A stretch of DNA of 64,000 nucleotides, taken from positions 192,001-256,000 of the forward strand of contig CAWHAA010000004.1 of the NCBI GenBank assembly GCA_963827275.1. The letters run 5' to 3'. The translations under genes were made by a program, and so were the position numbers. This DNA comes from an uncultured Spirochaetota bacterium. Its GTDB lineage: Bacteria > Spirochaetota > UBA4802 > UBA5550. Numbering within the stretch: position 1 is the first letter of the stretch; each line of letters begins with the position of its first letter. A model generated the notes under the pieces. That model saw only the letters and a program-made list of their open reading frames with translations. It did not search any database and was not told where the DNA came from. This document shows positions 1 to 64,000 of this stretch, piece by piece.

Positions 1-3
1 TCA

Positions 4-1020
4 ATGCTTGCCGCATTGTGCATGCTCTCCCCCACGGCGCTGACCGGCGGGAGGCAGGCGGAGGAGCCGGGTCCGCCGGCACGGCATCCGGCGACGGTGA
101 AGCTCCCCGCCGGGTACCGGGCGCCTTCCCCCGCCATGGTACGGTTCACCGGGGCTGATATAGCCGTCGACTGCTATGCCCCCCGGTTTGCCCAGGGCGC
201 GGCGGTATACGCCGAGATCTACCCTGCTGCTCCTTCCGGGCGGGACATCTCCTTTGAGTTGAAACGCTTCTCGTTTGACGGCAAAGATATCCCCGTGTCG
301 AAAAGGAGATGGGGCTACCGCGCGCTCTTCGGGATCCATCCGGAAGCGGCGCCCGGGAAGAAACCTATCCGGGTCGTGTACGAGGCCGGCGGCACAGAGC
401 GCGCCGAAGATTTCATTCTTGAAATCTCGGGGAGCGGGTTCCCGTTCTTCAAAAAGCCCCTGGACCTCGGGAAGTATTCCGACGTGGACTATACGCCGAC
501 GCCGGAGGAAATCGCCTTCATCAACGCCTGCGCGGAGAAGAAAAAGAAGGCCTTCGGCAGGGTGGGCGGCGACCTTCCGGGAGAGCACCTGTCGCATCCG
601 CGGAACAGGCACTTTGTCACGTCGCCGTTCTGGTCAAAGCGGCTTGTCATGCGATACCGCGTCAAAAACGGGAAAAAGACCTGGCTGAAGGAAAAGCTGA
701 ATATACACCGGGGGATCGATCTGCGCGGCAGCACCGGCGACCCGGTGCTCGCCATGGCGGACGGCGAGGTCGTGATCGCGGAGCCGATGTATTACGAGGG
801 TAATTTCATCGTGCTCTACCATGGTAGCGGCGTTTTTTCTTCATACATGCATCTCGACGGGGTGATGGTGAAAGAGGGCGACACTGTCCGCGCCGGGAGC
901 CGTATCGGCACGGTGGGATCAACGGGCCAGTCCACCGGCGCCCATCTTCATGTCTCCCTCCTGCTCCAGGGAGTGAGCGTCGATCCCCTGGGCCTGCTCT
1001 CCCTGCCGATCAGAAAGTGA
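4..1020 (+). CDS. M23 family metallopeptidase (true start may lie upstream of the window)
   Basis: C-terminal HRGID (HxxxD) and HLH zinc motifs, YMHL and GSTGQSTGAHLH, typical of M23/LytM domains. Confidence 0.88.
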   Translation: MLAALCMLSPTALTGGRQAEEPGPPARHPATVKLPAGYRAPSPAMVRFTGADIAVDCYAPRFAQGAAVYAEIYPAAPSGRDISFELKRFSFDGKDIPVSKRRWGYRALFGIHPEAAPGKKPIRVVYEAGGTERAEDFILEISGSGFPFFKKPLDLGKYSDVDYTPTPEEIAFINACAEKKKKAFGRVGGDLPGEHLSHPRNRHFVTSPFWSKRLVMRYRVKNGKKTWLKEKLNIHRGIDLRGSTGDPVLAMADGEVVIAEPMYYEGNFIVLYHGSGVFSSYMHLDGVMVKEGDTVRAGSRIGTVGSTGQSTGAHLHVSLLLQGVSVDPLGLLSLPIRK

Positions 1021-1174
1021 CGCGCCCGGGCCCGCCTTCATCGCAGGCCCTTGCGCGTCTGCGCCGCGGCGCCAGGGGGCATCCATATTTTTTAATATAA
1101 ATGTCTTGAAAAGAAGATCGCCTGATAGTTTACTGCAAAAAAATGTTCGCTATGTACAGGCAGGCAGTCAATCA

Positions 1175-2660
1175 ATGAAGGACCTCCACACGCTTTTTAA
1201 CCCCCGGAGCATTGCCGTAGTCGGGGCCACCGAAGCCCGGCTGAAATGGGGCTCGTTTATCATGTCTAACATCCTCGACGGCGGCTACGGAGGGCCGGTC
1301 TACCCGGTCTCGGCCAGCAGCAACACCGTGTTCGGGCTGCAGGCCCATGCGTCGCTTCGCGACATCCCCGGACCGGTCGATCTTGTGTTTATCGCGACTC
1401 CCGCAAAGACCATCATGTCCATCCTCGGCGAGTGCGTTGAGAAAGACGTGCGCAATGTCGTCGTCATATCTTCCGGCTTCAGCGAAACGGGCGCGGAGGG
1501 CGCCGCCCTGGAAGCGCGCATGGCGGATTTCGCCCGGGAGCATTCCATCAATCTCGCGGGGCCGAACACCATGGGTATCGCGAACGTGGGCGCGCGCCTC
1601 TTCGCGACAGGAGGCCACCCGCGGCCGAAGAGCGGCGGAATATCCATCATCGCCCAGAGCGGGAACGTGGGCAACCAGATCATGCTCTGGGCCGAGCTGG
1701 AAGGGTTCGGCATCGGCAAGTTCGTCGGCTCGGGGAACGAGGCGGTATTGAAGGTCGAGGACTACCTCGAATATTTCGACAATGACCCCGAGACCACGGT
1801 TATCCTCATGTACCTCGAAGGGGTTGACGATGGCAGGAAGTTCCTGGAGACAGCGAAGGGCGTTTCCCTGAAGAAGCCGGTGATCGCCCTGAAGGCGGGA
1901 CGGACCGAGGGCGGGAGCAGGGCCGCGGCGTCGCATACCGGCGCGATGGCGGGCTCGTTCCGCGTCTTTGAAGGCGTGCTGAAGCAGACCGGCGTGATGA
2001 CGGCGATGAACCCGACCGAGCTGCTGGAGCTTTCCGCCGCCTTTGACAGCTTTCCCCTGCCCCGGGGGAACAGGGTGGGCATCGTCACCCTGGGCGGCGG
2101 CTGGGGGGTCATCACCGCGGATGAATGCGAGGAGAACGGCCTGGTGCTGCCGCCCCTGCCGGATGAGATCAGGAAGCGGTTCGACCAGAAGCTGCCCCCC
2201 TTCTGGAGCAGGGCAAACCCGGTCGACATTGTCGGCCACCCGGACGTCTTCCTCTTCGCGGAATCGATCGATATCATGGCCTCGTCAGACGCGTTTGACG
2301 CGATCATCGTCCTGGGGCTCCTCGGGTCCGCGCGGTACGGCATCCGTCCCATACAGGCCGCGCACCGGCTCGGCCATGTGCCCGATGAATGAGATGGAGA
2401 TGTTTGAAAAGGGGGTCGTCGCGGTGGAGGGCGCCATCCTCGATACGATCCTCATGATGATGAATAAGTATGACAAGCCGATCTACCCGGTCACCCTCGC
2501 GGCATTCCCCGATGACAACATCATCCACGCTAAAGAAGGGAGCAGGTACAAGGCGATCGTGTACCGGACGCCGGAGATGGCGGTGTTCTGCCTTTCCAAG
2601 CAGTACCAGTACAGCGAGTACCTGCGAAAGCGCGGCGGGACGTCTCCCGATCTTAAATAA
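1175..2660 (+). pseudogene. Acetate/acyl-CoA ligase (ADP-forming) alpha-subunit-like protein, split by a frameshift near 2385-2392
   Basis: CoA-binding N-terminus (PRSIAVVGA, GPNTMG), SHTG phospho-His motif, NPVD; frame stops at 2392 (PDE*) and plausible C-terminal sequence continues in another frame to 2660; may be a sequencing error. Confidence 0.75.
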
Positions 2661-2700
2661 ATTCTCCCTGCCATATTCAACTCGGGAAATCATTAATATG

Positions 2701-2729
2701 TTGACCTTCATCGCATGGGGTGGTAGTGT
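2701..2729 (+). promoter_or_regulatory. Putative sigma70 promoter of the pgs operon
   Basis: TTGACC-N17-TAGTGT with TG extended -10, upstream of a GGGGAG RBS and pgsB. Confidence 0.5.
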
Positions 2730-2751
2730 TATCGGCGCAGGGGAGTAATCA

Positions 2752-3945
2752 TTGAATGAAATAATGCTCATGGGGGCGATGGTCCTGCTGATTGTCGTTC
2801 TCGGCGCAGCCGAGTACGCGAACCACGTGAAGAACCTCCGGTCCATCCCCATCCGGGTGCACGTGAACGGCACGCGGGGCAAATCCTCCGTGACCAGGCT
2901 TGTCGCGGCCGGCCTGCGCGAGGGGGGGATCAGGACCTTCGCGAAGACCACCGGGACGCTCCCGCGCATGATCATTCATGACGGCACCGAATATCCCGTC
3001 TACCGGCAGTCGAAGGCGAACATCATCGAGCAGGTGCGTATCGTCGCCTTCGCGGCGCGCAACGGCGCCGAGGCGCTGGTCATCGAGTGCATGGCGATAC
3101 AGCCCTATCTGCAGAGCCTGTGCGAGCTGAAGCTGGTGCGCGCGACCCACGGGGTCATCACCAATGCGCGCGAGGACCATCTTGATGTCATGGGGCCGTC
3201 GGAGCGGGACGTGGCCATGGCCCTGCTGGGAACGGTGCCGCCCGGGAAAAAGCTCTTCACCTGCGAGCGCGACTATCCGGATGAATTCATGGCGGCGTGC
3301 GTGGAGCGGGGCGCCGAGCTCATCGTGGTCCCGGAGGACGAGGCCGCGAACATCGACGACGCGGCGCTGCGCGAGTTCCCGTACGTTGAGCACCGGGACA
3401 ACATCGCGCTGTCCCTCAGGGTGTGCGAGGCCCTCGGCGTGGCGCGCGACGTGGCGCTGCGCGGCATGAAAAAGGCCGCGCCGGACATGGGCGCCATGAG
3501 CGACCTCTCCCTCAATTTTTTCGGCCGTAACATACACTTCGTGAACGGCTTTGCCGCCAACGACCCGGAATCGACCGGGATGATATGGGCGATGGCGCTG
3601 GGCAGGCACCCGGACGTCAGTTCCCGGATCATGATCGTGAACAGCCGCATCGACCGGCCGGACCGGTCGCGCCAGATCGGGGAGGCGCTCGCGCGGTGGA
3701 CGCGGGCGGACCGCTACATACTGGTCGGCTCGGGCTCATACTTCCTCGTGCGGTACGCGGTCAGGGCGGGCATAGACGCCCGTCACTTCATCAACGCCGA
3801 GGACCTCGACATCGAGACCATGTTCGAGGAGATACTGAAGTATTGCACGAAAAACACCCTTGTCATGGGCGTTGGAAACATCGCCGGCCCCGGACTGGAA
3901 CTGGTGACCTATTTCAAAAACAGGTCCGATAACGTTCCGGCCTGA
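2752..3945 (+). CDS. pgsB: Poly-gamma-glutamate synthase PgsB/CapB
   Basis: RVHVNGTRGKSSVTRL P-loop, AKTTGT, IECMA, TNAREDHLDVMGP, FVNGFAANDPEST, RPDRS; start TTG 2752 or ATG 2764. Confidence 0.95.
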   Translation: MNEIMLMGAMVLLIVVLGAAEYANHVKNLRSIPIRVHVNGTRGKSSVTRLVAAGLREGGIRTFAKTTGTLPRMIIHDGTEYPVYRQSKANIIEQVRIVAFAARNGAEALVIECMAIQPYLQSLCELKLVRATHGVITNAREDHLDVMGPSERDVAMALLGTVPPGKKLFTCERDYPDEFMAACVERGAELIVVPEDEAANIDDAALREFPYVEHRDNIALSLRVCEALGVARDVALRGMKKAAPDMGAMSDLSLNFFGRNIHFVNGFAANDPESTGMIWAMALGRHPDVSSRIMIVNSRIDRPDRSRQIGEALARWTRADRYILVGSGSYFLVRYAVRAGIDARHFINAEDLDIETMFEEILKYCTKNTLVMGVGNIAGPGLELVTYFKNRSDNVPA

Positions 3946-4015
3946 CGGGCCGCAGCGGGATACAGGGAAAGGATTCTACAATCAGCCCCCGCGGGGGGCG
4001 TATGGCGGCACTGGT

Positions 4016-4474
4016 ATGGAAAACATAATTACGCTTTCGATCGGGCTGGGCCTGTGCGTAAGCCTCCTCTTTTCAGAGTTCTTCGGGATCGCCGCGGGCG
4101 GCATGGTGGTGCCCGGGTATATCGCCCTTTACCTGGACCGGCCGCTGGTCATCATCGCCACGGTGGCGGTGAGCCTGCTTACCTATTTTATCGTCAATTC
4201 CCTCGGCGTATTTATGATTATCTACGGCCGGCGGCGCACGGTCCTCATGATCCTGCTCGGCTTCCTTCTCGGGTGGCTCGTGCGCACGCTCGGGGCCGTT
4301 CCCCTGGGGCCGCAGGCCCTGGAGCTGTCCATCGTCGGCTACATCATCCCCGGCCTCATCGCCATATGGATGGACCGGCAGGGCATCCTCGAGACCGTGG
4401 CCGCGCTGGTGACGTCGAGCGCCATCGTGCGGCTGGTCCTTATCCTCTTCTTCGGCAGGGACATCACGTTATGA
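4016..4474 (+). CDS. pgsC: Poly-gamma-glutamate biosynthesis protein PgsC/CapC
   Basis: Hydrophobic 152 aa with GGMVVPGYIAL, IYGRRR, GYIIPGLIA motifs; directly after pgsB. Confidence 0.95.
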   Translation: MENIITLSIGLGLCVSLLFSEFFGIAAGGMVVPGYIALYLDRPLVIIATVAVSLLTYFIVNSLGVFMIIYGRRRTVLMILLGFLLGWLVRTLGAVPLGPQALELSIVGYIIPGLIAIWMDRQGILETVAALVTSSAIVRLVLILFFGRDITL

Positions 4475-5616
4475 AAAAGCTCATCTGGAAACCGACCACA
4501 GTCTCCTGGCAGATCCACGTGGTGATCGCCATCATGGCGATCATCGGCATGATGATAGTGGAATCGTTCAAGGTCAACGTCAAGCAGCCCTTTTACAATG
4601 AAAAGGTGCAGGCGGCGCGGTACATGCTCCAGGGGATCGAGATCATCAAGCAGCACCGCCTCAGGAACATCGGCCCCATCAACAAGGTCATCGACCCGAT
4701 GCGGACCGGCCTGATCGGCGTGCTCTCGACCCCGATCACCAGCACGACAGTCGACATCGATTCGAAGCTGACCAGCATCAACCCGAACTGGGCGGCCGCC
4801 ATCGTGTCCATGCTGAAGGAGGCGAAGGTAAAAAAGGGCAGCACCGTGGCGGTGTCGCTCACCGGCTCGTTCCCGGCCATGAACCTCGCGGTCATGTCGG
4901 CGGCAAAGGCGCTGAAGCTCCGCCTCATCATTGTCACCAGCGTGTCCGCCTCCACCTGGGGGGCCAATATTCCCGGCCTGACCTGGCTCGACATGGAGAA
5001 CGAGCTGTATGAGAAGAAATTTTCTCAATACCGGTCGGTCGCGGCCTCGCTCGGCGGTGTCCAGGACAGCGCCCTGGGCATGTCGGAGGAGGGGAAAAAA
5101 ATCCTGCGCGACACGATCATGAAATACAACATCACGCCCCTTGAATTCAGCGACATGAAGACCCGGATCAACGCCCGCATGGAACTCTACCATGACCAGG
5201 CCCGGGACACCCAGATCGCCGCGTACATCAACGTCGGCGGCGGCACTGTTGCCATCGGGTCGTTCATAGGGAAGAGGAGATACCGGGCCGGCCTGAACCT
5301 CAAGCCGTCACAGCGGGCGATGCGCGTTGACAGCGTCATGTCCAGGTTCGCGCGCACCGACGTGCCCATCGTCAATATCAATTACCTGAAGACCCTCGCG
5401 CAAAAATTCAGCTTTCCCATCGCGCCGAAAAAGATCCCCACGATAGGGCAGGGAGAGATCTACAACCGCCTTGAATACAATAAGGCGCTGGTGGCTCTCG
5501 TGCTTGTGTCGCTGATCGTGTTCCTGTTCCTGTTCATGAAGATGGGGATCGGGTACCGGATCTTCATCCCGCAGAAAAAATCCGTAAAAGCCAGGCCGCC
5601 CGAGCACATGGTGTAA
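4471..5616 (+). CDS. pgsW: Poly-gamma-glutamate system protein (PgsW-like)
   Basis: ATGA overlap with pgsC; N- and C-terminal TM helices; TGLIG, SKLTSINPNWAA, TGSFPAMNLA, SASTWGAN, YINVGGG motifs. Confidence 0.85.
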   Translation: MKKLIWKPTTVSWQIHVVIAIMAIIGMMIVESFKVNVKQPFYNEKVQAARYMLQGIEIIKQHRLRNIGPINKVIDPMRTGLIGVLSTPITSTTVDIDSKLTSINPNWAAAIVSMLKEAKVKKGSTVAVSLTGSFPAMNLAVMSAAKALKLRLIIVTSVSASTWGANIPGLTWLDMENELYEKKFSQYRSVAASLGGVQDSALGMSEEGKKILRDTIMKYNITPLEFSDMKTRINARMELYHDQARDTQIAAYINVGGGTVAIGSFIGKRRYRAGLNLKPSQRAMRVDSVMSRFARTDVPIVNINYLKTLAQKFSFPIAPKKIPTIGQGEIYNRLEYNKALVALVLVSLIVFLFLFMKMGIGYRIFIPQKKSVKARPPEHMV

Positions 5617-5870
5617 ACAATGGGCCGCCGCTGCCGGGCGGGCCCGGGTTCCCGGACGGTATCCATTGCTGTCCAGTCATGCCCTTCGGCGTGAATGGCG
5701 GTGATGGAATGGCCATCGGGGCCTTGCGAAAAAGTCATAATCTGATTAATCTGATATTGGCGAGACAGGTTATGGCTATAATGATATAGAAGGATGTCGG
5801 TCAGGTATTCACGATTTCCCGTCGTTGAAGCTTTCTCTATATAAAAAAATAAAAATCTCATATTGAGGCT

Positions 5871-8045
5871 ATGGAAGGTATGGTCCTGATCAGGGTGTGC
5901 TTGTCGGTTATTTTTGTTCTTGCGGTGTTTTTATCCGGTCTGTCTGCGCGCTCTGTGCCGGTCATTTCATCAGTCAATGCGAGGACGTCGCTGGCCGGGG
6001 AGTGGAAGCTCGGTTTCGGGGACGAAAAAAAATACGCCTCCCGCGATTATGATGATTCAGGCTGGAAGACCATTTCGATGCCGGGAAGCATTACCCGGTA
6101 TATTATAAAGGGGGAAATCCCCGGCGTGACGCTTGACTCGCTCGGAAAGATTGAAGGAATATGCTGGCTCCGGAAAAAAATTATCTTCGATAAAGACCTC
6201 CCGCGGGAAAGCCTCGGCCTGATGCTTGGCCAGATCGCCAATGCGGACGAAACCTACTTTAACGGGGTAAAGATCGGGGGCATGGGGGGCTTCCCGCCCC
6301 GCGATTTTTCCATGTGGAACCATCCGCGCCATTACGTGGTGCCCCGGAGCCTGATAAAATACGGCGGGGAGAACGTCATCAGCATCAGGGTGTCCTATTT
6401 CGTGTACTGCGAAATGATCGGCACCCTTGCGATAGCCAATTACGATGACTGGTCCTTCGACCGCTCGCTCCAGAATTTTTTCAGGATCACCATGAATTTC
6501 GTCATCATATTCATGGGCTTTCCGCTCCTCCTCATGTTCCTGCTGTTCTTTATACGGAAGAGGGATCAGGAATACCTCTTTTACATCCTTCAGCTGTTGG
6601 CAGGCCTCTTTATCGTTATCGATGCCTGTGACTATTTTTTCTGGCGTTCGTTCGGGAGCACGCTGCTGCGGCTCAAGGTGCTTGGTTTCAGCTGGGCGGC
6701 CCTGAATGTCGTGCATCCCATATTCCTCCACCGCATCTACGGCCTCAGCAGGAAAAAGACGGAGATCGGCCTCTGGATCTTTCTGCTGTTCATCGTCCTT
6801 CTGCTCACTACCGTCACCGGAAAGCCCGCTGACCGCCTGCAGGCCGTGGTGTTGATAGCCCTGACCACGCCGATAGGGCTCTATAACCTGTCCTGCCACA
6901 TATCGGCCCTGGTGAAGAAGCGGCCCTACGCGCCGCTGTTCAGCGTGTTTGGCGCCATCGTCATCCTCGGCGCCATCCATGACGCGTTTGTATATTTTCC
7001 CAAGTTCGGCGGTTTCGCGCTGAATATTTTCGGCTATACGCCGGAGAACCTTCTTTTCGGCTACAGCGCGGCGGCCCTTTATACCGGCACCGCCCTTTTG
7101 CTCATACAGCGGCTGATAAACACGATGAATAACCTCGATGAGCTGAATGTCAAACTTGAGGACAAGGTCAGGCAACGGACCGAACAGCTCACGCGCGCGA
7201 ATAGCGATCTCCACCAGGCGATGGAGGAGGTGGAGCTGATAAATGACAACCTGACGGACGCCAACCGCAGCCTGAAGATCGCAGAGCACATGCACGAGCG
7301 GGACCTGGCAATGGCCGTGAACGTGCAGTCTTCGTTCCTCCCTGGCGGTCCGCCGGTGTCCGGGCAGTACGATATCGCGTATCTCTTCAAGCCCATGGCG
7401 GGGATATCAGGGGATTTTTTTGATTTCTATCTGGATGGCAAAGAGCTGGCCGGGGCCGGGATCTTTGACGTATCGGGCCACGGGATATCGTCAGGGCTCT
7501 TAACCCTCATCGCCAAGTCGATCATATACGAAACCTTCATGGACATGAGGAGCGAGAGACTGAACGCGGTCTTTGACCGGATCAACAAAAAGCTGATAAA
7601 GGAGATAGGCCATATAGACAATTACCTGACCGGCATACTGATCCGCATGAACGACGATTCGCTCGAATACGTAAACGGCGGCCACCATGACATGGCGTAC
7701 CGGCTGGGCCGGTCAGGAAAGGTGGGCAAGGTGCTCGGCAGGGACGGGAACACGCTGGCCGGCCCTTTCATGGGAATAAGGGAGATGGAGGAGCCGTACC
7801 GGTCGGTTACCATAAAAATCGGCGCCGGCGACTGTTTCCTCCTGTATACGGATTGCCTTGATGAAACCTGGGACACTTCCAAAAGAAGCTACGGGGAATT
7901 GCGAATAATGGAATCGCTGAAAAAAGCGCCGGACGGCAGCGCCAGGGACATTCTTCGCTGCGTCATGAATGACTTTTATTCATTTGCGGGCAAAGAGGAT
8001 AATTTCAAGGATGACCTGACGGTCATGGTAATAAAGAGAAAGTGA
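5871..8045 (+). CDS. Membrane sensor phosphatase: beta-sandwich sugar-binding-like domain + 7TM-DISM + coiled coil + SpoIIE/PP2C domain
   Basis: GEWK..GD..YDDSGW, DETYFNG..IG N-terminal domain; about 7 TM segments; SGDFFD, DVSGHG, LYTD, DDLT PP2C motifs. Confidence 0.88.
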   Translation: MEGMVLIRVCLSVIFVLAVFLSGLSARSVPVISSVNARTSLAGEWKLGFGDEKKYASRDYDDSGWKTISMPGSITRYIIKGEIPGVTLDSLGKIEGICWLRKKIIFDKDLPRESLGLMLGQIANADETYFNGVKIGGMGGFPPRDFSMWNHPRHYVVPRSLIKYGGENVISIRVSYFVYCEMIGTLAIANYDDWSFDRSLQNFFRITMNFVIIFMGFPLLLMFLLFFIRKRDQEYLFYILQLLAGLFIVIDACDYFFWRSFGSTLLRLKVLGFSWAALNVVHPIFLHRIYGLSRKKTEIGLWIFLLFIVLLLTTVTGKPADRLQAVVLIALTTPIGLYNLSCHISALVKKRPYAPLFSVFGAIVILGAIHDAFVYFPKFGGFALNIFGYTPENLLFGYSAAALYTGTALLLIQRLINTMNNLDELNVKLEDKVRQRTEQLTRANSDLHQAMEEVELINDNLTDANRSLKIAEHMHERDLAMAVNVQSSFLPGGPPVSGQYDIAYLFKPMAGISGDFFDFYLDGKELAGAGIFDVSGHGISSGLLTLIAKSIIYETFMDMRSERLNAVFDRINKKLIKEIGHIDNYLTGILIRMNDDSLEYVNGGHHDMAYRLGRSGKVGKVLGRDGNTLAGPFMGIREMEEPYRSVTIKIGAGDCFLLYTDCLDETWDTSKRSYGELRIMESLKKAPDGSARDILRCVMNDFYSFAGKEDNFKDDLTVMVIKRK

Positions 8046-8121
8046 TGCGTTCCGCCAGGGGCCCTGTCCGGGCCCCTGAGGAACCTCCGCCGCGCTGACG
8101 GGATATACCGCCGCCTGTTGC

Positions 8122-9354
8122 CTACCTGCACTTCTGAAGGCACCCGACCTGCGCCAGTCCCGACAGCCCTTTGCACGTTTCAATGCATTTTATGAGTGAT
8201 TGTTTGTCGTCGGGACCGCCGGTGCCCATCTGCTTTTTGTGGCGCTCGTCTTCAAGCTTCCAGCGGTCGCGCTCGGTTTTCCAGCGCTCTTCTTCAATCT
8301 TCCTGCGCTCCTGCTCGAGCTGTTTCTGCCGCTGCTCCTCGGCCCGTTTCTCCTGGTCCCGCTTCTGGAGCTCCCTGCGCTGCTCGTCGAGCGCGCGGCG
8401 CTCATCTTCCGCTTTGCGGCGCTGTTCTTCAAGCTTCATGTTCCGTTCGGCTTCAAGCTCCTTCCTGCGCCCATCTTCCAGCCGTTTCCGGCGTTCTTCC
8501 TCGATCCTGGCCTGGCGCTCCTGCTCGATTTTCAAGAGGCGTTCTTCTTCAATCTTCTTCTGCCGCTCTCGCTCGTGTTTCTGGCGCTCCTCTTCTATCG
8601 TTCTCTTCTGCTCCTCTTCGCGCCGCCGCTGCCTGTCTTCTTCGGCCTTTCTCCCGCGCTCTTCCTCAAACCTGCGGCGCTCGTCCTCGCGCCGCCGCTG
8701 CGCATCAATTTCAGCGGCCCTTCTTCGCTCCTCCTCGATCTTCTTCCGCCGCTCTTCCTCTTCCTTTTTCAGGCGCTCCTGGTGTTTTCGAGCTTCCTCC
8801 TCCCTGAGGTGCCTCAGGCGCTCCTGTTCGAGCCTGCGCTTTTCTTCTTCAATCTTACGTTTTTCTTCCTCTATCTTTCTCTTGCGTTCTTCATCGATCT
8901 TGCGCAGGCGATCACGCTCCGCCTTCCAGAGGCGTTCCTGCTCCAGCTTTTTCAGGCGCTCCTGCTCGATCCTTTTCAGGCGCTCCTGCTCTATCTTCCG
9001 GAGGCGCTCCTGCTCGATCCTTTTCTGCCGCTCTTCCTCCAGTTTGCGCTGACGCTCTTCCTCAAACCTGCGCTGCCGCTCATGTTCTATCCTGCGCTGC
9101 CGCTCTTCCTCGAGCCTTCTCTGGCGCTCCTGCTCGATTTTCCAGAGGCGCTCTTCCTCGACCCTTCTCTGTCGTTCTTCCGCAATCCTTCTCTGGCGCT
9201 CCTGCTCGATGCGCCGCAGCTCCTCTTCGCGGTGCCGGTCGTATTCGTCGTGTCCCCTGCGGTCGACGGGACCGGTCTCGTCAGTTATGATGAATAATGT
9301 GCCGCATGAACAGGTGAACATCACCAGAAGAGATATTAATAATCTACCAAGCAT
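8122..9354 (-). CDS. Putative lipoprotein with long E/R/K-rich charged helix and C-terminal CX3C-X10-CX3C motif
   Basis: AGGAGG RBS before ATG 9354; signal peptide ending FTCSC; over 300 aa rich in E/R/K/Q; C-terminus KCIETCKGLSGLAQVGCLQKCR. Confidence 0.8.
   Translation of the reverse strand: MLGRLLISLLVMFTCSCGTLFIITDETGPVDRRGHDEYDRHREEELRRIEQERQRRIAEERQRRVEEERLWKIEQERQRRLEEERQRRIEHERQRRFEEERQRKLEEERQKRIEQERLRKIEQERLKRIEQERLKKLEQERLWKAERDRLRKIDEERKRKIEEEKRKIEEEKRRLEQERLRHLREEEARKHQERLKKEEEERRKKIEEERRRAAEIDAQRRREDERRRFEEERGRKAEEDRQRRREEEQKRTIEEERQKHERERQKKIEEERLLKIEQERQARIEEERRKRLEDGRRKELEAERNMKLEEQRRKAEDERRALDEQRRELQKRDQEKRAEEQRQKQLEQERRKIEEERWKTERDRWKLEDERHKKQMGTGGPDDKQSLIKCIETCKGLSGLAQVGCLQKCR
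8850..9210 (-). repeat. Degenerate 24-bp tandem repeat encoding [I/L]E[Q/E]ER[Q/L][R/K][R/K], about 15 units
   Basis: Recurring plus-strand GGCGCTCCTGCTCGAT units and 8-aa periodicity in translation; boundaries approximate. Confidence 0.75.
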
Positions 9355-9458
9355 CACAGGCCTCCTCGCGGGCATGATGAAAGACCGTATCCGATAATTA
9401 ATGCGTTAGACCCATATTATCGCTGAAAAGTTCGGCGCTGTCAATAAAAATTACCGGC

Positions 9459-10661
9459 TCAAGGTTTTATGTAATTGTCCACGATCCACCTGCTGAACGG
9501 GAAGCTGCTGGTGAAGGCGGGGCTGACGGCGTTCAGGATGTGGACGGAACGGCCGTCCCCTTCCACCTTGAAGTCCTGCACGAGCCTGTTCGTCCGCACG
9601 TCGAGGAGCTGGGCGCGGATGCCCGGTCTGCTCCATTCGCTGAAGCGGGCGCGGTCCACGTTGTGGACCATGCCGGCGGCCAGGCCGATGAAATATTTTT
9701 TGTAATATTTTTTCATCTCGTCGAGGGCGAGCGTCCTGAACCCGAAAGAATTTAGCATGAACAGCTTCGCTTCGCGCAGCGTGACCTGCGCAAATTCATC
9801 GAGCCTGAAATTCTCAAGGGCCCGGTAGTTCTCCCGCCACATCGCGGGGATCGCCGTCGGCCCGATCTTTACGGTCCTGTCAACGGTGACGGTATAGTGC
9901 ACCCCAAGGAAGGGGTTTTTCATGTCGGGCACCGGGTACACGTTGGTGCTCACGGGCCTGTCCGGCCCCGTGTATTTCAGATAGATCCCCTTGAAGGGGA
10001 GTATGATATAGTCCCTCGCGTACCCGAAATCCTTCGCGATCTTGTCAGCGTACAGTCCGGCGGCGTTGATGATCACGCCCGCTTCATGGACGCCCGCCGT
10101 GGTGGCGGCCGCGTTTGTCCCTGCGCGGCGCAGGTAGGCGCACCCGAACCGGAGATCCACTCCGCCCGCGAGCAGCTCGTCCCTGAGGGACGCGCATACC
10201 TCGACCGGGTCAACGGTTGAGGTCGTGGGGGAATAGAGGGCGTACCCGCACGTCTTCACGTTCGGGTCCAGCTCGGCCACCTCCTTCTCGTCGATGATGC
10301 TCACGGTGACGCCGTTGGCCTTCCCGCGCTGTTCAAGCTCGAGCAGGGAACGGGCCTCGGCTTCATTTTTCGCGACGACCACCTTTTTGCACCGGTTGAT
10401 TTTCAGGTTTTTTTCCGCGCAGTACGCGGTCATCTCCCTGTTGCCGTCTTTTGTGAACTTCGCCTTGAGGGAATCCGCCGAGTAATAGAAGCCGGCGTGA
10501 AGGACCCCGCTGTTCCTCCCGCTGGCGTGGCGGCCGGTATCGGGCTCCTTTTCAATGAGGGTGATAGTGCGGGCGGGATATTTTTCTTTAAGATACCGGG
10601 CGACCGCGAGCCCGATTATGCCCGCCCCTATGATTAAAAAGTCCGATTGCCCGCTCTTCAT
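9459..10661 (-). CDS. lhgO: L-2-hydroxyglutarate oxidase family FAD-dependent oxidoreductase
   Basis: IIGAGIIG, HASGRNSGVLHAG, YPVPD..PFLGVH, GIRAQ, LNAVSPAFTSS motifs. Confidence 0.88.
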   Translation of the reverse strand: MKSGQSDFLIIGAGIIGLAVARYLKEKYPARTITLIEKEPDTGRHASGRNSGVLHAGFYYSADSLKAKFTKDGNREMTAYCAEKNLKINRCKKVVVAKNEAEARSLLELEQRGKANGVTVSIIDEKEVAELDPNVKTCGYALYSPTTSTVDPVEVCASLRDELLAGGVDLRFGCAYLRRAGTNAAATTAGVHEAGVIINAAGLYADKIAKDFGYARDYIILPFKGIYLKYTGPDRPVSTNVYPVPDMKNPFLGVHYTVTVDRTVKIGPTAIPAMWRENYRALENFRLDEFAQVTLREAKLFMLNSFGFRTLALDEMKKYYKKYFIGLAAGMVHNVDRARFSEWSRPGIRAQLLDVRTNRLVQDFKVEGDGRSVHILNAVSPAFTSSFPFSRWIVDNYIKP

Positions 10662-10894
10662 GGATACCTGTCTCCCGTTGCAGGATGGTGCGGCCCGCCG
10701 GCCCATTAACGGTAGCGGGGCCGGTCCGGATTTTTGTCAATAGCTATTTTTTCCGCGCGCGGGGGCATGCACCGGGACCTGGCAGCGCCTGATTGCTGAA
10801 AATGTATTGAAAATATACCGGGCATGCCGTTGCCTGTAATCGCGGGGAAAATCCGCGCGTACCGGGGAAATTCATTGCACGGGTGGATACAGAC

Positions 10895-11893
10895 ATGGGA
10901 AATAACGCAACAATCCTGATCGCCGGCGGCGCCGGCTATATCGGCTCACAGGTCAACAAAGAGCTCTCTGAAAAGGGGTATGGCACGGTCATCGTCGATA
11001 ACCTGAGCACCGGGCACGGGGAATTTGCGAACTGGGGCACCTTCCGGCACTGCGATCTGGCCGACCCCGACGGCCTTCGGGCGGTGTTCGCGAAGCACCG
11101 CGTATCAACGGTCATGCATTTTTCCGCGTTCACCTACGTGGGGGAATCGGTCGAGGACCCGGAAAAATATTACGTGAACAATGTGAAAAACACGCTCAAC
11201 CTTCTGCAGATAATGCGTGAATTCGGCGTCAATCAATTCATCTTCTCGTCGTCGGCCGCGGTCTTCGGCGAACCGACCGAGGTCCCGATACCGGAATCGC
11301 ACGGCACCCTGCCCATCAATCCCTACGGACGAACGAAGCTGATGATAGAGAACATCCTTGCCGATTATTCCCGGGCGTATGATTTCCGGTATGTCGCGCT
11401 CCGGTATTTCAACGCGGCGGGGGCGGACCCGGGCGGCGAAATCGGCGAGTGGCACGAGCCGGAGACCCACCTGATCCCGCTGGTCCTGGATGCGGCGATC
11501 GGCGCGCGCGGCGATATCGCCATCTACGGCGTCGATTACGACACCCCTGACGGCACCTGCGTCAGGGACTATATCCATGTCGCCGACCTGGCGGGCGCGC
11601 ACATCGCCGCGCTCGAGCACCTGGCGCGGGGGGGGGCGTCGGACGTCTTCAATCTCGGGAACGGGAAGGGATTTTCGGTGCGGGAGATCATCGATGCGGC
11701 GCGCACGGTAACCGGGAAGGAGATCAGGGTGCGGGAAACGGCCCGGCGGGCCGGGGACCCCGCGTCGCTGGTCGCCGATGCCGGCAGGGCGTCATCGGTG
11801 CTCTCGTGGCGGCCGCGGTACGCGCGCGTCGATGAGATCATTGAGACCGCGTGGCGGTGGCACCGGAACCTGTACGCAAAGCACAAGAAGTGA
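10895..11893 (+). CDS. galE: UDP-glucose 4-epimerase
   Basis: GGAGYIGS, VGESV, YGRTK, LRYFNAAGA, DGTCVRDYIHV. Confidence 0.93.
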   Translation: MGNNATILIAGGAGYIGSQVNKELSEKGYGTVIVDNLSTGHGEFANWGTFRHCDLADPDGLRAVFAKHRVSTVMHFSAFTYVGESVEDPEKYYVNNVKNTLNLLQIMREFGVNQFIFSSSAAVFGEPTEVPIPESHGTLPINPYGRTKLMIENILADYSRAYDFRYVALRYFNAAGADPGGEIGEWHEPETHLIPLVLDAAIGARGDIAIYGVDYDTPDGTCVRDYIHVADLAGAHIAALEHLARGGASDVFNLGNGKGFSVREIIDAARTVTGKEIRVRETARRAGDPASLVADAGRASSVLSWRPRYARVDEIIETAWRWHRNLYAKHKK

Positions 11894-11907
11894 CGGGGCC
11901 CGTTGCC

Positions 11908-12993
11908 TCATTTGCCGGTATGATACACCAGCCTTCTCCCGATGAAATTCCAGATGAACGTCGCCGCCAGCGCGAAGAGCTTCGCGTACAGGGGCGGGAT
12001 TGAAAACCATTCCACGGACGCGTAGAGCGCAAGCTGGTGAAACGCGATCGCCATGAGCTGGATCACCAGTATCGCCGTAAACTCCGACTTCGAGTTTTTG
12101 AACACCGAGCCTTTCGTAAAAACGAACTTTCTCCCTGCGAAAAAATTCACCAGGAAGCCGAAGCAGAAGCTGATGAACCCCGCAACGAGGTAATGGACAC
12201 CGGCTATCTTCAGTAAAAAGATATAGATCCCGTAATCGACGACCAGCCCGGCGAGTGCCACCAGGAAATATTTAAGCATCAGGATGAAATTGAGCTTGCC
12301 CACCACGAGCTTCACCAGGGTCATCGCGAAGGTCAGGATGAACGCCGCCAGGTTGCGCTTGGTTTCGCCGAACATCCGTTTTTTGAACGAGTAGGGTATC
12401 TCGATAACCTTCAGGCCCGGGTTCGCGCGGTCCAGCTTGTAGAGGATCTCCTCGACGATGTCAAAATTATCGCACTCAAGCGGAATGCTCTTTAACAGGT
12501 CCGCCCGGTACAGCTTGAAGCTGTTCGATATGTCCCGGTAGCGGATATTCAGGGCCTTCGAATAGATGATGTTCAGCACCTTGGACATCGCCACGAGCGC
12601 CCTGTTGTTGTCGGTGAACCCGCCTGATACATAGCGCGATGCGATGACGACGTCGTGGTTGTTGCGGTGGCCGAACATGCTCGGTATGAACTCCGGGGTG
12701 TGCGACCCGTCCGCGTCCATGAACAGGATATATGCGCCGCGCGCCTTCTGAATCCCGGTCCTGATTGCATCGCCGTACGAGTTGCTGTTCTCCCTGTTGA
12801 AATAGAGCACCTTCTCTTTCTTGCAGATATCGCGTGTGTCGTCAAGGGGCGTCATGGTGTCGATGATGATGATCTCGTGCGGGCACCCCAGCCCTTTCAG
12901 GGTGCCCTTGAGGCGCGGGAGGAGCAGCCGGAGGTTTTCGGCCTCCAGGTAGCAGGGGAGCACGACGCTGAGATGCATGCCGTTATTTTTCAT
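11908..12993 (-). CDS. GT2 (polyprenyl-phosphate glycosyltransferase-like) fused to C-terminal GtrA domain
   Basis: [26 protein letters not shown] then four TM segments with GtrA pattern (VDYGIY..., NF...RKFVF, WNFIGRR). Confidence 0.88.
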
Positions 12994-14008
12994 TGGCTGA
13001 AACCCATTCCAGCATTTTGCGGATCCCGGTCACCGAGTCGATTTTCGGCGACCAGCCGAGGATTTTTTTCACCCTGGCCGTATCTGCCACGAAGACCTTC
13101 TGGTCGCTCTCGCGGGGAGGGAGCTTCGTGTACGTCAGCGTGGTCCCGAGCTCCCGGTCAAGGATGCCGAACAGCTCAAGGAGGGACAGGCTGTTCTTCA
13201 TGCCGCCCCCTATGTTGAACGCATGGCCCTTCGCCTCCTCGATCCGCTCGACAGTGTTCAGGTACAGGGCGATCATGTCGTCGGCGAAAAGAACGTCGCG
13301 CACCTGCTTGCCGTTGCCTGAGATGGTGAAGGGCGTGTCCAGCTTCCCGGCCTTCGCCCTGAGCGCCTGTCCGCAGAACCAGCCGATCCACCCCTGGTCG
13401 AACGTGGCAAACTGCCGCGTGCCGAACATCGAGGAGTGGCGGTAAACGACGGTCCTGAGGCCGAATATGCGGTGATAGTCCAGCATGTACTGGTCAGCGG
13501 CGCCCTTGGAGCAGCCGTAGGGCGAATGAAAATCAAGGGGTATCGTTTCAGGAAACCCGTCGGGAAACAGCGGCGCTACATACCTCGTTTCGGTTTCCCG
13601 GTATTCCGTCCACTCGAGGTCGCCGTACACCTTGTTCGTTGACGAATAGATGACGATCGATTCTGGGGAACAGAGCCTCACGGATTCGAGAATATTGAGC
13701 GTGCCCAGGGCGTTGGTCTCGAAGTCGAGGCGCGGGCTCTCTATCGAAGTGGTCATGGCGACCTGTCCCGCCAGGTGAAAGATGGCGTCCGGCAGCGTCT
13801 TTTTGATTATCCGCTCGACGTCCTCGCGGTTCCTGACGTCGCAATGCATGAAATCGAAGGGGCCGCATCCGCGGAGCCATTCGAGGTTTTTTTCGGCGCC
13901 GACCCGGTACAGGTTGTCTATGACGGTCACGCGGTCGCCCCGCAGGATTACTTCCCTCGCGAGGTTTGATCCGAGAAAGCCGCAACCGCCGGTGATAAGA
14001 AATTTCAT
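12983..14008 (-). CDS. rfbE: CDP-paratose 2-epimerase (CDP-tyvelose epimerase)
   Basis: [67 protein letters not shown] closely match Salmonella/Yersinia Tyv/RfbE. Confidence 0.93.
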
Positions 14009-14032
14009 CCTCTATGCTCCTTGCGTGGCATT

Positions 14033-14722
14033 CTATTCCCAGTCGTCGGTGATGATTTCCCGCTCCGGGACCCCGTTCCGGGACAAATAATTCCTGAAGT
14101 CCTTTATCATTGCCGGCGGCCCGGAGATGAAAAAGGTAGAACCGCCGCCGGCCTCTGCAAGCATGCCGGCTATGTCAAGCTTGCCGCGCTCGTCCTCGGC
14201 TATCACCGACACGATGAATGAAGGGTTTACCTCCCTTGCCCGGGCCAGGTATGTTCCGTAGATGTTGTGCGCGCTGTCGCGCACGCCAAAGTAGAGCCGG
14301 GGCGCGTCGTAGGCGCGGAACTGCCCGTCCGTGAACAGGGAAAGGAACGGGGTGATGCCGGTGCCGCCCGCGATGAACACGCACCGGTCCGTGGGGTGCT
14401 GCCTGCCGAACAGGTCGCCGTAGGGCAGCTTCAGGGTGACCGGCCTCCCCGGCGCCAGCTCCGCCGCCATGCGGCCGGTAAAGCGGCCTTTCACGGAAAA
14501 GGTGATGGTGATCTCGTCGTCGAGAGGCGCGGACTGCATGGAGAAACAGCGGGAATCGGGCCACTGGGCCGATGGATCATACTCGTCAAGGGCCAGGTGC
14601 AGGTATTGCCCCGGCCGGTACGAGAACTTCCGGTCACGGGACTTGAAGGAAACGACGTGAATCCCCTCGATCGGCATGGCAATGCGCGTGACCTCGGCGC
14701 GGTATTTCTTGACGATCGCCAT
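14033..14722 (-). CDS. FAD/NAD(P)-binding FNR-type reductase (RfbI/AscD-like, no 2Fe-2S domain)
   Basis: RPGQY, RCFS (RxxS), PYG, IAGGTGITPF, SGPPAM; TGATG coupling to rfbH. Confidence 0.8.
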   Translation of the reverse strand: MAIVKKYRAEVTRIAMPIEGIHVVSFKSRDRKFSYRPGQYLHLALDEYDPSAQWPDSRCFSMQSAPLDDEITITFSVKGRFTGRMAAELAPGRPVTLKLPYGDLFGRQHPTDRCVFIAGGTGITPFLSLFTDGQFRAYDAPRLYFGVRDSAHNIYGTYLARAREVNPSFIVSVIAEDERGKLDIAGMLAEAGGGSTFFISGPPAMIKDFRNYLSRNGVPEREIITDDWE

Positions 14723-16020
14723 CAGCGCTCCCCGATAAACGCGTCGATGACATCGGCGGTGTAGCGGATCATATCGTCCGTCATGCCGGGGTAGGTCCCG
14801 AGAAAGAAGGTGCTGTTCATCACCCGGTCCGTGTTCGCGAGGTCTCCGGCGATCCTGCACGGCTGGTTGATGAAGGCGGGCTGCCGTGTTATGTTTCCGG
14901 CGAAGATATTGCGCGTCTCTATGCGGTTGTCATTGAGGTGCTGGACGAGCTCATTCCGCGTGAAGGGCGCGCCGTCCCTCACCGTGAGAATATAGCTGAA
15001 CCACGCGGGGTCCGCGCCCGCGGTGGCCTCGGGCAGGAGGAAGTATTTTTCGTGGCGCGCGAACAGCTCCTGGTACAGGGCGAAGTTTTCACGCCGCCGG
15101 TCGCAGAACCGCTCCAGCTTGTCCATCTGGGCGCTGCCGATGGCCGCCTGCATATCGGTCATTTTCAGGTTATAGCCGAGCTCCGAATACACGTACTTGT
15201 GGTCATACCCGGGCGGCAGGGTGCCGAACTGCTGGGTGAACCGCTTGCCGCAGGTGTTGTTTTCGCCGCCGGCGCAGTAGCAGTCGCGGCCCCAGTCGCG
15301 TATGGACCTGGCGATCTGCGCGAGCTGCTCGTCGTTCGTGACGACCGCGCCGCCCTCGCCGGTGGTGATATGGTGCGCGGGGTAGAATGATGACGTGGCG
15401 ATATGGCCGAACGTCCCGGTGTAGCGGCCGCGGTAGCGGCTCCCCAGCGCGTCGCAGTTGTCCTCGATCACCCACAGGTCGTGCTCCCGCGCGACCGCCA
15501 TGACCGCGTCGATGTCGAAGGGGTTCCCCAGGGTGTGGGCGAGGAATATGGCGCCGGTCCTGTCCGAGACGGCGCGCTTCATCATCTCGATGTTGATGTT
15601 GTACGTGGGGAGGTCAATGTCAACGAAGACCGGGACCAGGCCGTACTGGAGGACGGGGGACACGGTCGAGGGAAACCCCGCCGCGACCGATATGACCTCG
15701 TCCCCTTTTTTCAGCCGCCGCTCGCCGAGCTTCTCGGAGGTGAGCGCTCCCAGCGCGATGAGATTTGAAGAGGAGCCCGAGTTGGTGAGAATGACATTTT
15801 CCGTGCCAAGGAACTCCGCGATCTTCTCGGAGAATTCCTCCGCGAACCGGCCCTCGGTAAGCCAGAAGTCGAGGCTGGCGTCAACAAGCTTGACGAGCTC
15901 CTCCTCGTCGAAGACCCGCCCCGCGTAGCGGACCGTGTCCTTGTCGCGGGAAAAGGGCCGCCGCTGAAACCGGTCCCGGTAGTACTCGCGCACCCTGCCC
16001 AGTATCTCTTCCCGGTCCAT
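14722..16020 (-). CDS. rfbH: CDP-4-keto-6-deoxy-D-glucose 3-dehydrase
   Basis: AHTLGNPF, EDNCD, SFYPAHHITTGEGG (His in place of PLP Lys), DWGRDCYC..NTC, GYDHKY. Confidence 0.95.
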   Translation of the reverse strand: MDREEILGRVREYYRDRFQRRPFSRDKDTVRYAGRVFDEEELVKLVDASLDFWLTEGRFAEEFSEKIAEFLGTENVILTNSGSSSNLIALGALTSEKLGERRLKKGDEVISVAAGFPSTVSPVLQYGLVPVFVDIDLPTYNINIEMMKRAVSDRTGAIFLAHTLGNPFDIDAVMAVAREHDLWVIEDNCDALGSRYRGRYTGTFGHIATSSFYPAHHITTGEGGAVVTNDEQLAQIARSIRDWGRDCYCAGGENNTCGKRFTQQFGTLPPGYDHKYVYSELGYNLKMTDMQAAIGSAQMDKLERFCDRRRENFALYQELFARHEKYFLLPEATAGADPAWFSYILTVRDGAPFTRNELVQHLNDNRIETRNIFAGNITRQPAFINQPCRIAGDLANTDRVMNSTFFLGTYPGMTDDMIRYTADVIDAFIGER

Positions 16021-16021
16021 G

Positions 16022-17134
16022 CTATTTCACGCTCCAGGGGATTTTGCGCTCGGCCGCCGCTGCGGCGTAGTCGTGTATCTGACGCCTGGTGAAATCGATC
16101 ATTTTTTTCCTGTCATAAAATTCCCGGTACCATGAAACCGTTTTTTCGAGGGCGGCGGCGGCCGAATAGACGGGGCGCCACCCGAGGAACGTGCGGGCCT
16201 TGCTGATGTCAAGCTTGAGCAGCTTTGCTTCGTGCGGCCCGCCCTCGTCCTGCACCGAGTAATTTCCGGAGCCCCACGTATTGATGGTCTCCTTCACGAT
16301 CTCCTCGACCGTGACGATGTCGTCGTTCTCGGGGCCGAAATTCCAGCCCGAGGCGTGGTCCGCGGGCGACTCGATGAGCCGTGCGCCGAGCCAGAGGTAG
16401 CCGGAGAGGGGCTCCAGCACGTGCTGCCAGGGGCGCGTCGCGCGGGGACTGCGGATGATGATCGTCTCTTTTTTCGCCAGCGACCGCACGCAGTCGGGGA
16501 TCAGCCGGTCCGCGGCCCAGTCGCCCCCGCCGATGACATTGCCGGCCCGTACCGAGGCGACCGCGGTGTTGTGCGCGGTGCCGAGCGCGGCCGGGGGGAA
16601 GAATGAATTCCGGTACGCCGCCACAATGAGCTCCGCGCAGCCCTTGCTGGAGCTGTACGGATCAAAGCCGCCCATGGGATCGTTTTCGCGGTACCCGTAC
16701 ACCCATTCCCTGTTTTCGTAGCATTTATCGCTGGTGATGATCAGCGCGGCCCGCACGGTGCCGGCGGCGCGCAGCGCCTCGAACAGGTTCACCGTGCCCA
16801 TGAGGTTCGTTTCATAGGTCTCCCGGGGCTCGCGGTAGGAGAGGCGGACGAGGGGCTGGGCGGCGAGGTGGAAGACGATCTCCGGTTTTTCGGCGCGCAG
16901 CGTCTCTGCGAGATGGCGCGCATCGCGGACATCGCCGACCAGGTGCTTCATTGATGATTCCAGCCCGAGCGCGGCGAAGAGCGACGGGTCGGTCGGCGGC
17001 TCAAGGGAATATCCGACGACGCGGGCGCCGAGCTCGTTGAGCCACAGGGAAAGCCATGATCCCTTGAAGCCGGTGTGGCCGGTCACGAGAACGGTTGTGC
17101 CGCTGTAGCGGCCGTTAAAAAGCGATTTCATCAT
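16022..17134 (-). CDS. rfbG: CDP-glucose 4,6-dehydratase
   Basis: TGHTGFKGSWL, AAQPLVR, TSDKCY, DPYSSSK, RAGNVIGGGDW, RPWQHVLEPL. Confidence 0.96.
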   Translation of the reverse strand: MMKSLFNGRYSGTTVLVTGHTGFKGSWLSLWLNELGARVVGYSLEPPTDPSLFAALGLESSMKHLVGDVRDARHLAETLRAEKPEIVFHLAAQPLVRLSYREPRETYETNLMGTVNLFEALRAAGTVRAALIITSDKCYENREWVYGYRENDPMGGFDPYSSSKGCAELIVAAYRNSFFPPAALGTAHNTAVASVRAGNVIGGGDWAADRLIPDCVRSLAKKETIIIRSPRATRPWQHVLEPLSGYLWLGARLIESPADHASGWNFGPENDDIVTVEEIVKETINTWGSGNYSVQDEGGPHEAKLLKLDISKARTFLGWRPVYSAAAALEKTVSWYREFYDRKKMIDFTRRQIHDYAAAAAERKIPWSVK

Positions 17135-18009
17135 AGGTGTGTCCTGTACCATTCCAGTGTCCTTTGAATTCCCTCCGCGAAGGGGACCGGTTCCCGTACC
17201 TGGAAGTCGCGGAAGAAGCGCCCCACATCAGGCCTTGATTCCAGGAGCTCGTTCTCCCGGTAGGGCAGGGCCCCGAAATTCAGCCGGGAGGCGGTATTGC
17301 CGGTCGCTTTCTGCAGCAGCTCCACGACGGCGCGGATGCTCATCGGCCTGCCGGTGCCGACGTCGTATTCGTAGATCCCCGGTCCGAATGCCTGGCCGCG
17401 CTCCACGACAGCGGCGTATGCCCCGGCGACGTCATCGATGTGGATAAAATCGCGCACCTGTTCGCCTTTTGTCAATTTAATTTCCGGCACATTCGTGAGG
17501 AGCTCTCGTATGATGAAAGGGATGAATTTGGAGTAATCATCCATCTCCCCGTACATGTGTTCCAGCCTGAGATTGATGAAGGCCATGGAGCGGCTGAATT
17601 CGGGGAACCATTCGGCAAATTGCTTTTTAGAGCGGGCATACGCGTTCGTGTTTTTATCAAGCACGGTGTCGGTGTTGATGAAGAGGGGCGTCCCGTGCCG
17701 GTGGGCGCTTTCAAGCACGCGCAGGGGGAACAGGCAGTTCGCGTCGAGGACCTGGGCGCGGGTTTCATTGTTTCTCCCGTAGAGGGTCGCGGTATGGATC
17801 ACGGCGGATACCGGATGTTTTGAAAACGCTTCGTCGATGTCGTCCTCGGCGTAACATACGCCGATGCGTTCCAGGTACCCGCGCAGGCGCCACGGGTCCG
17901 CCGCTTTCTGGGCGACGACGACCACGGACCTGCCGAGATCGGCGAACTGGCGGACCAGCCTGCTGCCGAGAAATCCGGTGGGCCCGGTAATTAATATCGA
18001 ATCAGTCAT
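17131..18009 (-). CDS. CDP-3,6-dideoxyhexose 4-reductase, probably CDP-paratose synthase (Prt/RfbS-like)
   Basis: TGPTGFLG, HTATLYGR, FINTDT, YARSK, LEHMYG, GEQVRDFI; co-occurrence with rfbE favours paratose over abequose. Confidence 0.8.
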   Translation of the reverse strand: MTDSILITGPTGFLGSRLVRQFADLGRSVVVVAQKAADPWRLRGYLERIGVCYAEDDIDEAFSKHPVSAVIHTATLYGRNNETRAQVLDANCLFPLRVLESAHRHGTPLFINTDTVLDKNTNAYARSKKQFAEWFPEFSRSMAFINLRLEHMYGEMDDYSKFIPFIIRELLTNVPEIKLTKGEQVRDFIHIDDVAGAYAAVVERGQAFGPGIYEYDVGTGRPMSIRAVVELLQKATGNTASRLNFGALPYRENELLESRPDVGRFFRDFQVREPVPFAEGIQRTLEWYRTHL

Positions 18010-18778
18010 GCCAGAGTTTCCATGGCGCCTTCGGGGAGTTCCACATTGCTTCCAGGTCGACCTTGTCGCGGAGCGTGTCCATCGGCTTCCAGAACCCGTA
18101 GTGCTTGTATGATCCCAGCTGGCCGTCGGACGCGAGCTTTTCCATCGGCTCGCGTTCCCACATGGTGGCGTCGCCGGGGATATAATCGAAGATGCCCGGC
18201 TCAAGGACAAAAAAGCCGCCGTTGATCCACGCCCCGTCGCCGCGCGGTTTTTCCTTGAAGGAATGGACGGTGGTGTCATCGCCTATGTCCATGGCGCCGA
18301 AGCGGCCGCTGGGCTGCACCGCGGTGACCGTCGCGAGCTTTCCGTGCGCCCTGTGGGTGTCGAGCAGTTTCGCGATGTCAACATCGCCGACGCCGTCGCC
18401 GTACGTCATCATGAACGGGCCATTCCCGACGTACTCCCGTATCCGCTTTATCCGGCCGCCGGTCATGGTGCCGGCGCCGGTATCGATCAGGGTCACCTGC
18501 CACGGCTCCGCTTTCGAGGCGTGATATTTCACGGCGTTTTTCTTCATGTCGAAGGTGACGTCGGATTGGTGAAGGAAGTAGTTCTGGAAATATTCTTTTA
18601 TGACGTACCCCTTGTACCCCAGGCAGATGATGAACTCATTGTACCCGAACGAAGAATAAATTTTCATGATATGCCAGAGGATGGGCCTGCCGCCGATCTC
18701 TATCATGGGCTTCGGCTTGAGATCGGTTTCTTCGCTGAAGCGCGTGCCGAAACCGCCTGCCAGGATGACAACTTTCAT
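18002..18778 (-). CDS. rfbF: Glucose-1-phosphate cytidylyltransferase
   Basis: LAGGFGTR..EET..KPKPMIEIG, TMTGGR, TYGDG, WINGGFF, GFWKPMDTLRD. Confidence 0.96.
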   Translation of the reverse strand: MKVVILAGGFGTRFSEETDLKPKPMIEIGGRPILWHIMKIYSSFGYNEFIICLGYKGYVIKEYFQNYFLHQSDVTFDMKKNAVKYHASKAEPWQVTLIDTGAGTMTGGRIKRIREYVGNGPFMMTYGDGVGDVDIAKLLDTHRAHGKLATVTAVQPSGRFGAMDIGDDTTVHSFKEKPRGDGAWINGGFFVLEPGIFDYIPGDATMWEREPMEKLASDGQLGSYKHYGFWKPMDTLRDKVDLEAMWNSPKAPWKLWHD

Positions 18779-19417
18779 AACACCTTCACTTTCTGTAGAT
18801 TATTGTATGCGGACCAATGGATTTTCATGTATATGAAAACGCGAATCTGCTGATTTAGCTTTCTGAAGAAATGATGTATTTGTCAATGAAATTTTATGGG
18901 CGTGGCGTTTTTGAATGACCAAATAATCGGCGGTTCGGTGCTGGCTGCCTACAGGCAGCTATGGCATGCGGACGATGTGCTTTTTCATATATATATCCTT
19001 ACCAGATGCATGGGGATGCATGCAGGTATAATCGATACCCAGATGGTAATTGTTGCCATACATTGAGCATAAATATGACATGGGGGGTTTTGGAATCCCG
19101 GCAAAAATACATATGATCCGGCAGTAAAAAATTATTGATTATTATTTGACAATGTAATGTTATATTCCAGTTTGTGGTGATTATTTTTAAACACTTTCAT
19201 GACTAATCTACAATCCAAACAGGTTGATCCATATCCGGTGTTCGATCAATTTGAGGGTCTGTTGTTGCTTGGATACCAATGAAGACACCGACTGTGGCCT
19301 GGTCCACTGATAATGGTTATGGGCAGAAAAACAGGAAGATTGGGTATGTAAGATTCGAGCGCGTGATATATATTCAGCTTTTATATTTATGAAAATCACC
19401 TATAGGAGCGGCGTGCA

Positions 19418-21331
19418 TTGAAAGCAGCAATTATTGCCGGCGGGAAGGGAACCCGGATCAGGGAACTCACTAGTGATGCCATCCCCAAAGCGATGCTACC
19501 TGTTGCCGGTGTCCCGATAATTGTCTGGCAGCTACGCTTGCTTGCGCGATACAATGTGAAGCATGTAGCGATCATGACCGGACACCTTGCGGATATTTTG
19601 GAACAGCAGGTGCCGGCAGAATCGCAGAAACTGGGTATTGAAGTTTCATTTTTCCGTGAACATGAGCCGCTCGGCACTGCGGGTGGCTTTCCAGCGGCAA
19701 AATGTTTTTTTGGTGACATCTTTTTTGTATTTTACTGCGATGTCGCTATTGAAATGGACCTTGAAAAGCTGGCGCATTTTCATAAAAGCAGGAACGCCGA
19801 TGTCACGATAGTGAGTCATCCGAATGACCATCCATATGAATCCGACCTGTTACTAACGGATGATGACGGCAGAATAGAAAAAGTAATTTATAAGAAAGAT
19901 CGTATCGATGGGTATTATCCGAATCTTGTCCCTGCTGGCGTATACTGTTTTTCTGAACGGGTGTTTGCATATATCCGCCAGGGTGCCAGGCAGGACTTTA
20001 TCAAGGATGTCTTTCCCAGTATGATCGAAGAAGGAGCCCGGGTGTATGCGTATTCAACTCCGGAATATCTTCGAGACATGGGAACATATGAACGCTTTCA
20101 AATGACTGAAAAAGATATAAAAAGCGGTTTATTTTTCAGAATGAATTCTTTATATAAAAAACCTACGATTTTTTTCGACAGGGACGGGGTTCTTTGCAAA
20201 CATACTCCCGGATCAGATGTATTGCGTCCGGATGAGCTTGAGCTTGAGCCGGTGGCCTCTGCCGCAGTGAAAAGAGCGAATGACTCCGGTGTCCTCTCCG
20301 TGGTTATTACCAACCAGCCCGTTATATCAAAGGGATTTATCACCTTCGCCGATCTCAAATTGATCCATGCAAAAATGGAAACACTGCTGGGGAAAGAACA
20401 TGCAAAAATTGATAAAATCTACTTCTGTCCGCACCACCCGGAGGAGGGTCATGTCAACGAGGTCCCGGAGCTGAAAATCGATTGTGAATGCAGAAAACCG
20501 AAGCCGGGAATGATCTTCAGGGCCTGTGAAGAACTTCCGGTCTCGCTGGATGATTCATGTGTGATCGGTGATTCGTTTCGGGACATCGGGGCGGCACGGG
20601 CCGCAGGAATAGATGCCTTCGGAGTCCGCACCGGCGCGGGTTCAAAAGACTGCATTGGAAAATATAGGCCCGATGTTGTGTTCGGAAATGTGCTTGAAGC
20701 TGTAGATTATTTTATCATAGGAGTTGCCGGTATCGATGAAATCGCGGATGCGATAATCCGAAGGCTAGATATGGATGCGCCTTGTGTGGTCGGGGTATGT
20801 GGATTTGCGAGGGCAGGGAAAACGGCGTACTGCTATGCCTTGATAAAAGCATTAAAGAAAAGAAGCATGGATGTCCTGACAGTCCGGCTTGATGATTGGA
20901 TTGTCCCGAAGAGCAAACGGCATCCCGGGCTCACTTCCGAAGAGCGATCACAAACCAGCAAGTACCCGGCGCTTTTCAATGCTATCCTGAATGGCGAGAA
21001 AGTGGAAGCCGGCGGCTATGAACAGTTTACGCGGGAGTCCTCCTCGCCGGTTTTTTACGAACTCAGAAATGAACGCATTGTCATCTTTGATGGCCTATAT
21101 GCATGCCATGATTCAATCAGAAAAAATATCGATGTTGCAATTTTTATCGATGCAGATGAAGATATACTCTCCCGGCGATTCCGGGAATTTTATGCATGGA
21201 AGGGAGAGTCGGAAGAAGGGATCGAGGCCCTTCTTGGGAAGCGTAAGAAAGATGAATGGCCTTCTGTCCGCAGGCAGAAGGATTATTGTGATAGAATAAT
21301 AAAAATAACGGATAAGGATCGGAATGTATGA
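19418..21331 (+). CDS. Triple fusion: HddC-like nucleotidyltransferase + GmhB-like HAD phosphatase + P-loop kinase-like domain
   Basis: TTG start with AGGAG RBS; IAGGKGTR/PK/EPLGTAG; FFDRDGV, TNQ, CPHHP, CECRKPKPG, GDS..D; C-terminal GFARAGKT..LDD..DGLY. Confidence 0.88.
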   Translation: MKAAIIAGGKGTRIRELTSDAIPKAMLPVAGVPIIVWQLRLLARYNVKHVAIMTGHLADILEQQVPAESQKLGIEVSFFREHEPLGTAGGFPAAKCFFGDIFFVFYCDVAIEMDLEKLAHFHKSRNADVTIVSHPNDHPYESDLLLTDDDGRIEKVIYKKDRIDGYYPNLVPAGVYCFSERVFAYIRQGARQDFIKDVFPSMIEEGARVYAYSTPEYLRDMGTYERFQMTEKDIKSGLFFRMNSLYKKPTIFFDRDGVLCKHTPGSDVLRPDELELEPVASAAVKRANDSGVLSVVITNQPVISKGFITFADLKLIHAKMETLLGKEHAKIDKIYFCPHHPEEGHVNEVPELKIDCECRKPKPGMIFRACEELPVSLDDSCVIGDSFRDIGAARAAGIDAFGVRTGAGSKDCIGKYRPDVVFGNVLEAVDYFIIGVAGIDEIADAIIRRLDMDAPCVVGVCGFARAGKTAYCYALIKALKKRSMDVLTVRLDDWIVPKSKRHPGLTSEERSQTSKYPALFNAILNGEKVEAGGYEQFTRESSSPVFYELRNERIVIFDGLYACHDSIRKNIDVAIFIDADEDILSRRFREFYAWKGESEEGIEALLGKRKKDEWPSVRRQKDYCDRIIKITDKDRNV

Positions 21332-22341
21332 TAATTTCCCAGGCCCCGTTTCGAATTAGCTTTGCTGGCGGCGGTTCCGATATCGCCGCGTACTACAGAA
21401 AACGGAAAGGAGCGGTCCTCTCTACGACCATAAATAAATATGTGTATATTTCAATACACCCATATTTTGACAGGTCGCAGACGCTTTTGAAATACTCAAG
21501 CAATGAACTCATCAAAGATATTAATGACATTAAGCATCCGATTTTTCGCGAAGTGATCAAGGATTTGTGGCCCCAGGGCGGACTGGAAATCGTCTCCACA
21601 TCGGATATCCCGTCAGGTACAGGGCTTGGTTCGTCCAGCACGTTTACGGCGGCGCTGCTGATCGCCATGTATGCCAAAAAAGGTGTTTATATTTCCAAAG
21701 AGGATCTTTCGATAAAAGTCTGTAAGCTTGAGATTGATACACTTCGAGAACCAATAGGGAAACAGGACCAGTATGCCGCGAGTTATGGAGGATTGAATTT
21801 TATAGAGTTCAATCCGGATGAAAAGGTAGTAGTCACTCCGCTGATTCTTCCTAAAGAAACCCTCCTCACGCTGGAGAACAATCTGATGCTGTTTTACACC
21901 GGTGAACAGAGGAAGACCAGTGATATTTTGAATGATCAGGTGCAGCAGATAACATATAACAGTCAAAAGATTGATTATCTTGCAAGGATGGTGGAGCTGG
22001 CGTATGAAATGCGGGAACAGTTGCTGACCGGTGATCTTAACGGATTTGCACAAAACATGCACAGAGGGTGGGAATATAAAAGGCAGTTGTCTGAAAAAAT
22101 CTCGAATCCGAAGATTGACAAATATTACGAAAGGGCCCTTGAATATGGGGCGATCGGCGGCAAGCTCCTCGGTGCCGGCGGCGGTGGGTTTCTTCTTCTC
22201 TATTGCGAAAATAAAGACCAGGAAAGACTTCGTAAGGCTCTATTTGATTGCCACGAACTGTCATTCAGTTTCGATTGGCATGGTGCGGGCATTATCTATG
22301 TGGGTGACAGGTATATAGAGCATGGATTCTTTTCGAGTTAA
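21328..22341 (+). CDS. hddA: D-glycero-alpha-D-manno-heptose 7-phosphate kinase (GHMP family)
   Basis: APFRISFAGGGSD, PSGTGLGSS, IGKQDQY, GGKLLGAGGGGF. Confidence 0.88.
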   Translation: MIISQAPFRISFAGGGSDIAAYYRKRKGAVLSTTINKYVYISIHPYFDRSQTLLKYSSNELIKDINDIKHPIFREVIKDLWPQGGLEIVSTSDIPSGTGLGSSSTFTAALLIAMYAKKGVYISKEDLSIKVCKLEIDTLREPIGKQDQYAASYGGLNFIEFNPDEKVVVTPLILPKETLLTLENNLMLFYTGEQRKTSDILNDQVQQITYNSQKIDYLARMVELAYEMREQLLTGDLNGFAQNMHRGWEYKRQLSEKISNPKIDKYYERALEYGAIGGKLLGAGGGGFLLLYCENKDQERLRKALFDCHELSFSFDWHGAGIIYVGDRYIEHGFFSS

Positions 22342-22356
22342 AACAAGGAGATAGAC

Positions 22357-22917
22357 ATGGATATAAAGCCGATGATTACTGAATATATTGATGGATTATG
22401 CAATTTACTTAAAAGTATGGACGTGGAGCGGATCGATGCCTTTTTAAAGGCGATAAGGAAAACGAGAGAGGAGGGTAAACAGATTATCCTCTTCGGCAAC
22501 GGGGGGGCCGCAGCCTCCGCATCGCATATGACCTCCGACTTCAACAAAGGATTGAGTTATGGCAAGGAGAAGAGATATCGTGCCATCTGTCTCAATGATA
22601 ATATTGCAATTATGCTCGCGTATGCGAATGACGTAGGGTATGATGATATTTTCGTTGAGCAACTGAAGAATTTTTTAAATCCCGGGGATGTCGTAATTGG
22701 CATTTCCGGGAGTGGTAATTCTGAAAATGTCTTGCGCGCAATTGATTATGCCAATAAAAACGGCGGCTTCACGATGTGTATTTGCGGTTTCAATGGCGGG
22801 AAGTTGATCAACATGGTTAAAGTGGCGGTTCATGCGAATATCAATGACATGCAGAAGACTGAAGATATATTTCCAATGCTTGGTCATCTTGCGTATCAGC
22901 TTCTTGCAGATAACTAA
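22357..22917 (+). CDS. gmhA: Sedoheptulose 7-phosphate isomerase (SIS domain)
   Basis: GNGG.AA.ASH, YAND, GISGSGNSEN, GFNGG. Confidence 0.85.
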   Translation: MDIKPMITEYIDGLCNLLKSMDVERIDAFLKAIRKTREEGKQIILFGNGGAAASASHMTSDFNKGLSYGKEKRYRAICLNDNIAIMLAYANDVGYDDIFVEQLKNFLNPGDVVIGISGSGNSENVLRAIDYANKNGGFTMCICGFNGGKLINMVKVAVHANINDMQKTEDIFPMLGHLAYQLLADN

Positions 22918-22970
22918 TTGCTCCTGAAAGTTATTGATTTTAAAATTATATATACAAAGAAGGCAGATCG

Positions 22971-24272
22971 ATGAAGGACAAACGTATATGTGTGCTCGGT
23001 GGCGGACTTGCGGGAATCTCGTTCGCATACTTTTCGGGCTTACAGGCCACGATAATAGAAAAAGAGGAACGACTCGGAGGATTGTGCAGGTCTTTTAATT
23101 TTAATGGTGCATATTACGATATTGGCCCTCACATATTTTTTTCAAAGAATAAAGAGATCCTTGATTTCATAACATCGCTGGTCGAGATGAATCAACGAAA
23201 ACGATCAAACAAGATTTATTATAAGGGCAATTTTGTTAAATATCCATTTGAAAATGAACTCTCCGCGTTGCCGGAAAAAGACCGCGATTATTGCCTCAAT
23301 TCCTTCATTGAAAATCCCTATTCACCGTATGATGCAAATAACATGCTCATGTTTTTCTATAAGACCTTTGGTGAGGGAATAACCCGCTGTTATCTTGAGC
23401 CGTATAATAGAAAAATCTGGAAATACGAGCCGTCATTCATGGACACGCAGATGGTCGAGCGCATTCCAAAGCCGCCTGCCGAGGATGTGATCAAGTCGGC
23501 GAAGGGTGTCCCGACGGAAGGCTATTTGCATCAGCTGTATTTTTCTTATCCGAAAGAATTCGGCACGGAATCCATAATAAAGAAACTTGTTGGATTATGC
23601 GGGTCTCGCATCAACCCCGTGTTGTCTTCTCCAATCGAAAAGGTCGTCATCAATGATGATAAAACGTTTGATGTCACCGCAGGCGGTAAGAAGTATCAAT
23701 TTGATCATTTGATCAATAGCATCCCGCCGCAGGAACTCCTGAAAAGGATCGAGCCCCTGCCACCGAAAGAAGTGCTTGATGCGTGTGAGATGCTGCGGTT
23801 CAATGGAATTCATATTACTATCGTGAACGTCAATGAAGATGCAATTGGCGATAACTTTGCGGTGATGGTGCCCCAGCCTGACATAAGCTTTCACCGGCTG
23901 TCGAAAATCGATTTTCTCGGCGATTCGTACCATAAGGAAAAAACTTCAAATCTCATGGTCGAGATTACCTACCGCCCCGGCGATCCTTTCGACATGCCGG
24001 ATGACGATGTGAGCAGAATGGTTGTCGCTGATCTTGAAAGAGTGGGGTTTATTAAAGCATCGATGGTGAATCATGTTGAAACAAGGTCTTTCCCCTATGC
24101 CTATGTGATTTATGATCTCCATCACAGGGAGAATATTGACACAATTCTGGCATGGCTCCGGATCAAGGGAATTACCTGTATTGGAAGGTTCGGACTGTTT
24201 GAATACCATAACATGGATACGATTGTCGAGAAAACAAAAGAGATCGCCCAAAAATATTCCAAGGTGCAATAA
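22971..24272 (+). CDS. FAD-dependent oxidoreductase (protoporphyrinogen oxidase/NDP-sugar pyranose mutase-like)
   Basis: LGGGLAG, GGLCRS, DIGPHIFF, PYNRKIW, YP..G, AYVIYD, GRFGLFEYHNMD. Confidence 0.75.
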   Translation: MKDKRICVLGGGLAGISFAYFSGLQATIIEKEERLGGLCRSFNFNGAYYDIGPHIFFSKNKEILDFITSLVEMNQRKRSNKIYYKGNFVKYPFENELSALPEKDRDYCLNSFIENPYSPYDANNMLMFFYKTFGEGITRCYLEPYNRKIWKYEPSFMDTQMVERIPKPPAEDVIKSAKGVPTEGYLHQLYFSYPKEFGTESIIKKLVGLCGSRINPVLSSPIEKVVINDDKTFDVTAGGKKYQFDHLINSIPPQELLKRIEPLPPKEVLDACEMLRFNGIHITIVNVNEDAIGDNFAVMVPQPDISFHRLSKIDFLGDSYHKEKTSNLMVEITYRPGDPFDMPDDDVSRMVVADLERVGFIKASMVNHVETRSFPYAYVIYDLHHRENIDTILAWLRIKGITCIGRFGLFEYHNMDTIVEKTKEIAQKYSKVQ

Positions 24273-24411
24273 ATGCGGGTGCCGGTATTGTACAAATGAA
24301 ACCAACAATCAAGTTTTCCTGCTTTCCTTAAAACTTGATTGACAAAAAGTGCGGAAATGAACCAATAAATCATTCCGTCAAATTACAAAATAGTCATTAA
24401 GAAAGGAAAAA

Positions 24412-25113
24412 ATGAGTACTAAGTATAAAATCTCAGTTGTAATGCCTACATTTAATGAAGAAAAGGCCCTTCCCATCGTTGTCAGCGATATCCGGAAGTT
24501 CGCTTCGGATTGGAATACCGAGATTCTTATTGTTGACTCAAGTAGCGACGATACGCCGAAAATCGCAAAAGGCCTCGGGGTCAAGGTCATAAGTCAGCCT
24601 CCCAGAGGGCATGGCATTGCATTGCGGACGTGTATACAGGAGGCTTCCGGAGACTATATTTTTACAACGGACTGTGACAATACCTATCCAATGGACATGC
24701 TCCCCCAATTTCTGGAAGCCCTTACGAAAGGAGGCTGTGATCTCGTTTCCGGCAACCGCATGTATTACCCGGACGTCCGAAAGGCAATGCCCTTTTCCAA
24801 TCTTCTTGCAAATCGCGGGTTCGCGTTATTTGTTCGCCTGTTATACGGCATTAAAACCCATGATGTTACAACCGGGATGTTCGGCTTTAGAAGGGACGTT
24901 GTCCATGCAATAGAGTGGGAAACAAATTATTCATTTCCTTCTGAAATTATTATCAGATCGAACTTGGCCGGTTATAAGTATAAAGAGATTCCGATTAATT
25001 ACAAGCTTCGTCTTGGGGAAGTAACACTCAATAAGTGGAGAAGCGGGAAGGCATATATGCGATGCTTCTTCAAATATCGGTTTAACCTCTCCACGCCGAA
25101 AGAAAAGCTGTAA
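24412..25113 (+). CDS. GT2 glycosyltransferase, DPM-synthase/GtrB-like
   Basis: VVMPTFNEE, VDSS, TDCDNTYP, SGNR, RLGEV; short soluble GT2. Confidence 0.88.
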   Translation: MSTKYKISVVMPTFNEEKALPIVVSDIRKFASDWNTEILIVDSSSDDTPKIAKGLGVKVISQPPRGHGIALRTCIQEASGDYIFTTDCDNTYPMDMLPQFLEALTKGGCDLVSGNRMYYPDVRKAMPFSNLLANRGFALFVRLLYGIKTHDVTTGMFGFRRDVVHAIEWETNYSFPSEIIIRSNLAGYKYKEIPINYKLRLGEVTLNKWRSGKAYMRCFFKYRFNLSTPKEKL

Positions 25114-25116
25114 ACT

Positions 25117-26058
25117 ATGAATGTTTTAGTTACAGGCGGAGCGGGTTTTATCGGAAGCCATCTCTGTGCTTCCCTCCTTGATATGAACCATAACGTATAT
25201 TGCCTTGATAGCCTTTACCTGGGCAGAATGGAAAATATCAATGAGCTCCTCGGCAATGGCAGATTTCATTTTGTTGAACTCGACCTGCTGAAAAAAAAGA
25301 AGCTTTCAAGGTTGTTCGGCAAGAACAGGTTCGACATGGTCTTCCATCTTGCGGCTAATTCGGATATTCAGGCCGGGAGCTCAAACCACCTGATCGATCT
25401 GGACCATAATTTCATGACCACCTACACCCTCCTCGAGGTGATGCTCGAGCATGATGTTAAAAATATTTTTTTTGCGAGTACTTCTGCCGTATTCGGCGAA
25501 ACGCGCACCATGCTGCATGAGAACTTTGGCCCGCTTGCACCTATTTCGTTCTACGGCGCGAGCAAGCTTTCCGCGGAGGCGTATATATCGGTATTCGTCA
25601 ATAATTACGGGTTCAAGGCATGGGTCCTCCGTTTTCCGAACGTGATAGGCGAGCATGCGACACATGGCGCATTATTTGATTTTATTGAAAAGCTTAAGAA
25701 AGATCCTTCCCGCCTTGTTGTGCTAGGCAACGGGAAACAAACGAAGCCCTATATGTATGTTAAGGATCTCATTGCGGCAATCCTCCTCGTGTGGAAAAAA
25801 TCGGATGAACCTTTAAATATATTCCATGTCGGCAATGTTGATCTCACTTCAGTCAAGGAAATAGCCGAGATTGTCGTGGAAGAGATGGGACTGGCCGGGA
25901 TCCCGATAGAATACACCGGTGGAGAGAAGGGATGGGTGGGGGATGTCCCGTATTTTAATTATGATATAACGAAAATAAAGGCGCTTGGCTGGACCCCGAA
26001 ATATAATTCTACTGAAGCGGTTCGGGTCTCTACGAAAAAAATATTAGGCAAGGTGTAA
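25117..26058 (+). CDS. NAD-dependent nucleotide-sugar epimerase/dehydratase
   Basis: GGAGFIGSH, HLAANSD, STSAV, YGASK, THG..FDF, GWVGDV. Confidence 0.88.
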   Translation: MNVLVTGGAGFIGSHLCASLLDMNHNVYCLDSLYLGRMENINELLGNGRFHFVELDLLKKKKLSRLFGKNRFDMVFHLAANSDIQAGSSNHLIDLDHNFMTTYTLLEVMLEHDVKNIFFASTSAVFGETRTMLHENFGPLAPISFYGASKLSAEAYISVFVNNYGFKAWVLRFPNVIGEHATHGALFDFIEKLKKDPSRLVVLGNGKQTKPYMYVKDLIAAILLVWKKSDEPLNIFHVGNVDLTSVKEIAEIVVEEMGLAGIPIEYTGGEKGWVGDVPYFNYDITKIKALGWTPKYNSTEAVRVSTKKILGKV

Positions 26059-26122
26059 GTTTAAGGCAACAATGCTGCACCGTGACCGGGGCGCAACGTA
26101 TTAAAGAAATCCTGCTATTGAT

Positions 26123-26605
26123 ATGCAAAAAAATATTTTATACAAAGTTCACAACCTTTTCTTCTCGGTTCAGTTTGGCAAATTTCTCGCAGTCGGCGGA
26201 ACCGCTGCCATTGCTAACTATTGTTCAGGATGGATGATGCGATCCCTGTATCCTTCGCTGTTGAACGAAGTGAGCGTCGTTATAGGATATACTGTCGGAA
26301 CGATCATCAGCTTTATCTTTAATAAGTTGTTTACTTTTAAAGCCGTTGATGAAAAGACCTCGGTTCAGGCCTTGAAATTTCTTGTTGTCGCTTTTACCGC
26401 CGCCCTGCTCGGTGCCGGGATTTCGAGGCTCGTTTTGATTATTTTCGATGGCATTGATATTTCGGTCATTGACAGGCAAATCGAGAAAAATATAAGCCAT
26501 ATTTTCGCAATAGGTATTACGACCATATATAATTTCCTCGCCATGAAATATTTTTCATTTAAGAAAATCACAATAACGAATCGTAACATCAGACCACTCG
26601 TGTGA
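26123..26605 (+). CDS. GtrA family flippase
   Basis: 160 aa with four TM segments; KFLAVGG, SFIFNKLFTF, YNFLAMKYFSF. Confidence 0.85.
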   Translation: MQKNILYKVHNLFFSVQFGKFLAVGGTAAIANYCSGWMMRSLYPSLLNEVSVVIGYTVGTIISFIFNKLFTFKAVDEKTSVQALKFLVVAFTAALLGAGISRLVLIIFDGIDISVIDRQIEKNISHIFAIGITTIYNFLAMKYFSFKKITITNRNIRPLV

Positions 26606-26844
26606 ATATTACTATACGCGCACAATCGCCCACGGGTGCTGCACGGCGCATGGGTCCCGGCAGGCACGGATACCTGACGTCCTATTAAAGACCCTGGTAG
26701 CTTTGAGGGCTTTAGCCTTGATCGATGAGCGCCGGCTTGTGTCTGCCTGAGGAAGGCTTGGGTCCGGCCATCTGGAAAAAGCCGGAATATTGCACAGGAA
26801 GTCATTGAACTCTTCATCTGTGGCTAAACACGGAGTGTGTATAA

Positions 26845-28962
26845 ATGCAAAAATCAAATGTGTATTCAATTGTGCTGATTGCAGCGTTGCTGTTCCTCGG
26901 CATGCTGCTGGCGCCCTTCCATATAATGCAGCATGATCTTTCCATGATCCCCGGGGATTTCATCGATACCCGCTTCAACAACTACATGCTTGAGCACGGG
27001 TACCGGTGGCTTACCGGCCAGGTGGCGCATTTCTGGGACGCGCAGTACTGCTACCCGGTGCCGGATGTTACCGCCTTTTCCGACAGCCACCTCGGGCTCT
27101 TCTGGCTCTACTCGCTGTTTCGCTTTGCGGATTTCGACAGGGAAACATCGCTGCAGCTCTGGATTATCGTCATGTTCGCGTTAAATTACCTCTCCTCCGC
27201 GTACGCCCTCCGGAAAATGGAGATCAATGCCCTCGGGGTCGCGGTCGGCTCGTTTATCTTTGCTTTTTCCATGCCGGTCATGGGGCAGATGATCCACATT
27301 CAGCTCCTGCCGCGGTTCCTGGTGCCCCTGATAGTCCTTTTCACGGTGCGGTTTCTTGACCGCCCGGGCGTCTTCGTGTTATTCAAACTGTGCCTTGCCA
27401 TCGTGGCGCAGTTTTACTGCACGTTCTATATCGGGTATCTCTCCGTCCTGGCGGTGATCGCCCTCGTGATCGGGTATGTGCTGCTAAATTTCAGGGATCG
27501 CAGGGAGCTGCCGTTTTTCACGGATTTCACGCGGGACATCTGGAAAAAGCTCGGCGTGGCCGCCGGGTCGGCCCTGCTGCTCCTGCCGGCCATGCTCCCG
27601 TATCTTCCTGTCGTCGCAAAGTACGGTTACCGGAGGTGGGAGGAGATTGCGCTTATGCTGCCACGGTTCTCCTCGTATTTTTTCCCCCCTGACGGGACCC
27701 TCCTCTGGGACTGGCTCAAGCCGCTGGGCCACGGATTGCCGATGCCGTGGGATCATTATCTTTTTGTCGGCGCCTTCCCTATTGCGGCGGTGATCGTTCT
27801 GATCATAATGTATCTGCGCTCGTCCGATCGTGACTCCCTTCTGAAATGGGGGTTCGTAGCGGTCATCACCCTGGCTATTCTGACGGTCATCACCCTGTCG
27901 GTGCGCAACGTGTCTTTATATCGATTGGTCTATAAGCTAATTCCCGGTCTTTCATCCGTGCGCTCGCTTGCCAGGATTATTCTCGTTGACCTGTTTTTCT
28001 TGTCCATGATTTCCGGGATCGTTATCACGAGGTGCTCAAGGCTGCTGTCAGGGAAATCGCCTGTTATAAAGGGCGTCGTTGCCCTGATTGTTATATCTGT
28101 CTTTGCTGTTGATCAGTATGTTGTAATCCCTGACAGTTTTTCAAAAAAGGAGGCGCAGGAACGTTCGCGTAATGTTGAGGATCTCATGATGAAGCAAAAT
28201 CCCAGCGCCATAATTTATGCTTATATTCCGCAAGCGAAGAAATGGTCATTGCGAACGGTATTTGCCGATCACATCGATGCAATGATGGCGGCGCAGAGCC
28301 TTAACAAGTATACCGTGAATGCCTATAGCGGACAACTGACAACGGAACTCCAGAATATGCTTGTGCTGCCGCTCTATCCGCGTGAAGTCCGCTGTCTGGC
28401 GCTGCGCAGGTGGGGAAGGGCGACGGAGCTGTTGTATAACAAGAAAGACTGGTACAGGAAGATATCGATCGTTGATCCTGGCGATACGGCCCCCTGTCCG
28501 GCATCCAGATTCACAGAGTTAGACTTCAGCGGTATTGATCATCCACTGGACGATGCCGCCTGCAATGCGGAAATCACCTTTGACAGGCCCGTCCACACCA
28601 TCGACCGGTATGACGTGTATGTGATGGAGGTCAAGGTCAAAAACAGGAGCGCTGTCACGTGGCCGGTCCTGGGTGACGGCACCGGGAAATACGCGGTCGG
28701 CCTTACGTATCGCTGGCTCGGGTCCGACCGTAAACCGTTGACAGGGTATGACCAGAAGGTATATTTCCTGTACGATCTGAAGCCGCGGGAAACGATGCGC
28801 GTGTCAGTGCCGGTCTATCGCCCCTTCGACACGGGGGAATATCACCTTGAATTCGACGTGTTCCAGGACTCGGTGCTGAGATTTCAGGATAAAGGGTCTC
28901 GGACTTCAATGGTAAAAATTGTCGCGACAGGCCTTGGCGATTCAGGGTTCACATGGAAATGA
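26845..28962 (+). CDS. Polytopic membrane protein, probable GT-C fold glycosyltransferase with C-terminal Ig-like domain
   Basis: Acidic loop after TM1 (PGDFIDTRFN...FWDA..YP....AFSD), about 10-12 TM, SVRSLAR motif, NAYSG, C-terminal VKN.S..W...L.P.E..GEY beta-sandwich. Confidence 0.7.
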   Translation: MQKSNVYSIVLIAALLFLGMLLAPFHIMQHDLSMIPGDFIDTRFNNYMLEHGYRWLTGQVAHFWDAQYCYPVPDVTAFSDSHLGLFWLYSLFRFADFDRETSLQLWIIVMFALNYLSSAYALRKMEINALGVAVGSFIFAFSMPVMGQMIHIQLLPRFLVPLIVLFTVRFLDRPGVFVLFKLCLAIVAQFYCTFYIGYLSVLAVIALVIGYVLLNFRDRRELPFFTDFTRDIWKKLGVAAGSALLLLPAMLPYLPVVAKYGYRRWEEIALMLPRFSSYFFPPDGTLLWDWLKPLGHGLPMPWDHYLFVGAFPIAAVIVLIIMYLRSSDRDSLLKWGFVAVITLAILTVITLSVRNVSLYRLVYKLIPGLSSVRSLARIILVDLFFLSMISGIVITRCSRLLSGKSPVIKGVVALIVISVFAVDQYVVIPDSFSKKEAQERSRNVEDLMMKQNPSAIIYAYIPQAKKWSLRTVFADHIDAMMAAQSLNKYTVNAYSGQLTTELQNMLVLPLYPREVRCLALRRWGRATELLYNKKDWYRKISIVDPGDTAPCPASRFTELDFSGIDHPLDDAACNAEITFDRPVHTIDRYDVYVMEVKVKNRSAVTWPVLGDGTGKYAVGLTYRWLGSDRKPLTGYDQKVYFLYDLKPRETMRVSVPVYRPFDTGEYHLEFDVFQDSVLRFQDKGSRTSMVKIVATGLGDSGFTWK

Positions 28963-29020
28963 CCGCGCGCATGCAGCCGTTTGCGCGATGAAACAATCAT
29001 GGTATGGAGGATGCGGTCCG

Positions 29021-30844
29021 ATGAATGACAGTAACAGGTCCCGGAAGTTCATTGCGGCGGCGGTCCTGTATGCGGGGATCGCCCTCTCGTGCCTCGTTCT
29101 TCTCGCACTGGTGATGAAGCTGTGGAGGGCGGACCTTGCCGTTCCCTTCAGCTACCGCGGCGACGGCATCATGTGCGCCGAATGGGTCAAGTCCGTCGTC
29201 GATAACGGATGGTATATACGGAACGATCATGTCGGCATGCCGGGGGGGAAACATCTCGGCGATTTTCCCATGTCGGACAATCTCCATTATCTTCTCATCA
29301 AGCTGCTGTCCCTGTTCACGAACGACTGGGCCGTTGTCATAAACGTATTCTTCCTGCTCATGTTCCCGCTCATAGCAATGTCGGCCTATTGTGTCCTCCG
29401 GCGCTTCAGGATTTCGGCGCCGGGCGCGTACGCCGGGGCGGTCCTGTTCGCGTTCCTCCATTATCATTTCGTGCGGGGGATGGACCACATCTTCCTTTCG
29501 GCGTATTACCTTGTCCCCCCCGCGGTGCTGGTGGCAGTATGGCTGGCCTCGGGCGAGCTTACCGCGGTGGCCGCCGCCCCTGCCGGGGAGGGGGCGGGGA
29601 CGCCGAAGAAAAAAATGCTGGCGGCGGGCATCATCTGCTTTCTCGTCTCGGGCGCCGGCATCTACTACGCGTTTTTTACCTGCTTCTTCGTCATGCTCGC
29701 GGGGGCCCTCCGCTCCGTCCGGGAAAGGGGCCTGCGCCCCGCCATCGCCGCTGCCGCGCTGACGGCGGTCGTGGCGGTCGGCGGGATCATCAACCTCTCG
29801 CCGCACATCGCGTACCGGCTCGCCCATGGCAAAAACCCGGTGGCCACGGCCAGGGTGTATCACGAGGTGGAGCTGTACGCGCTCAAGGTGACGAGCCTGC
29901 TGATGCCGGCCTCCGATCACCGTATACCGGTGCTGGCCGCGCTGAAAGACCAGTATGTCCGCGAGTCAAGCTTCGTGCACCGGTTCACGGGCGAGGCGGA
30001 GAGCGCAAGCCTCGGCGTCATTGCCGGCGCCGGCTTTCTCTTCCTCGTTATCTTTCTCCTTATTAACAGGGGCAGGGACGACTTCGCCGACCCGGAACAG
30101 GGATACCGTTATTCGCTGCTGCGCATCCTGGCCATCTTCAACGCGGCCGCCCTGCTGCTTGCCGGCGTCGGCGGCTTCAACTCTTTCGTGGCCATCCTGC
30201 TGCGGTACATGATCCGCGTGTATGCCCGCATCAGCATTTTTATCGCCTTCTTCTCCATCGCGGCCGTGCTCCTGGTTGCCGAGCATGCGTTCGCCCGGTA
30301 CACTGCGTGCCGGCGGGACCGCGGGACTGCGGCGGTGATCGCCTCCGGCGTACTGGCGTTGCTCCTGGTGGCTGTGGGGCTGTTTGACCAGACCGCGCGG
30401 AGTTCCATGCCGAAGTATGAGGCGATTAATAAAAGCTTCCATGACGACCGGTCGTTTGTCGCAGCAATAGAAAAAATCATGCCGGAAAAGGCGATGATAT
30501 TCCAGCTTCCCTACATCGCGTATCCTGAGTCGCCGCATCCCGGCCGCATGGTCGTGTATGACCATTTCCGGGGCTATCTTCATTCCCGTGATCTGCGGTG
30601 GAGCTACGGCGCCATGAAGGGACGGGAAACGGACGCATGGCAGAAGTCGGTCGCCTCCCTTCCCGCGCCCGGGCTGCTGCGCCGGCTGAAGGCCAGCGGT
30701 TTTTCCGGGGTCTTTATTAACCGCCGGGGATATCAGGACAACGGCGCGGGGATCATCGGCGAGATCGGCAGGCTGACGGGGTCTCGCGCCGTCGAAAGCG
30801 CGAACGGGGAGCTCGTCTTTTTCGATATCCGCTCATCGCGGTAA
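29021..30844 (+). CDS. Polytopic membrane protein, probable GT-C fold glycosyltransferase
   Basis: GGAGG RBS; YRGDG...DNGWY...DFPMSD loop after TM1, YHFVRG, IRVYARISIFI, QLPY..YPE, WSYGAMKGR. Confidence 0.7.
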   Translation: MNDSNRSRKFIAAAVLYAGIALSCLVLLALVMKLWRADLAVPFSYRGDGIMCAEWVKSVVDNGWYIRNDHVGMPGGKHLGDFPMSDNLHYLLIKLLSLFTNDWAVVINVFFLLMFPLIAMSAYCVLRRFRISAPGAYAGAVLFAFLHYHFVRGMDHIFLSAYYLVPPAVLVAVWLASGELTAVAAAPAGEGAGTPKKKMLAAGIICFLVSGAGIYYAFFTCFFVMLAGALRSVRERGLRPAIAAAALTAVVAVGGIINLSPHIAYRLAHGKNPVATARVYHEVELYALKVTSLLMPASDHRIPVLAALKDQYVRESSFVHRFTGEAESASLGVIAGAGFLFLVIFLLINRGRDDFADPEQGYRYSLLRILAIFNAAALLLAGVGGFNSFVAILLRYMIRVYARISIFIAFFSIAAVLLVAEHAFARYTACRRDRGTAAVIASGVLALLLVAVGLFDQTARSSMPKYEAINKSFHDDRSFVAAIEKIMPEKAMIFQLPYIAYPESPHPGRMVVYDHFRGYLHSRDLRWSYGAMKGRETDAWQKSVASLPAPGLLRRLKASGFSGVFINRRGYQDNGAGIIGEIGRLTGSRAVESANGELVFFDIRSSR

Positions 30845-30893
30845 GGCCGCGCCCCGCTGCCGGGCCCGCCGCGCGGGAGAAGCCGCCGCAAAT

Positions 30894-30923
30894 AAAAAAC
30901 GCCGGGCTCCCGCCCGGCGTTTT
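30894..30923 (-). terminator. Intrinsic terminator of flaB, probably bidirectional
   Basis: AAAACGCCGGGC-TCCC-GCCCGGCGTTTT perfect hairpin with T-tracts on both strands between convergent genes. Confidence 0.85.
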
Positions 30924-30980
30924 GAATGACACTGTCCCGTTTCAATATTGATTAAGAAAGGATACGGGACTGGCTCAAAC

Positions 30981-31829
30981 TTATCTCAACAGCTCGAGGA
31001 TGGTCTGCGACTTCGCGTTCGCCTGCGCGAGCATCGACGTCGCCGCCTGCGTCAGGATCTGGTACCGCACGTAGGAGGTCATCTGCTCCGCCATGTCGGT
31101 ATCGCGGATCCGTGATTCGGACGCCTGCACGTTCTCGTACGCGTTCATGAGGCCCTTTGCCGCGTGCTCGAGACGGTTGTAGTACGCGCCCAGGTCCGCC
31201 CGCTGCTTGGAGATGATCCGCAGCGCCTCGTCCGCGAGGCCGATGACCGAGTTGGCCTTGCCCGGCGTCGAAATGGAAATGAAGGTGAGCACTGTCGGAT
31301 TCCTGAGGCCCAGCGCCGACGTGGACATGGTCTCGATGAAGACCCGCTCGCGCTGGTGCATGTTCGGCCCCATGTGGAACCACATCGACGCGGTCGGGTG
31401 GAGCCGCGCGAACGACCCGGTCAACAGCTTCATCTTGTTGAATTCGGCCTGTGAGGCGATCCGGTCGATTTCATCGACCAGCTCGGAGACCTCGACCTGG
31501 ATCAGCTGACGGTCTTCATGGGTGTAGATGCCGTTGGCCGCCTGGACGGCGAGCACGCGGACCCGCTGGATGATGCTGTGCACCTCTTCGAGGTACCCTT
31601 CGGCCGTCTGTATCATGGACATGCCGTCCTCGGTGTTCCGCTCGGCCTGCCTGAGGCCCTGGATCTGCGAGCGCATTTTTTCTGAAACCGCGAGACCGGA
31701 CGCGTCATCGCCGGCCTTGTTGATCCTCATGCCGGACGAGAGTTTTTCTATGTCTTTGGTGATGCTCCAGTCGTGAAACTTGAGGGTGCGGTGGGAGAAA
31801 ATTGCCGCAATGTTGTGGTTTATAATCAT
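30981..31829 (-). CDS. flaB: Flagellar filament core protein FlaB
   Basis: [56 protein letters not shown]; 282 aa without D2/D3, spirochaete type; AAGGAGG RBS. Confidence 0.97.
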
Positions 31830-31849
31830 ATTTTCCTCCTTGAAATTCC

Positions 31850-31871
31850 CCGTCATCATCCGTGATGACGG
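31850..31871 (-). promoter_or_regulatory. Putative CsrA-binding hairpin in the flaB 5' UTR
   Basis: mRNA reads CCGUCAUCA-CGGA-UGAUGACGG: 9-bp perfect stem with ACGGA at the loop, just upstream of a GGA-containing SD. Confidence 0.7.
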
Positions 31872-31980
31872 TGTTACATCTATATTTCTGATCTGAAATT
31901 CGTCATTGCCCGATCCTTTGGTGAATTTGAATATAGCCGTTTATAGTCATTTATAGTAAAATATATCAATATAACGCCAA

Positions 31981-32006
31981 ATATCGACCTGTTGTTATTA
32001 AATTGA
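31981..32006 (-). promoter_or_regulatory. Possible sigma28 promoter of flaB
   Basis: Minus strand TCAA-N14-GTCGATAT versus consensus TAAA-N15-GCCGATAA; spacer one base short. Confidence 0.35.
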
Positions 32007-32211
32007 TATTTTTATGGTTTTTGGCTTTTTATAAATAAACCTGGCATGACATCGCCGGTATGACATTTGTCTTGATTTTTTTTCATATTATTAATATGGA
32101 TACCTATTCCTCGTGCGCAGGCGCCGTGCATCGCCGGGCGATCGGACGACTGCGCGATCGATGCCGGCTTCCCGCGTGTCGATGGGAACCGTTACCGAGA
32201 GGTTTGAAAGG

Positions 32212-33726
32212 ATGAAGAAGATCGGATTTGATAATGAAAAGTATCTCAACCAGCAGAAAGACTCGATCCTCGAGCGGGTGAAGCTGTTCAACAATAAGCT
32301 GTACCTTGAGTTCGGCGGCAAGCTCATGTATGATTACCACGCCGCGCGGGTGCTCCCCGGATATGACCCCAACGTGAAGATGCGCCTTTTGCAGATGCTC
32401 TCCGACAAGGCGGATATTATTCTCTGCATATACGCCGGTGACATTGAGCGCAAGAAGGTCCGGGCGGATTTCGGCATTACCTACGACGCCGACGCCCTGA
32501 AGCTGATCGACGATTTGCGCGACTGGGGCATCAACATCCTCGCGGTCGTGATCACGCGGTTTGAGAACCAGCCCGCGGCGAGCATATTCAGGAACAAGCT
32601 CGAGCGGCAGAACGTCAAGGTGTACACCCACCGCTACACCAAGGGGTATCCCACGGACGTGGACCTGGTGGTGAGCGACGAGGGGTACGGCGCGAACGAT
32701 TACATCGAGACCACGAGCCCGCTGGTGGTGGTGACCGGCCCGGGACCGGGGAGCGGCAAGATGGGCACGTGCCTGTCGCAGGTGTACCACGACCACAAGC
32801 GGGGCGTGGAGAGCGGGTACGCGAAATTCGAGACCTTCCCGATCTGGAACATCCCGCTGAAGCACCCGGTGAACATAGCGTACGAGGCGGCGACCGCGGA
32901 CATCGGCGATTTCAATCTTATCGACCCCTTCCACCAGGAGGCCTACGGCGAAATATCCATCAATTACAACCGCGACGTCGAGACCTTCCCGGTGCTCAGG
33001 AGGATCCTGGAAAGAATTATCGGGTCGAAGACCCTGTACCGCTCCCCGACCGACATGGGGGTGAACCGCGCCGGGTTCGGCATCGTGGACGACGACGTCG
33101 TGCGCGAGGCGGCCCGGCAGGAGGTGATACGGCGCTTTTTCCGCTATTCCTGCGAGTACGCGATCGGTTTCGCGAGCAGGGAAACCGTCCAGAAGGTGGA
33201 GCTCCTGATGGACGAGCTGTCGATCAGGCCCGAGGACCGCATCGTGGTCGGGCCGGCGCGGAACGCCGCGGTCGAGGCGCGCGAGAAGGGGAAGGGCAAG
33301 GAGGGGATCTGCTGCGGGGCGGCCATCGAGCTCCAGGACGGCTCCATCATTACGGGAAAAAATTCCGACCTGTTCCACGCTTCGCCGAGCCTTATCCTGA
33401 ACGCGATCAAGAGGCTCGCGGGGGTACCCGACCGGATCCATCTCCTTTCCCCGCAGATCATCGAGTCAATCGGGAAGATGAAGGGGGATGTGCTGGGGGC
33501 CAGGTCGGTGAGCCTCGACCTCGAGGAGACCCTGATCGCCCTGAGCATCTGCGCCGCGACGAACCCGACGGCGCTCGCCGCCATGGAGAAGCTCACTGAG
33601 CTCGCGAACTGCGAGATGCACATGACGCATATCCCGACGCCGGGAGACGAGGCGGGCCTCCGGAAGCTCGGGATCAACGTCACGACGGAGCCCTATTTTT
33701 CAAGCACGTGCCTGTTTGTCGCGTAG
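32212..33726 (+). CDS. DUF1846 (UPF0371) family P-loop protein
   Basis: GFDNEKYL, KLYLEFGGKL, GPGSGK, YAKFETFPIWN, NYNRDVE, SPTDMGVN. Confidence 0.88.
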   Translation: MKKIGFDNEKYLNQQKDSILERVKLFNNKLYLEFGGKLMYDYHAARVLPGYDPNVKMRLLQMLSDKADIILCIYAGDIERKKVRADFGITYDADALKLIDDLRDWGINILAVVITRFENQPAASIFRNKLERQNVKVYTHRYTKGYPTDVDLVVSDEGYGANDYIETTSPLVVVTGPGPGSGKMGTCLSQVYHDHKRGVESGYAKFETFPIWNIPLKHPVNIAYEAATADIGDFNLIDPFHQEAYGEISINYNRDVETFPVLRRILERIIGSKTLYRSPTDMGVNRAGFGIVDDDVVREAARQEVIRRFFRYSCEYAIGFASRETVQKVELLMDELSIRPEDRIVVGPARNAAVEAREKGKGKEGICCGAAIELQDGSIITGKNSDLFHASPSLILNAIKRLAGVPDRIHLLSPQIIESIGKMKGDVLGARSVSLDLEETLIALSICAATNPTALAAMEKLTELANCEMHMTHIPTPGDEAGLRKLGINVTTEPYFSSTCLFVA

Positions 33727-33727
33727 C

Positions 33728-33756
33728 GGCGGGGGGCGGGCCGTCCGCCCCCGCCA
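33728..33756 (+). terminator. GC-rich hairpin after DUF1846 gene (no U-tract)
   Basis: GGCGGGGGGCGG-GCCGT-CCGCCCCCCGCC 12-bp perfect stem. Confidence 0.45.
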
Positions 33757-33820
33757 TGATAAGTATATACGGCCGGCCCGATGCGCGGGAGGCGCGCCGG
33801 CACCATTCAAGGAGGGTCAT

Positions 33821-34441
33821 ATGAGCAAGCTCGTCAAGTACTTCGGGGTCAACTACAAGAAGGGCGACCGCATTTTCCGCGAGGGCGACCCGGCCGACGT
33901 CATGTACATGATTCACAAGGGGAAGGTGCAGATCAGCAAGGGCGCCGGCTCCTTCAATGAGAAGATACGGATCCTCGGCGAGGGGGAGTTCATCGGGGAG
34001 ATGGCGGTCATCAATTCCATGCCCCGCTCTGCGAGCGCCATCGCGGTCGAGGACTGCGTCCTGATCAAGATGGACCGCGAATCGTTCGACGAGACCGTCC
34101 AGAAAAACCACGAGTTTTCCGTGAGCGTGATCAAGCTCCTGTCGGAGCGGCTGCGCGAGACGGACGAGCTCCTCATGGGGTACGTGAAGCCCGCCCGCGA
34201 ATGGAAGCTCTACACCGAGATGCTGGCGGACATGCTGGCGGCGGGTAAGCGGGACGGCTCGGGCAGGTGGGCCCTTCTGAAAAAGGGCCCCTTTGTCACG
34301 GGCGCTGCAAAGCGGCTGAAATGGAGCACCCGGGACGTCCAGTCCGTCATCGGCGAGCTCATTTCCTCGGGCAGGATCACGGTCAAGAAGGACCGGGAAG
34401 GAAACGAGTGGCTTGCCTTCGATACCGTGAGGAACGCGTAG
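33821..34441 (+). CDS. cNMP-binding domain protein, Crp/Fnr-like
   Basis: IFREGD...MY.I..G.V, GEFIGEMA..PRSASA; AAGGAGG RBS; possible C-terminal winged helix. Confidence 0.85.
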   Translation: MSKLVKYFGVNYKKGDRIFREGDPADVMYMIHKGKVQISKGAGSFNEKIRILGEGEFIGEMAVINSMPRSASAIAVEDCVLIKMDRESFDETVQKNHEFSVSVIKLLSERLRETDELLMGYVKPAREWKLYTEMLADMLAAGKRDGSGRWALLKKGPFVTGAAKRLKWSTRDVQSVIGELISSGRITVKKDREGNEWLAFDTVRNA

Positions 34442-34471
34442 CGGCCGCCGCACGCCCCGCGGCGCCCGGCC

Positions 34472-35731
34472 CTACTCGGTGTCCGGGTAGCGTTTCATGA
34501 TTGAGCGTATCACGTCCAGGCTGTCGAAAAATATATCAACCAGCTCCGGGTCGAACTTTTTTCCGGACATGTTGCGTATCTCCTCGAGCACCGATTTTTC
34601 GTCCCATGCGTCCTTGTACACCCGCTTCGACGACAGCGCGTCGAACACGTCGGCAAGCGCCACGATCCTGCCGAAGATGGGGATCTCCTCTCCCTTCAGG
34701 GCAACGGCCGTTCCGTCGGCATTTTTTTCCAGCGGCTCGCCGGTTTCCACGTCAATCTTTCCCGGATAGCCCGTGCCGTCCCAGTTCTCGTGGTGGGTGA
34801 GGGCGACCTCGGCGGACATCTCGTCAAATTCTGATTGGCGGTACTTGAAGAGCCGCGCGCCCTGGAAGGAGTGGGTCTTCATGATATTGAATTCTTCCGG
34901 GGTGAAGCGTGACGGCTTCTTGAGGATGAGGTCGGAAACCGCGACCTTGCCCACGTCGTGGAGCATGGCCGCCATGCGGAGGATGTCTTTTTTCTGCTCC
35001 ACCTCGGCACGGGGTATCTTTTTCCGCTCCGACCATGCCTCGTACAGCTCCACCGAATAGGTGGCGACCCTGTTGACATGGGGGCCGGTCTCCTTCGGGT
35101 CGCGCAGCTCCGCCATGCTGATCATCCTGAGGATGAGCGCCCGCGTCATCTGCGCCCTCTGTAAAATCATGCTGGCGATGTTGGCGAAGTGGAGGGCGAT
35201 CATCTCGTCCGATGCGTCGAAGGGGCCGCAGTTCAGCGCGCCGTTATTGGCGCACCTGCCATCGTCGCCGGGCGCGGCCGCGTTGATGATCTGCATTACG
35301 CCCAGCACTTCGTCCCGGTTGTTTTTCAGCGGGATGGTAATCATCGACCTGGTCAGGTAGCCGGATTTCTGGTCGCTCGTGGGATCGAACCGGTACGGCG
35401 CGTCGGCCGGGATTTTGTACGCGTCGGGGATGTTCAGTATCTCCCCCGTGAGCGCGGCGTAGCCGGAGATGGAGCTCTTGTTTATTTTCGTCCGGTACGT
35501 GGTATAGGGGAGCTTCTGGCCCGGAGGGAGCTTCCTCTGCAGGGATTCGGTCTGCACGTGGGAGAAGACAAGCTCGTCGCCTTCCCGTATCTGTATCGAT
35601 CCCGCGTCCGCGTTCAGGATCCCCCGTGCCTCGGTCAGGATCTTTTCCAGGAGTATGTCCAGGTCGTGCACGGTGTTGAGTTCAGTGCTGAGGCGGATAA
35701 TATCGTTAAGTTTTTTTGAGGTGTCGTACAT
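34472..35731 (-). CDS. GAF + HD-GYP cyclic dinucleotide phosphodiesterase
   Basis: GAF N-terminus; RDPKETGPHVNRV, LHDVGK, HHENWDGTGYP, ADVFDALSSKRVYK. Confidence 0.92.
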   Translation of the reverse strand: MYDTSKKLNDIIRLSTELNTVHDLDILLEKILTEARGILNADAGSIQIREGDELVFSHVQTESLQRKLPPGQKLPYTTYRTKINKSSISGYAALTGEILNIPDAYKIPADAPYRFDPTSDQKSGYLTRSMITIPLKNNRDEVLGVMQIINAAAPGDDGRCANNGALNCGPFDASDEMIALHFANIASMILQRAQMTRALILRMISMAELRDPKETGPHVNRVATYSVELYEAWSERKKIPRAEVEQKKDILRMAAMLHDVGKVAVSDLILKKPSRFTPEEFNIMKTHSFQGARLFKYRQSEFDEMSAEVALTHHENWDGTGYPGKIDVETGEPLEKNADGTAVALKGEEIPIFGRIVALADVFDALSSKRVYKDAWDEKSVLEEIRNMSGKKFDPELVDIFFDSLDVIRSIMKRYPDTE

Positions 35732-35990
35732 TGGCGGTCCCGTGATTGATTTTTCGGTTTTACTATAGCGGGCCGTCGCCATTTTAGCAATAACTTTTTT
35801 CACCGGCCGTGGCCGGGCAGGATGTTTTCCGGCATAGGCGCTATTATTTCAGGCAGGTAAAATTAGCCGGCAAACACCATAAAATTGATGCACGCGGCGG
35901 CGCCGGGATACTATATTGTCAAATGACGATGCGTGCGGGTTTACAGCCGCGCGATCGATTTTCAAAACAAGATATCTGACGGTATTCTCT

Positions 35991-37538
35991 ATGACGCTGG
36001 ATACGTGTACCATATCGCGGGAAGTCAGGGAGCTGACCCTGCTTTTTGAAGTGAGCCGGGCCCTCGGTGAAACGATGGACCTGAAGATCGTATTGCCCCC
36101 TGTGCTTAAGATGCTTGCCGACCACATGGGGATGATCCGCGGCTCCCTTACGATACTGAACAGAAAGACCGACGAGATCGTCATAGAGGAAGCGTACGGC
36201 CTCACGCCCGAGGAGCGGGAGAAGGGGCGCTACTGCGTCGGCGAGGGGGTCACCGGCAGGGTGGTGGAGACCGGCCAGCCCGCCGTGGTGCCCAGCATAT
36301 CGGACGAGCCGCTCTTTCTCAACCGCACGGGATCGCGGGAGGATCTCGACAAGCGAAACATCGCGTTCATCTGCGTTCCGATTAAAATCGGCAGCGAGGT
36401 CATCGGCGCCCTGTCGGTGGACCGCCTCTTTGACGAGAACATTTCCCTGGAAGAGGACGTGCGGCTCCTGACGATCGTCGCCTCGAGCGTCTCCCAGGCG
36501 GTGCGGCTGCGGCAGCTCGCCCAGGAGGAGGTCGAGAAGCTCCGCGAGGAGAACCGCCGGCTGCACGACGAGCTGAAGAGCGCCAACCGCCCGGATTCCA
36601 TCATCGGCAACTCCCATGCGATGCTCGAAGTCTATTCCCTCATCGAGCGGGTGCGCAACACGAACACCACGGTGATGATCCTCGGCGAAAGCGGCGTGGG
36701 CAAAGAGAAGGTGGCCCAGGCCATCCACTACGGATCGAACCGGGCCGACCGGCCGTTCGTCGCGGTGAACTGCGCGGCCCTCCCCGAGTCGCTGGTCGAA
36801 AGCGAGCTCTTCGGGTACGAGCGGGGCGCTTTTACCGGAGCCGCCGCGACCCGCAAGGGCCGGTTCGAGCTGGCCGACGGCGGCACGCTGTTCCTCGACG
36901 AGATGGGCGATCTCCCCTACCTGATGCAGATCAAGCTGCTCAGGGTGATCCAGGAGCGGTCGTTCGAGCGGATCGGCGGCGCGTCGACCATCTCCGTGGA
37001 TGTCCGGATCATCGTGGCGACGAACCGTGACCTCGAGGCCCTGGTGGCCGAGGGCAAGTTCAGGGAGGACCTCTACTATCGCCTCAACGTGTTTCCGATC
37101 GTGGTGCCGCCGCTCCGGGAGCGGAAATCGGACCTCACGCTGCTCGCCGACAGCTTCGTCGAACGGTACGCCGGACGCCACGGCAAAAAGGTGACGCGCA
37201 TTTCCACACCCGCCATCGATATGCTGATGTCGTACCACTGGCCCGGGAACGTCCGTGAGCTTGAGAACTGTATCGAGCGCGCGGTCATCCTGAGCACCGA
37301 CGGCGTCATTCATTCCTACCACCTTCCCCCGAGCCTGCAGCGGGCGGGAGCGGCGCGAGCGGAGCGGGGCGGATCGCTCAGGGAAATGATCGGCAACATA
37401 GAAAGGGAAATCATCGTCGAGGAGCTCAAGCGGTCACAGGGGAACATGTCGAAGGCGGCGCGGGCCCTCGGCATCACCGAGCGGATCATGGGTCTTCGTG
37501 TGAATAAATTCGGCATCAACCTTGAGCGGTTCAGGTGA
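35991..37538 (+). CDS. NifA-like sigma54-dependent activator (GAF-AAA+-HTH)
   Basis: GAF with GEGVTGRV and [47 protein letters not shown]-terminal Fis HTH. Confidence 0.92.
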
Positions 37539-37554
37539 CGATGCCCGCTGCAAA

Positions 37555-37601
37555 GCTACATTAATGTGGCACACGGTGCGGCAGTCATTCATTAATGTAG
37601 C
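37555..37601. promoter_or_regulatory. Twin palindromic enhancer-like sites (core CATTAATG, consensus GCTACATTAATGTAGC)
   Basis: GCTACATTAATGTGGC at 37555-37570 and CATTAATGTAGC at 37590-37601; centres 31 bp apart; about 170-200 bp upstream of the sigma54 promoter. Confidence 0.65.
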
Positions 37602-37761
37602 GTTTTTTCCCTCCCGGCATTTTCCGCGAACGCGCATGCCTGAAACATGCATCCGCCCCGCTCGTCCGTTATCGACATTCCTCATGAAAAAAACCTTCTG
37701 TATTACAGCCATGTTAACTATCCGCGACATTGCGCCCTGATTTTCCGTCAGGCTGCTCATC

Positions 37762-37777
37762 TGGCACGCTTCCTGCA
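37762..37777 (+). promoter_or_regulatory. Sigma54 (-24/-12) promoter of amtB-glnK
   Basis: TGGCACGCTTCCTGCA: GG-N10-GC spacing, near consensus. Confidence 0.88.
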
Positions 37778-37874
37778 TTATATATCAGGTATGTATGAAT
37801 TTCCGGCGGACCGCTTTGACGCGGTTTTTCAAAGGACAGTTCACATACACTATCATTAGTTTCGTGGAGGACAT

Positions 37875-39299
37875 ATGAGCAAGGTTTTTACAAGAGTGTC
37901 GCTGGCGCTGGTTATCTGCGCCGTAGCGATGAAGGGTTTCGGCGCTGAAACCGCGCCCGCCGCGGCCGTCACGCCGGATGCGCTGGAGGCATTCAAGAAT
38001 TCGATGCGGGTGGGCGTCGATACTGTCTGGGTGCTCTTCACCGCGTTTCTGGTTTTTTTCATGAACCTCGGGTTCGCCATGGTGGAATCCGGGCTCTGCC
38101 GGGCCAAGAACTCGGTCAACATCCTGGCCAAGAACTTTATCGTCTTCGCCATCGCGTCGGTATCCTTCTGGATGATCGGATGGGGCCTGATGTACGGCAA
38201 CGGCAATCCGTTCGTCGGCCTGGAGGGGCTCCTCTTTGCGTCCGGCGCCGACAACAGCCCGGCGACCGGCGACGCCTACAAGGGCGTGTACGCGGCCCTC
38301 AACTGGACCGGCGTGCCCCTCTGGGCGAAATTTTTCTTTCAACTGGTCTTTGCCGGCACCGCGGCGACCATCGTTTCCGGCGCTGTGGCGGAGCGTATCA
38401 AGTTCAAGTCGTTCGTCGTCTTTTCGTTCATCCTGGTCGGCGTGCTGTACCCGGTCACCGGGCACTGGATCTGGGGCGGCGGCTGGCTGCAGTCCCTCGG
38501 GATGTTTGACTTCGCCGGCTCGTCCGTCGTCCATTCTGTGGGCGGCTGGGCAGCGCTCGCGGGCGTCATCCTTCTCGGCCCGCGCTTCGGCAAGTACCGG
38601 GCCGACGGGTCCGTGAACCCGATTTTCGGCCACAGCATGCCGATGGTGACCCTGGGCGGACTCGTGCTCTGGTTCGGCTGGTTCGGCTTTAACCCCGGAT
38701 CGACCATGTCCGTCGGCGACGGCAGCGCCATCGCGCATGTCGCGGTTACCACCAACACCGCGGCCGCCACGGCGATCCTGAGCTCGACCCTCGCGTCATG
38801 GGCCCTGCAGAAGAAGCCGGACCTCTCCATGATTATCAACGGCGCGCTGGCCGGCCTGGTCGCCATCACCGCGCCCTGCGCCTTCGTCAGCGTCGGGTCC
38901 GCGGCGGTCATCGGGCTCATCGCGGGCGTGCTGGTCGTGTTCGCGGTCATCATGTTCGACAGGCTCAGGCTCGACGACCCGGTAGGCGCCCTGTCGGTGC
39001 ACCTGGTCAACGGCGTCTTCGGCACACTGGCGGTCGGTCTGTTCGCGCAGGACGGGATCACCGGCACCGCGACGGGCAATGGCCTCTTCTTCGGCGGCGG
39101 CCTGAAGCTCCTCGGGGCGCAGGCCATCGGCGTGGCCGCGGTGGGGGCCTTCACGTTTACCGCGGCCCTGGCCGTCTGGTTTGTCATCAGGCTGGTCATG
39201 GGGATCAAGGTCTCCCGCGAGGAGGAGATCCAGGGCCTGGATCTCGGCGAGCACGGCATGAAGGCGTATCCCGATTTTCAGGGATTCTTAACCAAGTAA
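37875..39299 (+). CDS. amtB: Ammonium transporter
   Basis: Signal peptide; [61 protein letters not shown]. Confidence 0.97.
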
Positions 39300-39318
39300 C
39301 CATAAAGGAGATAGCACG

Positions 39319-39660
39319 ATGAAACTTATCATAGCAGTGGTCCAGCCTGAAAAGCTGACTGACGTCAAGCAGGCCCTCGCCGAGGCGAAGGTCGGCAAGA
39401 TGACGGTGTCAAACGTTATCGGGTGCGGTTCGCAGGGAGGGTTTACCGAAACCTACCGGGGCGCGGAAACCGAGGTGAACCTCCTTGACAAGGTCCGCTT
39501 CGAGATCGCGGTGAACGACGGGTTCGTGAAGCCGACGATCGATGCGATCGTCAAAGGCGCGCGTACTGGAAAGATCGGGGACGGCAAGATTTTCGTCGTT
39601 CCCCTCGAGGAGTGCATCAGGGTGCGCACCGGCGAGACCGGGAGCGAAGCGATTGGATAG
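39319..39660 (+). CDS. glnK: PII nitrogen regulatory protein
   Basis: YRGAE T-loop, [19 protein letters not shown]; adjacent to amtB. Confidence 0.93.
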
Positions 39661-39752
39661 CGATGGCGGGATACTCCGGCCGGTTCTGCTGCGGCGGAAT
39701 CGGCGGAGCATCCGCTTGAAAAATGATTTCAATACATCAGTGGAGATAGAAT

Positions 39753-40793
39753 ATGAAAAAGTTAATCAGTAGTCTTGTAATGGTCTCTTTTCTTTCCGGC
39801 GCGGTTCTCGCGCAGGAAAAGAAGGAGGACGCAGGGAAAAAAAGCGAGCCGATAGGCCTTTCCTTTGGCCTTGATTATTACAGCACCTACCTCTGGCGGG
39901 GCACGAAGTTTTTCAGCGGCGACGGCGCCTTTATCCCCAAGGTGTCCTGGAACGTGATGGGGACGGGCCTGGTCCTGTCGGTCGCGGGAGAGATCGCGTC
40001 AAGCTGGGTCTTCAACGGGTTCAAAAACAAGCCGGGGAAATACGCGTGGCGCTTCGATTCGTCCGGGTCCCCCTACCGGAGGCAGCTGAATTTCAACCAC
40101 CTCGCCTACGCCACCCACAGCCTCGATGCGGGCGCCGATTATTCCTACACGATCAACGACGCCGTCACCATCGGCGCGAGCGTCTGGTACTGGTGGTACT
40201 TCAACTCGGCCGGCGCCCGGGAGTACGCGCGTCCGAAAGTCGAATTCACGGACATCGGCGGCATGCATCGGGTCTCGTATGTGGACCTCAGCTTCCTGAC
40301 CACCACGGTATCGATAGGCCTTCCGATCGTGCCGTACATCAATCCGACGGTGTCCCTGACCCACGATTACTACACCGGCCTCGGGCGCGGCGGCGATTAT
40401 TACGTGCAGATGGGGATCAGCCATCCCTTCGAGCTCACCAGGGAAGTGGTGCTGACGCCGGGCCTTTCGGCCGGATACTATTACAACACCACGGCGCGGT
40501 ACACCAATTACAGCGTCATGTGGGACCTGTCGGGCAGCGCGCTTGACACGACAGAGAGCTTCGCCTTCAGCGGTGAGACCAGGACGGTCACCTGGGGAGG
40601 CGTCAAGCAGATACGGACACCGCTGAAGAAGGGCTTCAGCGATATCACGCCGAGCCTGGCCCTGACCTTCACCAAAGGGCCGCTTTCCCTGAACGGCGGG
40701 TTCTCCTGGTGCATCGTGCCGGCGAAGACGTGGTACAACGGCGCCGAGGTGCACCGCCTCTATGCAAAGGTGGGAATAGCATGCGCGATATAA
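39753..40793 (+). CDS. Secreted probable outer-membrane beta-barrel (TorF-like putative porin)
   Basis: Signal peptide (AVLA-Q), YYSTYLWRG motif, alternating Y/W/G-rich beta-strands; follows glnK on the same strand. Confidence 0.6.
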   Translation: MKKLISSLVMVSFLSGAVLAQEKKEDAGKKSEPIGLSFGLDYYSTYLWRGTKFFSGDGAFIPKVSWNVMGTGLVLSVAGEIASSWVFNGFKNKPGKYAWRFDSSGSPYRRQLNFNHLAYATHSLDAGADYSYTINDAVTIGASVWYWWYFNSAGAREYARPKVEFTDIGGMHRVSYVDLSFLTTTVSIGLPIVPYINPTVSLTHDYYTGLGRGGDYYVQMGISHPFELTREVVLTPGLSAGYYYNTTARYTNYSVMWDLSGSALDTTESFAFSGETRTVTWGGVKQIRTPLKKGFSDITPSLALTFTKGPLSLNGGFSWCIVPAKTWYNGAEVHRLYAKVGIACAI

Positions 40794-40814
40794 TGATAAA
40801 GTGATAGGCTTCCG

Positions 40815-40844
40815 TGCGGGGCCCCGGATTTCCGGGGCCCCGCA
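40815..40844 (+). terminator. Strong hairpin ending the amtB-glnK-porin unit
   Basis: TGCGGGGCCCCGGA-TT-TCCGGGGCCCCGCA perfect inverted repeat; no U-tract. Confidence 0.6.
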
Positions 40845-40939
40845 TCACCGGAAATCATCACTCCCCCCATCCATAATCTTATTGACATATTCCCGCCGGC
40901 GATAAACATATTAATCATCCTATACACAGGAGCCCTCCC

Positions 40940-42286
40940 ATGTTACAGATGATACGCCGCTATTTCATGTTCGACGAGCTCGGCACCAATTTCAGGCATG
41001 AGATCATGGGAGGGCTTACGACCTTCGTCACCATGGCCTACATTATCATCGTAAACCCGAAAATCCTCGAGGCGGCCGGAATTCCCTTCGGGCCCTCGAT
41101 GGTGGCGACGATCATATCGGCCTTTTTCGGCACCCTGCTCATGGCGGTATACGCGAAGCGCCCCTTCGCGGTGGCTCCCTACATGGGGCAGAACGCCTTT
41201 GTCGCGTTTACCGTGGTCAAGGTGATGGGCTTTTCCTGGCAGACCGCGCTGGGCGCGATCTTCATCGGCGGCGTGATCTTCACGGCGCTGACCCTGTTGA
41301 AAATACGCTCCTGGCTGGCAAACCTCATTCCGATCAACCTGAAGATCTCCTTCGCGGTGGGGATCGGCCTCTTCCTGACCTTCATCGGCCTGAACGAATC
41401 GGGCCTGGTTATCATTGGCGTCCCTGGCGCGCCGGTGAACATCGGCAGGCTGTCCCAGCCGGGGCCGGTGCTCGCGATCATCACGGTTTTCATTATTGCC
41501 CTGCTCATGATCCGGAAGATCAAGGGGTCGATGCTGATCGGGATCCTGGGCGCCACGGCGATCGCGATCGTCCTTCAGCTTGCGGCGCCCGGACTCACGA
41601 GCGCCGGATCGCCGCTGGTGACAATACCCGACGCGATCGTGGGCCTGCCCCCGTCCCTCGGGCCCATATTCCTCAAGCTCGATATTTTCGGCGCGCTGAG
41701 CTGGGGGTTTTTCTCCGTGGTGCTCACCGTGTTCGTCATGGACTTCGTCGATACCATGGGCACCCTGATCGGCCTGTCGTACCGGGCAAAGCTGCTTGAC
41801 GAAAATGGCGAGCTCCCCGAGATCGAGAAGCCGATGCTCTGCGACGCACTGGCGATGACCGCGGCCGCGCTGCTCGGCACCACCACCACCGGCGCCTACA
41901 TCGAGTCGGCCGCAGGCATCGAGGAGGGCGCGAAATCAGGCTTCGCCTCGGTGGTGACGGCGCTCATGATGCTTTCCGCCCTTTTCTTCGCGCCCCTCTT
42001 CTCCATCATCCCGTCCTTCGCGTACGGGCCGGCCCTCATCATCGTGGGGATGATGATGATCGCGCCGGTGGCGAACATCAATTTCGACGACCTGTCCGAG
42101 CTCATCCCGTCATTCATCACCATCACCCTCATGTGCTTCACCTATAACCTGGGGATCGGCATGACGGCGGGGTTCGTGACCTACCCGGTGATCAAGCTGT
42201 TCGCCGGTAAGATAAGGGAGGTGAACGCGGGGATGTGGATCCTCTTCGCGTTTTCCCTCGCGTTTTTTATTTTCTATCCCTATTGA
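40940..42286 (+). CDS. NCS2/AzgA family purine permease
   Basis: GLTTFVTMAYIIIVNP, APYMGQNAF, DFVDTMGT, YIESAAG. Confidence 0.92.
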   Translation: MLQMIRRYFMFDELGTNFRHEIMGGLTTFVTMAYIIIVNPKILEAAGIPFGPSMVATIISAFFGTLLMAVYAKRPFAVAPYMGQNAFVAFTVVKVMGFSWQTALGAIFIGGVIFTALTLLKIRSWLANLIPINLKISFAVGIGLFLTFIGLNESGLVIIGVPGAPVNIGRLSQPGPVLAIITVFIIALLMIRKIKGSMLIGILGATAIAIVLQLAAPGLTSAGSPLVTIPDAIVGLPPSLGPIFLKLDIFGALSWGFFSVVLTVFVMDFVDTMGTLIGLSYRAKLLDENGELPEIEKPMLCDALAMTAAALLGTTTTGAYIESAAGIEEGAKSGFASVVTALMMLSALFFAPLFSIIPSFAYGPALIIVGMMMIAPVANINFDDLSELIPSFITITLMCFTYNLGIGMTAGFVTYPVIKLFAGKIREVNAGMWILFAFSLAFFIFYPY

Positions 42287-42300
42287 GACGGGGCCGGCGG

Positions 42301-43629
42301 ATGAACCAGTTCGGAGACGTGCCTGAGGAAAGGCTGCAGGAGGAATACCGGCAGACCGTGCTGGGGAAATACCTGCGCTTTTCCGTGATCGGGGCGGTCA
42401 TGATCTTTGTCGCGATCGCCTATTTCATCTATGAGGACCATGTCAACGGGCTTCCTGCTATATCTGTCTCCTTCAGGCTCCTGCCGGTCGCGCTTTCAGC
42501 CTTTTTCCTTATCGTGCGGCTCACCCCTCTCAGGAACCGCACCACGCTGATAATCGGCCTGTACTATCTCTGCCTGGCCGGGCTCATGGTCATGATGGCG
42601 GGGCTCCTGGTGATAGCGGCCCCGACGAAGAGCTATGAGACGTACGTGCTCGGCACCGTGGTGGTGATCTTCTGCGTGTACCTCGCGAGCTTCTACAAGA
42701 TGAAGTACCTGGTCCCCGTATACGTCATCCCGCTGGGCGCCGCCATAACCGCCATCATCGCGAACGGCTCGATCCCGGTCCAGCGGGTGCTGGTCCTGTC
42801 GAATACCATCGTCGTCGCCTTCGTCTGCTGCCTGCTGACCGAGCTCCTTGACAGGATCCGCTACAGGGAGTTCCGCTCAAGCAGGATCATAGAGGCGCGG
42901 AACGTGACCCTGAGCAAGGAGCTGGCACTGGCCATGGCGGTGCAGCGCAACATCCTGCCGCACCGGGTGCCGGTCCCCGATGCCGTGAGCGTATCGGCGG
43001 AATATATCCCGATGATCGGCATCGGCGGGGACCTCTACGATTTTGTCGAATTCAGGGAGCAGGACGCCTTCGGCCTTTTTGTCTGCGATGTTTCCGGCCA
43101 CGGCGTTTCGGCGGCGCTCATATCAAGCATGGTCAAGGCGCACCTGAGCACGGTGCGGCATTCCTGCACCTCCCCGGCGGAGCTCCTGGGCTACATCAAC
43201 GAGCGGCTCGTGGGGCAGATCGGGGACCATTTCGTGACCGCGTTTTACGGCATCTACCGCGCGCCGGACCGGACCTTCACCTTCGCCCGCGCCGGGCACT
43301 GCTACCCGATCCTGGACCGGGGCGGCGAGATCACGGAGCTCAGGAGCCGGGGGAGCTTTCTCGGCAGGATCGGCGCGCTGGCGCTGGAGGAGGCGGCGGT
43401 GGGCCTCGACGCGGGCGACCGCATCATCATCTACACCGACGGCATCATCGAGGCCAGGGCGGACCGGGAGGGCATCTTCGGGGAGGAGCGCCTCATCAGC
43501 GCCGTCCGCGAGCACCGCGGCCTTGACAACGAGCGCCACATCGGGGCGATCATCGGCGCGGTGCGGCGGTTCCAGGGGCGGGAGGATTTCGAGGACGACG
43601 TCTGCATCATCACCATGCAGGTGCGGTGA
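42301..43629 (+). CDS. Membrane-anchored SpoIIE/PP2C phosphatase
   Basis: About 6 N-terminal TM; GGDLYD, DVSGHG, AGH, YTDG, EDD. Confidence 0.9.
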   Translation: MNQFGDVPEERLQEEYRQTVLGKYLRFSVIGAVMIFVAIAYFIYEDHVNGLPAISVSFRLLPVALSAFFLIVRLTPLRNRTTLIIGLYYLCLAGLMVMMAGLLVIAAPTKSYETYVLGTVVVIFCVYLASFYKMKYLVPVYVIPLGAAITAIIANGSIPVQRVLVLSNTIVVAFVCCLLTELLDRIRYREFRSSRIIEARNVTLSKELALAMAVQRNILPHRVPVPDAVSVSAEYIPMIGIGGDLYDFVEFREQDAFGLFVCDVSGHGVSAALISSMVKAHLSTVRHSCTSPAELLGYINERLVGQIGDHFVTAFYGIYRAPDRTFTFARAGHCYPILDRGGEITELRSRGSFLGRIGALALEEAAVGLDAGDRIIIYTDGIIEARADREGIFGEERLISAVREHRGLDNERHIGAIIGAVRRFQGREDFEDDVCIITMQVR

Positions 43630-43640
43630 CCCGGACGCGG

Positions 43641-44225
43641 TCACCTGCTCCGCTTCAGCTTTTTCCTCCGCCGCACGCTGTACCCGAAATACCCCATGGG
43701 CCTTCCGAGCCCGCAGTAGTCGCCGTGGTTGTAGCAGGCCAGGCCCGCGCGCTCCAGGCAGAGCTTCCCCTTGCCGTCGATGAGCCCCTCGTCCACGTTG
43801 ACCGCGACGATCCTCGACAGGAACATGTCGTGCGAGCCCAGGCGGAGGACCTCCGTCACCTCGCACTCGATGTTGACCGGGCTTTCCTCGATTAGCGGCA
43901 CGCCGACGACCGATGCAGGCGCCGCGGTGAGCTTCGCCGCCCTGAACTTGTCCACGCTCCTGCCTGATTTCACGCCGCACAGGTCGGCGGCGCGGACAAG
44001 CCCGCGCGTGACAAGGTTCACCACGAACTGCTTGCGCTCCGCTATGAGCCCGTGCGAATAGCGTTCGGGCCGCACGGATATGGACAGCATCGGCGGCTCC
44101 GAATTTATGGTGCCGGTCCAGGCGATAGTGATGATGTTGGGCCTCCCCTCCCCGTCGGCGCAGGTGACCATCACCACCGGCACCGGGTTCAGCATCGTCG
44201 AGGGCTTCCACTGGATTTTTGGCAT
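43641..44225 (-). CDS. Flavin reductase family (flavoredoxin-like) protein
   Basis: PVPVVMV, NIITIAWTG, SVRPERYS, CGVKSGR, ECEV, GSHDMF. Confidence 0.9.
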   Translation of the reverse strand: MPKIQWKPSTMLNPVPVVMVTCADGEGRPNIITIAWTGTINSEPPMLSISVRPERYSHGLIAERKQFVVNLVTRGLVRAADLCGVKSGRSVDKFRAAKLTAAPASVVGVPLIEESPVNIECEVTEVLRLGSHDMFLSRIVAVNVDEGLIDGKGKLCLERAGLACYNHGDYCGLGRPMGYFGYSVRRRKKLKRSR

Positions 44226-44527
44226 TCGCGTCACCTCACGGGTTCCTGGGTCACGGCGGCAGCGATCGCGGCGGGTGCGGACGATGCATTGCCTCTGCCC
44301 TGCCGCGCATGCGTGCGGGATGCGCCGGATGCATGAGTATGGAACAATCCGGTTTTCTGTAAAGGTTTTTATCTCCGGCGCGGCCAATTCCCCGCGGTCG
44401 GCCCCGGTGATCCCTTAAAAATATTGCGTGCGATGTATATTTCTTGACATTGTTTTAATGCTGGTATTGTTTTTAACTGCTGCCCGCTATGGGCAGTACA
44501 GAGATACACCCCAGAGGCCCGGAAAGA

Positions 44528-46696
44528 ATGAATAAACTATGTGTCTCCCTCATGTTGGTCCTGTTGTTGTGCGGCGTCTCCCATGCCGGTCCCATCATAA
44601 TTGACAACACCCTCACAAAAAAGCAGATCACAACCGACATAGAATACCTGGCTGATGCAACCGGCGGAATGACCCTCGACCAGGCAAAATCGAATGAAGC
44701 CGGCTGGGCCCGCACCGAGAAAAAGGCCTTTAACTTCGGCTTCACTACCACGGAGTACTGGTTCAGGTTCACTGTTGAAAATCCCGGGAAAAAGACCATG
44801 CCCTGGTTTTTTGAGATCGATTACCCGATGATAGACGACATCAAACTGTATATTCCTGACGGCGAAGAGGGGTATGTCATCAGGGAGTACGGCGACCACC
44901 TCCCTTTCGATAAGAGGGACATCAAGGACCGGACTTTTATCTTTTCCCTCGATGCGCATCCCGGCTCCTGGACCTACTACTTTCATATCAAGACCACCAG
45001 CTCGATCAACTTCCAGGCGCTGGCGTGGACGCCGAACTTTTATTTCAATAACGTGTTCAGCGAGCTCCCCCTGTTCTGGATCTACTACGGGCTCATGATG
45101 GTCATGGTGCTCTACAACCTCCTGCTGTTCGTTACGATACGCGAGATAAGCTTCCTGCTCTATTCCCTGTTTATTACCTGCTGGGGCCTTTTTCAATTGA
45201 CCCTGAACGGGTTTGCTTTCCAGTACCTGTGGCCCAACCTGATCTGGTGGGCGAATGTCTGCCTCCCCTTTTTCATGTCGCTGATCGCGGTGTTCTGCGT
45301 GATGTTCGTGCGGGAATACCTGCAGACGAAGCTGAATTATCCAAGGTTGAACAAGTTCTTTATCTTCGGCCTGCTCATACCCAGCTCGATCATCGGCGTG
45401 GTGACGCTTCTGATACCCTACAAGTTTAGCATTAAAATTGCCACCATCAATTCCCTGCTGTTCGCGCTTATAATGATTCCCGTGGGGACGTTCCTGAGCA
45501 TTCGCGGGTACCGGCCCGCGAAGTTTTTCCTGGGCGGTTGGGGATTGCTCTTCCTCGGCATCGCTGCCTACACGCTGAAAACCTTCGGGATACTGCCGGC
45601 GAACTTCTTCACCAACTGGGGCATCCAGATCGGGTCCTCCATGATGGTGGTCCTGATCTCCCTCGGGCTCGGCGACAAGATCAACAGCATGAAGAAAGAT
45701 CTTCAAAGGCTGAACGCCGAATCAGAGAAGAACGAGAAGGTGGCCAGGAGCCGGGCCGGGTACCTGGAGGGGATCGTGAACACGGTCAGGTCGATTTCAC
45801 AGGACCTCATGCAGATCGGCAATGAAATGTCGGGCATGGGCTCGAAGTTTGCGGACCTCGGCACCGAGCAGGCCTCCACGAGCGAGGAGATGTCCGCGAC
45901 CTTCGAGGAGCTGGTCGTGGCCAACGACAACATCTACCGCCGCACCGTGAGCCAGAAGGACGAGGGCAAGAAGACGCGGGAGCTTTCCGGCCTGACCGCC
46001 GACACCCAGAAAAAAATATCGGAATCGAGCCAGGCGGTGGTGGACAGCATGGGGGTCATCTCCGATTCCACGAACGTGACGGAATTCACCATGCGGAACC
46101 TCACCGAGAAGATGAACGTCATCATGGCGGGCGGCAGGTCGATCGACCAGTTCGTCGTCATGATCGACGACATCACCGACCGGATCAACCTCCTCAGCCT
46201 GAACGCCGCCATCGAGGCGGCCCGCGCCGGCGAGCACGGCCGCGGCTTCGCGGTCGTCGCCGACGAGATCGGGAAGCTGGCGCAGGCGACCTCCGACAAC
46301 TCAAAGGAGATATCGAGCAAGATACGCCAGATATCCCAGGACATCCAGGAAGGGATGGGGATGCTGAACAACACGAACAATTCTATAGACGTCATCTTCA
46401 AGATGGTCGAGACGATAAACGACAGGATCAGCATCGTCGCCAAGCACATGGACAGCCAGGCCCACGCGATACAGGACGTTACCCGGCAGGCCGAGCTCAT
46501 GGACAGCCTGTCGGAATCGATCTCCATCTCGAGCCGCGAGCAGAACGCCGCCATGGAAGAGACGCTGAAGACGATTTCCCGCCTTTCCGATATCGCGCAG
46601 GAGGTGTCGCAGTCGACGGTCACCATCAACAACATCTCCCGGACGATCAATGACAAGGTGCGGCAGCTCGACGAGATCGTGAAAAACATCGAATGA
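44528..46696 (+). CDS. Methyl-accepting chemotaxis protein with 7TM-DISM sensor
   Basis: NFGF....YW 7TMR-DISMED2-like domain, 7 [35 protein letters not shown] signalling tip. Confidence 0.93.
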
Positions 46697-46714
46697 CCGC
46701 CCGCCCGGAAGCGG

Positions 46715-47620
46715 TCAGGGCCTTCTTTTTCCGCCCGGCCCCGCCCGGTGTCCGAGGACCAGCACGGTCCTCTCCGCGGCCGCGTCCGCGCGCTGCCGGT
46801 ATTCCCGCGAAGAGAAATAGCGCACCAGCTCGTCCGTGACGGGCAGGACCTGCTCCGAGGGCGTGAAGAGGACGGGCGTTCCGGTCCGGGCGTCCCGGAC
46901 AGCACCCGCTGAGAACGCGCGGCTTACCGCCGCCAGGGGGTAACGCCCCAGGTCCCTGGCGGCAGCGCGCAGCATGCCTTCGCGCTCCGGGTCGGCGAAC
47001 CTGAAGCTCCCCGAGTACATGACCGCCGCGTGGTAGTGCTCCGGCACGTCCAGGACGGCCCCGGCGCCGAGGTCTGCCGCGAACAGCTTCATGAGGGGCG
47101 CGAGGAACCTGACCGCGCCGAGGCCTGGGTAGGTCTGGCCGGGAAGGCGCGGCCGCTTCCTGGTGAACCGGGCCCGCGGGTCCTGGAGGCAGATCCATTC
47201 TATGGCAATGGCGCTGATGCGCCCGTCGCCGATGGCGCCCGTACCGCGGGGCCCCGCGGGCAGGTAGGTCAGGCGGGACAGGCGGAGGTCGATAAGCAGG
47301 CGCCCGGGCGCGGACCTGCCGAAAAACACGCGCAGGCGGTGGATACCGGCCGGGTCCTTTTCTGTTTCGATGAGCGGGTCTGAAAGGCCCTTTTTATTGA
47401 GATGGTCCATGATGCCGGCGCGGGAAAGGATATCACGGAGGGCATCAGGGGTGTAGACGTCAAGGAAGAGATCCGCGCACTCGCCCGTGCCCGAGACGGA
47501 ACTCAGCGTGCATTCGAACCGCCCAGCACCCAGGTCAAATCCTTCGAACCTGGAGACGGCCGCGGATTTTTCTTTTTTTTTGAAGAAAGACCGGAATATT
47601 TCTAACGGCGATTTCATCAT
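46715..47620 (-). CDS. Conserved hypothetical protein
   Basis: GGAGG RBS at ATG 47620; distinctive EWICLQDPRARF..RPRLPGQ.YPGLG and PEHYHAA motifs. Confidence 0.7.
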   Translation of the reverse strand: MMKSPLEIFRSFFKKKEKSAAVSRFEGFDLGAGRFECTLSSVSGTGECADLFLDVYTPDALRDILSRAGIMDHLNKKGLSDPLIETEKDPAGIHRLRVFFGRSAPGRLLIDLRLSRLTYLPAGPRGTGAIGDGRISAIAIEWICLQDPRARFTRKRPRLPGQTYPGLGAVRFLAPLMKLFAADLGAGAVLDVPEHYHAAVMYSGSFRFADPEREGMLRAAARDLGRYPLAAVSRAFSAGAVRDARTGTPVLFTPSEQVLPVTDELVRYFSSREYRQRADAAAERTVLVLGHRAGPGGKRRP

Positions 47621-47905
47621 GTGCCTCCGGCAAATCATTGCCTGGTCTATGATAAAAAAAATCAAATGATTTTTATTGCCTGCTTCTCTGTCATCACTGA
47701 CTGTAGCCACTATGTTTTTAAGAACTCCCTGCCCCCCCGTAGGGGGCCGCAGGAAATAGTTTTCATCGCATCGCCGGGCCTCTGGCAGCTGTTCAGGGTT
47801 CTATCAAAATTTTCTTGCAAAAATGCTGACCGCTGATCTACTATTCTGCGGGTAGGCATTCGTTGCATTTTTAAAAAAATTTCTGGATTTCCGCGGGTCG
47901 CGCGA

Positions 47906-47924
47906 CCCTTCGACAGGCTCAGGG
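47906..47924. repeat. REP-like element CCCTTCGACAGGCTCAGGG
   Basis: Matches a widespread interspersed palindromic motif recalled from other bacteria; single copy here. Confidence 0.5.
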
Positions 47925-48070
47925 CAAGAATTTTAAACCTCTATCGAGCGCTTTTTCTGCCGGAGGGGGCTTAATCTGAGAGGGGGACGGCTTCAGGTAA
48001 AACGCATTCAGTCTCATGGGCCTATACTGATGAAGATGCAATTATTTTGATAGTTATTTAGGAGAAATTC

Positions 48071-48532
48071 ATGAAAAAGGTGTTCGGAATTGTACTGATG
48101 ATGTTGTTCTGCCTGCTATGCATCAACATCTACGCTGCGGAGAAAGATGCTGATGGGTGCAAGGATCATCCATTGATTCCCAGAATGCAGGGATATTATA
48201 TTGCCGGGTGCAACGAGATTCCTGCCGGAGCTGACCTGGATATTATAAAGGGAGCGATCACCGAGCCAGTCCATTTCGAAGGAACATCCATTGCGTTTTC
48301 ATACATGCCGCAGCCCGGGCTTAAAACTACGCCGAGTGAAGCCCGGCTGCGGAGCCATTTCGATGCTGCCATTAAACAATTGGATGGCGCACTTTTCGGC
48401 ATAACATTCGGACAGAAATGGCCGGTCTATACGTTCGTCAAGGATGGAAAGAAATACTGGGTCATATTGATGGTTGACTCCGGCAAATACTACAATGGTT
48501 CTTATGCGTACAGAATCATAAAAAAAGAATAG
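48071..48532 (+). CDS. Secreted hypothetical protein resembling the N-terminal domain of some OmpA-family proteins
   Basis: AGGAG RBS, signal peptide, D.DGCKDHPLIPRM.GY motif; no OmpA domain. Confidence 0.65.
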   Translation: MKKVFGIVLMMLFCLLCINIYAAEKDADGCKDHPLIPRMQGYYIAGCNEIPAGADLDIIKGAITEPVHFEGTSIAFSYMPQPGLKTTPSEARLRSHFDAAIKQLDGALFGITFGQKWPVYTFVKDGKKYWVILMVDSGKYYNGSYAYRIIKKE

Positions 48533-48729
48533 AAGGTGCGGCGCCTAACAGTGATCAATATTTGAAAAGCCGTCCCGCATAATGCTTGACGGAATGGCCG
48601 TTTGTGGTGTCAAGTAGCCTTGTTTTTTCAGCCCGGGCCGCTGCTGCGGGGATATTTCATCAGTTTTTCCCGGCATCACCGCGACGCGGTGCCATAATAT
48701 GAATAACGACGTGTTTCAATGGAGGATGT

Positions 48730-49881
48730 ATGTCATTTAAGAAATTGCTTGTTGTGCTGCTCTGCGCGGGCCTGCTGTCCCTGGTAGTTTCATGCAAGAA
48801 GAAGAGCGGGGAAAGCATCAAGATCGGCGCTATTTTTTCGGTAACGGGACCGGCCTCGTTCCTGGGGGCGCCGGAGGAAAAAACGGCCCGGATGATGGTC
48901 GATGCGATCAACGACAGGGGCGGGATCAACGGAAAGACCCTCGAGCTGATCGTCAAGGACTCCGCGGGCAGCCCGGAGAAGGCGATCTCCTTCGCCAAGC
49001 AGCTCATCGAGGAAGAAAAGGTGTACGCGATCATCGGCCCTTCCACCAGCGGTGAAACAATGAAGATCAAGGGGATCTGCGAAGAGGGCAAGACCATCCT
49101 TATCTCCTGCGCGGCGGCCGAGGTCATAACCAACCCGGTCACGAAGTATACCTTCAAGGTGGCCCAGAACGACAGCTTCGGCGCGCAGAAGATCTGCGAG
49201 GTGATGAAGAAAAAGGGGATTTTAAAGATAGGGATCATATCCAGCAATGACGGCTACGGCATCGCCGGGAAGGAGCAGATGGAAAAGGCCGCCGCGAAAA
49301 ACGGCATCGCGGTGCTCATCAGCGAGGTTTACGACAAGAAGGCCACCGACCTCAGCGGCGTGCTCACCAAGCTCAAGGCGAAGAACGTGCAGGCGGTGGT
49401 GAACTGGTCGATCGTTCCGGCGCAGTCGATCGTGCCGAAGAACATGAAGCAGCTCAACATGGACGCGGTGCTCTTCCAGAGCAGCGGCTTCGGCAACATC
49501 AAGTATGCGAAGGAGGCGGGCGAGGCCGGCGAGGGCATCATCTTTCCCTGCGGGCGCCTGCTGATTGCGGATGCCTTGCCCGACAACCACCCGCAAAAGG
49601 CCCTGCTCATGAAATACAAGAAGGACTACGAATCGAAATACGGTGAGGACGCCAGCACCTTCGGGGGGCACGCCTATGACGCGATCATCATCCTCGAGGT
49701 GGCGATCCAGAAGGCCGGGACCGACAGGGAACGGGCGCGCGATGCGATAGAGAGCATCAGGGACCTGCCCGGGGTCGGGGGGGTGTATAATTTTTCACCT
49801 GCCGATCACCTCGGACTGGATATCAACGCGTTTGACATGCTCACGGTCAAGGGCGGCAAGTTCGTAAAATACGAGGAATAA
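48730..49881 (+). CDS. LivK-like ABC substrate-binding lipoprotein, copy 1
   Basis: Lipobox SCKK; IKIGAI.SVTGPAS.LG, GGING, IIGPS, STFGGHAYDA. Confidence 0.92.
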   Translation: MSFKKLLVVLLCAGLLSLVVSCKKKSGESIKIGAIFSVTGPASFLGAPEEKTARMMVDAINDRGGINGKTLELIVKDSAGSPEKAISFAKQLIEEEKVYAIIGPSTSGETMKIKGICEEGKTILISCAAAEVITNPVTKYTFKVAQNDSFGAQKICEVMKKKGILKIGIISSNDGYGIAGKEQMEKAAAKNGIAVLISEVYDKKATDLSGVLTKLKAKNVQAVVNWSIVPAQSIVPKNMKQLNMDAVLFQSSGFGNIKYAKEAGEAGEGIIFPCGRLLIADALPDNHPQKALLMKYKKDYESKYGEDASTFGGHAYDAIIILEVAIQKAGTDRERARDAIESIRDLPGVGGVYNFSPADHLGLDINAFDMLTVKGGKFVKYEE

Positions 49882-49895
49882 CGACAGCCCGTGCC

Positions 49896-49925
49896 GGCGG
49901 CGCCCTTCGGGGCGCCGCCAAAAAA
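49896..49925. terminator. Hairpin with UUCG tetraloop after livK copy 1
   Basis: GGCGGCGCCC-TTCG-GGGCGCCGCC perfect 10-bp stem followed by an A-run; no T-tract after the stem on either strand. Confidence 0.5.
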
Positions 49926-50137
49926 CACTACCCCCGGACCGCTAAATGCTTGACGCGGGGGTGGGGGTAGTGTTGATTTACTCAGTTTTTTGGCCCCTTC
50001 CACGGTCGTTGAATTTAATTATACTGAACATTGGTCGGCGGCGGCCCGGACGGTCGCGCGGCACTTCACACATGCGGCGCCGGCATATGTCAGTATAAAA
50101 AGATAGAATTATATTTTTCTAAATTACTGGAGGCGTT

Positions 50138-51287
50138 ATGTCATTAAGGAATGTTTTCATTGTTCTATTGTGTGCATGTCTTCTCCCCTTTGCGTTTTCA
50201 TGCAAGAAGCAGAGCGGGGAAACCATCAAGATCGGCGCGATTTTTTCAGTGACGGGGCCCGCTTCGTTCCTCGGCGCGCCCGAGTCCAAGACCGCGGAAA
50301 TGCTGATCGACGAGATCAACGGCAAGGGCGGGATCGACGGGAAGACGATCAAGCTTATCGTCAAGGACTCGGCGGGCAGCCCGGAGAAGGCGATCTCCTT
50401 CGCCAAGCAGCTTATCGAGGAAGAGAAGGTGTTCGCGATCATCGGGCCGTCAACAAGCGGCGAGTCGATGAAGATCAAGTCGATCTGCGAGGAGGCGAAG
50501 ATGATCCTGATCTCCTGCGCGGCGGCGGAAGTCATCGTGAACCCGGTGGCGACGTACGTGTTCAAGTCACCCCAGAACGACCGTTTCGCGGCCGAGAAGA
50601 TCTACGAGGTGATGAAGAAGAAAGGGATCACGAAGATAGGGATCGTTTCGAGCAATGACGGCTTCGGCCTCGCGGGCAAGGAACAGCTGGAAAAACTCGC
50701 CCCCTCCAAGGGGATCACGATACTTATCAGCGAAGTCTATGACAAGAAGGCGACCGACCTGACCGGCGTCCTTACCAAGCTCAAGGCGAAGAACGTGCAG
50801 GCGGTGGTGAACTGGTCGATCGTCCCTGCACAGTCAATCGTGGCGAAGAACATGAAGCAGCTCAACATGACGTGCGACCCTCTTCCAGAGCCACGGCTTC
50901 GGGAACATCAAGTACGTCAAGGAAGCGGGAGAGGCGGCAGAGGGGATTATCTTCCCCGCCGGGCGCCTGCTGATAGCGGACCAGCTTGCGGACAACCATC
51001 CGCAAAAGGCCATGCTCATGAAGTACAAGAAGGACTACGAGTCGAAATACGGCGAGGACGCCAGCACCTTCGGCGGGCATGCCTATGACGCGCTCCTGAT
51101 CCTGGTGGAGGCCATCAAGAAGGCGGGCGCTGACAGGGAAAAGGTCCGCGACGCGATCGAGGACATGAAGGGGCTTGCCGGCACCGGCGGCATCTTCAAT
51201 TTTTCACCGAAAGACCACAACGGGCTTGACATAAACGCCTTTGATATGCTTACCGTTAAGGGCGGCAAGTTTGTCAGGTATGAATAA
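50138..51287 (+). pseudogene. LivK-like substrate-binding lipoprotein, copy 2, with +1 frameshift near 50870-50879
   Basis: Paralog of copy 1; 10 nt rather than 9 between AACATG and CTCTTC; C-terminus continues in the 51012-51287 frame; likely sequence error. Confidence 0.85.
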
Positions 51288-51310
51288 GCCAGCATGATAC
51301 CCGGCGGGAG

Positions 51311-51332
51311 GGCGGCGTCGCAAGACGCCGCC
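51311..51332 (+). other. Intercistronic hairpin (GCAA tetraloop) between binding-protein and permease genes
   Basis: GGCGGCGTC-GCAA-GACGCCGCC; typical position for an mRNA stabiliser or attenuator in ABC operons. Confidence 0.55.
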
Positions 51333-51351
51333 TTCGCCTGTTTAATTCGCC

Positions 51352-52230
51352 ATGTCCCTTGAACAGTTACTACAATACGTCCTTTCCGGAATCACCAACG
51401 GCAGCATCTACGCCATTGTCGCCATCGGATTCAATATCATATACAACACCACCGGGATAATCAACTTCGCGCAGGGCGAGTTCCTGATGCTGGGCGGAAT
51501 GACCGCCATATCGCTTTCGGCGTTCATGCCGCTCCCCCTTGCCGTGCTCGCCGCGGTGGTCATCACCTCGTTCGTCGGGGCGCTGATCGACTTCCTGTTC
51601 ATACGGCGCCTGAAGAACCCGTCGGTGCTGAGCATGGTCATCGTCACCGTCGGGCTCTCCATCGTGATACGCGAGATCGCACTGCACATATGGGACGAGA
51701 AGGTGCGCTCGCTGCCCTATTTCACCGGCAACGAAATCACCTCCATCAATATCCTGGGCGCGTTCATTTCGCCCCAGGTGCTCTGGGTGCTCGGCATCTC
51801 CGGCGTGATCGTCGTGTTCCTCGGCTTTTTTTTCAAGTTCACGCTCACGGGCCGCTCGATGCGGGCGTGCGCGTCCAATATCACCGCCGCGCGGCTCTGC
51901 GGCATCAACTCCAGGAACATGGTGACCATCTCCTTCATGCTGAGCGCCGCCATCGGGGCGCTCGCCGGCTGCGTGATATCGCCCATCACCCAGACGCAGT
52001 ATGACTGCGGCACCTCCCTCGCCATCAAGGGGTTCACCGTGGCGATCCTGGGGGGGCTGGGAAACAGCACCGGCGCGGTCGTCGGCGGGATCATCATCGG
52101 GCTCCTGGAGGCCTTCAGCATCAGCATACTCCCCCTGGCGTACAAGGACGCAATCGCCATCGCGATACTCCTGGTCATCCTGTTCGTGCGGCCATCGGGG
52201 CTCTTCGGCAAAAAAGAGGCGGCGGGGTGA
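51352..52230 (+). CDS. livH: Branched-chain amino acid-type ABC permease
   Basis: GSIYAIVAIGF, INFAQGEF, GRSMRA, ILGGLG, RPSGLFG. Confidence 0.92.
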   Translation: MSLEQLLQYVLSGITNGSIYAIVAIGFNIIYNTTGIINFAQGEFLMLGGMTAISLSAFMPLPLAVLAAVVITSFVGALIDFLFIRRLKNPSVLSMVIVTVGLSIVIREIALHIWDEKVRSLPYFTGNEITSINILGAFISPQVLWVLGISGVIVVFLGFFFKFTLTGRSMRACASNITAARLCGINSRNMVTISFMLSAAIGALAGCVISPITQTQYDCGTSLAIKGFTVAILGGLGNSTGAVVGGIIIGLLEAFSISILPLAYKDAIAIAILLVILFVRPSGLFGKKEAAG

Positions 52231-52240
52231 AGGTGTTCCG

Positions 52241-53356
52241 ATGAAGATCAATATGAAAAAGTACGTCCCCGTTATCGGGCTTGTCGCCTGCATCGTGTTG
52301 TTCCAGGCCGTCACGTCCGTGATCGGGCAGGGAATTTTATCTCACGCAGCTTACCATGGCGGCCTATTATTGCCTGGTGATACTCGGTCTCACCGTGCTC
52401 ATGGGCTATACCGGCCAGATATCCATGGGACACGCCGCGTTTTTCGCCATGGGCGGATACACCACGGCGGTGCATGACGACCCGGGACCTCATGAGTATA
52501 AAGGAGCTCCCGGCCCTCGACCTGGCAATCAGGCTGGGCCTTGCCGTGACGGAAAAAAACGCCTACGGCGCCGAGGTGCTCCACATCTCCCCCTGGGTGT
52601 CGCTCATTGCCGCCGTGCGTCCTTACCGCGGCGGTCGCCTTCCTGATCGGGATCCCCATACTCAAGCTCAAGGGGCATTACCTGGCCATGGCGACCCTGG
52701 GCTTCGGCATCATCGTGTACCGGATCGTGCTGGGCTCGCGGATCTTCGGCGAAGCTGACGGGATATCCGACATCCCGTCCTTCGGCCTCGGCGGGGGGCT
52801 TGCCGTGAACGGCGACCCGGCCTGCGGGTCCAGAACTATTATATCGCCGCGTTCCTGGTGGTGGCGGGGATCGTCCTCCTCCTGAACCTGGTCGATTCGC
52901 GCGTGGGACGCGCGCTCCGGTCGATACACGGGAGCGAGGACGCGGCCAACGCGATGGGGGTGAACGCGGCGCGGTACAAGCTCCTCGTGTTCGTCCTGTC
53001 GGCGGTGTTCGCGTGCATCGCGGGCGTGTTCCTCACGCATTTCAACGGGGGGATCGGGCCTTCCGAGGCCGATGTCATGAAATCGGTCAGCTACGTGGCC
53101 ATCGTCGCGGTGGGCGGCATGGCGAACCTGTGGGGGGCCCTGGTGATGGGGATTGTACTGAATTACCTTTCGCTGCGGGGCTATTTCGGGAGCTATGACG
53201 AGTTCGTGTTCGGCAGCATCCTGATCGTCATCATGCTCTTTTTCCCCGAACGGCCTTTTGAAAATGGAAAATTTCCGGGGAGTGGCGGACGCCGCCGCCC
53301 GGCTTATGAGTAAAAAACGCGCCGGCGGCGGGGAAGGGAAAGATGGGCTTTCTTGA
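52241..53356 (+). pseudogene. livM: LivM-type ABC permease broken by about 5 frameshifts
   Basis: Fragments in alternating frames: GYTGQISMGHAAF, LKLKGHYLAMATLGF, SRVGRALRSI, VGGMANLWG; reconstructed stop at 53356. Confidence 0.8.
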
Positions 53357-54107
53357 GGTAGCGCACATCTGCCGCTCGTTCGGCGGCCTGCGCGCCGTGG
53401 ACGATGTCTCGTTCGAGGTCGGGAGGCACCAGATCAAGGCGGTCATCGGCCCGAACGGCGCCGGCAAGACCACCCTGTTCAACCTGATCACCGGCACGCT
53501 CAGGTGCGATTCGGGCGAGGCGCTCATCGACGGCGTTCCGATCCAGAACCAGCCGCCGCACCGGATCGCGCGCCGGGGCATCTCCCGGACGTTCCAGAAC
53601 ATCAAGCTGTTTTCCAACATGACGGTGCTCGAGAATGTCATGGTCGGGAGGCACATCCGGAGCCGCGCGGGGTTCGTGCAGGCGATGCTCCGCCTCCCCG
53701 GCGCGCGCCGCGAGGAGCGGGAGATACGGGAGCGGTCCCTGGAGATCCTCGAGGTCATGGAGATCGCGAACCTTGCCGACCAGGACGCGGCCAGCCTCCC
53801 GTTCGGCACGCAGCGGATCGTGGAGATCGCCCGGGCCCTGGCGACCGAGCCGGCCCTGCTGCTGCTGGACGAGCCCGCTGCCGGCCTGAACATTTACGAG
53901 ACGGCGCGGGTCTCAGAGATGATAACGAAGATCAGGGACCGCGGGGTCACCGTGCTGGTGATCGAGCACGACATGTCCCTCGTCATGAATATATCGGACG
54001 AGATAGTGGTGCTGTCTTCCGGGAAAAAGATCGCGGAGGGCGTGCCGGCCGACATCCAGAAGAACGAAGAGGTGATCCGCGTGTACCTGGGAGAGGACGA
54101 TGCTTAA
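53343..54107 (+). CDS. livG: ABC transporter ATP-binding protein
   Basis: FGGLRAV, GPNGAGKT, RTFQN, LLDEPAAG, IEHDM. Confidence 0.93.
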   Translation: MGFLEVAHICRSFGGLRAVDDVSFEVGRHQIKAVIGPNGAGKTTLFNLITGTLRCDSGEALIDGVPIQNQPPHRIARRGISRTFQNIKLFSNMTVLENVMVGRHIRSRAGFVQAMLRLPGARREEREIRERSLEILEVMEIANLADQDAASLPFGTQRIVEIARALATEPALLLLDEPAAGLNIYETARVSEMITKIRDRGVTVLVIEHDMSLVMNISDEIVVLSSGKKIAEGVPADIQKNEEVIRVYLGEDDA

Positions 54108-54837
54108 GATACGGAACCTGTACTCGGGCTACGGCAACCTCCGCGTGCTGAAGGGGGTCTCGCTCCATGTTAACCCGGGCGAGATCGTGACCATCATCGG
54201 CGGGAACGGCTCGGGGAAGAGCACGCTCCTGTCGACCGTGGCGGGGATCGTCAGGGCGCAGGAGGGGGAGATCGTGTTCAACGGCCAGGAGATCGGCGGG
54301 CTGGCGCCGGAAACAATCGTCGCGGCCGGCTGTTCGCTCGTGCCGGAGGGGAGGATGATCTTCGACACCATGACCGTCAGGGAAAACCTGGTGCTCGGCG
54401 CCTATACCCGGATCCGCGGCGGCGGGCGTATGAGCGGGCTCGAGGCGGAGCTCGCGGTCATATTCGCGATGTTCCCGCGCCTGCTCGAGCGCGAGCGCCA
54501 GCTCGGGGGGACCCTCTCCGGCGGCGAACAGCAGATGCTGGCGATCGGGAGGGCGCTCATGGCGCGGCCGCGCCTCATCATGCTTGACGAGCCGTCCATG
54601 GGGCTGGCGCCGATAATCGTGAAGGGAATATTCGAGGAGATACGGAAGCTCAGGGACGCGGGGAACACGATACTGCTGGTCGAGCAGAACGCCCGCGCGG
54701 CGCTCAGGATCGCGGACCGCGGCTATGTCATCGAGACGGGCCAGATGGTGCTCGAGGGGACGTCGGAGGAGCTGCTGAACAACAACGATGTGCAGCGGGC
54801 GTATCTGGGCAAGGACTACAAGAGCATCAGCGAATAA
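54100..54837 (+). CDS. livF: ABC transporter ATP-binding protein
   Basis: GGNGSGKS, VPEGR, LSGGEQQM, LDEPSMGLAP, VEQN. Confidence 0.93.
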   Translation: MLKIRNLYSGYGNLRVLKGVSLHVNPGEIVTIIGGNGSGKSTLLSTVAGIVRAQEGEIVFNGQEIGGLAPETIVAAGCSLVPEGRMIFDTMTVRENLVLGAYTRIRGGGRMSGLEAELAVIFAMFPRLLERERQLGGTLSGGEQQMLAIGRALMARPRLIMLDEPSMGLAPIIVKGIFEEIRKLRDAGNTILLVEQNARAALRIADRGYVIETGQMVLEGTSEELLNNNDVQRAYLGKDYKSISE

Positions 54838-54878
54838 CCATCGCTCCGCGAGGGGCGGGTAATACCGGGGGGTGGCCT

Positions 54879-56183
54879 ATGATCTACAACGCCAAGTATG
54901 AGCAGATGCCGCGCGAGGAGCTCCAGCAGCTCCAGATTGAACGGCTCCAGAGCACCCTGAACAGGGTGTACCGCAATGTGGCATTTTACAAGGACTCGTT
55001 CGACGAGAACAGGATCGACATCGGGAAGATCCGGAGCCTCGGCGACATGCGCCAGCTCCCCTTCACCACGAAGGAAGACCTGAGAAGGAGCTATCCCTAC
55101 AATATGTTCGCCGTCCCCCTCCGGGACATCGTGCGCATACACTCCACGACCGGGAGGACCGGCAAGCCCATCGCCATCGGCTACACCAGGAACGACATTC
55201 TCCACTGGTCGGAGCTGGTCGCCCGTGTGCTCGCCGGTACCGGCATCACCGACAATGATTTCGTCCAGCTGGCCTTCGATTACAACATGTTCACCGGCGG
55301 GCTCGGGCTCCATTACGGCGCGGAGAAGATCGGCGCCTCGGTGATCCCCTCGTCACAGTCGGGGAACGTGCAGCGGCAGATACACATCATGAAGGACTAC
55401 AAGACCACGGTGCTCCTGTCAACGCCCAGCTACGCGCTCCGCATCGCCGGCAATTTGAAGGAGATGGGCATCCACCCCGACGAGCTGAACCTGAAGATCG
55501 GCATCTTCGGCGCCGAGCCGTGGAGCGATTCGATGAGGACCAGGATCGAGGACCGCCTCCACCTGAAGGCCTTCAATATCTACGGCATCAACGAAATGAT
55601 GGGCCCCGGCCTGTCGGGCGAGTGCCGTGAGCGGAACGGCCTCCATATCAACGAGGACCACTATATCGTCGAGATCATCGATCCGCTCACCTGGGAGCCC
55701 CTTCCGAACGGCACCGAGGGAGAGCTGGTTATCACCACCATCACACGGGAGGGCTTCCCCCTGATCCGCTACCGCACCGGCGACCTCTCGATGATCATGG
55801 AAGAACCCTGTCCCTGCGGCCGCACGACCCTGCGCATGCGCCGTGTCGCGGCACGTTCGGACGACATGGTCGTCATCAACGGGATCAATGTCTTCCCGGT
55901 GCAGGTCGGCGAGACGCTGAAGAAAAGCACCGGGTACGATCCCCGCTTCCAGATAATCATCGAGGACGTGGACGGCGAGGACGTGATGGAGATTCAGGTC
56001 GAGGTCCTTGAAAAAATGTTCGATGACGAGGTCAAGAAGCTCATGGCCCTTAAGGGCGCCATCGCCACCGGTATCGAGCGCGAGCTGGGCATTACGGCCC
56101 GGATCACCTTTGTCGAGCAGATGTCCCTGTTCCGGAGCGCGGAGGGAAGGGGAAGGGTCCGCCGCGTCATTGACAACCGGTAG
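54879..56183 (+). CDS. paaK: Phenylacetate-CoA ligase family protein
   Basis: LPFTTKEDLR, RIHSTTGRTGKP, FTGGLG.HYG, GAEPW, YG..E..GPG, RYRTGD, G.NVFP. Confidence 0.85.
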   Translation: MIYNAKYEQMPREELQQLQIERLQSTLNRVYRNVAFYKDSFDENRIDIGKIRSLGDMRQLPFTTKEDLRRSYPYNMFAVPLRDIVRIHSTTGRTGKPIAIGYTRNDILHWSELVARVLAGTGITDNDFVQLAFDYNMFTGGLGLHYGAEKIGASVIPSSQSGNVQRQIHIMKDYKTTVLLSTPSYALRIAGNLKEMGIHPDELNLKIGIFGAEPWSDSMRTRIEDRLHLKAFNIYGINEMMGPGLSGECRERNGLHINEDHYIVEIIDPLTWEPLPNGTEGELVITTITREGFPLIRYRTGDLSMIMEEPCPCGRTTLRMRRVAARSDDMVVINGINVFPVQVGETLKKSTGYDPRFQIIIEDVDGEDVMEIQVEVLEKMFDDEVKKLMALKGAIATGIERELGITARITFVEQMSLFRSAEGRGRVRRVIDNR

Positions 56184-56199
56184 GCCGCGGCCCCCGGCC

Positions 56200-56568
56200 T
56201 CACTCGTCGAGAATGCGCACGGGCCCGCTGTTCAGAACGTCGAGAAGGCCGCGGTCGTCGGGACCGGCGGACTGCTCGAGCGACTGCATCAGGCGATACG
56301 CGTCGCTCTCGGAAATGACCTGCCCTTTCTTTTCAGTATAATTTCCGTCCCACTCGAACATTTCCCTGGACACGTGGAATATCATCCAGAGGTTGTAGAG
56401 GTAATCCGCCATGTCGTCATAGGCCTCGTCGACTTCATACGCGAAATCGTAGGAGGTGCCTTCGCTGTCCCAGCCGTTCCCGCGGGCCGCTTCGAGGAGC
56501 CCGCGCCAGCGGTCCTCGCGGCAGGCGGCGCTCTGGTGCGTGATGATGTTTTCTATCCTGTAGCCCAT
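56200..56568 (-). CDS. Small acidic hypothetical protein
   Basis: 122 aa D/E/Y-rich ORF filling the gap between paaK and the next gene. Confidence 0.6.
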   Translation of the reverse strand: MGYRIENIITHQSAACREDRWRGLLEAARGNGWDSEGTSYDFAYEVDEAYDDMADYLYNLWMIFHVSREMFEWDGNYTEKKGQVISESDAYRLMQSLEQSAGPDDRGLLDVLNSGPVRILDE

Positions 56569-56826
56569 GGGGGTATGACATTGTATGCCGGATATAAAGT
56601 CAAAAATATTTTTTCCATCTCCTGGCGGGCCTGGGGGAAAGGGAAAAAAATCGCATAATTGGCGACGCCCCCCTATATTTTCTTGATTTATTTCTGATGA
56701 TTCGTGTAACTATCGTCAAGGACACTTCCGTCATTTCGGCGCGGTGGGTTTCCCGGCCCGGGAAAAACCGGCCGGCGGACGCTGGACCTGTAAAATATAA
56801 AAATAAGTCCCATGGAGGCGGCGCAG

Positions 56827-57756
56827 ATGAATAAGATCGGGCTCATCATCAATCCCCATGCCCGCGGGGTAAAAAAAATGAACATCAATCCTCACGAGTT
56901 TTTTTCCAGGATAGCCGGGGGATATGCCGACGTGCGGGTCACCAACAGCGTCGCGGAGATCGACCCGGTAATCAAAGAATTCAAAAAGCTCGGCATCCCG
57001 TATGTCGGGGTCTGCGGGGGGGACGGCTCCCACCACCATATACTTTCCCGGATGATCAATATCTATAAAAAAGAGCCGGTGCCGCCGGTCCTTCACCTCC
57101 GGGCCGGCACCATGAACACCCAGCCGCGCACCATAAATCTGAAAGGAAAGCCTGACCAGATACTGAAGCGGCTTGTCGCGATACTGAAAGACAACGGGAC
57201 GCCGAAGACCTTTGTCCGCGACACCATCAGGGTGAATGACCTGTACTGCTTTCTTTTCGGCACGGGGATGAGCGCGAATTTTTTATACGAGTATTACCGG
57301 GGCGAGGGGACCGGCCCCAGGAAGGCGCTGCAGACGATCTGGCTGGCGGTCAAGGGCGCTGCCTTCGGGGCCGATGTCGGCACGCTGTTTGACCGTCTTG
57401 AATGCACGGTGGTCATCGACGGGAAGACGGTCCCGCACAATGACTTTATCGCGGTGCTTGCCGGGACCATCGATGATATCGGGATCGGGTTCAAGCCGCT
57501 GTACCGGGCCTATGAAAAAGAGGGGACGTTCCATGTGCTTTCAGTCGGGTGCCAGCCTTCCGATGTCGTGAAGAACCTCCCGAGCATCAGGACCGGGAAG
57601 CCGATCAAGCACCCGTACCTGTTTGACGACATTGGCAGGAAGCTGACGATATCATCGGATAAAAAGATGCTCTATACCATGGACGGCGACCTGTACGAGG
57701 CGGAGCACACGCTGACGGCCGAGGCCGGTCCGCAGGTGCGGCTCGTGTACGTGTAA
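56827..57756 (+). CDS. Diacylglycerol/sphingosine kinase family protein
   Basis: INPHA, GGDGS, AGTMN, YTMDGD; GGAGG RBS. Confidence 0.85.
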   Translation: MNKIGLIINPHARGVKKMNINPHEFFSRIAGGYADVRVTNSVAEIDPVIKEFKKLGIPYVGVCGGDGSHHHILSRMINIYKKEPVPPVLHLRAGTMNTQPRTINLKGKPDQILKRLVAILKDNGTPKTFVRDTIRVNDLYCFLFGTGMSANFLYEYYRGEGTGPRKALQTIWLAVKGAAFGADVGTLFDRLECTVVIDGKTVPHNDFIAVLAGTIDDIGIGFKPLYRAYEKEGTFHVLSVGCQPSDVVKNLPSIRTGKPIKHPYLFDDIGRKLTISSDKKMLYTMDGDLYEAEHTLTAEAGPQVRLVYV

Positions 57757-57776
57757 AAAACGTTTGGTGTTCGATG

Positions 57777-57881
57777 TTCCCCTCCCTTGATGGGAGGGGA
57801 GAGGGGAGGGTGATTTTCAGCAGTTCGGCAGATACAGATTCTTCCCCGCCGCCTGTCCTCCCCCATCAGGGGGGAGGGGTT
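57777..57881. repeat. Paired REP-like palindromes between convergent genes
   Basis: CCCCTCCCTTGATGGGAGGGGAGAGGGGAGGGTG and inverted degenerate copy CCTCCCCCATCAGGGGGGAGGGG. Confidence 0.7.
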
Positions 57882-57888
57882 CTTCATT

Positions 57889-59670
57889 TCAGTTTCCGGC
57901 CCGGTCCTCTGCCTCACGGTACGCCCGGAATGCCTCCTGGATCGGTGAGGAAGCCGCCCGTGCTGCGGCGCGTTCCGGTAACGACCCCCTGTCGGGGAAA
58001 TGCGCGGTCCTGCTTTTCGGCTGATGGACCACCCCCTCGCGCCCGATCATGTTGCTCGCGAGTATCCTTAGTTTCTCCACTGCGGCGGTGATTACCAGTA
58101 CGAGGGAGACCATCCTCTGCTTGAAATCGGGGGGCCCCAGCACCTCCCTGAACATCGTCATGGCGAAGCGCGCTTTGCGCCGCTGCCTGCGGTTGGGCGC
58201 GTAGACCCATGCGGGCAGGAGCACGGGCCGGACGTTTTCAGCGATCCGCCGCATCATTGTTATCCGCAGCTCCATGAACTCGTCGGGCACCCGGCCGGCG
58301 CTTTTAACATAGCGCAGCGCTTCCTGGTCCCACGCCATGCCCTCGGCCTGCCGCTTCCGGTGTTCATCGCGGTTGTTCCTGTATCCGCGGAGCGCTGTTA
58401 TGGCCATGTTGAGCACGCCGGGGCCGTCAACCAGGTACTTTTTCCGGAAGGCGTTGCGGAGATAGCTGACATGGTCCTTCCGGTCGTTGAAATGCGGGTG
58501 CGTGAAGAAGAGCTCGCCGGCGCCGTGCTGGTGTCGGTAGGGCAGGTCCTTGAGGCGCTGCTCCTCCTTGAGCTCCTCGTAGAGCCGCGTGCCGGCAAGC
58601 GGCGTGTAATTCATGAACTGTATGAAGTCCGAGCCGAGGCCGATCACGAAATCGATATCATCGTGTATCGTTTTTTCGTCATGGTGGTCATGGAAGAGGA
58701 TGGTCGAGGCGTTCACGGTTATGCCCCGTGCCTGAAGTTCCCCGAAGAGCTTCTTTAAATCTATCCCCCTGGTCTTGTCATGGTCGTTGTGCTTTGATTC
58801 GACCCCCACCCATATCATCCGCACGCCGAGCCGCACCAGGAAATCGACGCCGAATTTTTTTATCACCTCGGCCGAGGAAAAGATGTCAAATACGTAGGGC
58901 TTTTTCCTCCCGGTCATGATCTTCAGCAGGTCCTTCGCCCGCTGCGTCTGCTTCAGGAAGTTTTCGTCAAGGATGGTGAAGCCCCTCGATCCCAGCTCTG
59001 ACTCGCTCCGCGCGCAGGCGTTGAAGATGTCTTCCCCGGTCGGGAGCAGGGAGTGATACTGCTTGTTGAACTGGTGCGATGTTATGCAGAACTTGCAGCC
59101 GTTTTCACAGCCGACGCCGGGCATGAGGATCGCGCCGCTCGGCTTGCCCTTCGCGCCGTACAGGTACGCGTAGGCCGGGCCCAGCACCGCGGGGTGCTTC
59201 ACCGGCGCGTCCGGGTCGTCCCCGAAGTACGCGCGGAGCCACCGGACCCCCTCCCCCTTGCATACCGCGTCATGGGGCACGTAATCCTGTAAATCGGGGA
59301 TGATGGTCCCGTATCCGCCGAGGATTATCTTTGTTTCCGGATAGTGTGTGCGCACGTATTCGGCCATCCTCTGCGCCTTCAACACGTTGGGCACGATGAA
59401 ATTTATCCCGATGTGGGTGTAGCCCTTAGCAAGCTCCTTTTTGAAGTCGCGCCATGACGGAAAATCAAGAACCGTCGTTTCGACGGAGATGTTCTCCGCC
59501 AGCAGGTAGAGCGGGAATGTCCAGTAGGACTGCCGCGGTGAGTGCACACCCTGCATCCTTGTGATCTGGTTGTTCAGGAGCTCCATCTGCATGCCGAGCG
59601 ATTCGGCATACCTGTTTTTGATGCCGTACGGACCGAAGACCGCCGTCAGCAATAACCTGTTGTTGCGCAT
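57889..59670 (-). CDS. Cobalamin-binding radical SAM protein
   Basis: N-terminal B12-binding-like domain (IILGGYG, KGEGV), GCENGCKFC (CxxxCxxC), DENF, GVES, TPLAGTRLY. Confidence 0.85.
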   Translation of the reverse strand: MRNNRLLLTAVFGPYGIKNRYAESLGMQMELLNNQITRMQGVHSPRQSYWTFPLYLLAENISVETTVLDFPSWRDFKKELAKGYTHIGINFIVPNVLKAQRMAEYVRTHYPETKIILGGYGTIIPDLQDYVPHDAVCKGEGVRWLRAYFGDDPDAPVKHPAVLGPAYAYLYGAKGKPSGAILMPGVGCENGCKFCITSHQFNKQYHSLLPTGEDIFNACARSESELGSRGFTILDENFLKQTQRAKDLLKIMTGRKKPYVFDIFSSAEVIKKFGVDFLVRLGVRMIWVGVESKHNDHDKTRGIDLKKLFGELQARGITVNASTILFHDHHDEKTIHDDIDFVIGLGSDFIQFMNYTPLAGTRLYEELKEEQRLKDLPYRHQHGAGELFFTHPHFNDRKDHVSYLRNAFRKKYLVDGPGVLNMAITALRGYRNNRDEHRKRQAEGMAWDQEALRYVKSAGRVPDEFMELRITMMRRIAENVRPVLLPAWVYAPNRRQRRKARFAMTMFREVLGPPDFKQRMVSLVLVITAAVEKLRILASNMIGREGVVHQPKSRTAHFPDRGSLPERAAARAASSPIQEAFRAYREAEDRAGN

Positions 59671-59967
59671 AACACACTCCATGATCCTTTCGCGGATTGA
59701 TCTTTTTCTGCCGCTGATGGATGAAAAATTATAGCGATGAACAATTAAAAGGTATGGACAGGTGTTTCCGTCAGCGGGTTGCAAAAAAAGATAAATAATT
59801 ACACAGCGGGGTTGTATACAGTATTTTCCACCACAGGGGACGCAGCAGTCGCGGAGCGCTGGAGGTATAATCATATCAATGCGTTCAATTACGTATTTGA
59901 CAATTAATTATACGAGGAATAATAACAGATGCGGTTGAAAGAGATGAGTGGCGAGTGACAACCGATG

Positions 59968-60034
59968 CTCCGTGACCTCTGTGGCGAATTTTTTAATGCG
60001 CGTTTGAACGAAATTCAGTATTTCACCACAGAGG
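59968..60034. repeat. Inverted repeat CCTCTGTGGCGAA ... TTCACCACAGAGG
   Basis: 13-bp arms with one mismatch; related CCACCACAGGGGACGCAG near 59828. Confidence 0.55.
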
Positions 60035-60045
60035 TTTGTGTCACA

Positions 60046-61464
60046 CTATCTGGTCCCGCCTTTTTGCCTGTCGGCGCCCCTCGGCCCGCGGTCGATCCTG
60101 ACATCGCCGTTGCCTCGTTGTCCGCGGTCGATCTTGATGTCGTTGCCGCCTCTCTGGCCACGATCAATTTTTATGTCCTGACCGCTCCTCTGGCCGCGGT
60201 CGATCCTGACATCGCCGCCGCCTCTTTGTCCACGGTCGATCCTGATGTCGCTGCCGCCTCTCTGGCCGCGGTCGATCCTGACATCGCCGCCGCCTCGTTG
60301 CCCGCGGTCGATCTTGATGTCGCTGCCGCCTCTCTGGCCGCGATCAATTTTTATGTCCTGGCCGCCCTTCTGGCCGCGGTCGGTCTTGCTGTCAGTACCG
60401 CCTCGTTGTCCGCGGTCACCCCTGAAATGTTTATCATCCGGGGGGTTGGGGCCGCCCTTGTATTCACGGTCGCTCCGGTAATCTATGACGCCCTTGCGGC
60501 GGTTGCCGCCCCTGCTGTCCCGGTCGATTGTACCATGCTTGCCGTCATTGCCCGCGCGGTAGCCCGCGTCATCCCCACGGGCATGTTTTCCCGTGTATTT
60601 TGTGCGGTTTACATCCTGCCGGCCCTGGCGGTAGCGGTCGGGGTTGCCCTTCCAGCGCTCGTGCATCGCGACCATGTGCGGCCTGTGTATGATCCGCTCC
60701 TGTATTGCGTGCCGGCGGTATTTGTATATCTCGCCGAGGTGCCCGGTGTGCCGCTCAAACAGCGGGCGGTTGCCGTACGCGATCTTCACGATTGCCGGGT
60801 GGCGGTGTATCCATGCGTGGTGCCGGTAGTAGCGGTCGTACACGTCAGGGTAGCGGACGAAGAACACGTAGTTCCTGTATATCTCGCGGGCGATGTACGG
60901 GTGCCCGATAAACCAGTCGTCGTGGTAGTATATCTCCATGGTCAGCCGGGGATACCTGACCAGGAACGGCCGGTTGAGCACGATGACATACGCAATCTTC
61001 GGGAACCGGTACCAGAACCCGTAATTGAGGTAGATGCGCGCCGCGAAGCGCGGGTGCGCATCAATCCAGACGAAATCGGAGCAGATGGACCAGATGACCG
61101 ACGGGTGCGCTTCGAGCCATTCGAGCTCCTTGATGCGCTCGGCGTACTTTTCCGGATTCTCCTTTATGTCTTCGACAAGGGCCCTGTCTTCCCGGGAGAG
61201 TTCGGGCTTTTCCGCGTCCTCGCTGCCCTGTGTATCGGCTGAATCGTCGATCTGCTGGATGTCGTCCAGCATCTCGTCAATCTGCTCGTCGGTGTAATTC
61301 TCCGGCATCTTCTCCGGAATGTTGACAAGCATTTCGTTAACATTGACGCTTTCATCGGCATAAGAGGCCCCTGAAGAGAGAAGGCCGCCTGGGATGAAGA
61401 TGAGCGCGGCCAGTGCCAGCGCCAGGCGCAGCCTCATTGAATAGAGCAATTTCCCCTGTGTCAT
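60046..61464 (-). CDS. Secreted protein with acidic N-terminus, 17-aa aromatic repeats and 12-aa DRGQRGG repeats
   Basis: GGAG RBS at ATG 61464; signal peptide ending SYA; repeats visible in translation. Confidence 0.78.
   Translation of the reverse strand: MTQGKLLYSMRLRLALALAALIFIPGGLLSSGASYADESVNVNEMLVNIPEKMPENYTDEQIDEMLDDIQQIDDSADTQGSEDAEKPELSREDRALVEDIKENPEKYAERIKELEWLEAHPSVIWSICSDFVWIDAHPRFAARIYLNYGFWYRFPKIAYVIVLNRPFLVRYPRLTMEIYYHDDWFIGHPYIAREIYRNYVFFVRYPDVYDRYYRHHAWIHRHPAIVKIAYGNRPLFERHTGHLGEIYKYRRHAIQERIIHRPHMVAMHERWKGNPDRYRQGRQDVNRTKYTGKHARGDDAGYRAGNDGKHGTIDRDSRGGNRRKGVIDYRSDREYKGGPNPPDDKHFRGDRGQRGGTDSKTDRGQKGGQDIKIDRGQRGGSDIKIDRGQRGGGDVRIDRGQRGGSDIRIDRGQRGGGDVRIDRGQRSGQDIKIDRGQRGGNDIKIDRGQRGNGDVRIDRGPRGADRQKGGTR
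60070..60417 (-). repeat. 36-bp tandem repeat, 10 units (DRGQRGGxD[I/V][K/R]I)
   Basis: DRG recurs every 12 aa ten times; 60121-60180 nearly identical to 60301-60360. Confidence 0.9.
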
Positions 61465-61794
61465 CGTTTTCTCCATGTATAAAATTTGTCCCACGTATTC
61501 AATCCGTAACAGCATATTATCATGATTTCTTCAAAACAGCTATTAGACCTGCGGGATTTATTAAAAGTTCCAAATAAATCATTATTTTTTATTCTCCCCG
61601 TGACGCCGCGGGTGTCAGGAATGACCTGTCCGCAGGCCCCACGGCCCACTGCGGGGAGCGGTAAAAAAATTGATGCCCCATGGTCTCCGGGTCATTCGGT
61701 GATGGGTAAAGTTATTATTTGACAAAAAAAAGTATAGCCGTATGAATGAAATGGAAGGATGCCTGTTTAAACTAGGGCCAGGAGAGCTGCCGGC

Positions 61795-63051
61795 ATGAAT
61801 GACACGACCATCAATAACGCGCATCGGGCGGAACCGAAACAGAAACTCGACAGGAACGTGCTCCTCACCGGGCTCACGTCATTTTTCACTGACATCTCCA
61901 CCGAGATGATATACCCGCTCCTCCAGGCCTTCATCGCGATGATCATGACCGCCCAGAAGGCGCTCCTGGGCCCGGTGCTCGGCATCATCGAGGGGATAGC
62001 GGAATCGACCGCGAGCATATTAAAGGTGTTCGCCGGGTACTACTCCGACCGCATCGAAAGGCGCAAGGCCCCGGCGATTGCCGGGTATGCCCTGTCGGCC
62101 GTGTCTAAAGCGCTCCTGTTTGCCGCATCCGCCGGATGGGCGTTCGTGCTCCTCTCGCGGTTTTTCGACCGGGTGGGCAAGGGTATACGGACCGCGCCGC
62201 GCGACGCCCTGATATCGGAATCCACGCCGAAGGAGATGCAGGGCCGGGCCTTCGGGTTCCAGCGGGGGATGGACTTTGCCGGCGCTTTCCTCGGCGCGGT
62301 CATCTGCTACTTCATCGTGTCGGCCTACCTTGACCCGGCGACAAAGACCCTGCGGGACCTGGACGCGTTTTATCTCCTCTTCCTGATCTCGCTCGTCCCG
62401 GCGTTCATCGGAGTAGTGTTCCTGTTCTTCATCAAAGAGAAAAAGAGCGCGGCGCCGAACGGCAATGCGAAGCCGAAGCCAAACCTTGACATACGGAAGT
62501 ATGACGGGAACCTCCGCATCTTCTTCCTGGCGCAGCTCCTGTTCACCCTGGGAAATTCCTCCAATCAGTTCCTGCTCCTCAGGAGCATGGACCTGGGCTA
62601 CCTCCTCTCCTCGGTGATACTCATGTACATCCTGTTCAATCTGGCCACGACCCTGCTCTCCCCGCTGTTCGGGTCGCTGTCCGACAGGATCGGGCGGAAG
62701 CGGCTCCTCATGACGGGCTATCTCCTCTATGCCGCGGTATATATCGCCTTCGGGTTCATCCCGCCGTCGGCCGGCTGGCTCCTCTGGGTCTTCTGGCCGC
62801 TCTACGGGATCTATTACGCCATGACGGAGGGCGTGGAAAAGGCCTTCGTCGCCGACCTGGCGCCGGCGGAATCGAAGGCAACGGCCCTCGGCTTTTACCA
62901 CACCATCATCGGCATCGGGCTGCTCCCCGCGAGCGTCATCGCCGGTTTCCTCTTCTCGGCGCAGCCGGGGCTTCCCTTTGTCTTTGGTGGCGGTATGGCG
63001 GTCCTGACCGTGCTGGTGCTCGGGTTCGGCGTGAAGGAGAAAAAAGCGTGA
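61795..63051 (+). CDS. MFS transporter
   Basis: SFFTDISTEM, GYYSDR..RRK, DRVGKGIRTAPRDALI, GSLSDRIGRK; about 12 TM. Confidence 0.92.
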   Translation: MNDTTINNAHRAEPKQKLDRNVLLTGLTSFFTDISTEMIYPLLQAFIAMIMTAQKALLGPVLGIIEGIAESTASILKVFAGYYSDRIERRKAPAIAGYALSAVSKALLFAASAGWAFVLLSRFFDRVGKGIRTAPRDALISESTPKEMQGRAFGFQRGMDFAGAFLGAVICYFIVSAYLDPATKTLRDLDAFYLLFLISLVPAFIGVVFLFFIKEKKSAAPNGNAKPKPNLDIRKYDGNLRIFFLAQLLFTLGNSSNQFLLLRSMDLGYLLSSVILMYILFNLATTLLSPLFGSLSDRIGRKRLLMTGYLLYAAVYIAFGFIPPSAGWLLWVFWPLYGIYYAMTEGVEKAFVADLAPAESKATALGFYHTIIGIGLLPASVIAGFLFSAQPGLPFVFGGGMAVLTVLVLGFGVKEKKA

Positions 63052-63193
63052 TGGATTATAAAAAATGACCTGTTGTACCGGGAAAATCAGGCTCTGAGCC
63101 GCCGTGAAAAATATTTTCATCAACAAAAGTGCGGTCCCTGCCGATAGTGAACAATGGGGGCACCCCCGCACATTCAATAACCCGGTAAACAAA

Positions 63194-64000
63194 ATGAAAA
63201 AAACATGCCTTGCTGCCATTCTGCTCATTTTCGCGGGAGGGGCAGCGCACGCCGCCGTGCTGTCATGGGACATACTGAAAAATGACCGTCTGGAAATTAC
63301 GCGCACCGCCACGGTGAAATTTCTGGTCAACGACCGCCTCAACAAGGTGTACCAGGAGAGGAACATCATCGACCTCACCTGCCACGAGCGGAGGGACGCG
63401 TCGAGCGGGGTGAAGGGGCGGTTTTCATTGTACGCGCGCGCCGCGGTGAATGAGGTGTTCCAGCTGCGGGAGCAGTATCCATCGGAGTTCGAGATCGACC
63501 GGCGGGGGCGCTTCACCGTGCCGAAAAAATACTTCATGCCTAATGTGCGGAACCTCCCGACGTTTCCCGAAAAAGAGGCGGGCAAGGGGGATTCATGGTC
63601 CGCGCCGGCGGACCTCATACTCGATGCGTTTTCCATACCTTTCAAGCTGACCTTCCCCGTCGAGTACCGGGTGGAGGAGCTCAGGCGAACGGACGGCGCC
63701 GAGACGGCGGTGATCAGCTACCGTTTCAACATCGACTATGATCTCTCCGGCGGCAACTACCCGGCTGATTTCCCGGTGAAGATACTCGGCAAGGATGAAG
63801 GCACCATCGACTGGGATATCGCCAACAACAGGCCGATACGCATGAAGGAGAAATACCGGATTATCTTCTTTTTCCCCTCGGGCAAGAAGAAGCCCGCCGC
63901 CAATGAGTTCCAGATGATCATTGACACGGTGATGAAGACCTACCGGCCGGTTACGAAGGAAGAGAAGGAGAAGGCGAGGGTTGAGCTGAAGAAGGAGGTG
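63194..64000 (+). CDS. Secreted protein, probably spirochaetal Tpn50/OmpA-family (truncated by window end)
   Basis: Absent from the ORF track; open from ATG 63194 (MKKTCLAAILLIFAGGAAHA) to the end; YFMPNVRNLPTFP...GDSW resembles the Tpn50 N-terminal region; an OmpA domain would lie beyond the window. Confidence 0.65.
   Translation, partial: MKKTCLAAILLIFAGGAAHAAVLSWDILKNDRLEITRTATVKFLVNDRLNKVYQERNIIDLTCHERRDASSGVKGRFSLYARAAVNEVFQLREQYPSEFEIDRRGRFTVPKKYFMPNVRNLPTFPEKEAGKGDSWSAPADLILDAFSIPFKLTFPVEYRVEELRRTDGAETAVISYRFNIDYDLSGGNYPADFPVKILGKDEGTIDWDIANNRPIRMKEKYRIIFFFPSGKKKPAANEFQMIIDTVMKTYRPVTKEEKEKARVELKKEV

Follow-up and report, generated by a model that had tools for sequence, protein, structure and literature searches.

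A probable strain-variable mosaic of two candidate lipid-carrier sugar cassettes in an uncultured spirochaete

Dideoxyhexoses are classic cytoplasmic side branches of O-units, and it is Leloir transferases that usually attach heptoses. According to PMC5399914, Salmonella group D1 and Yersinia pseudotuberculosis S modules have the organization ddhDABC-prt-tyv-wzx-wbaV, and GDP-heptose pathways with proposed pyranose/furanose mutases are described for Campylobacter jejuni HS:10 and HS:41 in PMC10680097. Three-component extracytoplasmic glycosylation, as covered in PMC11127046, includes GtrB/GtrA/Gtr* (Glc), the Klebsiella Gal system, and Citrobacter undP-Ribf/Xylf with GT136. Finally, PMC9943897 names HVO_1613 as a DolP glycosyltransferase.

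The window analysed here is a stretch of 64,000 nucleotides from an uncultured Spirochaetota bacterium. Between galE (10883-11893) and a flagellin gene (30981-31859) it contains the following region:

11894..30980, no strand assigned: hypervariable surface-glycan slot

Two nucleotide-sugar gene sets, GT2s, GtrAs, and two membrane proteins had been predicted for this region, and all of them are present. The left operon (minus strand) comprises rfbF, prt, rfbG, rfbH, a 229-aa FAD/NAD reductase, tyv, and a GT2-GtrA fusion, and the right operon (plus strand) consists, in this order, of an HddC-GmhB-kinase fusion, HddA-like and GmhA-like genes, a FAD enzyme, a GT2, an SDR, a GtrA, and two membrane proteins. 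As had also been predicted, the scanned window ORFs (30 + 34, two of them common to both sets, of 179 listed, many of which are shadow frames) gave no match to wzx, wzy, wzm/wzt, a GT4, or a phosphoglycosyl transferase. Repeat and promoter scans yielded no IS ends, target duplication, or notable excess of promoter-like sites. Neither cassette occupies the slot position in any of the seven congeners examined, each of which has other cargo there. As the slot borders on a flagellin gene, we also considered whether it serves to glycosylate flagellin, an idea that was dropped, adjacency being its sole evidence.

We consider it fairly probable that the locus is a strain-variable mosaic, in which two donor cassettes, likely producing polyprenyl-P-tyvelose and polyprenyl-P-heptofuranose, and two GT-Cs would act on a probably non-LPS surface acceptor. 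The analysis shows the gene content, GT-C-like folds of the two models, a conserved coupling of each GT2 to its pathway, and the swappability of the right block; all reactions, the pairing of GT-Cs with donors, and the acceptor are what we infer.

The tyvelose operon and its GT2-GtrA fusion

18002..18778, minus strand: RfbF/DdhA glucose-1-phosphate cytidylyltransferase (TIGR02623, 437 bits; cut-off 300)
17131..18009, minus strand: probable CDP-paratose synthase (Prt), a C4 reductase (identity ~34% with Salmonella Prt and 31% with Abe)
16022..17152, start probably 17134, minus strand: RfbG/DdhB CDP-glucose 4,6-dehydratase (TIGR02622, 495 bits; cut-off 278)
14722..16020, minus strand: RfbH/DdhC (E1, CDP-4-keto-6-deoxyglucose 3-dehydrase; NCBIfam NF011936, 685 bits; cut-off 423)
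14033..14722, minus strand: 229-aa reductase that binds FAD/NAD and probably stands in for E3 (DdhD; Pfam NAD_binding_1, FAD_binding_8)
12983..14008, minus strand: CDP-paratose/tyvelose 2-epimerase (tyv/rfbE; PDB 9RL0, 560 bits; 1ORR, 454 bits)
11908..12993, minus strand: GT2-GtrA fusion of PfDPMS-like architecture (Pfam GT2 aa 9-169, GtrA aa 241-356)

Orthologues of RfbF, RfbG, RfbH, and Tyv from the CDP-tyvelose pathway are all present. RfbH and Tyv are 52 and 59.8% identical to their Salmonella counterparts, respectively, and 9RL0 is a CDP-tyvelose 2-epimerase. The scores of the window Prt against Salmonella Prt and Abe are close (134 and 132 bits), and the paratose reading is adopted because tyv adjoins. 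The 229-aa reductase has no 2Fe-2S domain and matches the C-terminal part of Salmonella E3 at 28% over 103 aa; its E3 role is suggested by gene position. Judging by homology and gene coupling, RfbF would convert Glc-1-P to CDP-Glc, RfbG would form the 4-keto-6-deoxy intermediate, and RfbH with the short reductase the 3,6-dideoxy one, from which Prt would make CDP-paratose and Tyv, in turn, CDP-tyvelose.

The fusion protein is a predicted CDP-tyvelose:polyprenyl-phosphate transferase with a fused flippase domain, i.e., its GT2 domain (GT2a) would transfer tyvelose with inversion to polyprenyl phosphate, and the GtrA domain would flip the product. The top PDB match of GT2a is Pyrococcus furiosus DPMS (PfDPMS; 5MLZ, E 5.5e-30), and its DxD motif, R120, and R206 (R117 and R202 of PfDPMS) are kept in 34/34 clade rows. 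Counting against this prediction, the metal motif is DADGSH versus DADLQH, and R131 is kept in just 18 of these 34 rows. A tyv epimerase gene lies within 1 kb in 18/20 loci of the GT2a clade and in none of 60 more distant GT2 loci, and the gap is shorter than 40 bases in 15 of the 18. The clade spans 12 phylum-level groups; delimited by identity first, it was afterwards seen to be monophyletic (SH-aLRT 99) in a quick tree that drew on 80 GT2a-search loci (42 used) and 78 loci of GT2b, the right-hand GT2 (30 used). Closer to the host, GT2a was found in 0/16 congeners and 0/400 phylum genomes, and no close member of the two GT2 clades turned up in plasmid searches.

The expectation that the GT2s are not O-unit transferases was borne out, both being of the polyprenyl-phosphate type by sequence and unrelated to WbaV/RfbV. 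GT2a has no BLAST match to WbaV/RfbV at E 10, GT2b matches them at E 0.03-0.16, and the branch between them and the window GT2s in the quick tree measures 4.8 changes per column. The best match of both GT2s is PfDPMS, and both retain DxD and the equivalents of R117 and R202, with R131/S135 partly replaced.

Five new tyv loci were found independently of GT2. Two of them have a GT2a-type GT2 beside tyv and a nearby PMT_2-type GT-C; the other three have an RfbV-like GT instead of GT2a, accompanied in two cases by Wzx/MATE. Within the GT2a clade, GT-C Pfam matches (one below cut-off) were observed in 8/20 loci when selected membrane ORFs were scanned. Strong RfbV-like GTs, 7-10 kb away, occur in 2 of the 20 loci and weak ones in 3 more, which counts against the GT2a route. 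It is quite unlikely that GT2a loads a common sugar (mannose from GDP-Man, or CDP-mannose from a promiscuous epimerase) while CDP-tyvelose serves a cytoplasmic transferase elsewhere. The clade's database name, 'dolichol-phosphate mannosyltransferase', and the occurrence of rfbH in only 6/20 clade loci within the stretch covered favor this possibility, as does the interconversion of CDP-Glc and CDP-Man by the 9RL0-type epimerase. However, a prt-like gene is present in 13/20 clade loci, the short tyv gap is frequent, GT2a and RfbV-like genes alternate beside tyv in 5/5 new loci, and no WbaV/RfbV homologue was found among the ORFs of this genome (92% complete) at E 1e-3.

The heptose-type cassette and its probable furanose donor

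19418..21331, plus strand: fusion in which a P-loop kinase domain is joined to an HddC-like nucleotidyltransferase and a GmhB-like phosphatase (Pfam NTP_transferase, HAD, PRK)
21328..22341, plus strand: HddA-like GHMP sugar-1-kinase (NF049969, 180 bits, below the cut-off of 600)
22357..22917, plus strand: GmhA-like SIS isomerase belonging to a non-canonical subfamily (TIGR00441, 91 bits; cut-off 209)
22971..24272, plus strand: flavoenzyme nearest UDP-galactopyranose mutase (UGM; best PDB match 4DSG, a T. cruzi-type UGM, E 2.8e-26, then further UGMs)
24412..25113, plus strand: soluble-type GT2 (GT2b) from the branch that holds the haloarchaeal dolichyl-phosphate hexose transferases (NF041391, 203 bits; cut-off 375)
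25117..26058, plus strand: SDR of the GDP-sugar 4-epimerase subgroup (PDB 3EHE, E 4e-74; 8RDG, E 2.4e-71)
26123..26605, plus strand: GtrA-family flippase candidate (Pfam PF04138, E 9.4e-15)

The right-hand genes named in the original prediction are present; the mutase (22971-24272) and the 4-epimerase (25117-26058) had been left unnamed. The predicted GDP-heptose donor is in line with the named best matches of all four entry enzymes, which include the heptose families GmhA, HddA, GmhB, and HddC, but the enzymes score far below NCBIfam cut-offs (49 bits versus 300 for the HddC-like domain) and the isomerase is non-canonical. In an alignment to solved GmhA, its D61 and E169 stand where GmhA has E and Q, which we take to be metal ligands; cassette homologues have D in 11/12 and E in 12/12 cases. 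Thus, the right-hand heptose-type enzymes have neither the canonical GmhA metal-site residues nor family-level scores. The three-domain NTP_transferase/HAD/PRK fusion recurs in 6/77 metagenome loci.

The flavoenzyme is a predicted pyranose-to-furanose mutase. It has the FAD motif, His loop, two substrate arginines, and C-terminal GRxG...YxNMD motif of the UGM family, and H54, R164, R309, Y378, R406, Y412, N414, and D416 are invariant in 32/32 cassette homologues. In the SDR, Y146, N175, and H183 align with Y145, N174, and H182 of PhGal4E_1 (PDB 8RDH, as identified in PMC12171764). PF04138 matches the locus twice, in the free GtrA and in the fusion, both times above cut-off.

GT2b, the predicted loader of the furanose onto polyprenyl phosphate, shares 43% identity with an annotated haloarchaeal protein of NF041391, which we take to be the family of HVO_1613, and matches PfDPMS at E 9.9e-18. 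The asparagines at its PfDPMS R131 and S135 positions count against this role, and the haloarchaeal enzyme shares both. Heptose-type genes, the mutase, and the 4-epimerase are each present in 19/24 GT2b loci of at least 10 kb and a score of at least 220, at least three pairs of which are near-copies, and heptose-type genes occur in 0/10 long loci of a more distant GT2 group. Each GT2 is tied to its own sugar pathway across unrelated lineages (tyv in 18/20, heptose-type genes in 19/24 loci), in support of the original prediction. Among phylum genomes, GT2b was found in 1/400, at 42%.

Since relatives of GT2b travel with a UGM-like enzyme, a GDP-sugar 4-epimerase, and heptose-type genes, the second donor is probably a furanose rather than plain D-glycero-D-manno-heptose. 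The isomerase, kinase, and nucleotidyltransferase are well below heptose cut-offs, which counts against assigning the sugar a firm chain length and configuration. Our tentative choice is D-glycero-D-galacto-heptofuranose, for which the non-canonical isomerase would supply a gluco-configured intermediate. It is possible, if doubtful, that the sugar is instead a GDP-hexofuranose (e.g., Galf, with fructose-6-P as the starting point), an octose, or a talo-heptose that derives from the canonical manno-heptose; the heptose-family matches of the four entry enzymes argue against this, as do the GDP-heptose mutases proposed in Campylobacter HS:10 and HS:41 (PMC10680097). For a heptofuranose, the ketose-7-P isomerase, 1-kinase, phosphatase, and guanylyltransferase may yield GDP-heptose, the SDR may epimerise its C4, and the mutase may contract the ring; GT2b would then load the furanose on the lipid and the free GtrA would flip it.

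GT-C-fold proteins, possible acceptors, and probable separate inheritance of the cassettes

26845..28962, plus strand: GT-C-fold membrane protein 1, 705 aa (model pTM 0.77; residues 551-705 of low confidence)
29021..30844, plus strand: GT-C-fold membrane protein 2, 607 aa, DUF6311-related (model pTM 0.92)

Fold prediction and Foldseek agree with the GT-C fold claimed for both proteins: the models are GT-C-like, and the listed matches at E<=1e-3 are almost only GT-C enzymes or OST-containing complexes, with TM-scores of 0.35-0.50. Top matches of GT-C 1 are STT3, PglB, AglB, AftA, and DPY19 (best E 1.1e-6); those of GT-C 2 include STT3, AglB, DPY19, AftA, and ArnT (best E 2.8e-7). The two are distant homologues (HHalign 98.4%), and an early-loop Asp is conserved in both, D41 of GT-C 1 being invariant. 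A C-terminal Ig-like domain of GT-C 1 is probable, as a lead only. Pfam and NCBIfam assign neither protein to a family, and the WWDxG motif of oligosaccharyltransferases (STT3/PglB/AglB) is absent, neither protein having WWD or WWxYG; DUF6311 is assigned to 13/40 of the listed GT-C 2 relatives, and by Atlas.

The GT-Cs would move lipid-borne sugars to a surface acceptor from outside. LPS, named as a possible acceptor in the original prediction, is unlikely: lpxC was found in 0/17 congeneric genomes (79-99% complete, this genome included) and lpxB was not found in this genome, and the LpxC/LpxB search controls gave matches in E. coli and others. The acceptor may most likely be a glycolipid or a Wzx/Wzy glycan encoded on another contig (C10), or otherwise a periplasmic protein.

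Profiles of both GT-Cs found no member of either family in 158 GT2 loci (80 + 78), so that donor pairing is not readable from synteny. Moreover, two further GtrB/AglJ-like GT2s, along with additional GT-C candidates, are present in this genome, and hence GT-C 1 and GT-C 2 could use other donors. Plasmid searches gave one distant match for each. An unlikely explanation is that both are unrelated slot cargo using a housekeeping lipid-linked hexose, with the unusual donors served by GT-Cs elsewhere in the genome. In its favor, a 39% identical GT-C 2 relative occupies a different site in congener G218, where neither of the two GT2s turned up, a 28% GT-C 1 relative adjoins UDP-glucose dehydrogenase genes, and the slot of congener G307 holds a donor cassette without a GT-C among the selected membrane ORFs scanned. 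Against it, the GT-Cs are as rare as the cassettes (GT-C 1 in 0/45, GT-C 2 in 1/45 family genomes), donor choice is not necessarily preserved at 30-40% identity, and the GT-Cs stay linked to the tyvelose operon in another strain, where the following block is exchanged:

18916..26894, no strand assigned: swappable low-GC block that takes in the right-hand donor cassette in full and 50 bases at the start of GT-C 1

The block has GC3 of 0.47-0.54 (genome median 0.76) and foreign codon use. In a contig from sequencing run X3, 2,630 other letters replace it, whereas over the left operon 104 of 7,716 bases differ; this near-identical strain lacks the heptose block and retains the tyvelose operon and both GT-Cs. 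The swap is seen in a single contig of a single run, run X7 supports it weakly, and no contig piece among those listed bridges either heptose-block junction.

The single conserved two-donor system originally proposed is not supported, and the locus more probably consists of two independently inherited donor cassettes. The genes hddA, gmhA, mutase, or GT2b occur in 0/80 GT2a-search loci and GT2a in 0/77 GT2b loci, i.e., the two cassettes are never found together across 157 related loci; in addition, codon use differs between the cassettes, and both GT-Cs persist without the heptose block in run X3. An integrated system with each GT-C dedicated to one donor and both sugars added to one acceptor is thus very improbable, in spite of the exact 2:2:2:2 count, the divergent gene arrangement, and the position of GT-C 1, co-oriented just behind the heptose GtrA and swapped with the heptose block in its first 50 bases.

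If the mosaic reading is correct, dideoxyhexoses and heptoses would also be deliverable from polyprenyl phosphate outside the cytoplasm, a widespread clade named for dolichol-phosphate mannose transfer would be reassigned, and DUF6311-like GT-Cs would gain a function; the swappable donor block would be a way of varying surface glycans in a lineage in which lpxC was not found. More speculatively, two unrecognised GT2 clades might define lipid-carrier routes, the first of which would offer CDP-3,6-dideoxyhexoses another way than Wzx/WbaV in hundreds of species from at least 12 phyla, and the second of which would serve GDP-heptofuranose; a donor-tolerant GT-C might, in this LPS-less lineage, stand behind a plug-in slot, with whole donor cassettes exchanged between strains and the surface type switched by the lipid-linked sugar and not by the transferase.

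Comparison with known systems

The locus likely represents a known strategy, three-component extracytoplasmic glycosylation, with two donor classes that we did not find described in the literature. The features of a polyprenyl-phosphate GT2, a GtrA/SMR-type flippase, and a GT-C fold were each found at the sequence or model level. With the known three-component systems the locus shares a lipid-phosphate sugar synthase, a small flippase, and a GT-C, an auxiliary epimerase that diversifies the donor, and serotype-like swapping. In contrast, the predicted sources of the donors here are CDP-3,6-dideoxyhexose and GDP-heptose pathways that include a mutase; two such cassettes stand side by side in a host genus without lpxC found; and the GT-Cs are DUF6311-like, without a Pfam match of their own.

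Like PfDPMS, the left enzyme combines a GT2 and a GtrA-like membrane domain in one chain, and both window GT2s have the DxD and the acceptor/donor arginines; GT2b also resembles the haloarchaeal dolichyl-phosphate hexose transferases in its 43% identity to a member. Unlike these enzymes, the window GT2s form separate clades tied to unusual nucleotide-sugar pathways, score below family cut-offs, and have an altered metal motif.

With the Salmonella D1 and Yersinia modules, the locus shares the CDP-tyvelose enzymes (RfbF, G, H, and Tyv are 52-63% identical), whereas a DPMS-like GT2-GtrA replaces wzx and the O-unit transferase, and the E3 stand-in has no 2Fe-2S domain. Similarly to C. jejuni HS:10 and HS:41, the right cassette has an isomerase, kinase, phosphatase, and guanylyltransferase, followed by stereo-modifying enzymes and a mutase, but with a 4-epimerase and no 4,6-dehydratase, a non-canonical isomerase, and coupling to a lipid-carrier GT2 and GtrA in place of capsule polymerising GTs.

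Gene content of the two operons

ORF and family-profile checks bore out the gene listing of the original prediction for both operons. The minus-strand operon runs in the order rfbF, prt, rfbG, rfbH, a 229-aa reductase, tyv, and a GT2-GtrA fusion, and the plus-strand operon in the order HddC-GmhB-kinase fusion, HddA-like kinase, GmhA-like isomerase, flavoenzyme, GT2, SDR, GtrA, and two large membrane proteins.

Principal features of the locus
11908..12993, minus strand, GT2-GtrA fusion (GT2a)
18916..26894, donor cassette (right or heptose block)
19418..21331, plus strand, HddC-GmhB-kinase fusion
22357..22917, plus strand, GmhA-like isomerase
22971..24272, plus strand, mutase-like flavoenzyme
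24412..25113, plus strand, GT2 (GT2b)
25117..26058, plus strand, SDR
26845..28962, plus strand, large membrane protein (GT-C 1)
29021..30844, plus strand, large membrane protein (GT-C 2)

RfbF, RfbG, and RfbH exceed the NCBIfam cut-offs and, together with Tyv, are 63, 55, 52, and 60% identical, respectively, to their Salmonella counterparts. Prt is more weakly related to Salmonella proteins (34% to Prt, 31% to Abe), and hence its paratose product is deduced from the presence of tyv. The match of the 229-aa reductase to E3 is confined to the flavin/NAD part.

Every entry enzyme of the right cassette falls below the heptose family cut-offs, and the isomerase has, cassette-wide, D and E at the E and Q positions of GmhA. 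The best solved relatives of the flavoenzyme are UDP-galactopyranose mutases, and 32/32 homologues have the same residues at its aligned His, Arg, Tyr, and YxNMD positions. By sequence, the SDR groups with PhGal4E_1, which PMC12171764 describes as a GDP-preferring 4-epimerase. The isomerase would form the gluco configuration, and 4-epimerisation would then turn gluco into galacto. Since mutases of the UDP-galactopyranose mutase family favour galacto-type substrates and 4-epimerisation would yield these from gluco, we infer, as the favoured candidate for the right-hand sugar, D-glycero-D-galacto-heptofuranose made via a gluco-forming isomerase. The P-loop kinase domain behind HddC-GmhB (20750–21331), seen likewise in loci L092, L096, L101, L102, L103, and L134, is needed by no pathway step.

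Glycosyltransferases and putative GT-C proteins

The best solved relative of GT2a is PfDPMS, which shares its GT2-plus-GtrA architecture. In 34/34 aligned rows the DxD motif is kept, as are the residues corresponding to R117 and R202 of PfDPMS, which are named in PMC12690121; the R131 position holds R in 18 of these and K in 5. GT2a has no BLAST match to Salmonella WbaV or RfbV, and no homologue of either was found among the ORFs of the window's genome. The original expectation that GT2a is of the polyprenyl-phosphate type is supported.

In a scan of 4 of the 64 parts of the genome collection, with the best 80 of 589 matches kept, a CDP-tyvelose epimerase gene lies within 1 kb of the GT2 in 18 of the 20 loci at or above 42% identity to GT2a, versus 0 of the 60 below. 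The two exceptions are L010, where tyv is a 97-aa fragment, and L011, where the stretch stops 0.6 kb upstream. In a quick tree the 20 loci, drawn from 12 named phylum-level groups, form a single clade with GT2a (SH-aLRT 99), whose size extrapolates to about 300 species. The isolate Geobacter sp. AOG1 encodes a protein 61% identical to GT2a and is thereby a possible model in culture. Matches to GT-C families of Pfam are present in 8 of these loci, unassigned multi-helix proteins in another 8, and GtrA in 4. A reverse search of 802 genomes with tyv alone gave eight matches, three of them loci counted before. Among the five new ones, a clade GT2 adjoins tyv with a PMT_2-type GT-C close by in two, and the other three have an RfbV-like GT, accompanied in two by Wzx/MATE.

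Six of the 20 clade loci (L003, L005, L006, L009, L014, L019) also encode a ThDP-dependent enzyme by the CDP-dideoxy genes, and therefore, in hosts other than this one, clade GT2s may load branched sugars akin to tyvelose, these six being candidates for a lipid-carried, yersiniose-like sugar; the window has no ThDP enzyme. In L005 (10710–13832), the tyv-linked GT2 is directly followed by a 1040-aa protein with an N-terminal GtrA and about 21 helices, likely a GtrA-GT-C fusion.

GT2b clusters with haloarchaeal dolichyl-phosphate hexose transferases (43% identity). A metagenome scan yielded 77 loci; among the 24 closer-group loci of at least 10 kb, which include at least three pairs of near-copies, heptose-type genes, the flavoenzyme, and the SDR each occur in 19, and heptose-type genes occur in 0 of 10 long farther-group loci.

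A GT-C fold had been predicted for both membrane proteins, and modelling supports it. The AlphaFold models (pTM 0.77 for GT-C 1, 0.92 for GT-C 2) match STT3, PglB, AglB, DPY19, AftA, and ArnT, with best E-values of about 1e-6 and 3e-7, respectively, and TM-scores of at most 0.50. The two are distant homologues of one another (HHalign 98.4%); both keep the Asp after the first helix and lack the oligosaccharyltransferase WWD motif, and GT-C 2 is DUF6311-related. A second GT-C position, without donor genes, adjoins ispE/prs: on contig C4 of the window's genome it holds a weak PMT_2-type protein (L218:12700–14406) and in genome G218 a GT-C 2 relative (L181:17234–19081). Also on C4, a GT2 is broken into two short ORFs (L218:5383–6157), the G218 copy being intact (247 aa).

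Probable module shuffling in a hypervariable slot

Judged by sequence and predicted fold, the locus has all the features of three-component glycosylation that these can test. The proposal of a single two-donor system is unsupported: the right-hand cassette occurs in 0/80 loci of the GT2a search and GT2a in 0/77 GT2b loci, and the right block is replaced in a near-identical strain. Of the GT2b loci, L088 has a tyv-like gene 9.7 kb off and L142 has rfbFGH. GC3 of the right block is 0.47–0.54, against 0.69–0.88 in its surroundings and a genome median of 0.76. One 17,203-base contig of sequencing run X3 shows 104 differences over 11200–18915 and resumes the match at 26895, with 2,630 other letters replacing 7,979 of the window; galE and the tyvelose operon on one side of the replacement, and both GT-Cs with the start of the flagellin gene on the other, are retained in this strain. 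A piece from run X7 likewise diverges upstream of 26911. Runs X2 and X9, and X3 at low depth, contain pieces of the heptose block that are mostly 95–99% alike, so the block exists beyond this assembly; none of the listed run pieces bridges its junctions. The two cassettes are probably joined here by recent module shuffling rather than forming a conserved two-donor machine.

The interval between galE and flagellin is a hypervariable slot, its cargo differing from that of the window in 7/7 congeners examined. In the closest, G307, it holds five genes (L183:3133–6463) for an SMR/EamA protein, DUF362, a HAD phosphatase, a UbiA phosphoribosyltransferase (231 bits against a cut-off of 234), and GtrA. 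This looks like a polyprenyl-P-pentofuranose donor module, in which DUF362 could be a redox or epimerase partner, and no GT-C adjoins it; it resembles the undP-ribose donors described in PMC11127046. The slot holds GT2, DUF2304, and EamA in G291, and Wzx in G349 and G298.

An L-2-hydroxyglutarate oxidase-like flavoprotein (9459–10706) flanks the slot and in G307 directly follows GtrA; the flagellin at the other end of the slot looks spirochaetal. Elsewhere in the window are a 417-aa putative lipoprotein of nearly all E/R/K/Q coiled-coil repeats with no Pfam match (8122–9375), a tandem pair of branched-chain amino-acid binding proteins of which the second is shorter (48730–51088), and a permease region apparently broken into short ORFs (52231–53313).

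Candidate acceptors and relation to known systems

LPS, one of the acceptors originally proposed, is unlikely: LpxC was not found in 17/17 genus genomes, nor LpxB in the window's genome. Contig C10 of this genome carries a Wzx/Wzy/Wzz/phosphoglycosyl-transferase cluster. Either the glycan encoded there or a glycolipid would be the most probable acceptor, and protein is a further possibility. The genome has two additional lipid-carrier-type GT2s. A high-GC3 trio on C10 (L222:5138–8965), comprising a membrane protein of 567 aa, a GT2 resembling AglJ, and, as candidate flippase, an LPG-synthase-TM protein, is probably a housekeeping three-component system.

Searches of the open full-text literature found neither a dideoxyhexose nor a heptose described as linked to polyprenyl phosphate, and both donor classes of the locus appear undescribed. 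Tyvelose occurs as side branches of a heptose polymer in Lachnoanaerobaculum (Eubacterium) saburreum. The candidate systems in Fig. S11 of PMC11127046 may qualify the novelty of these donors. Three-component glycosylation itself is of a known kind; what appears new is the donor classes.
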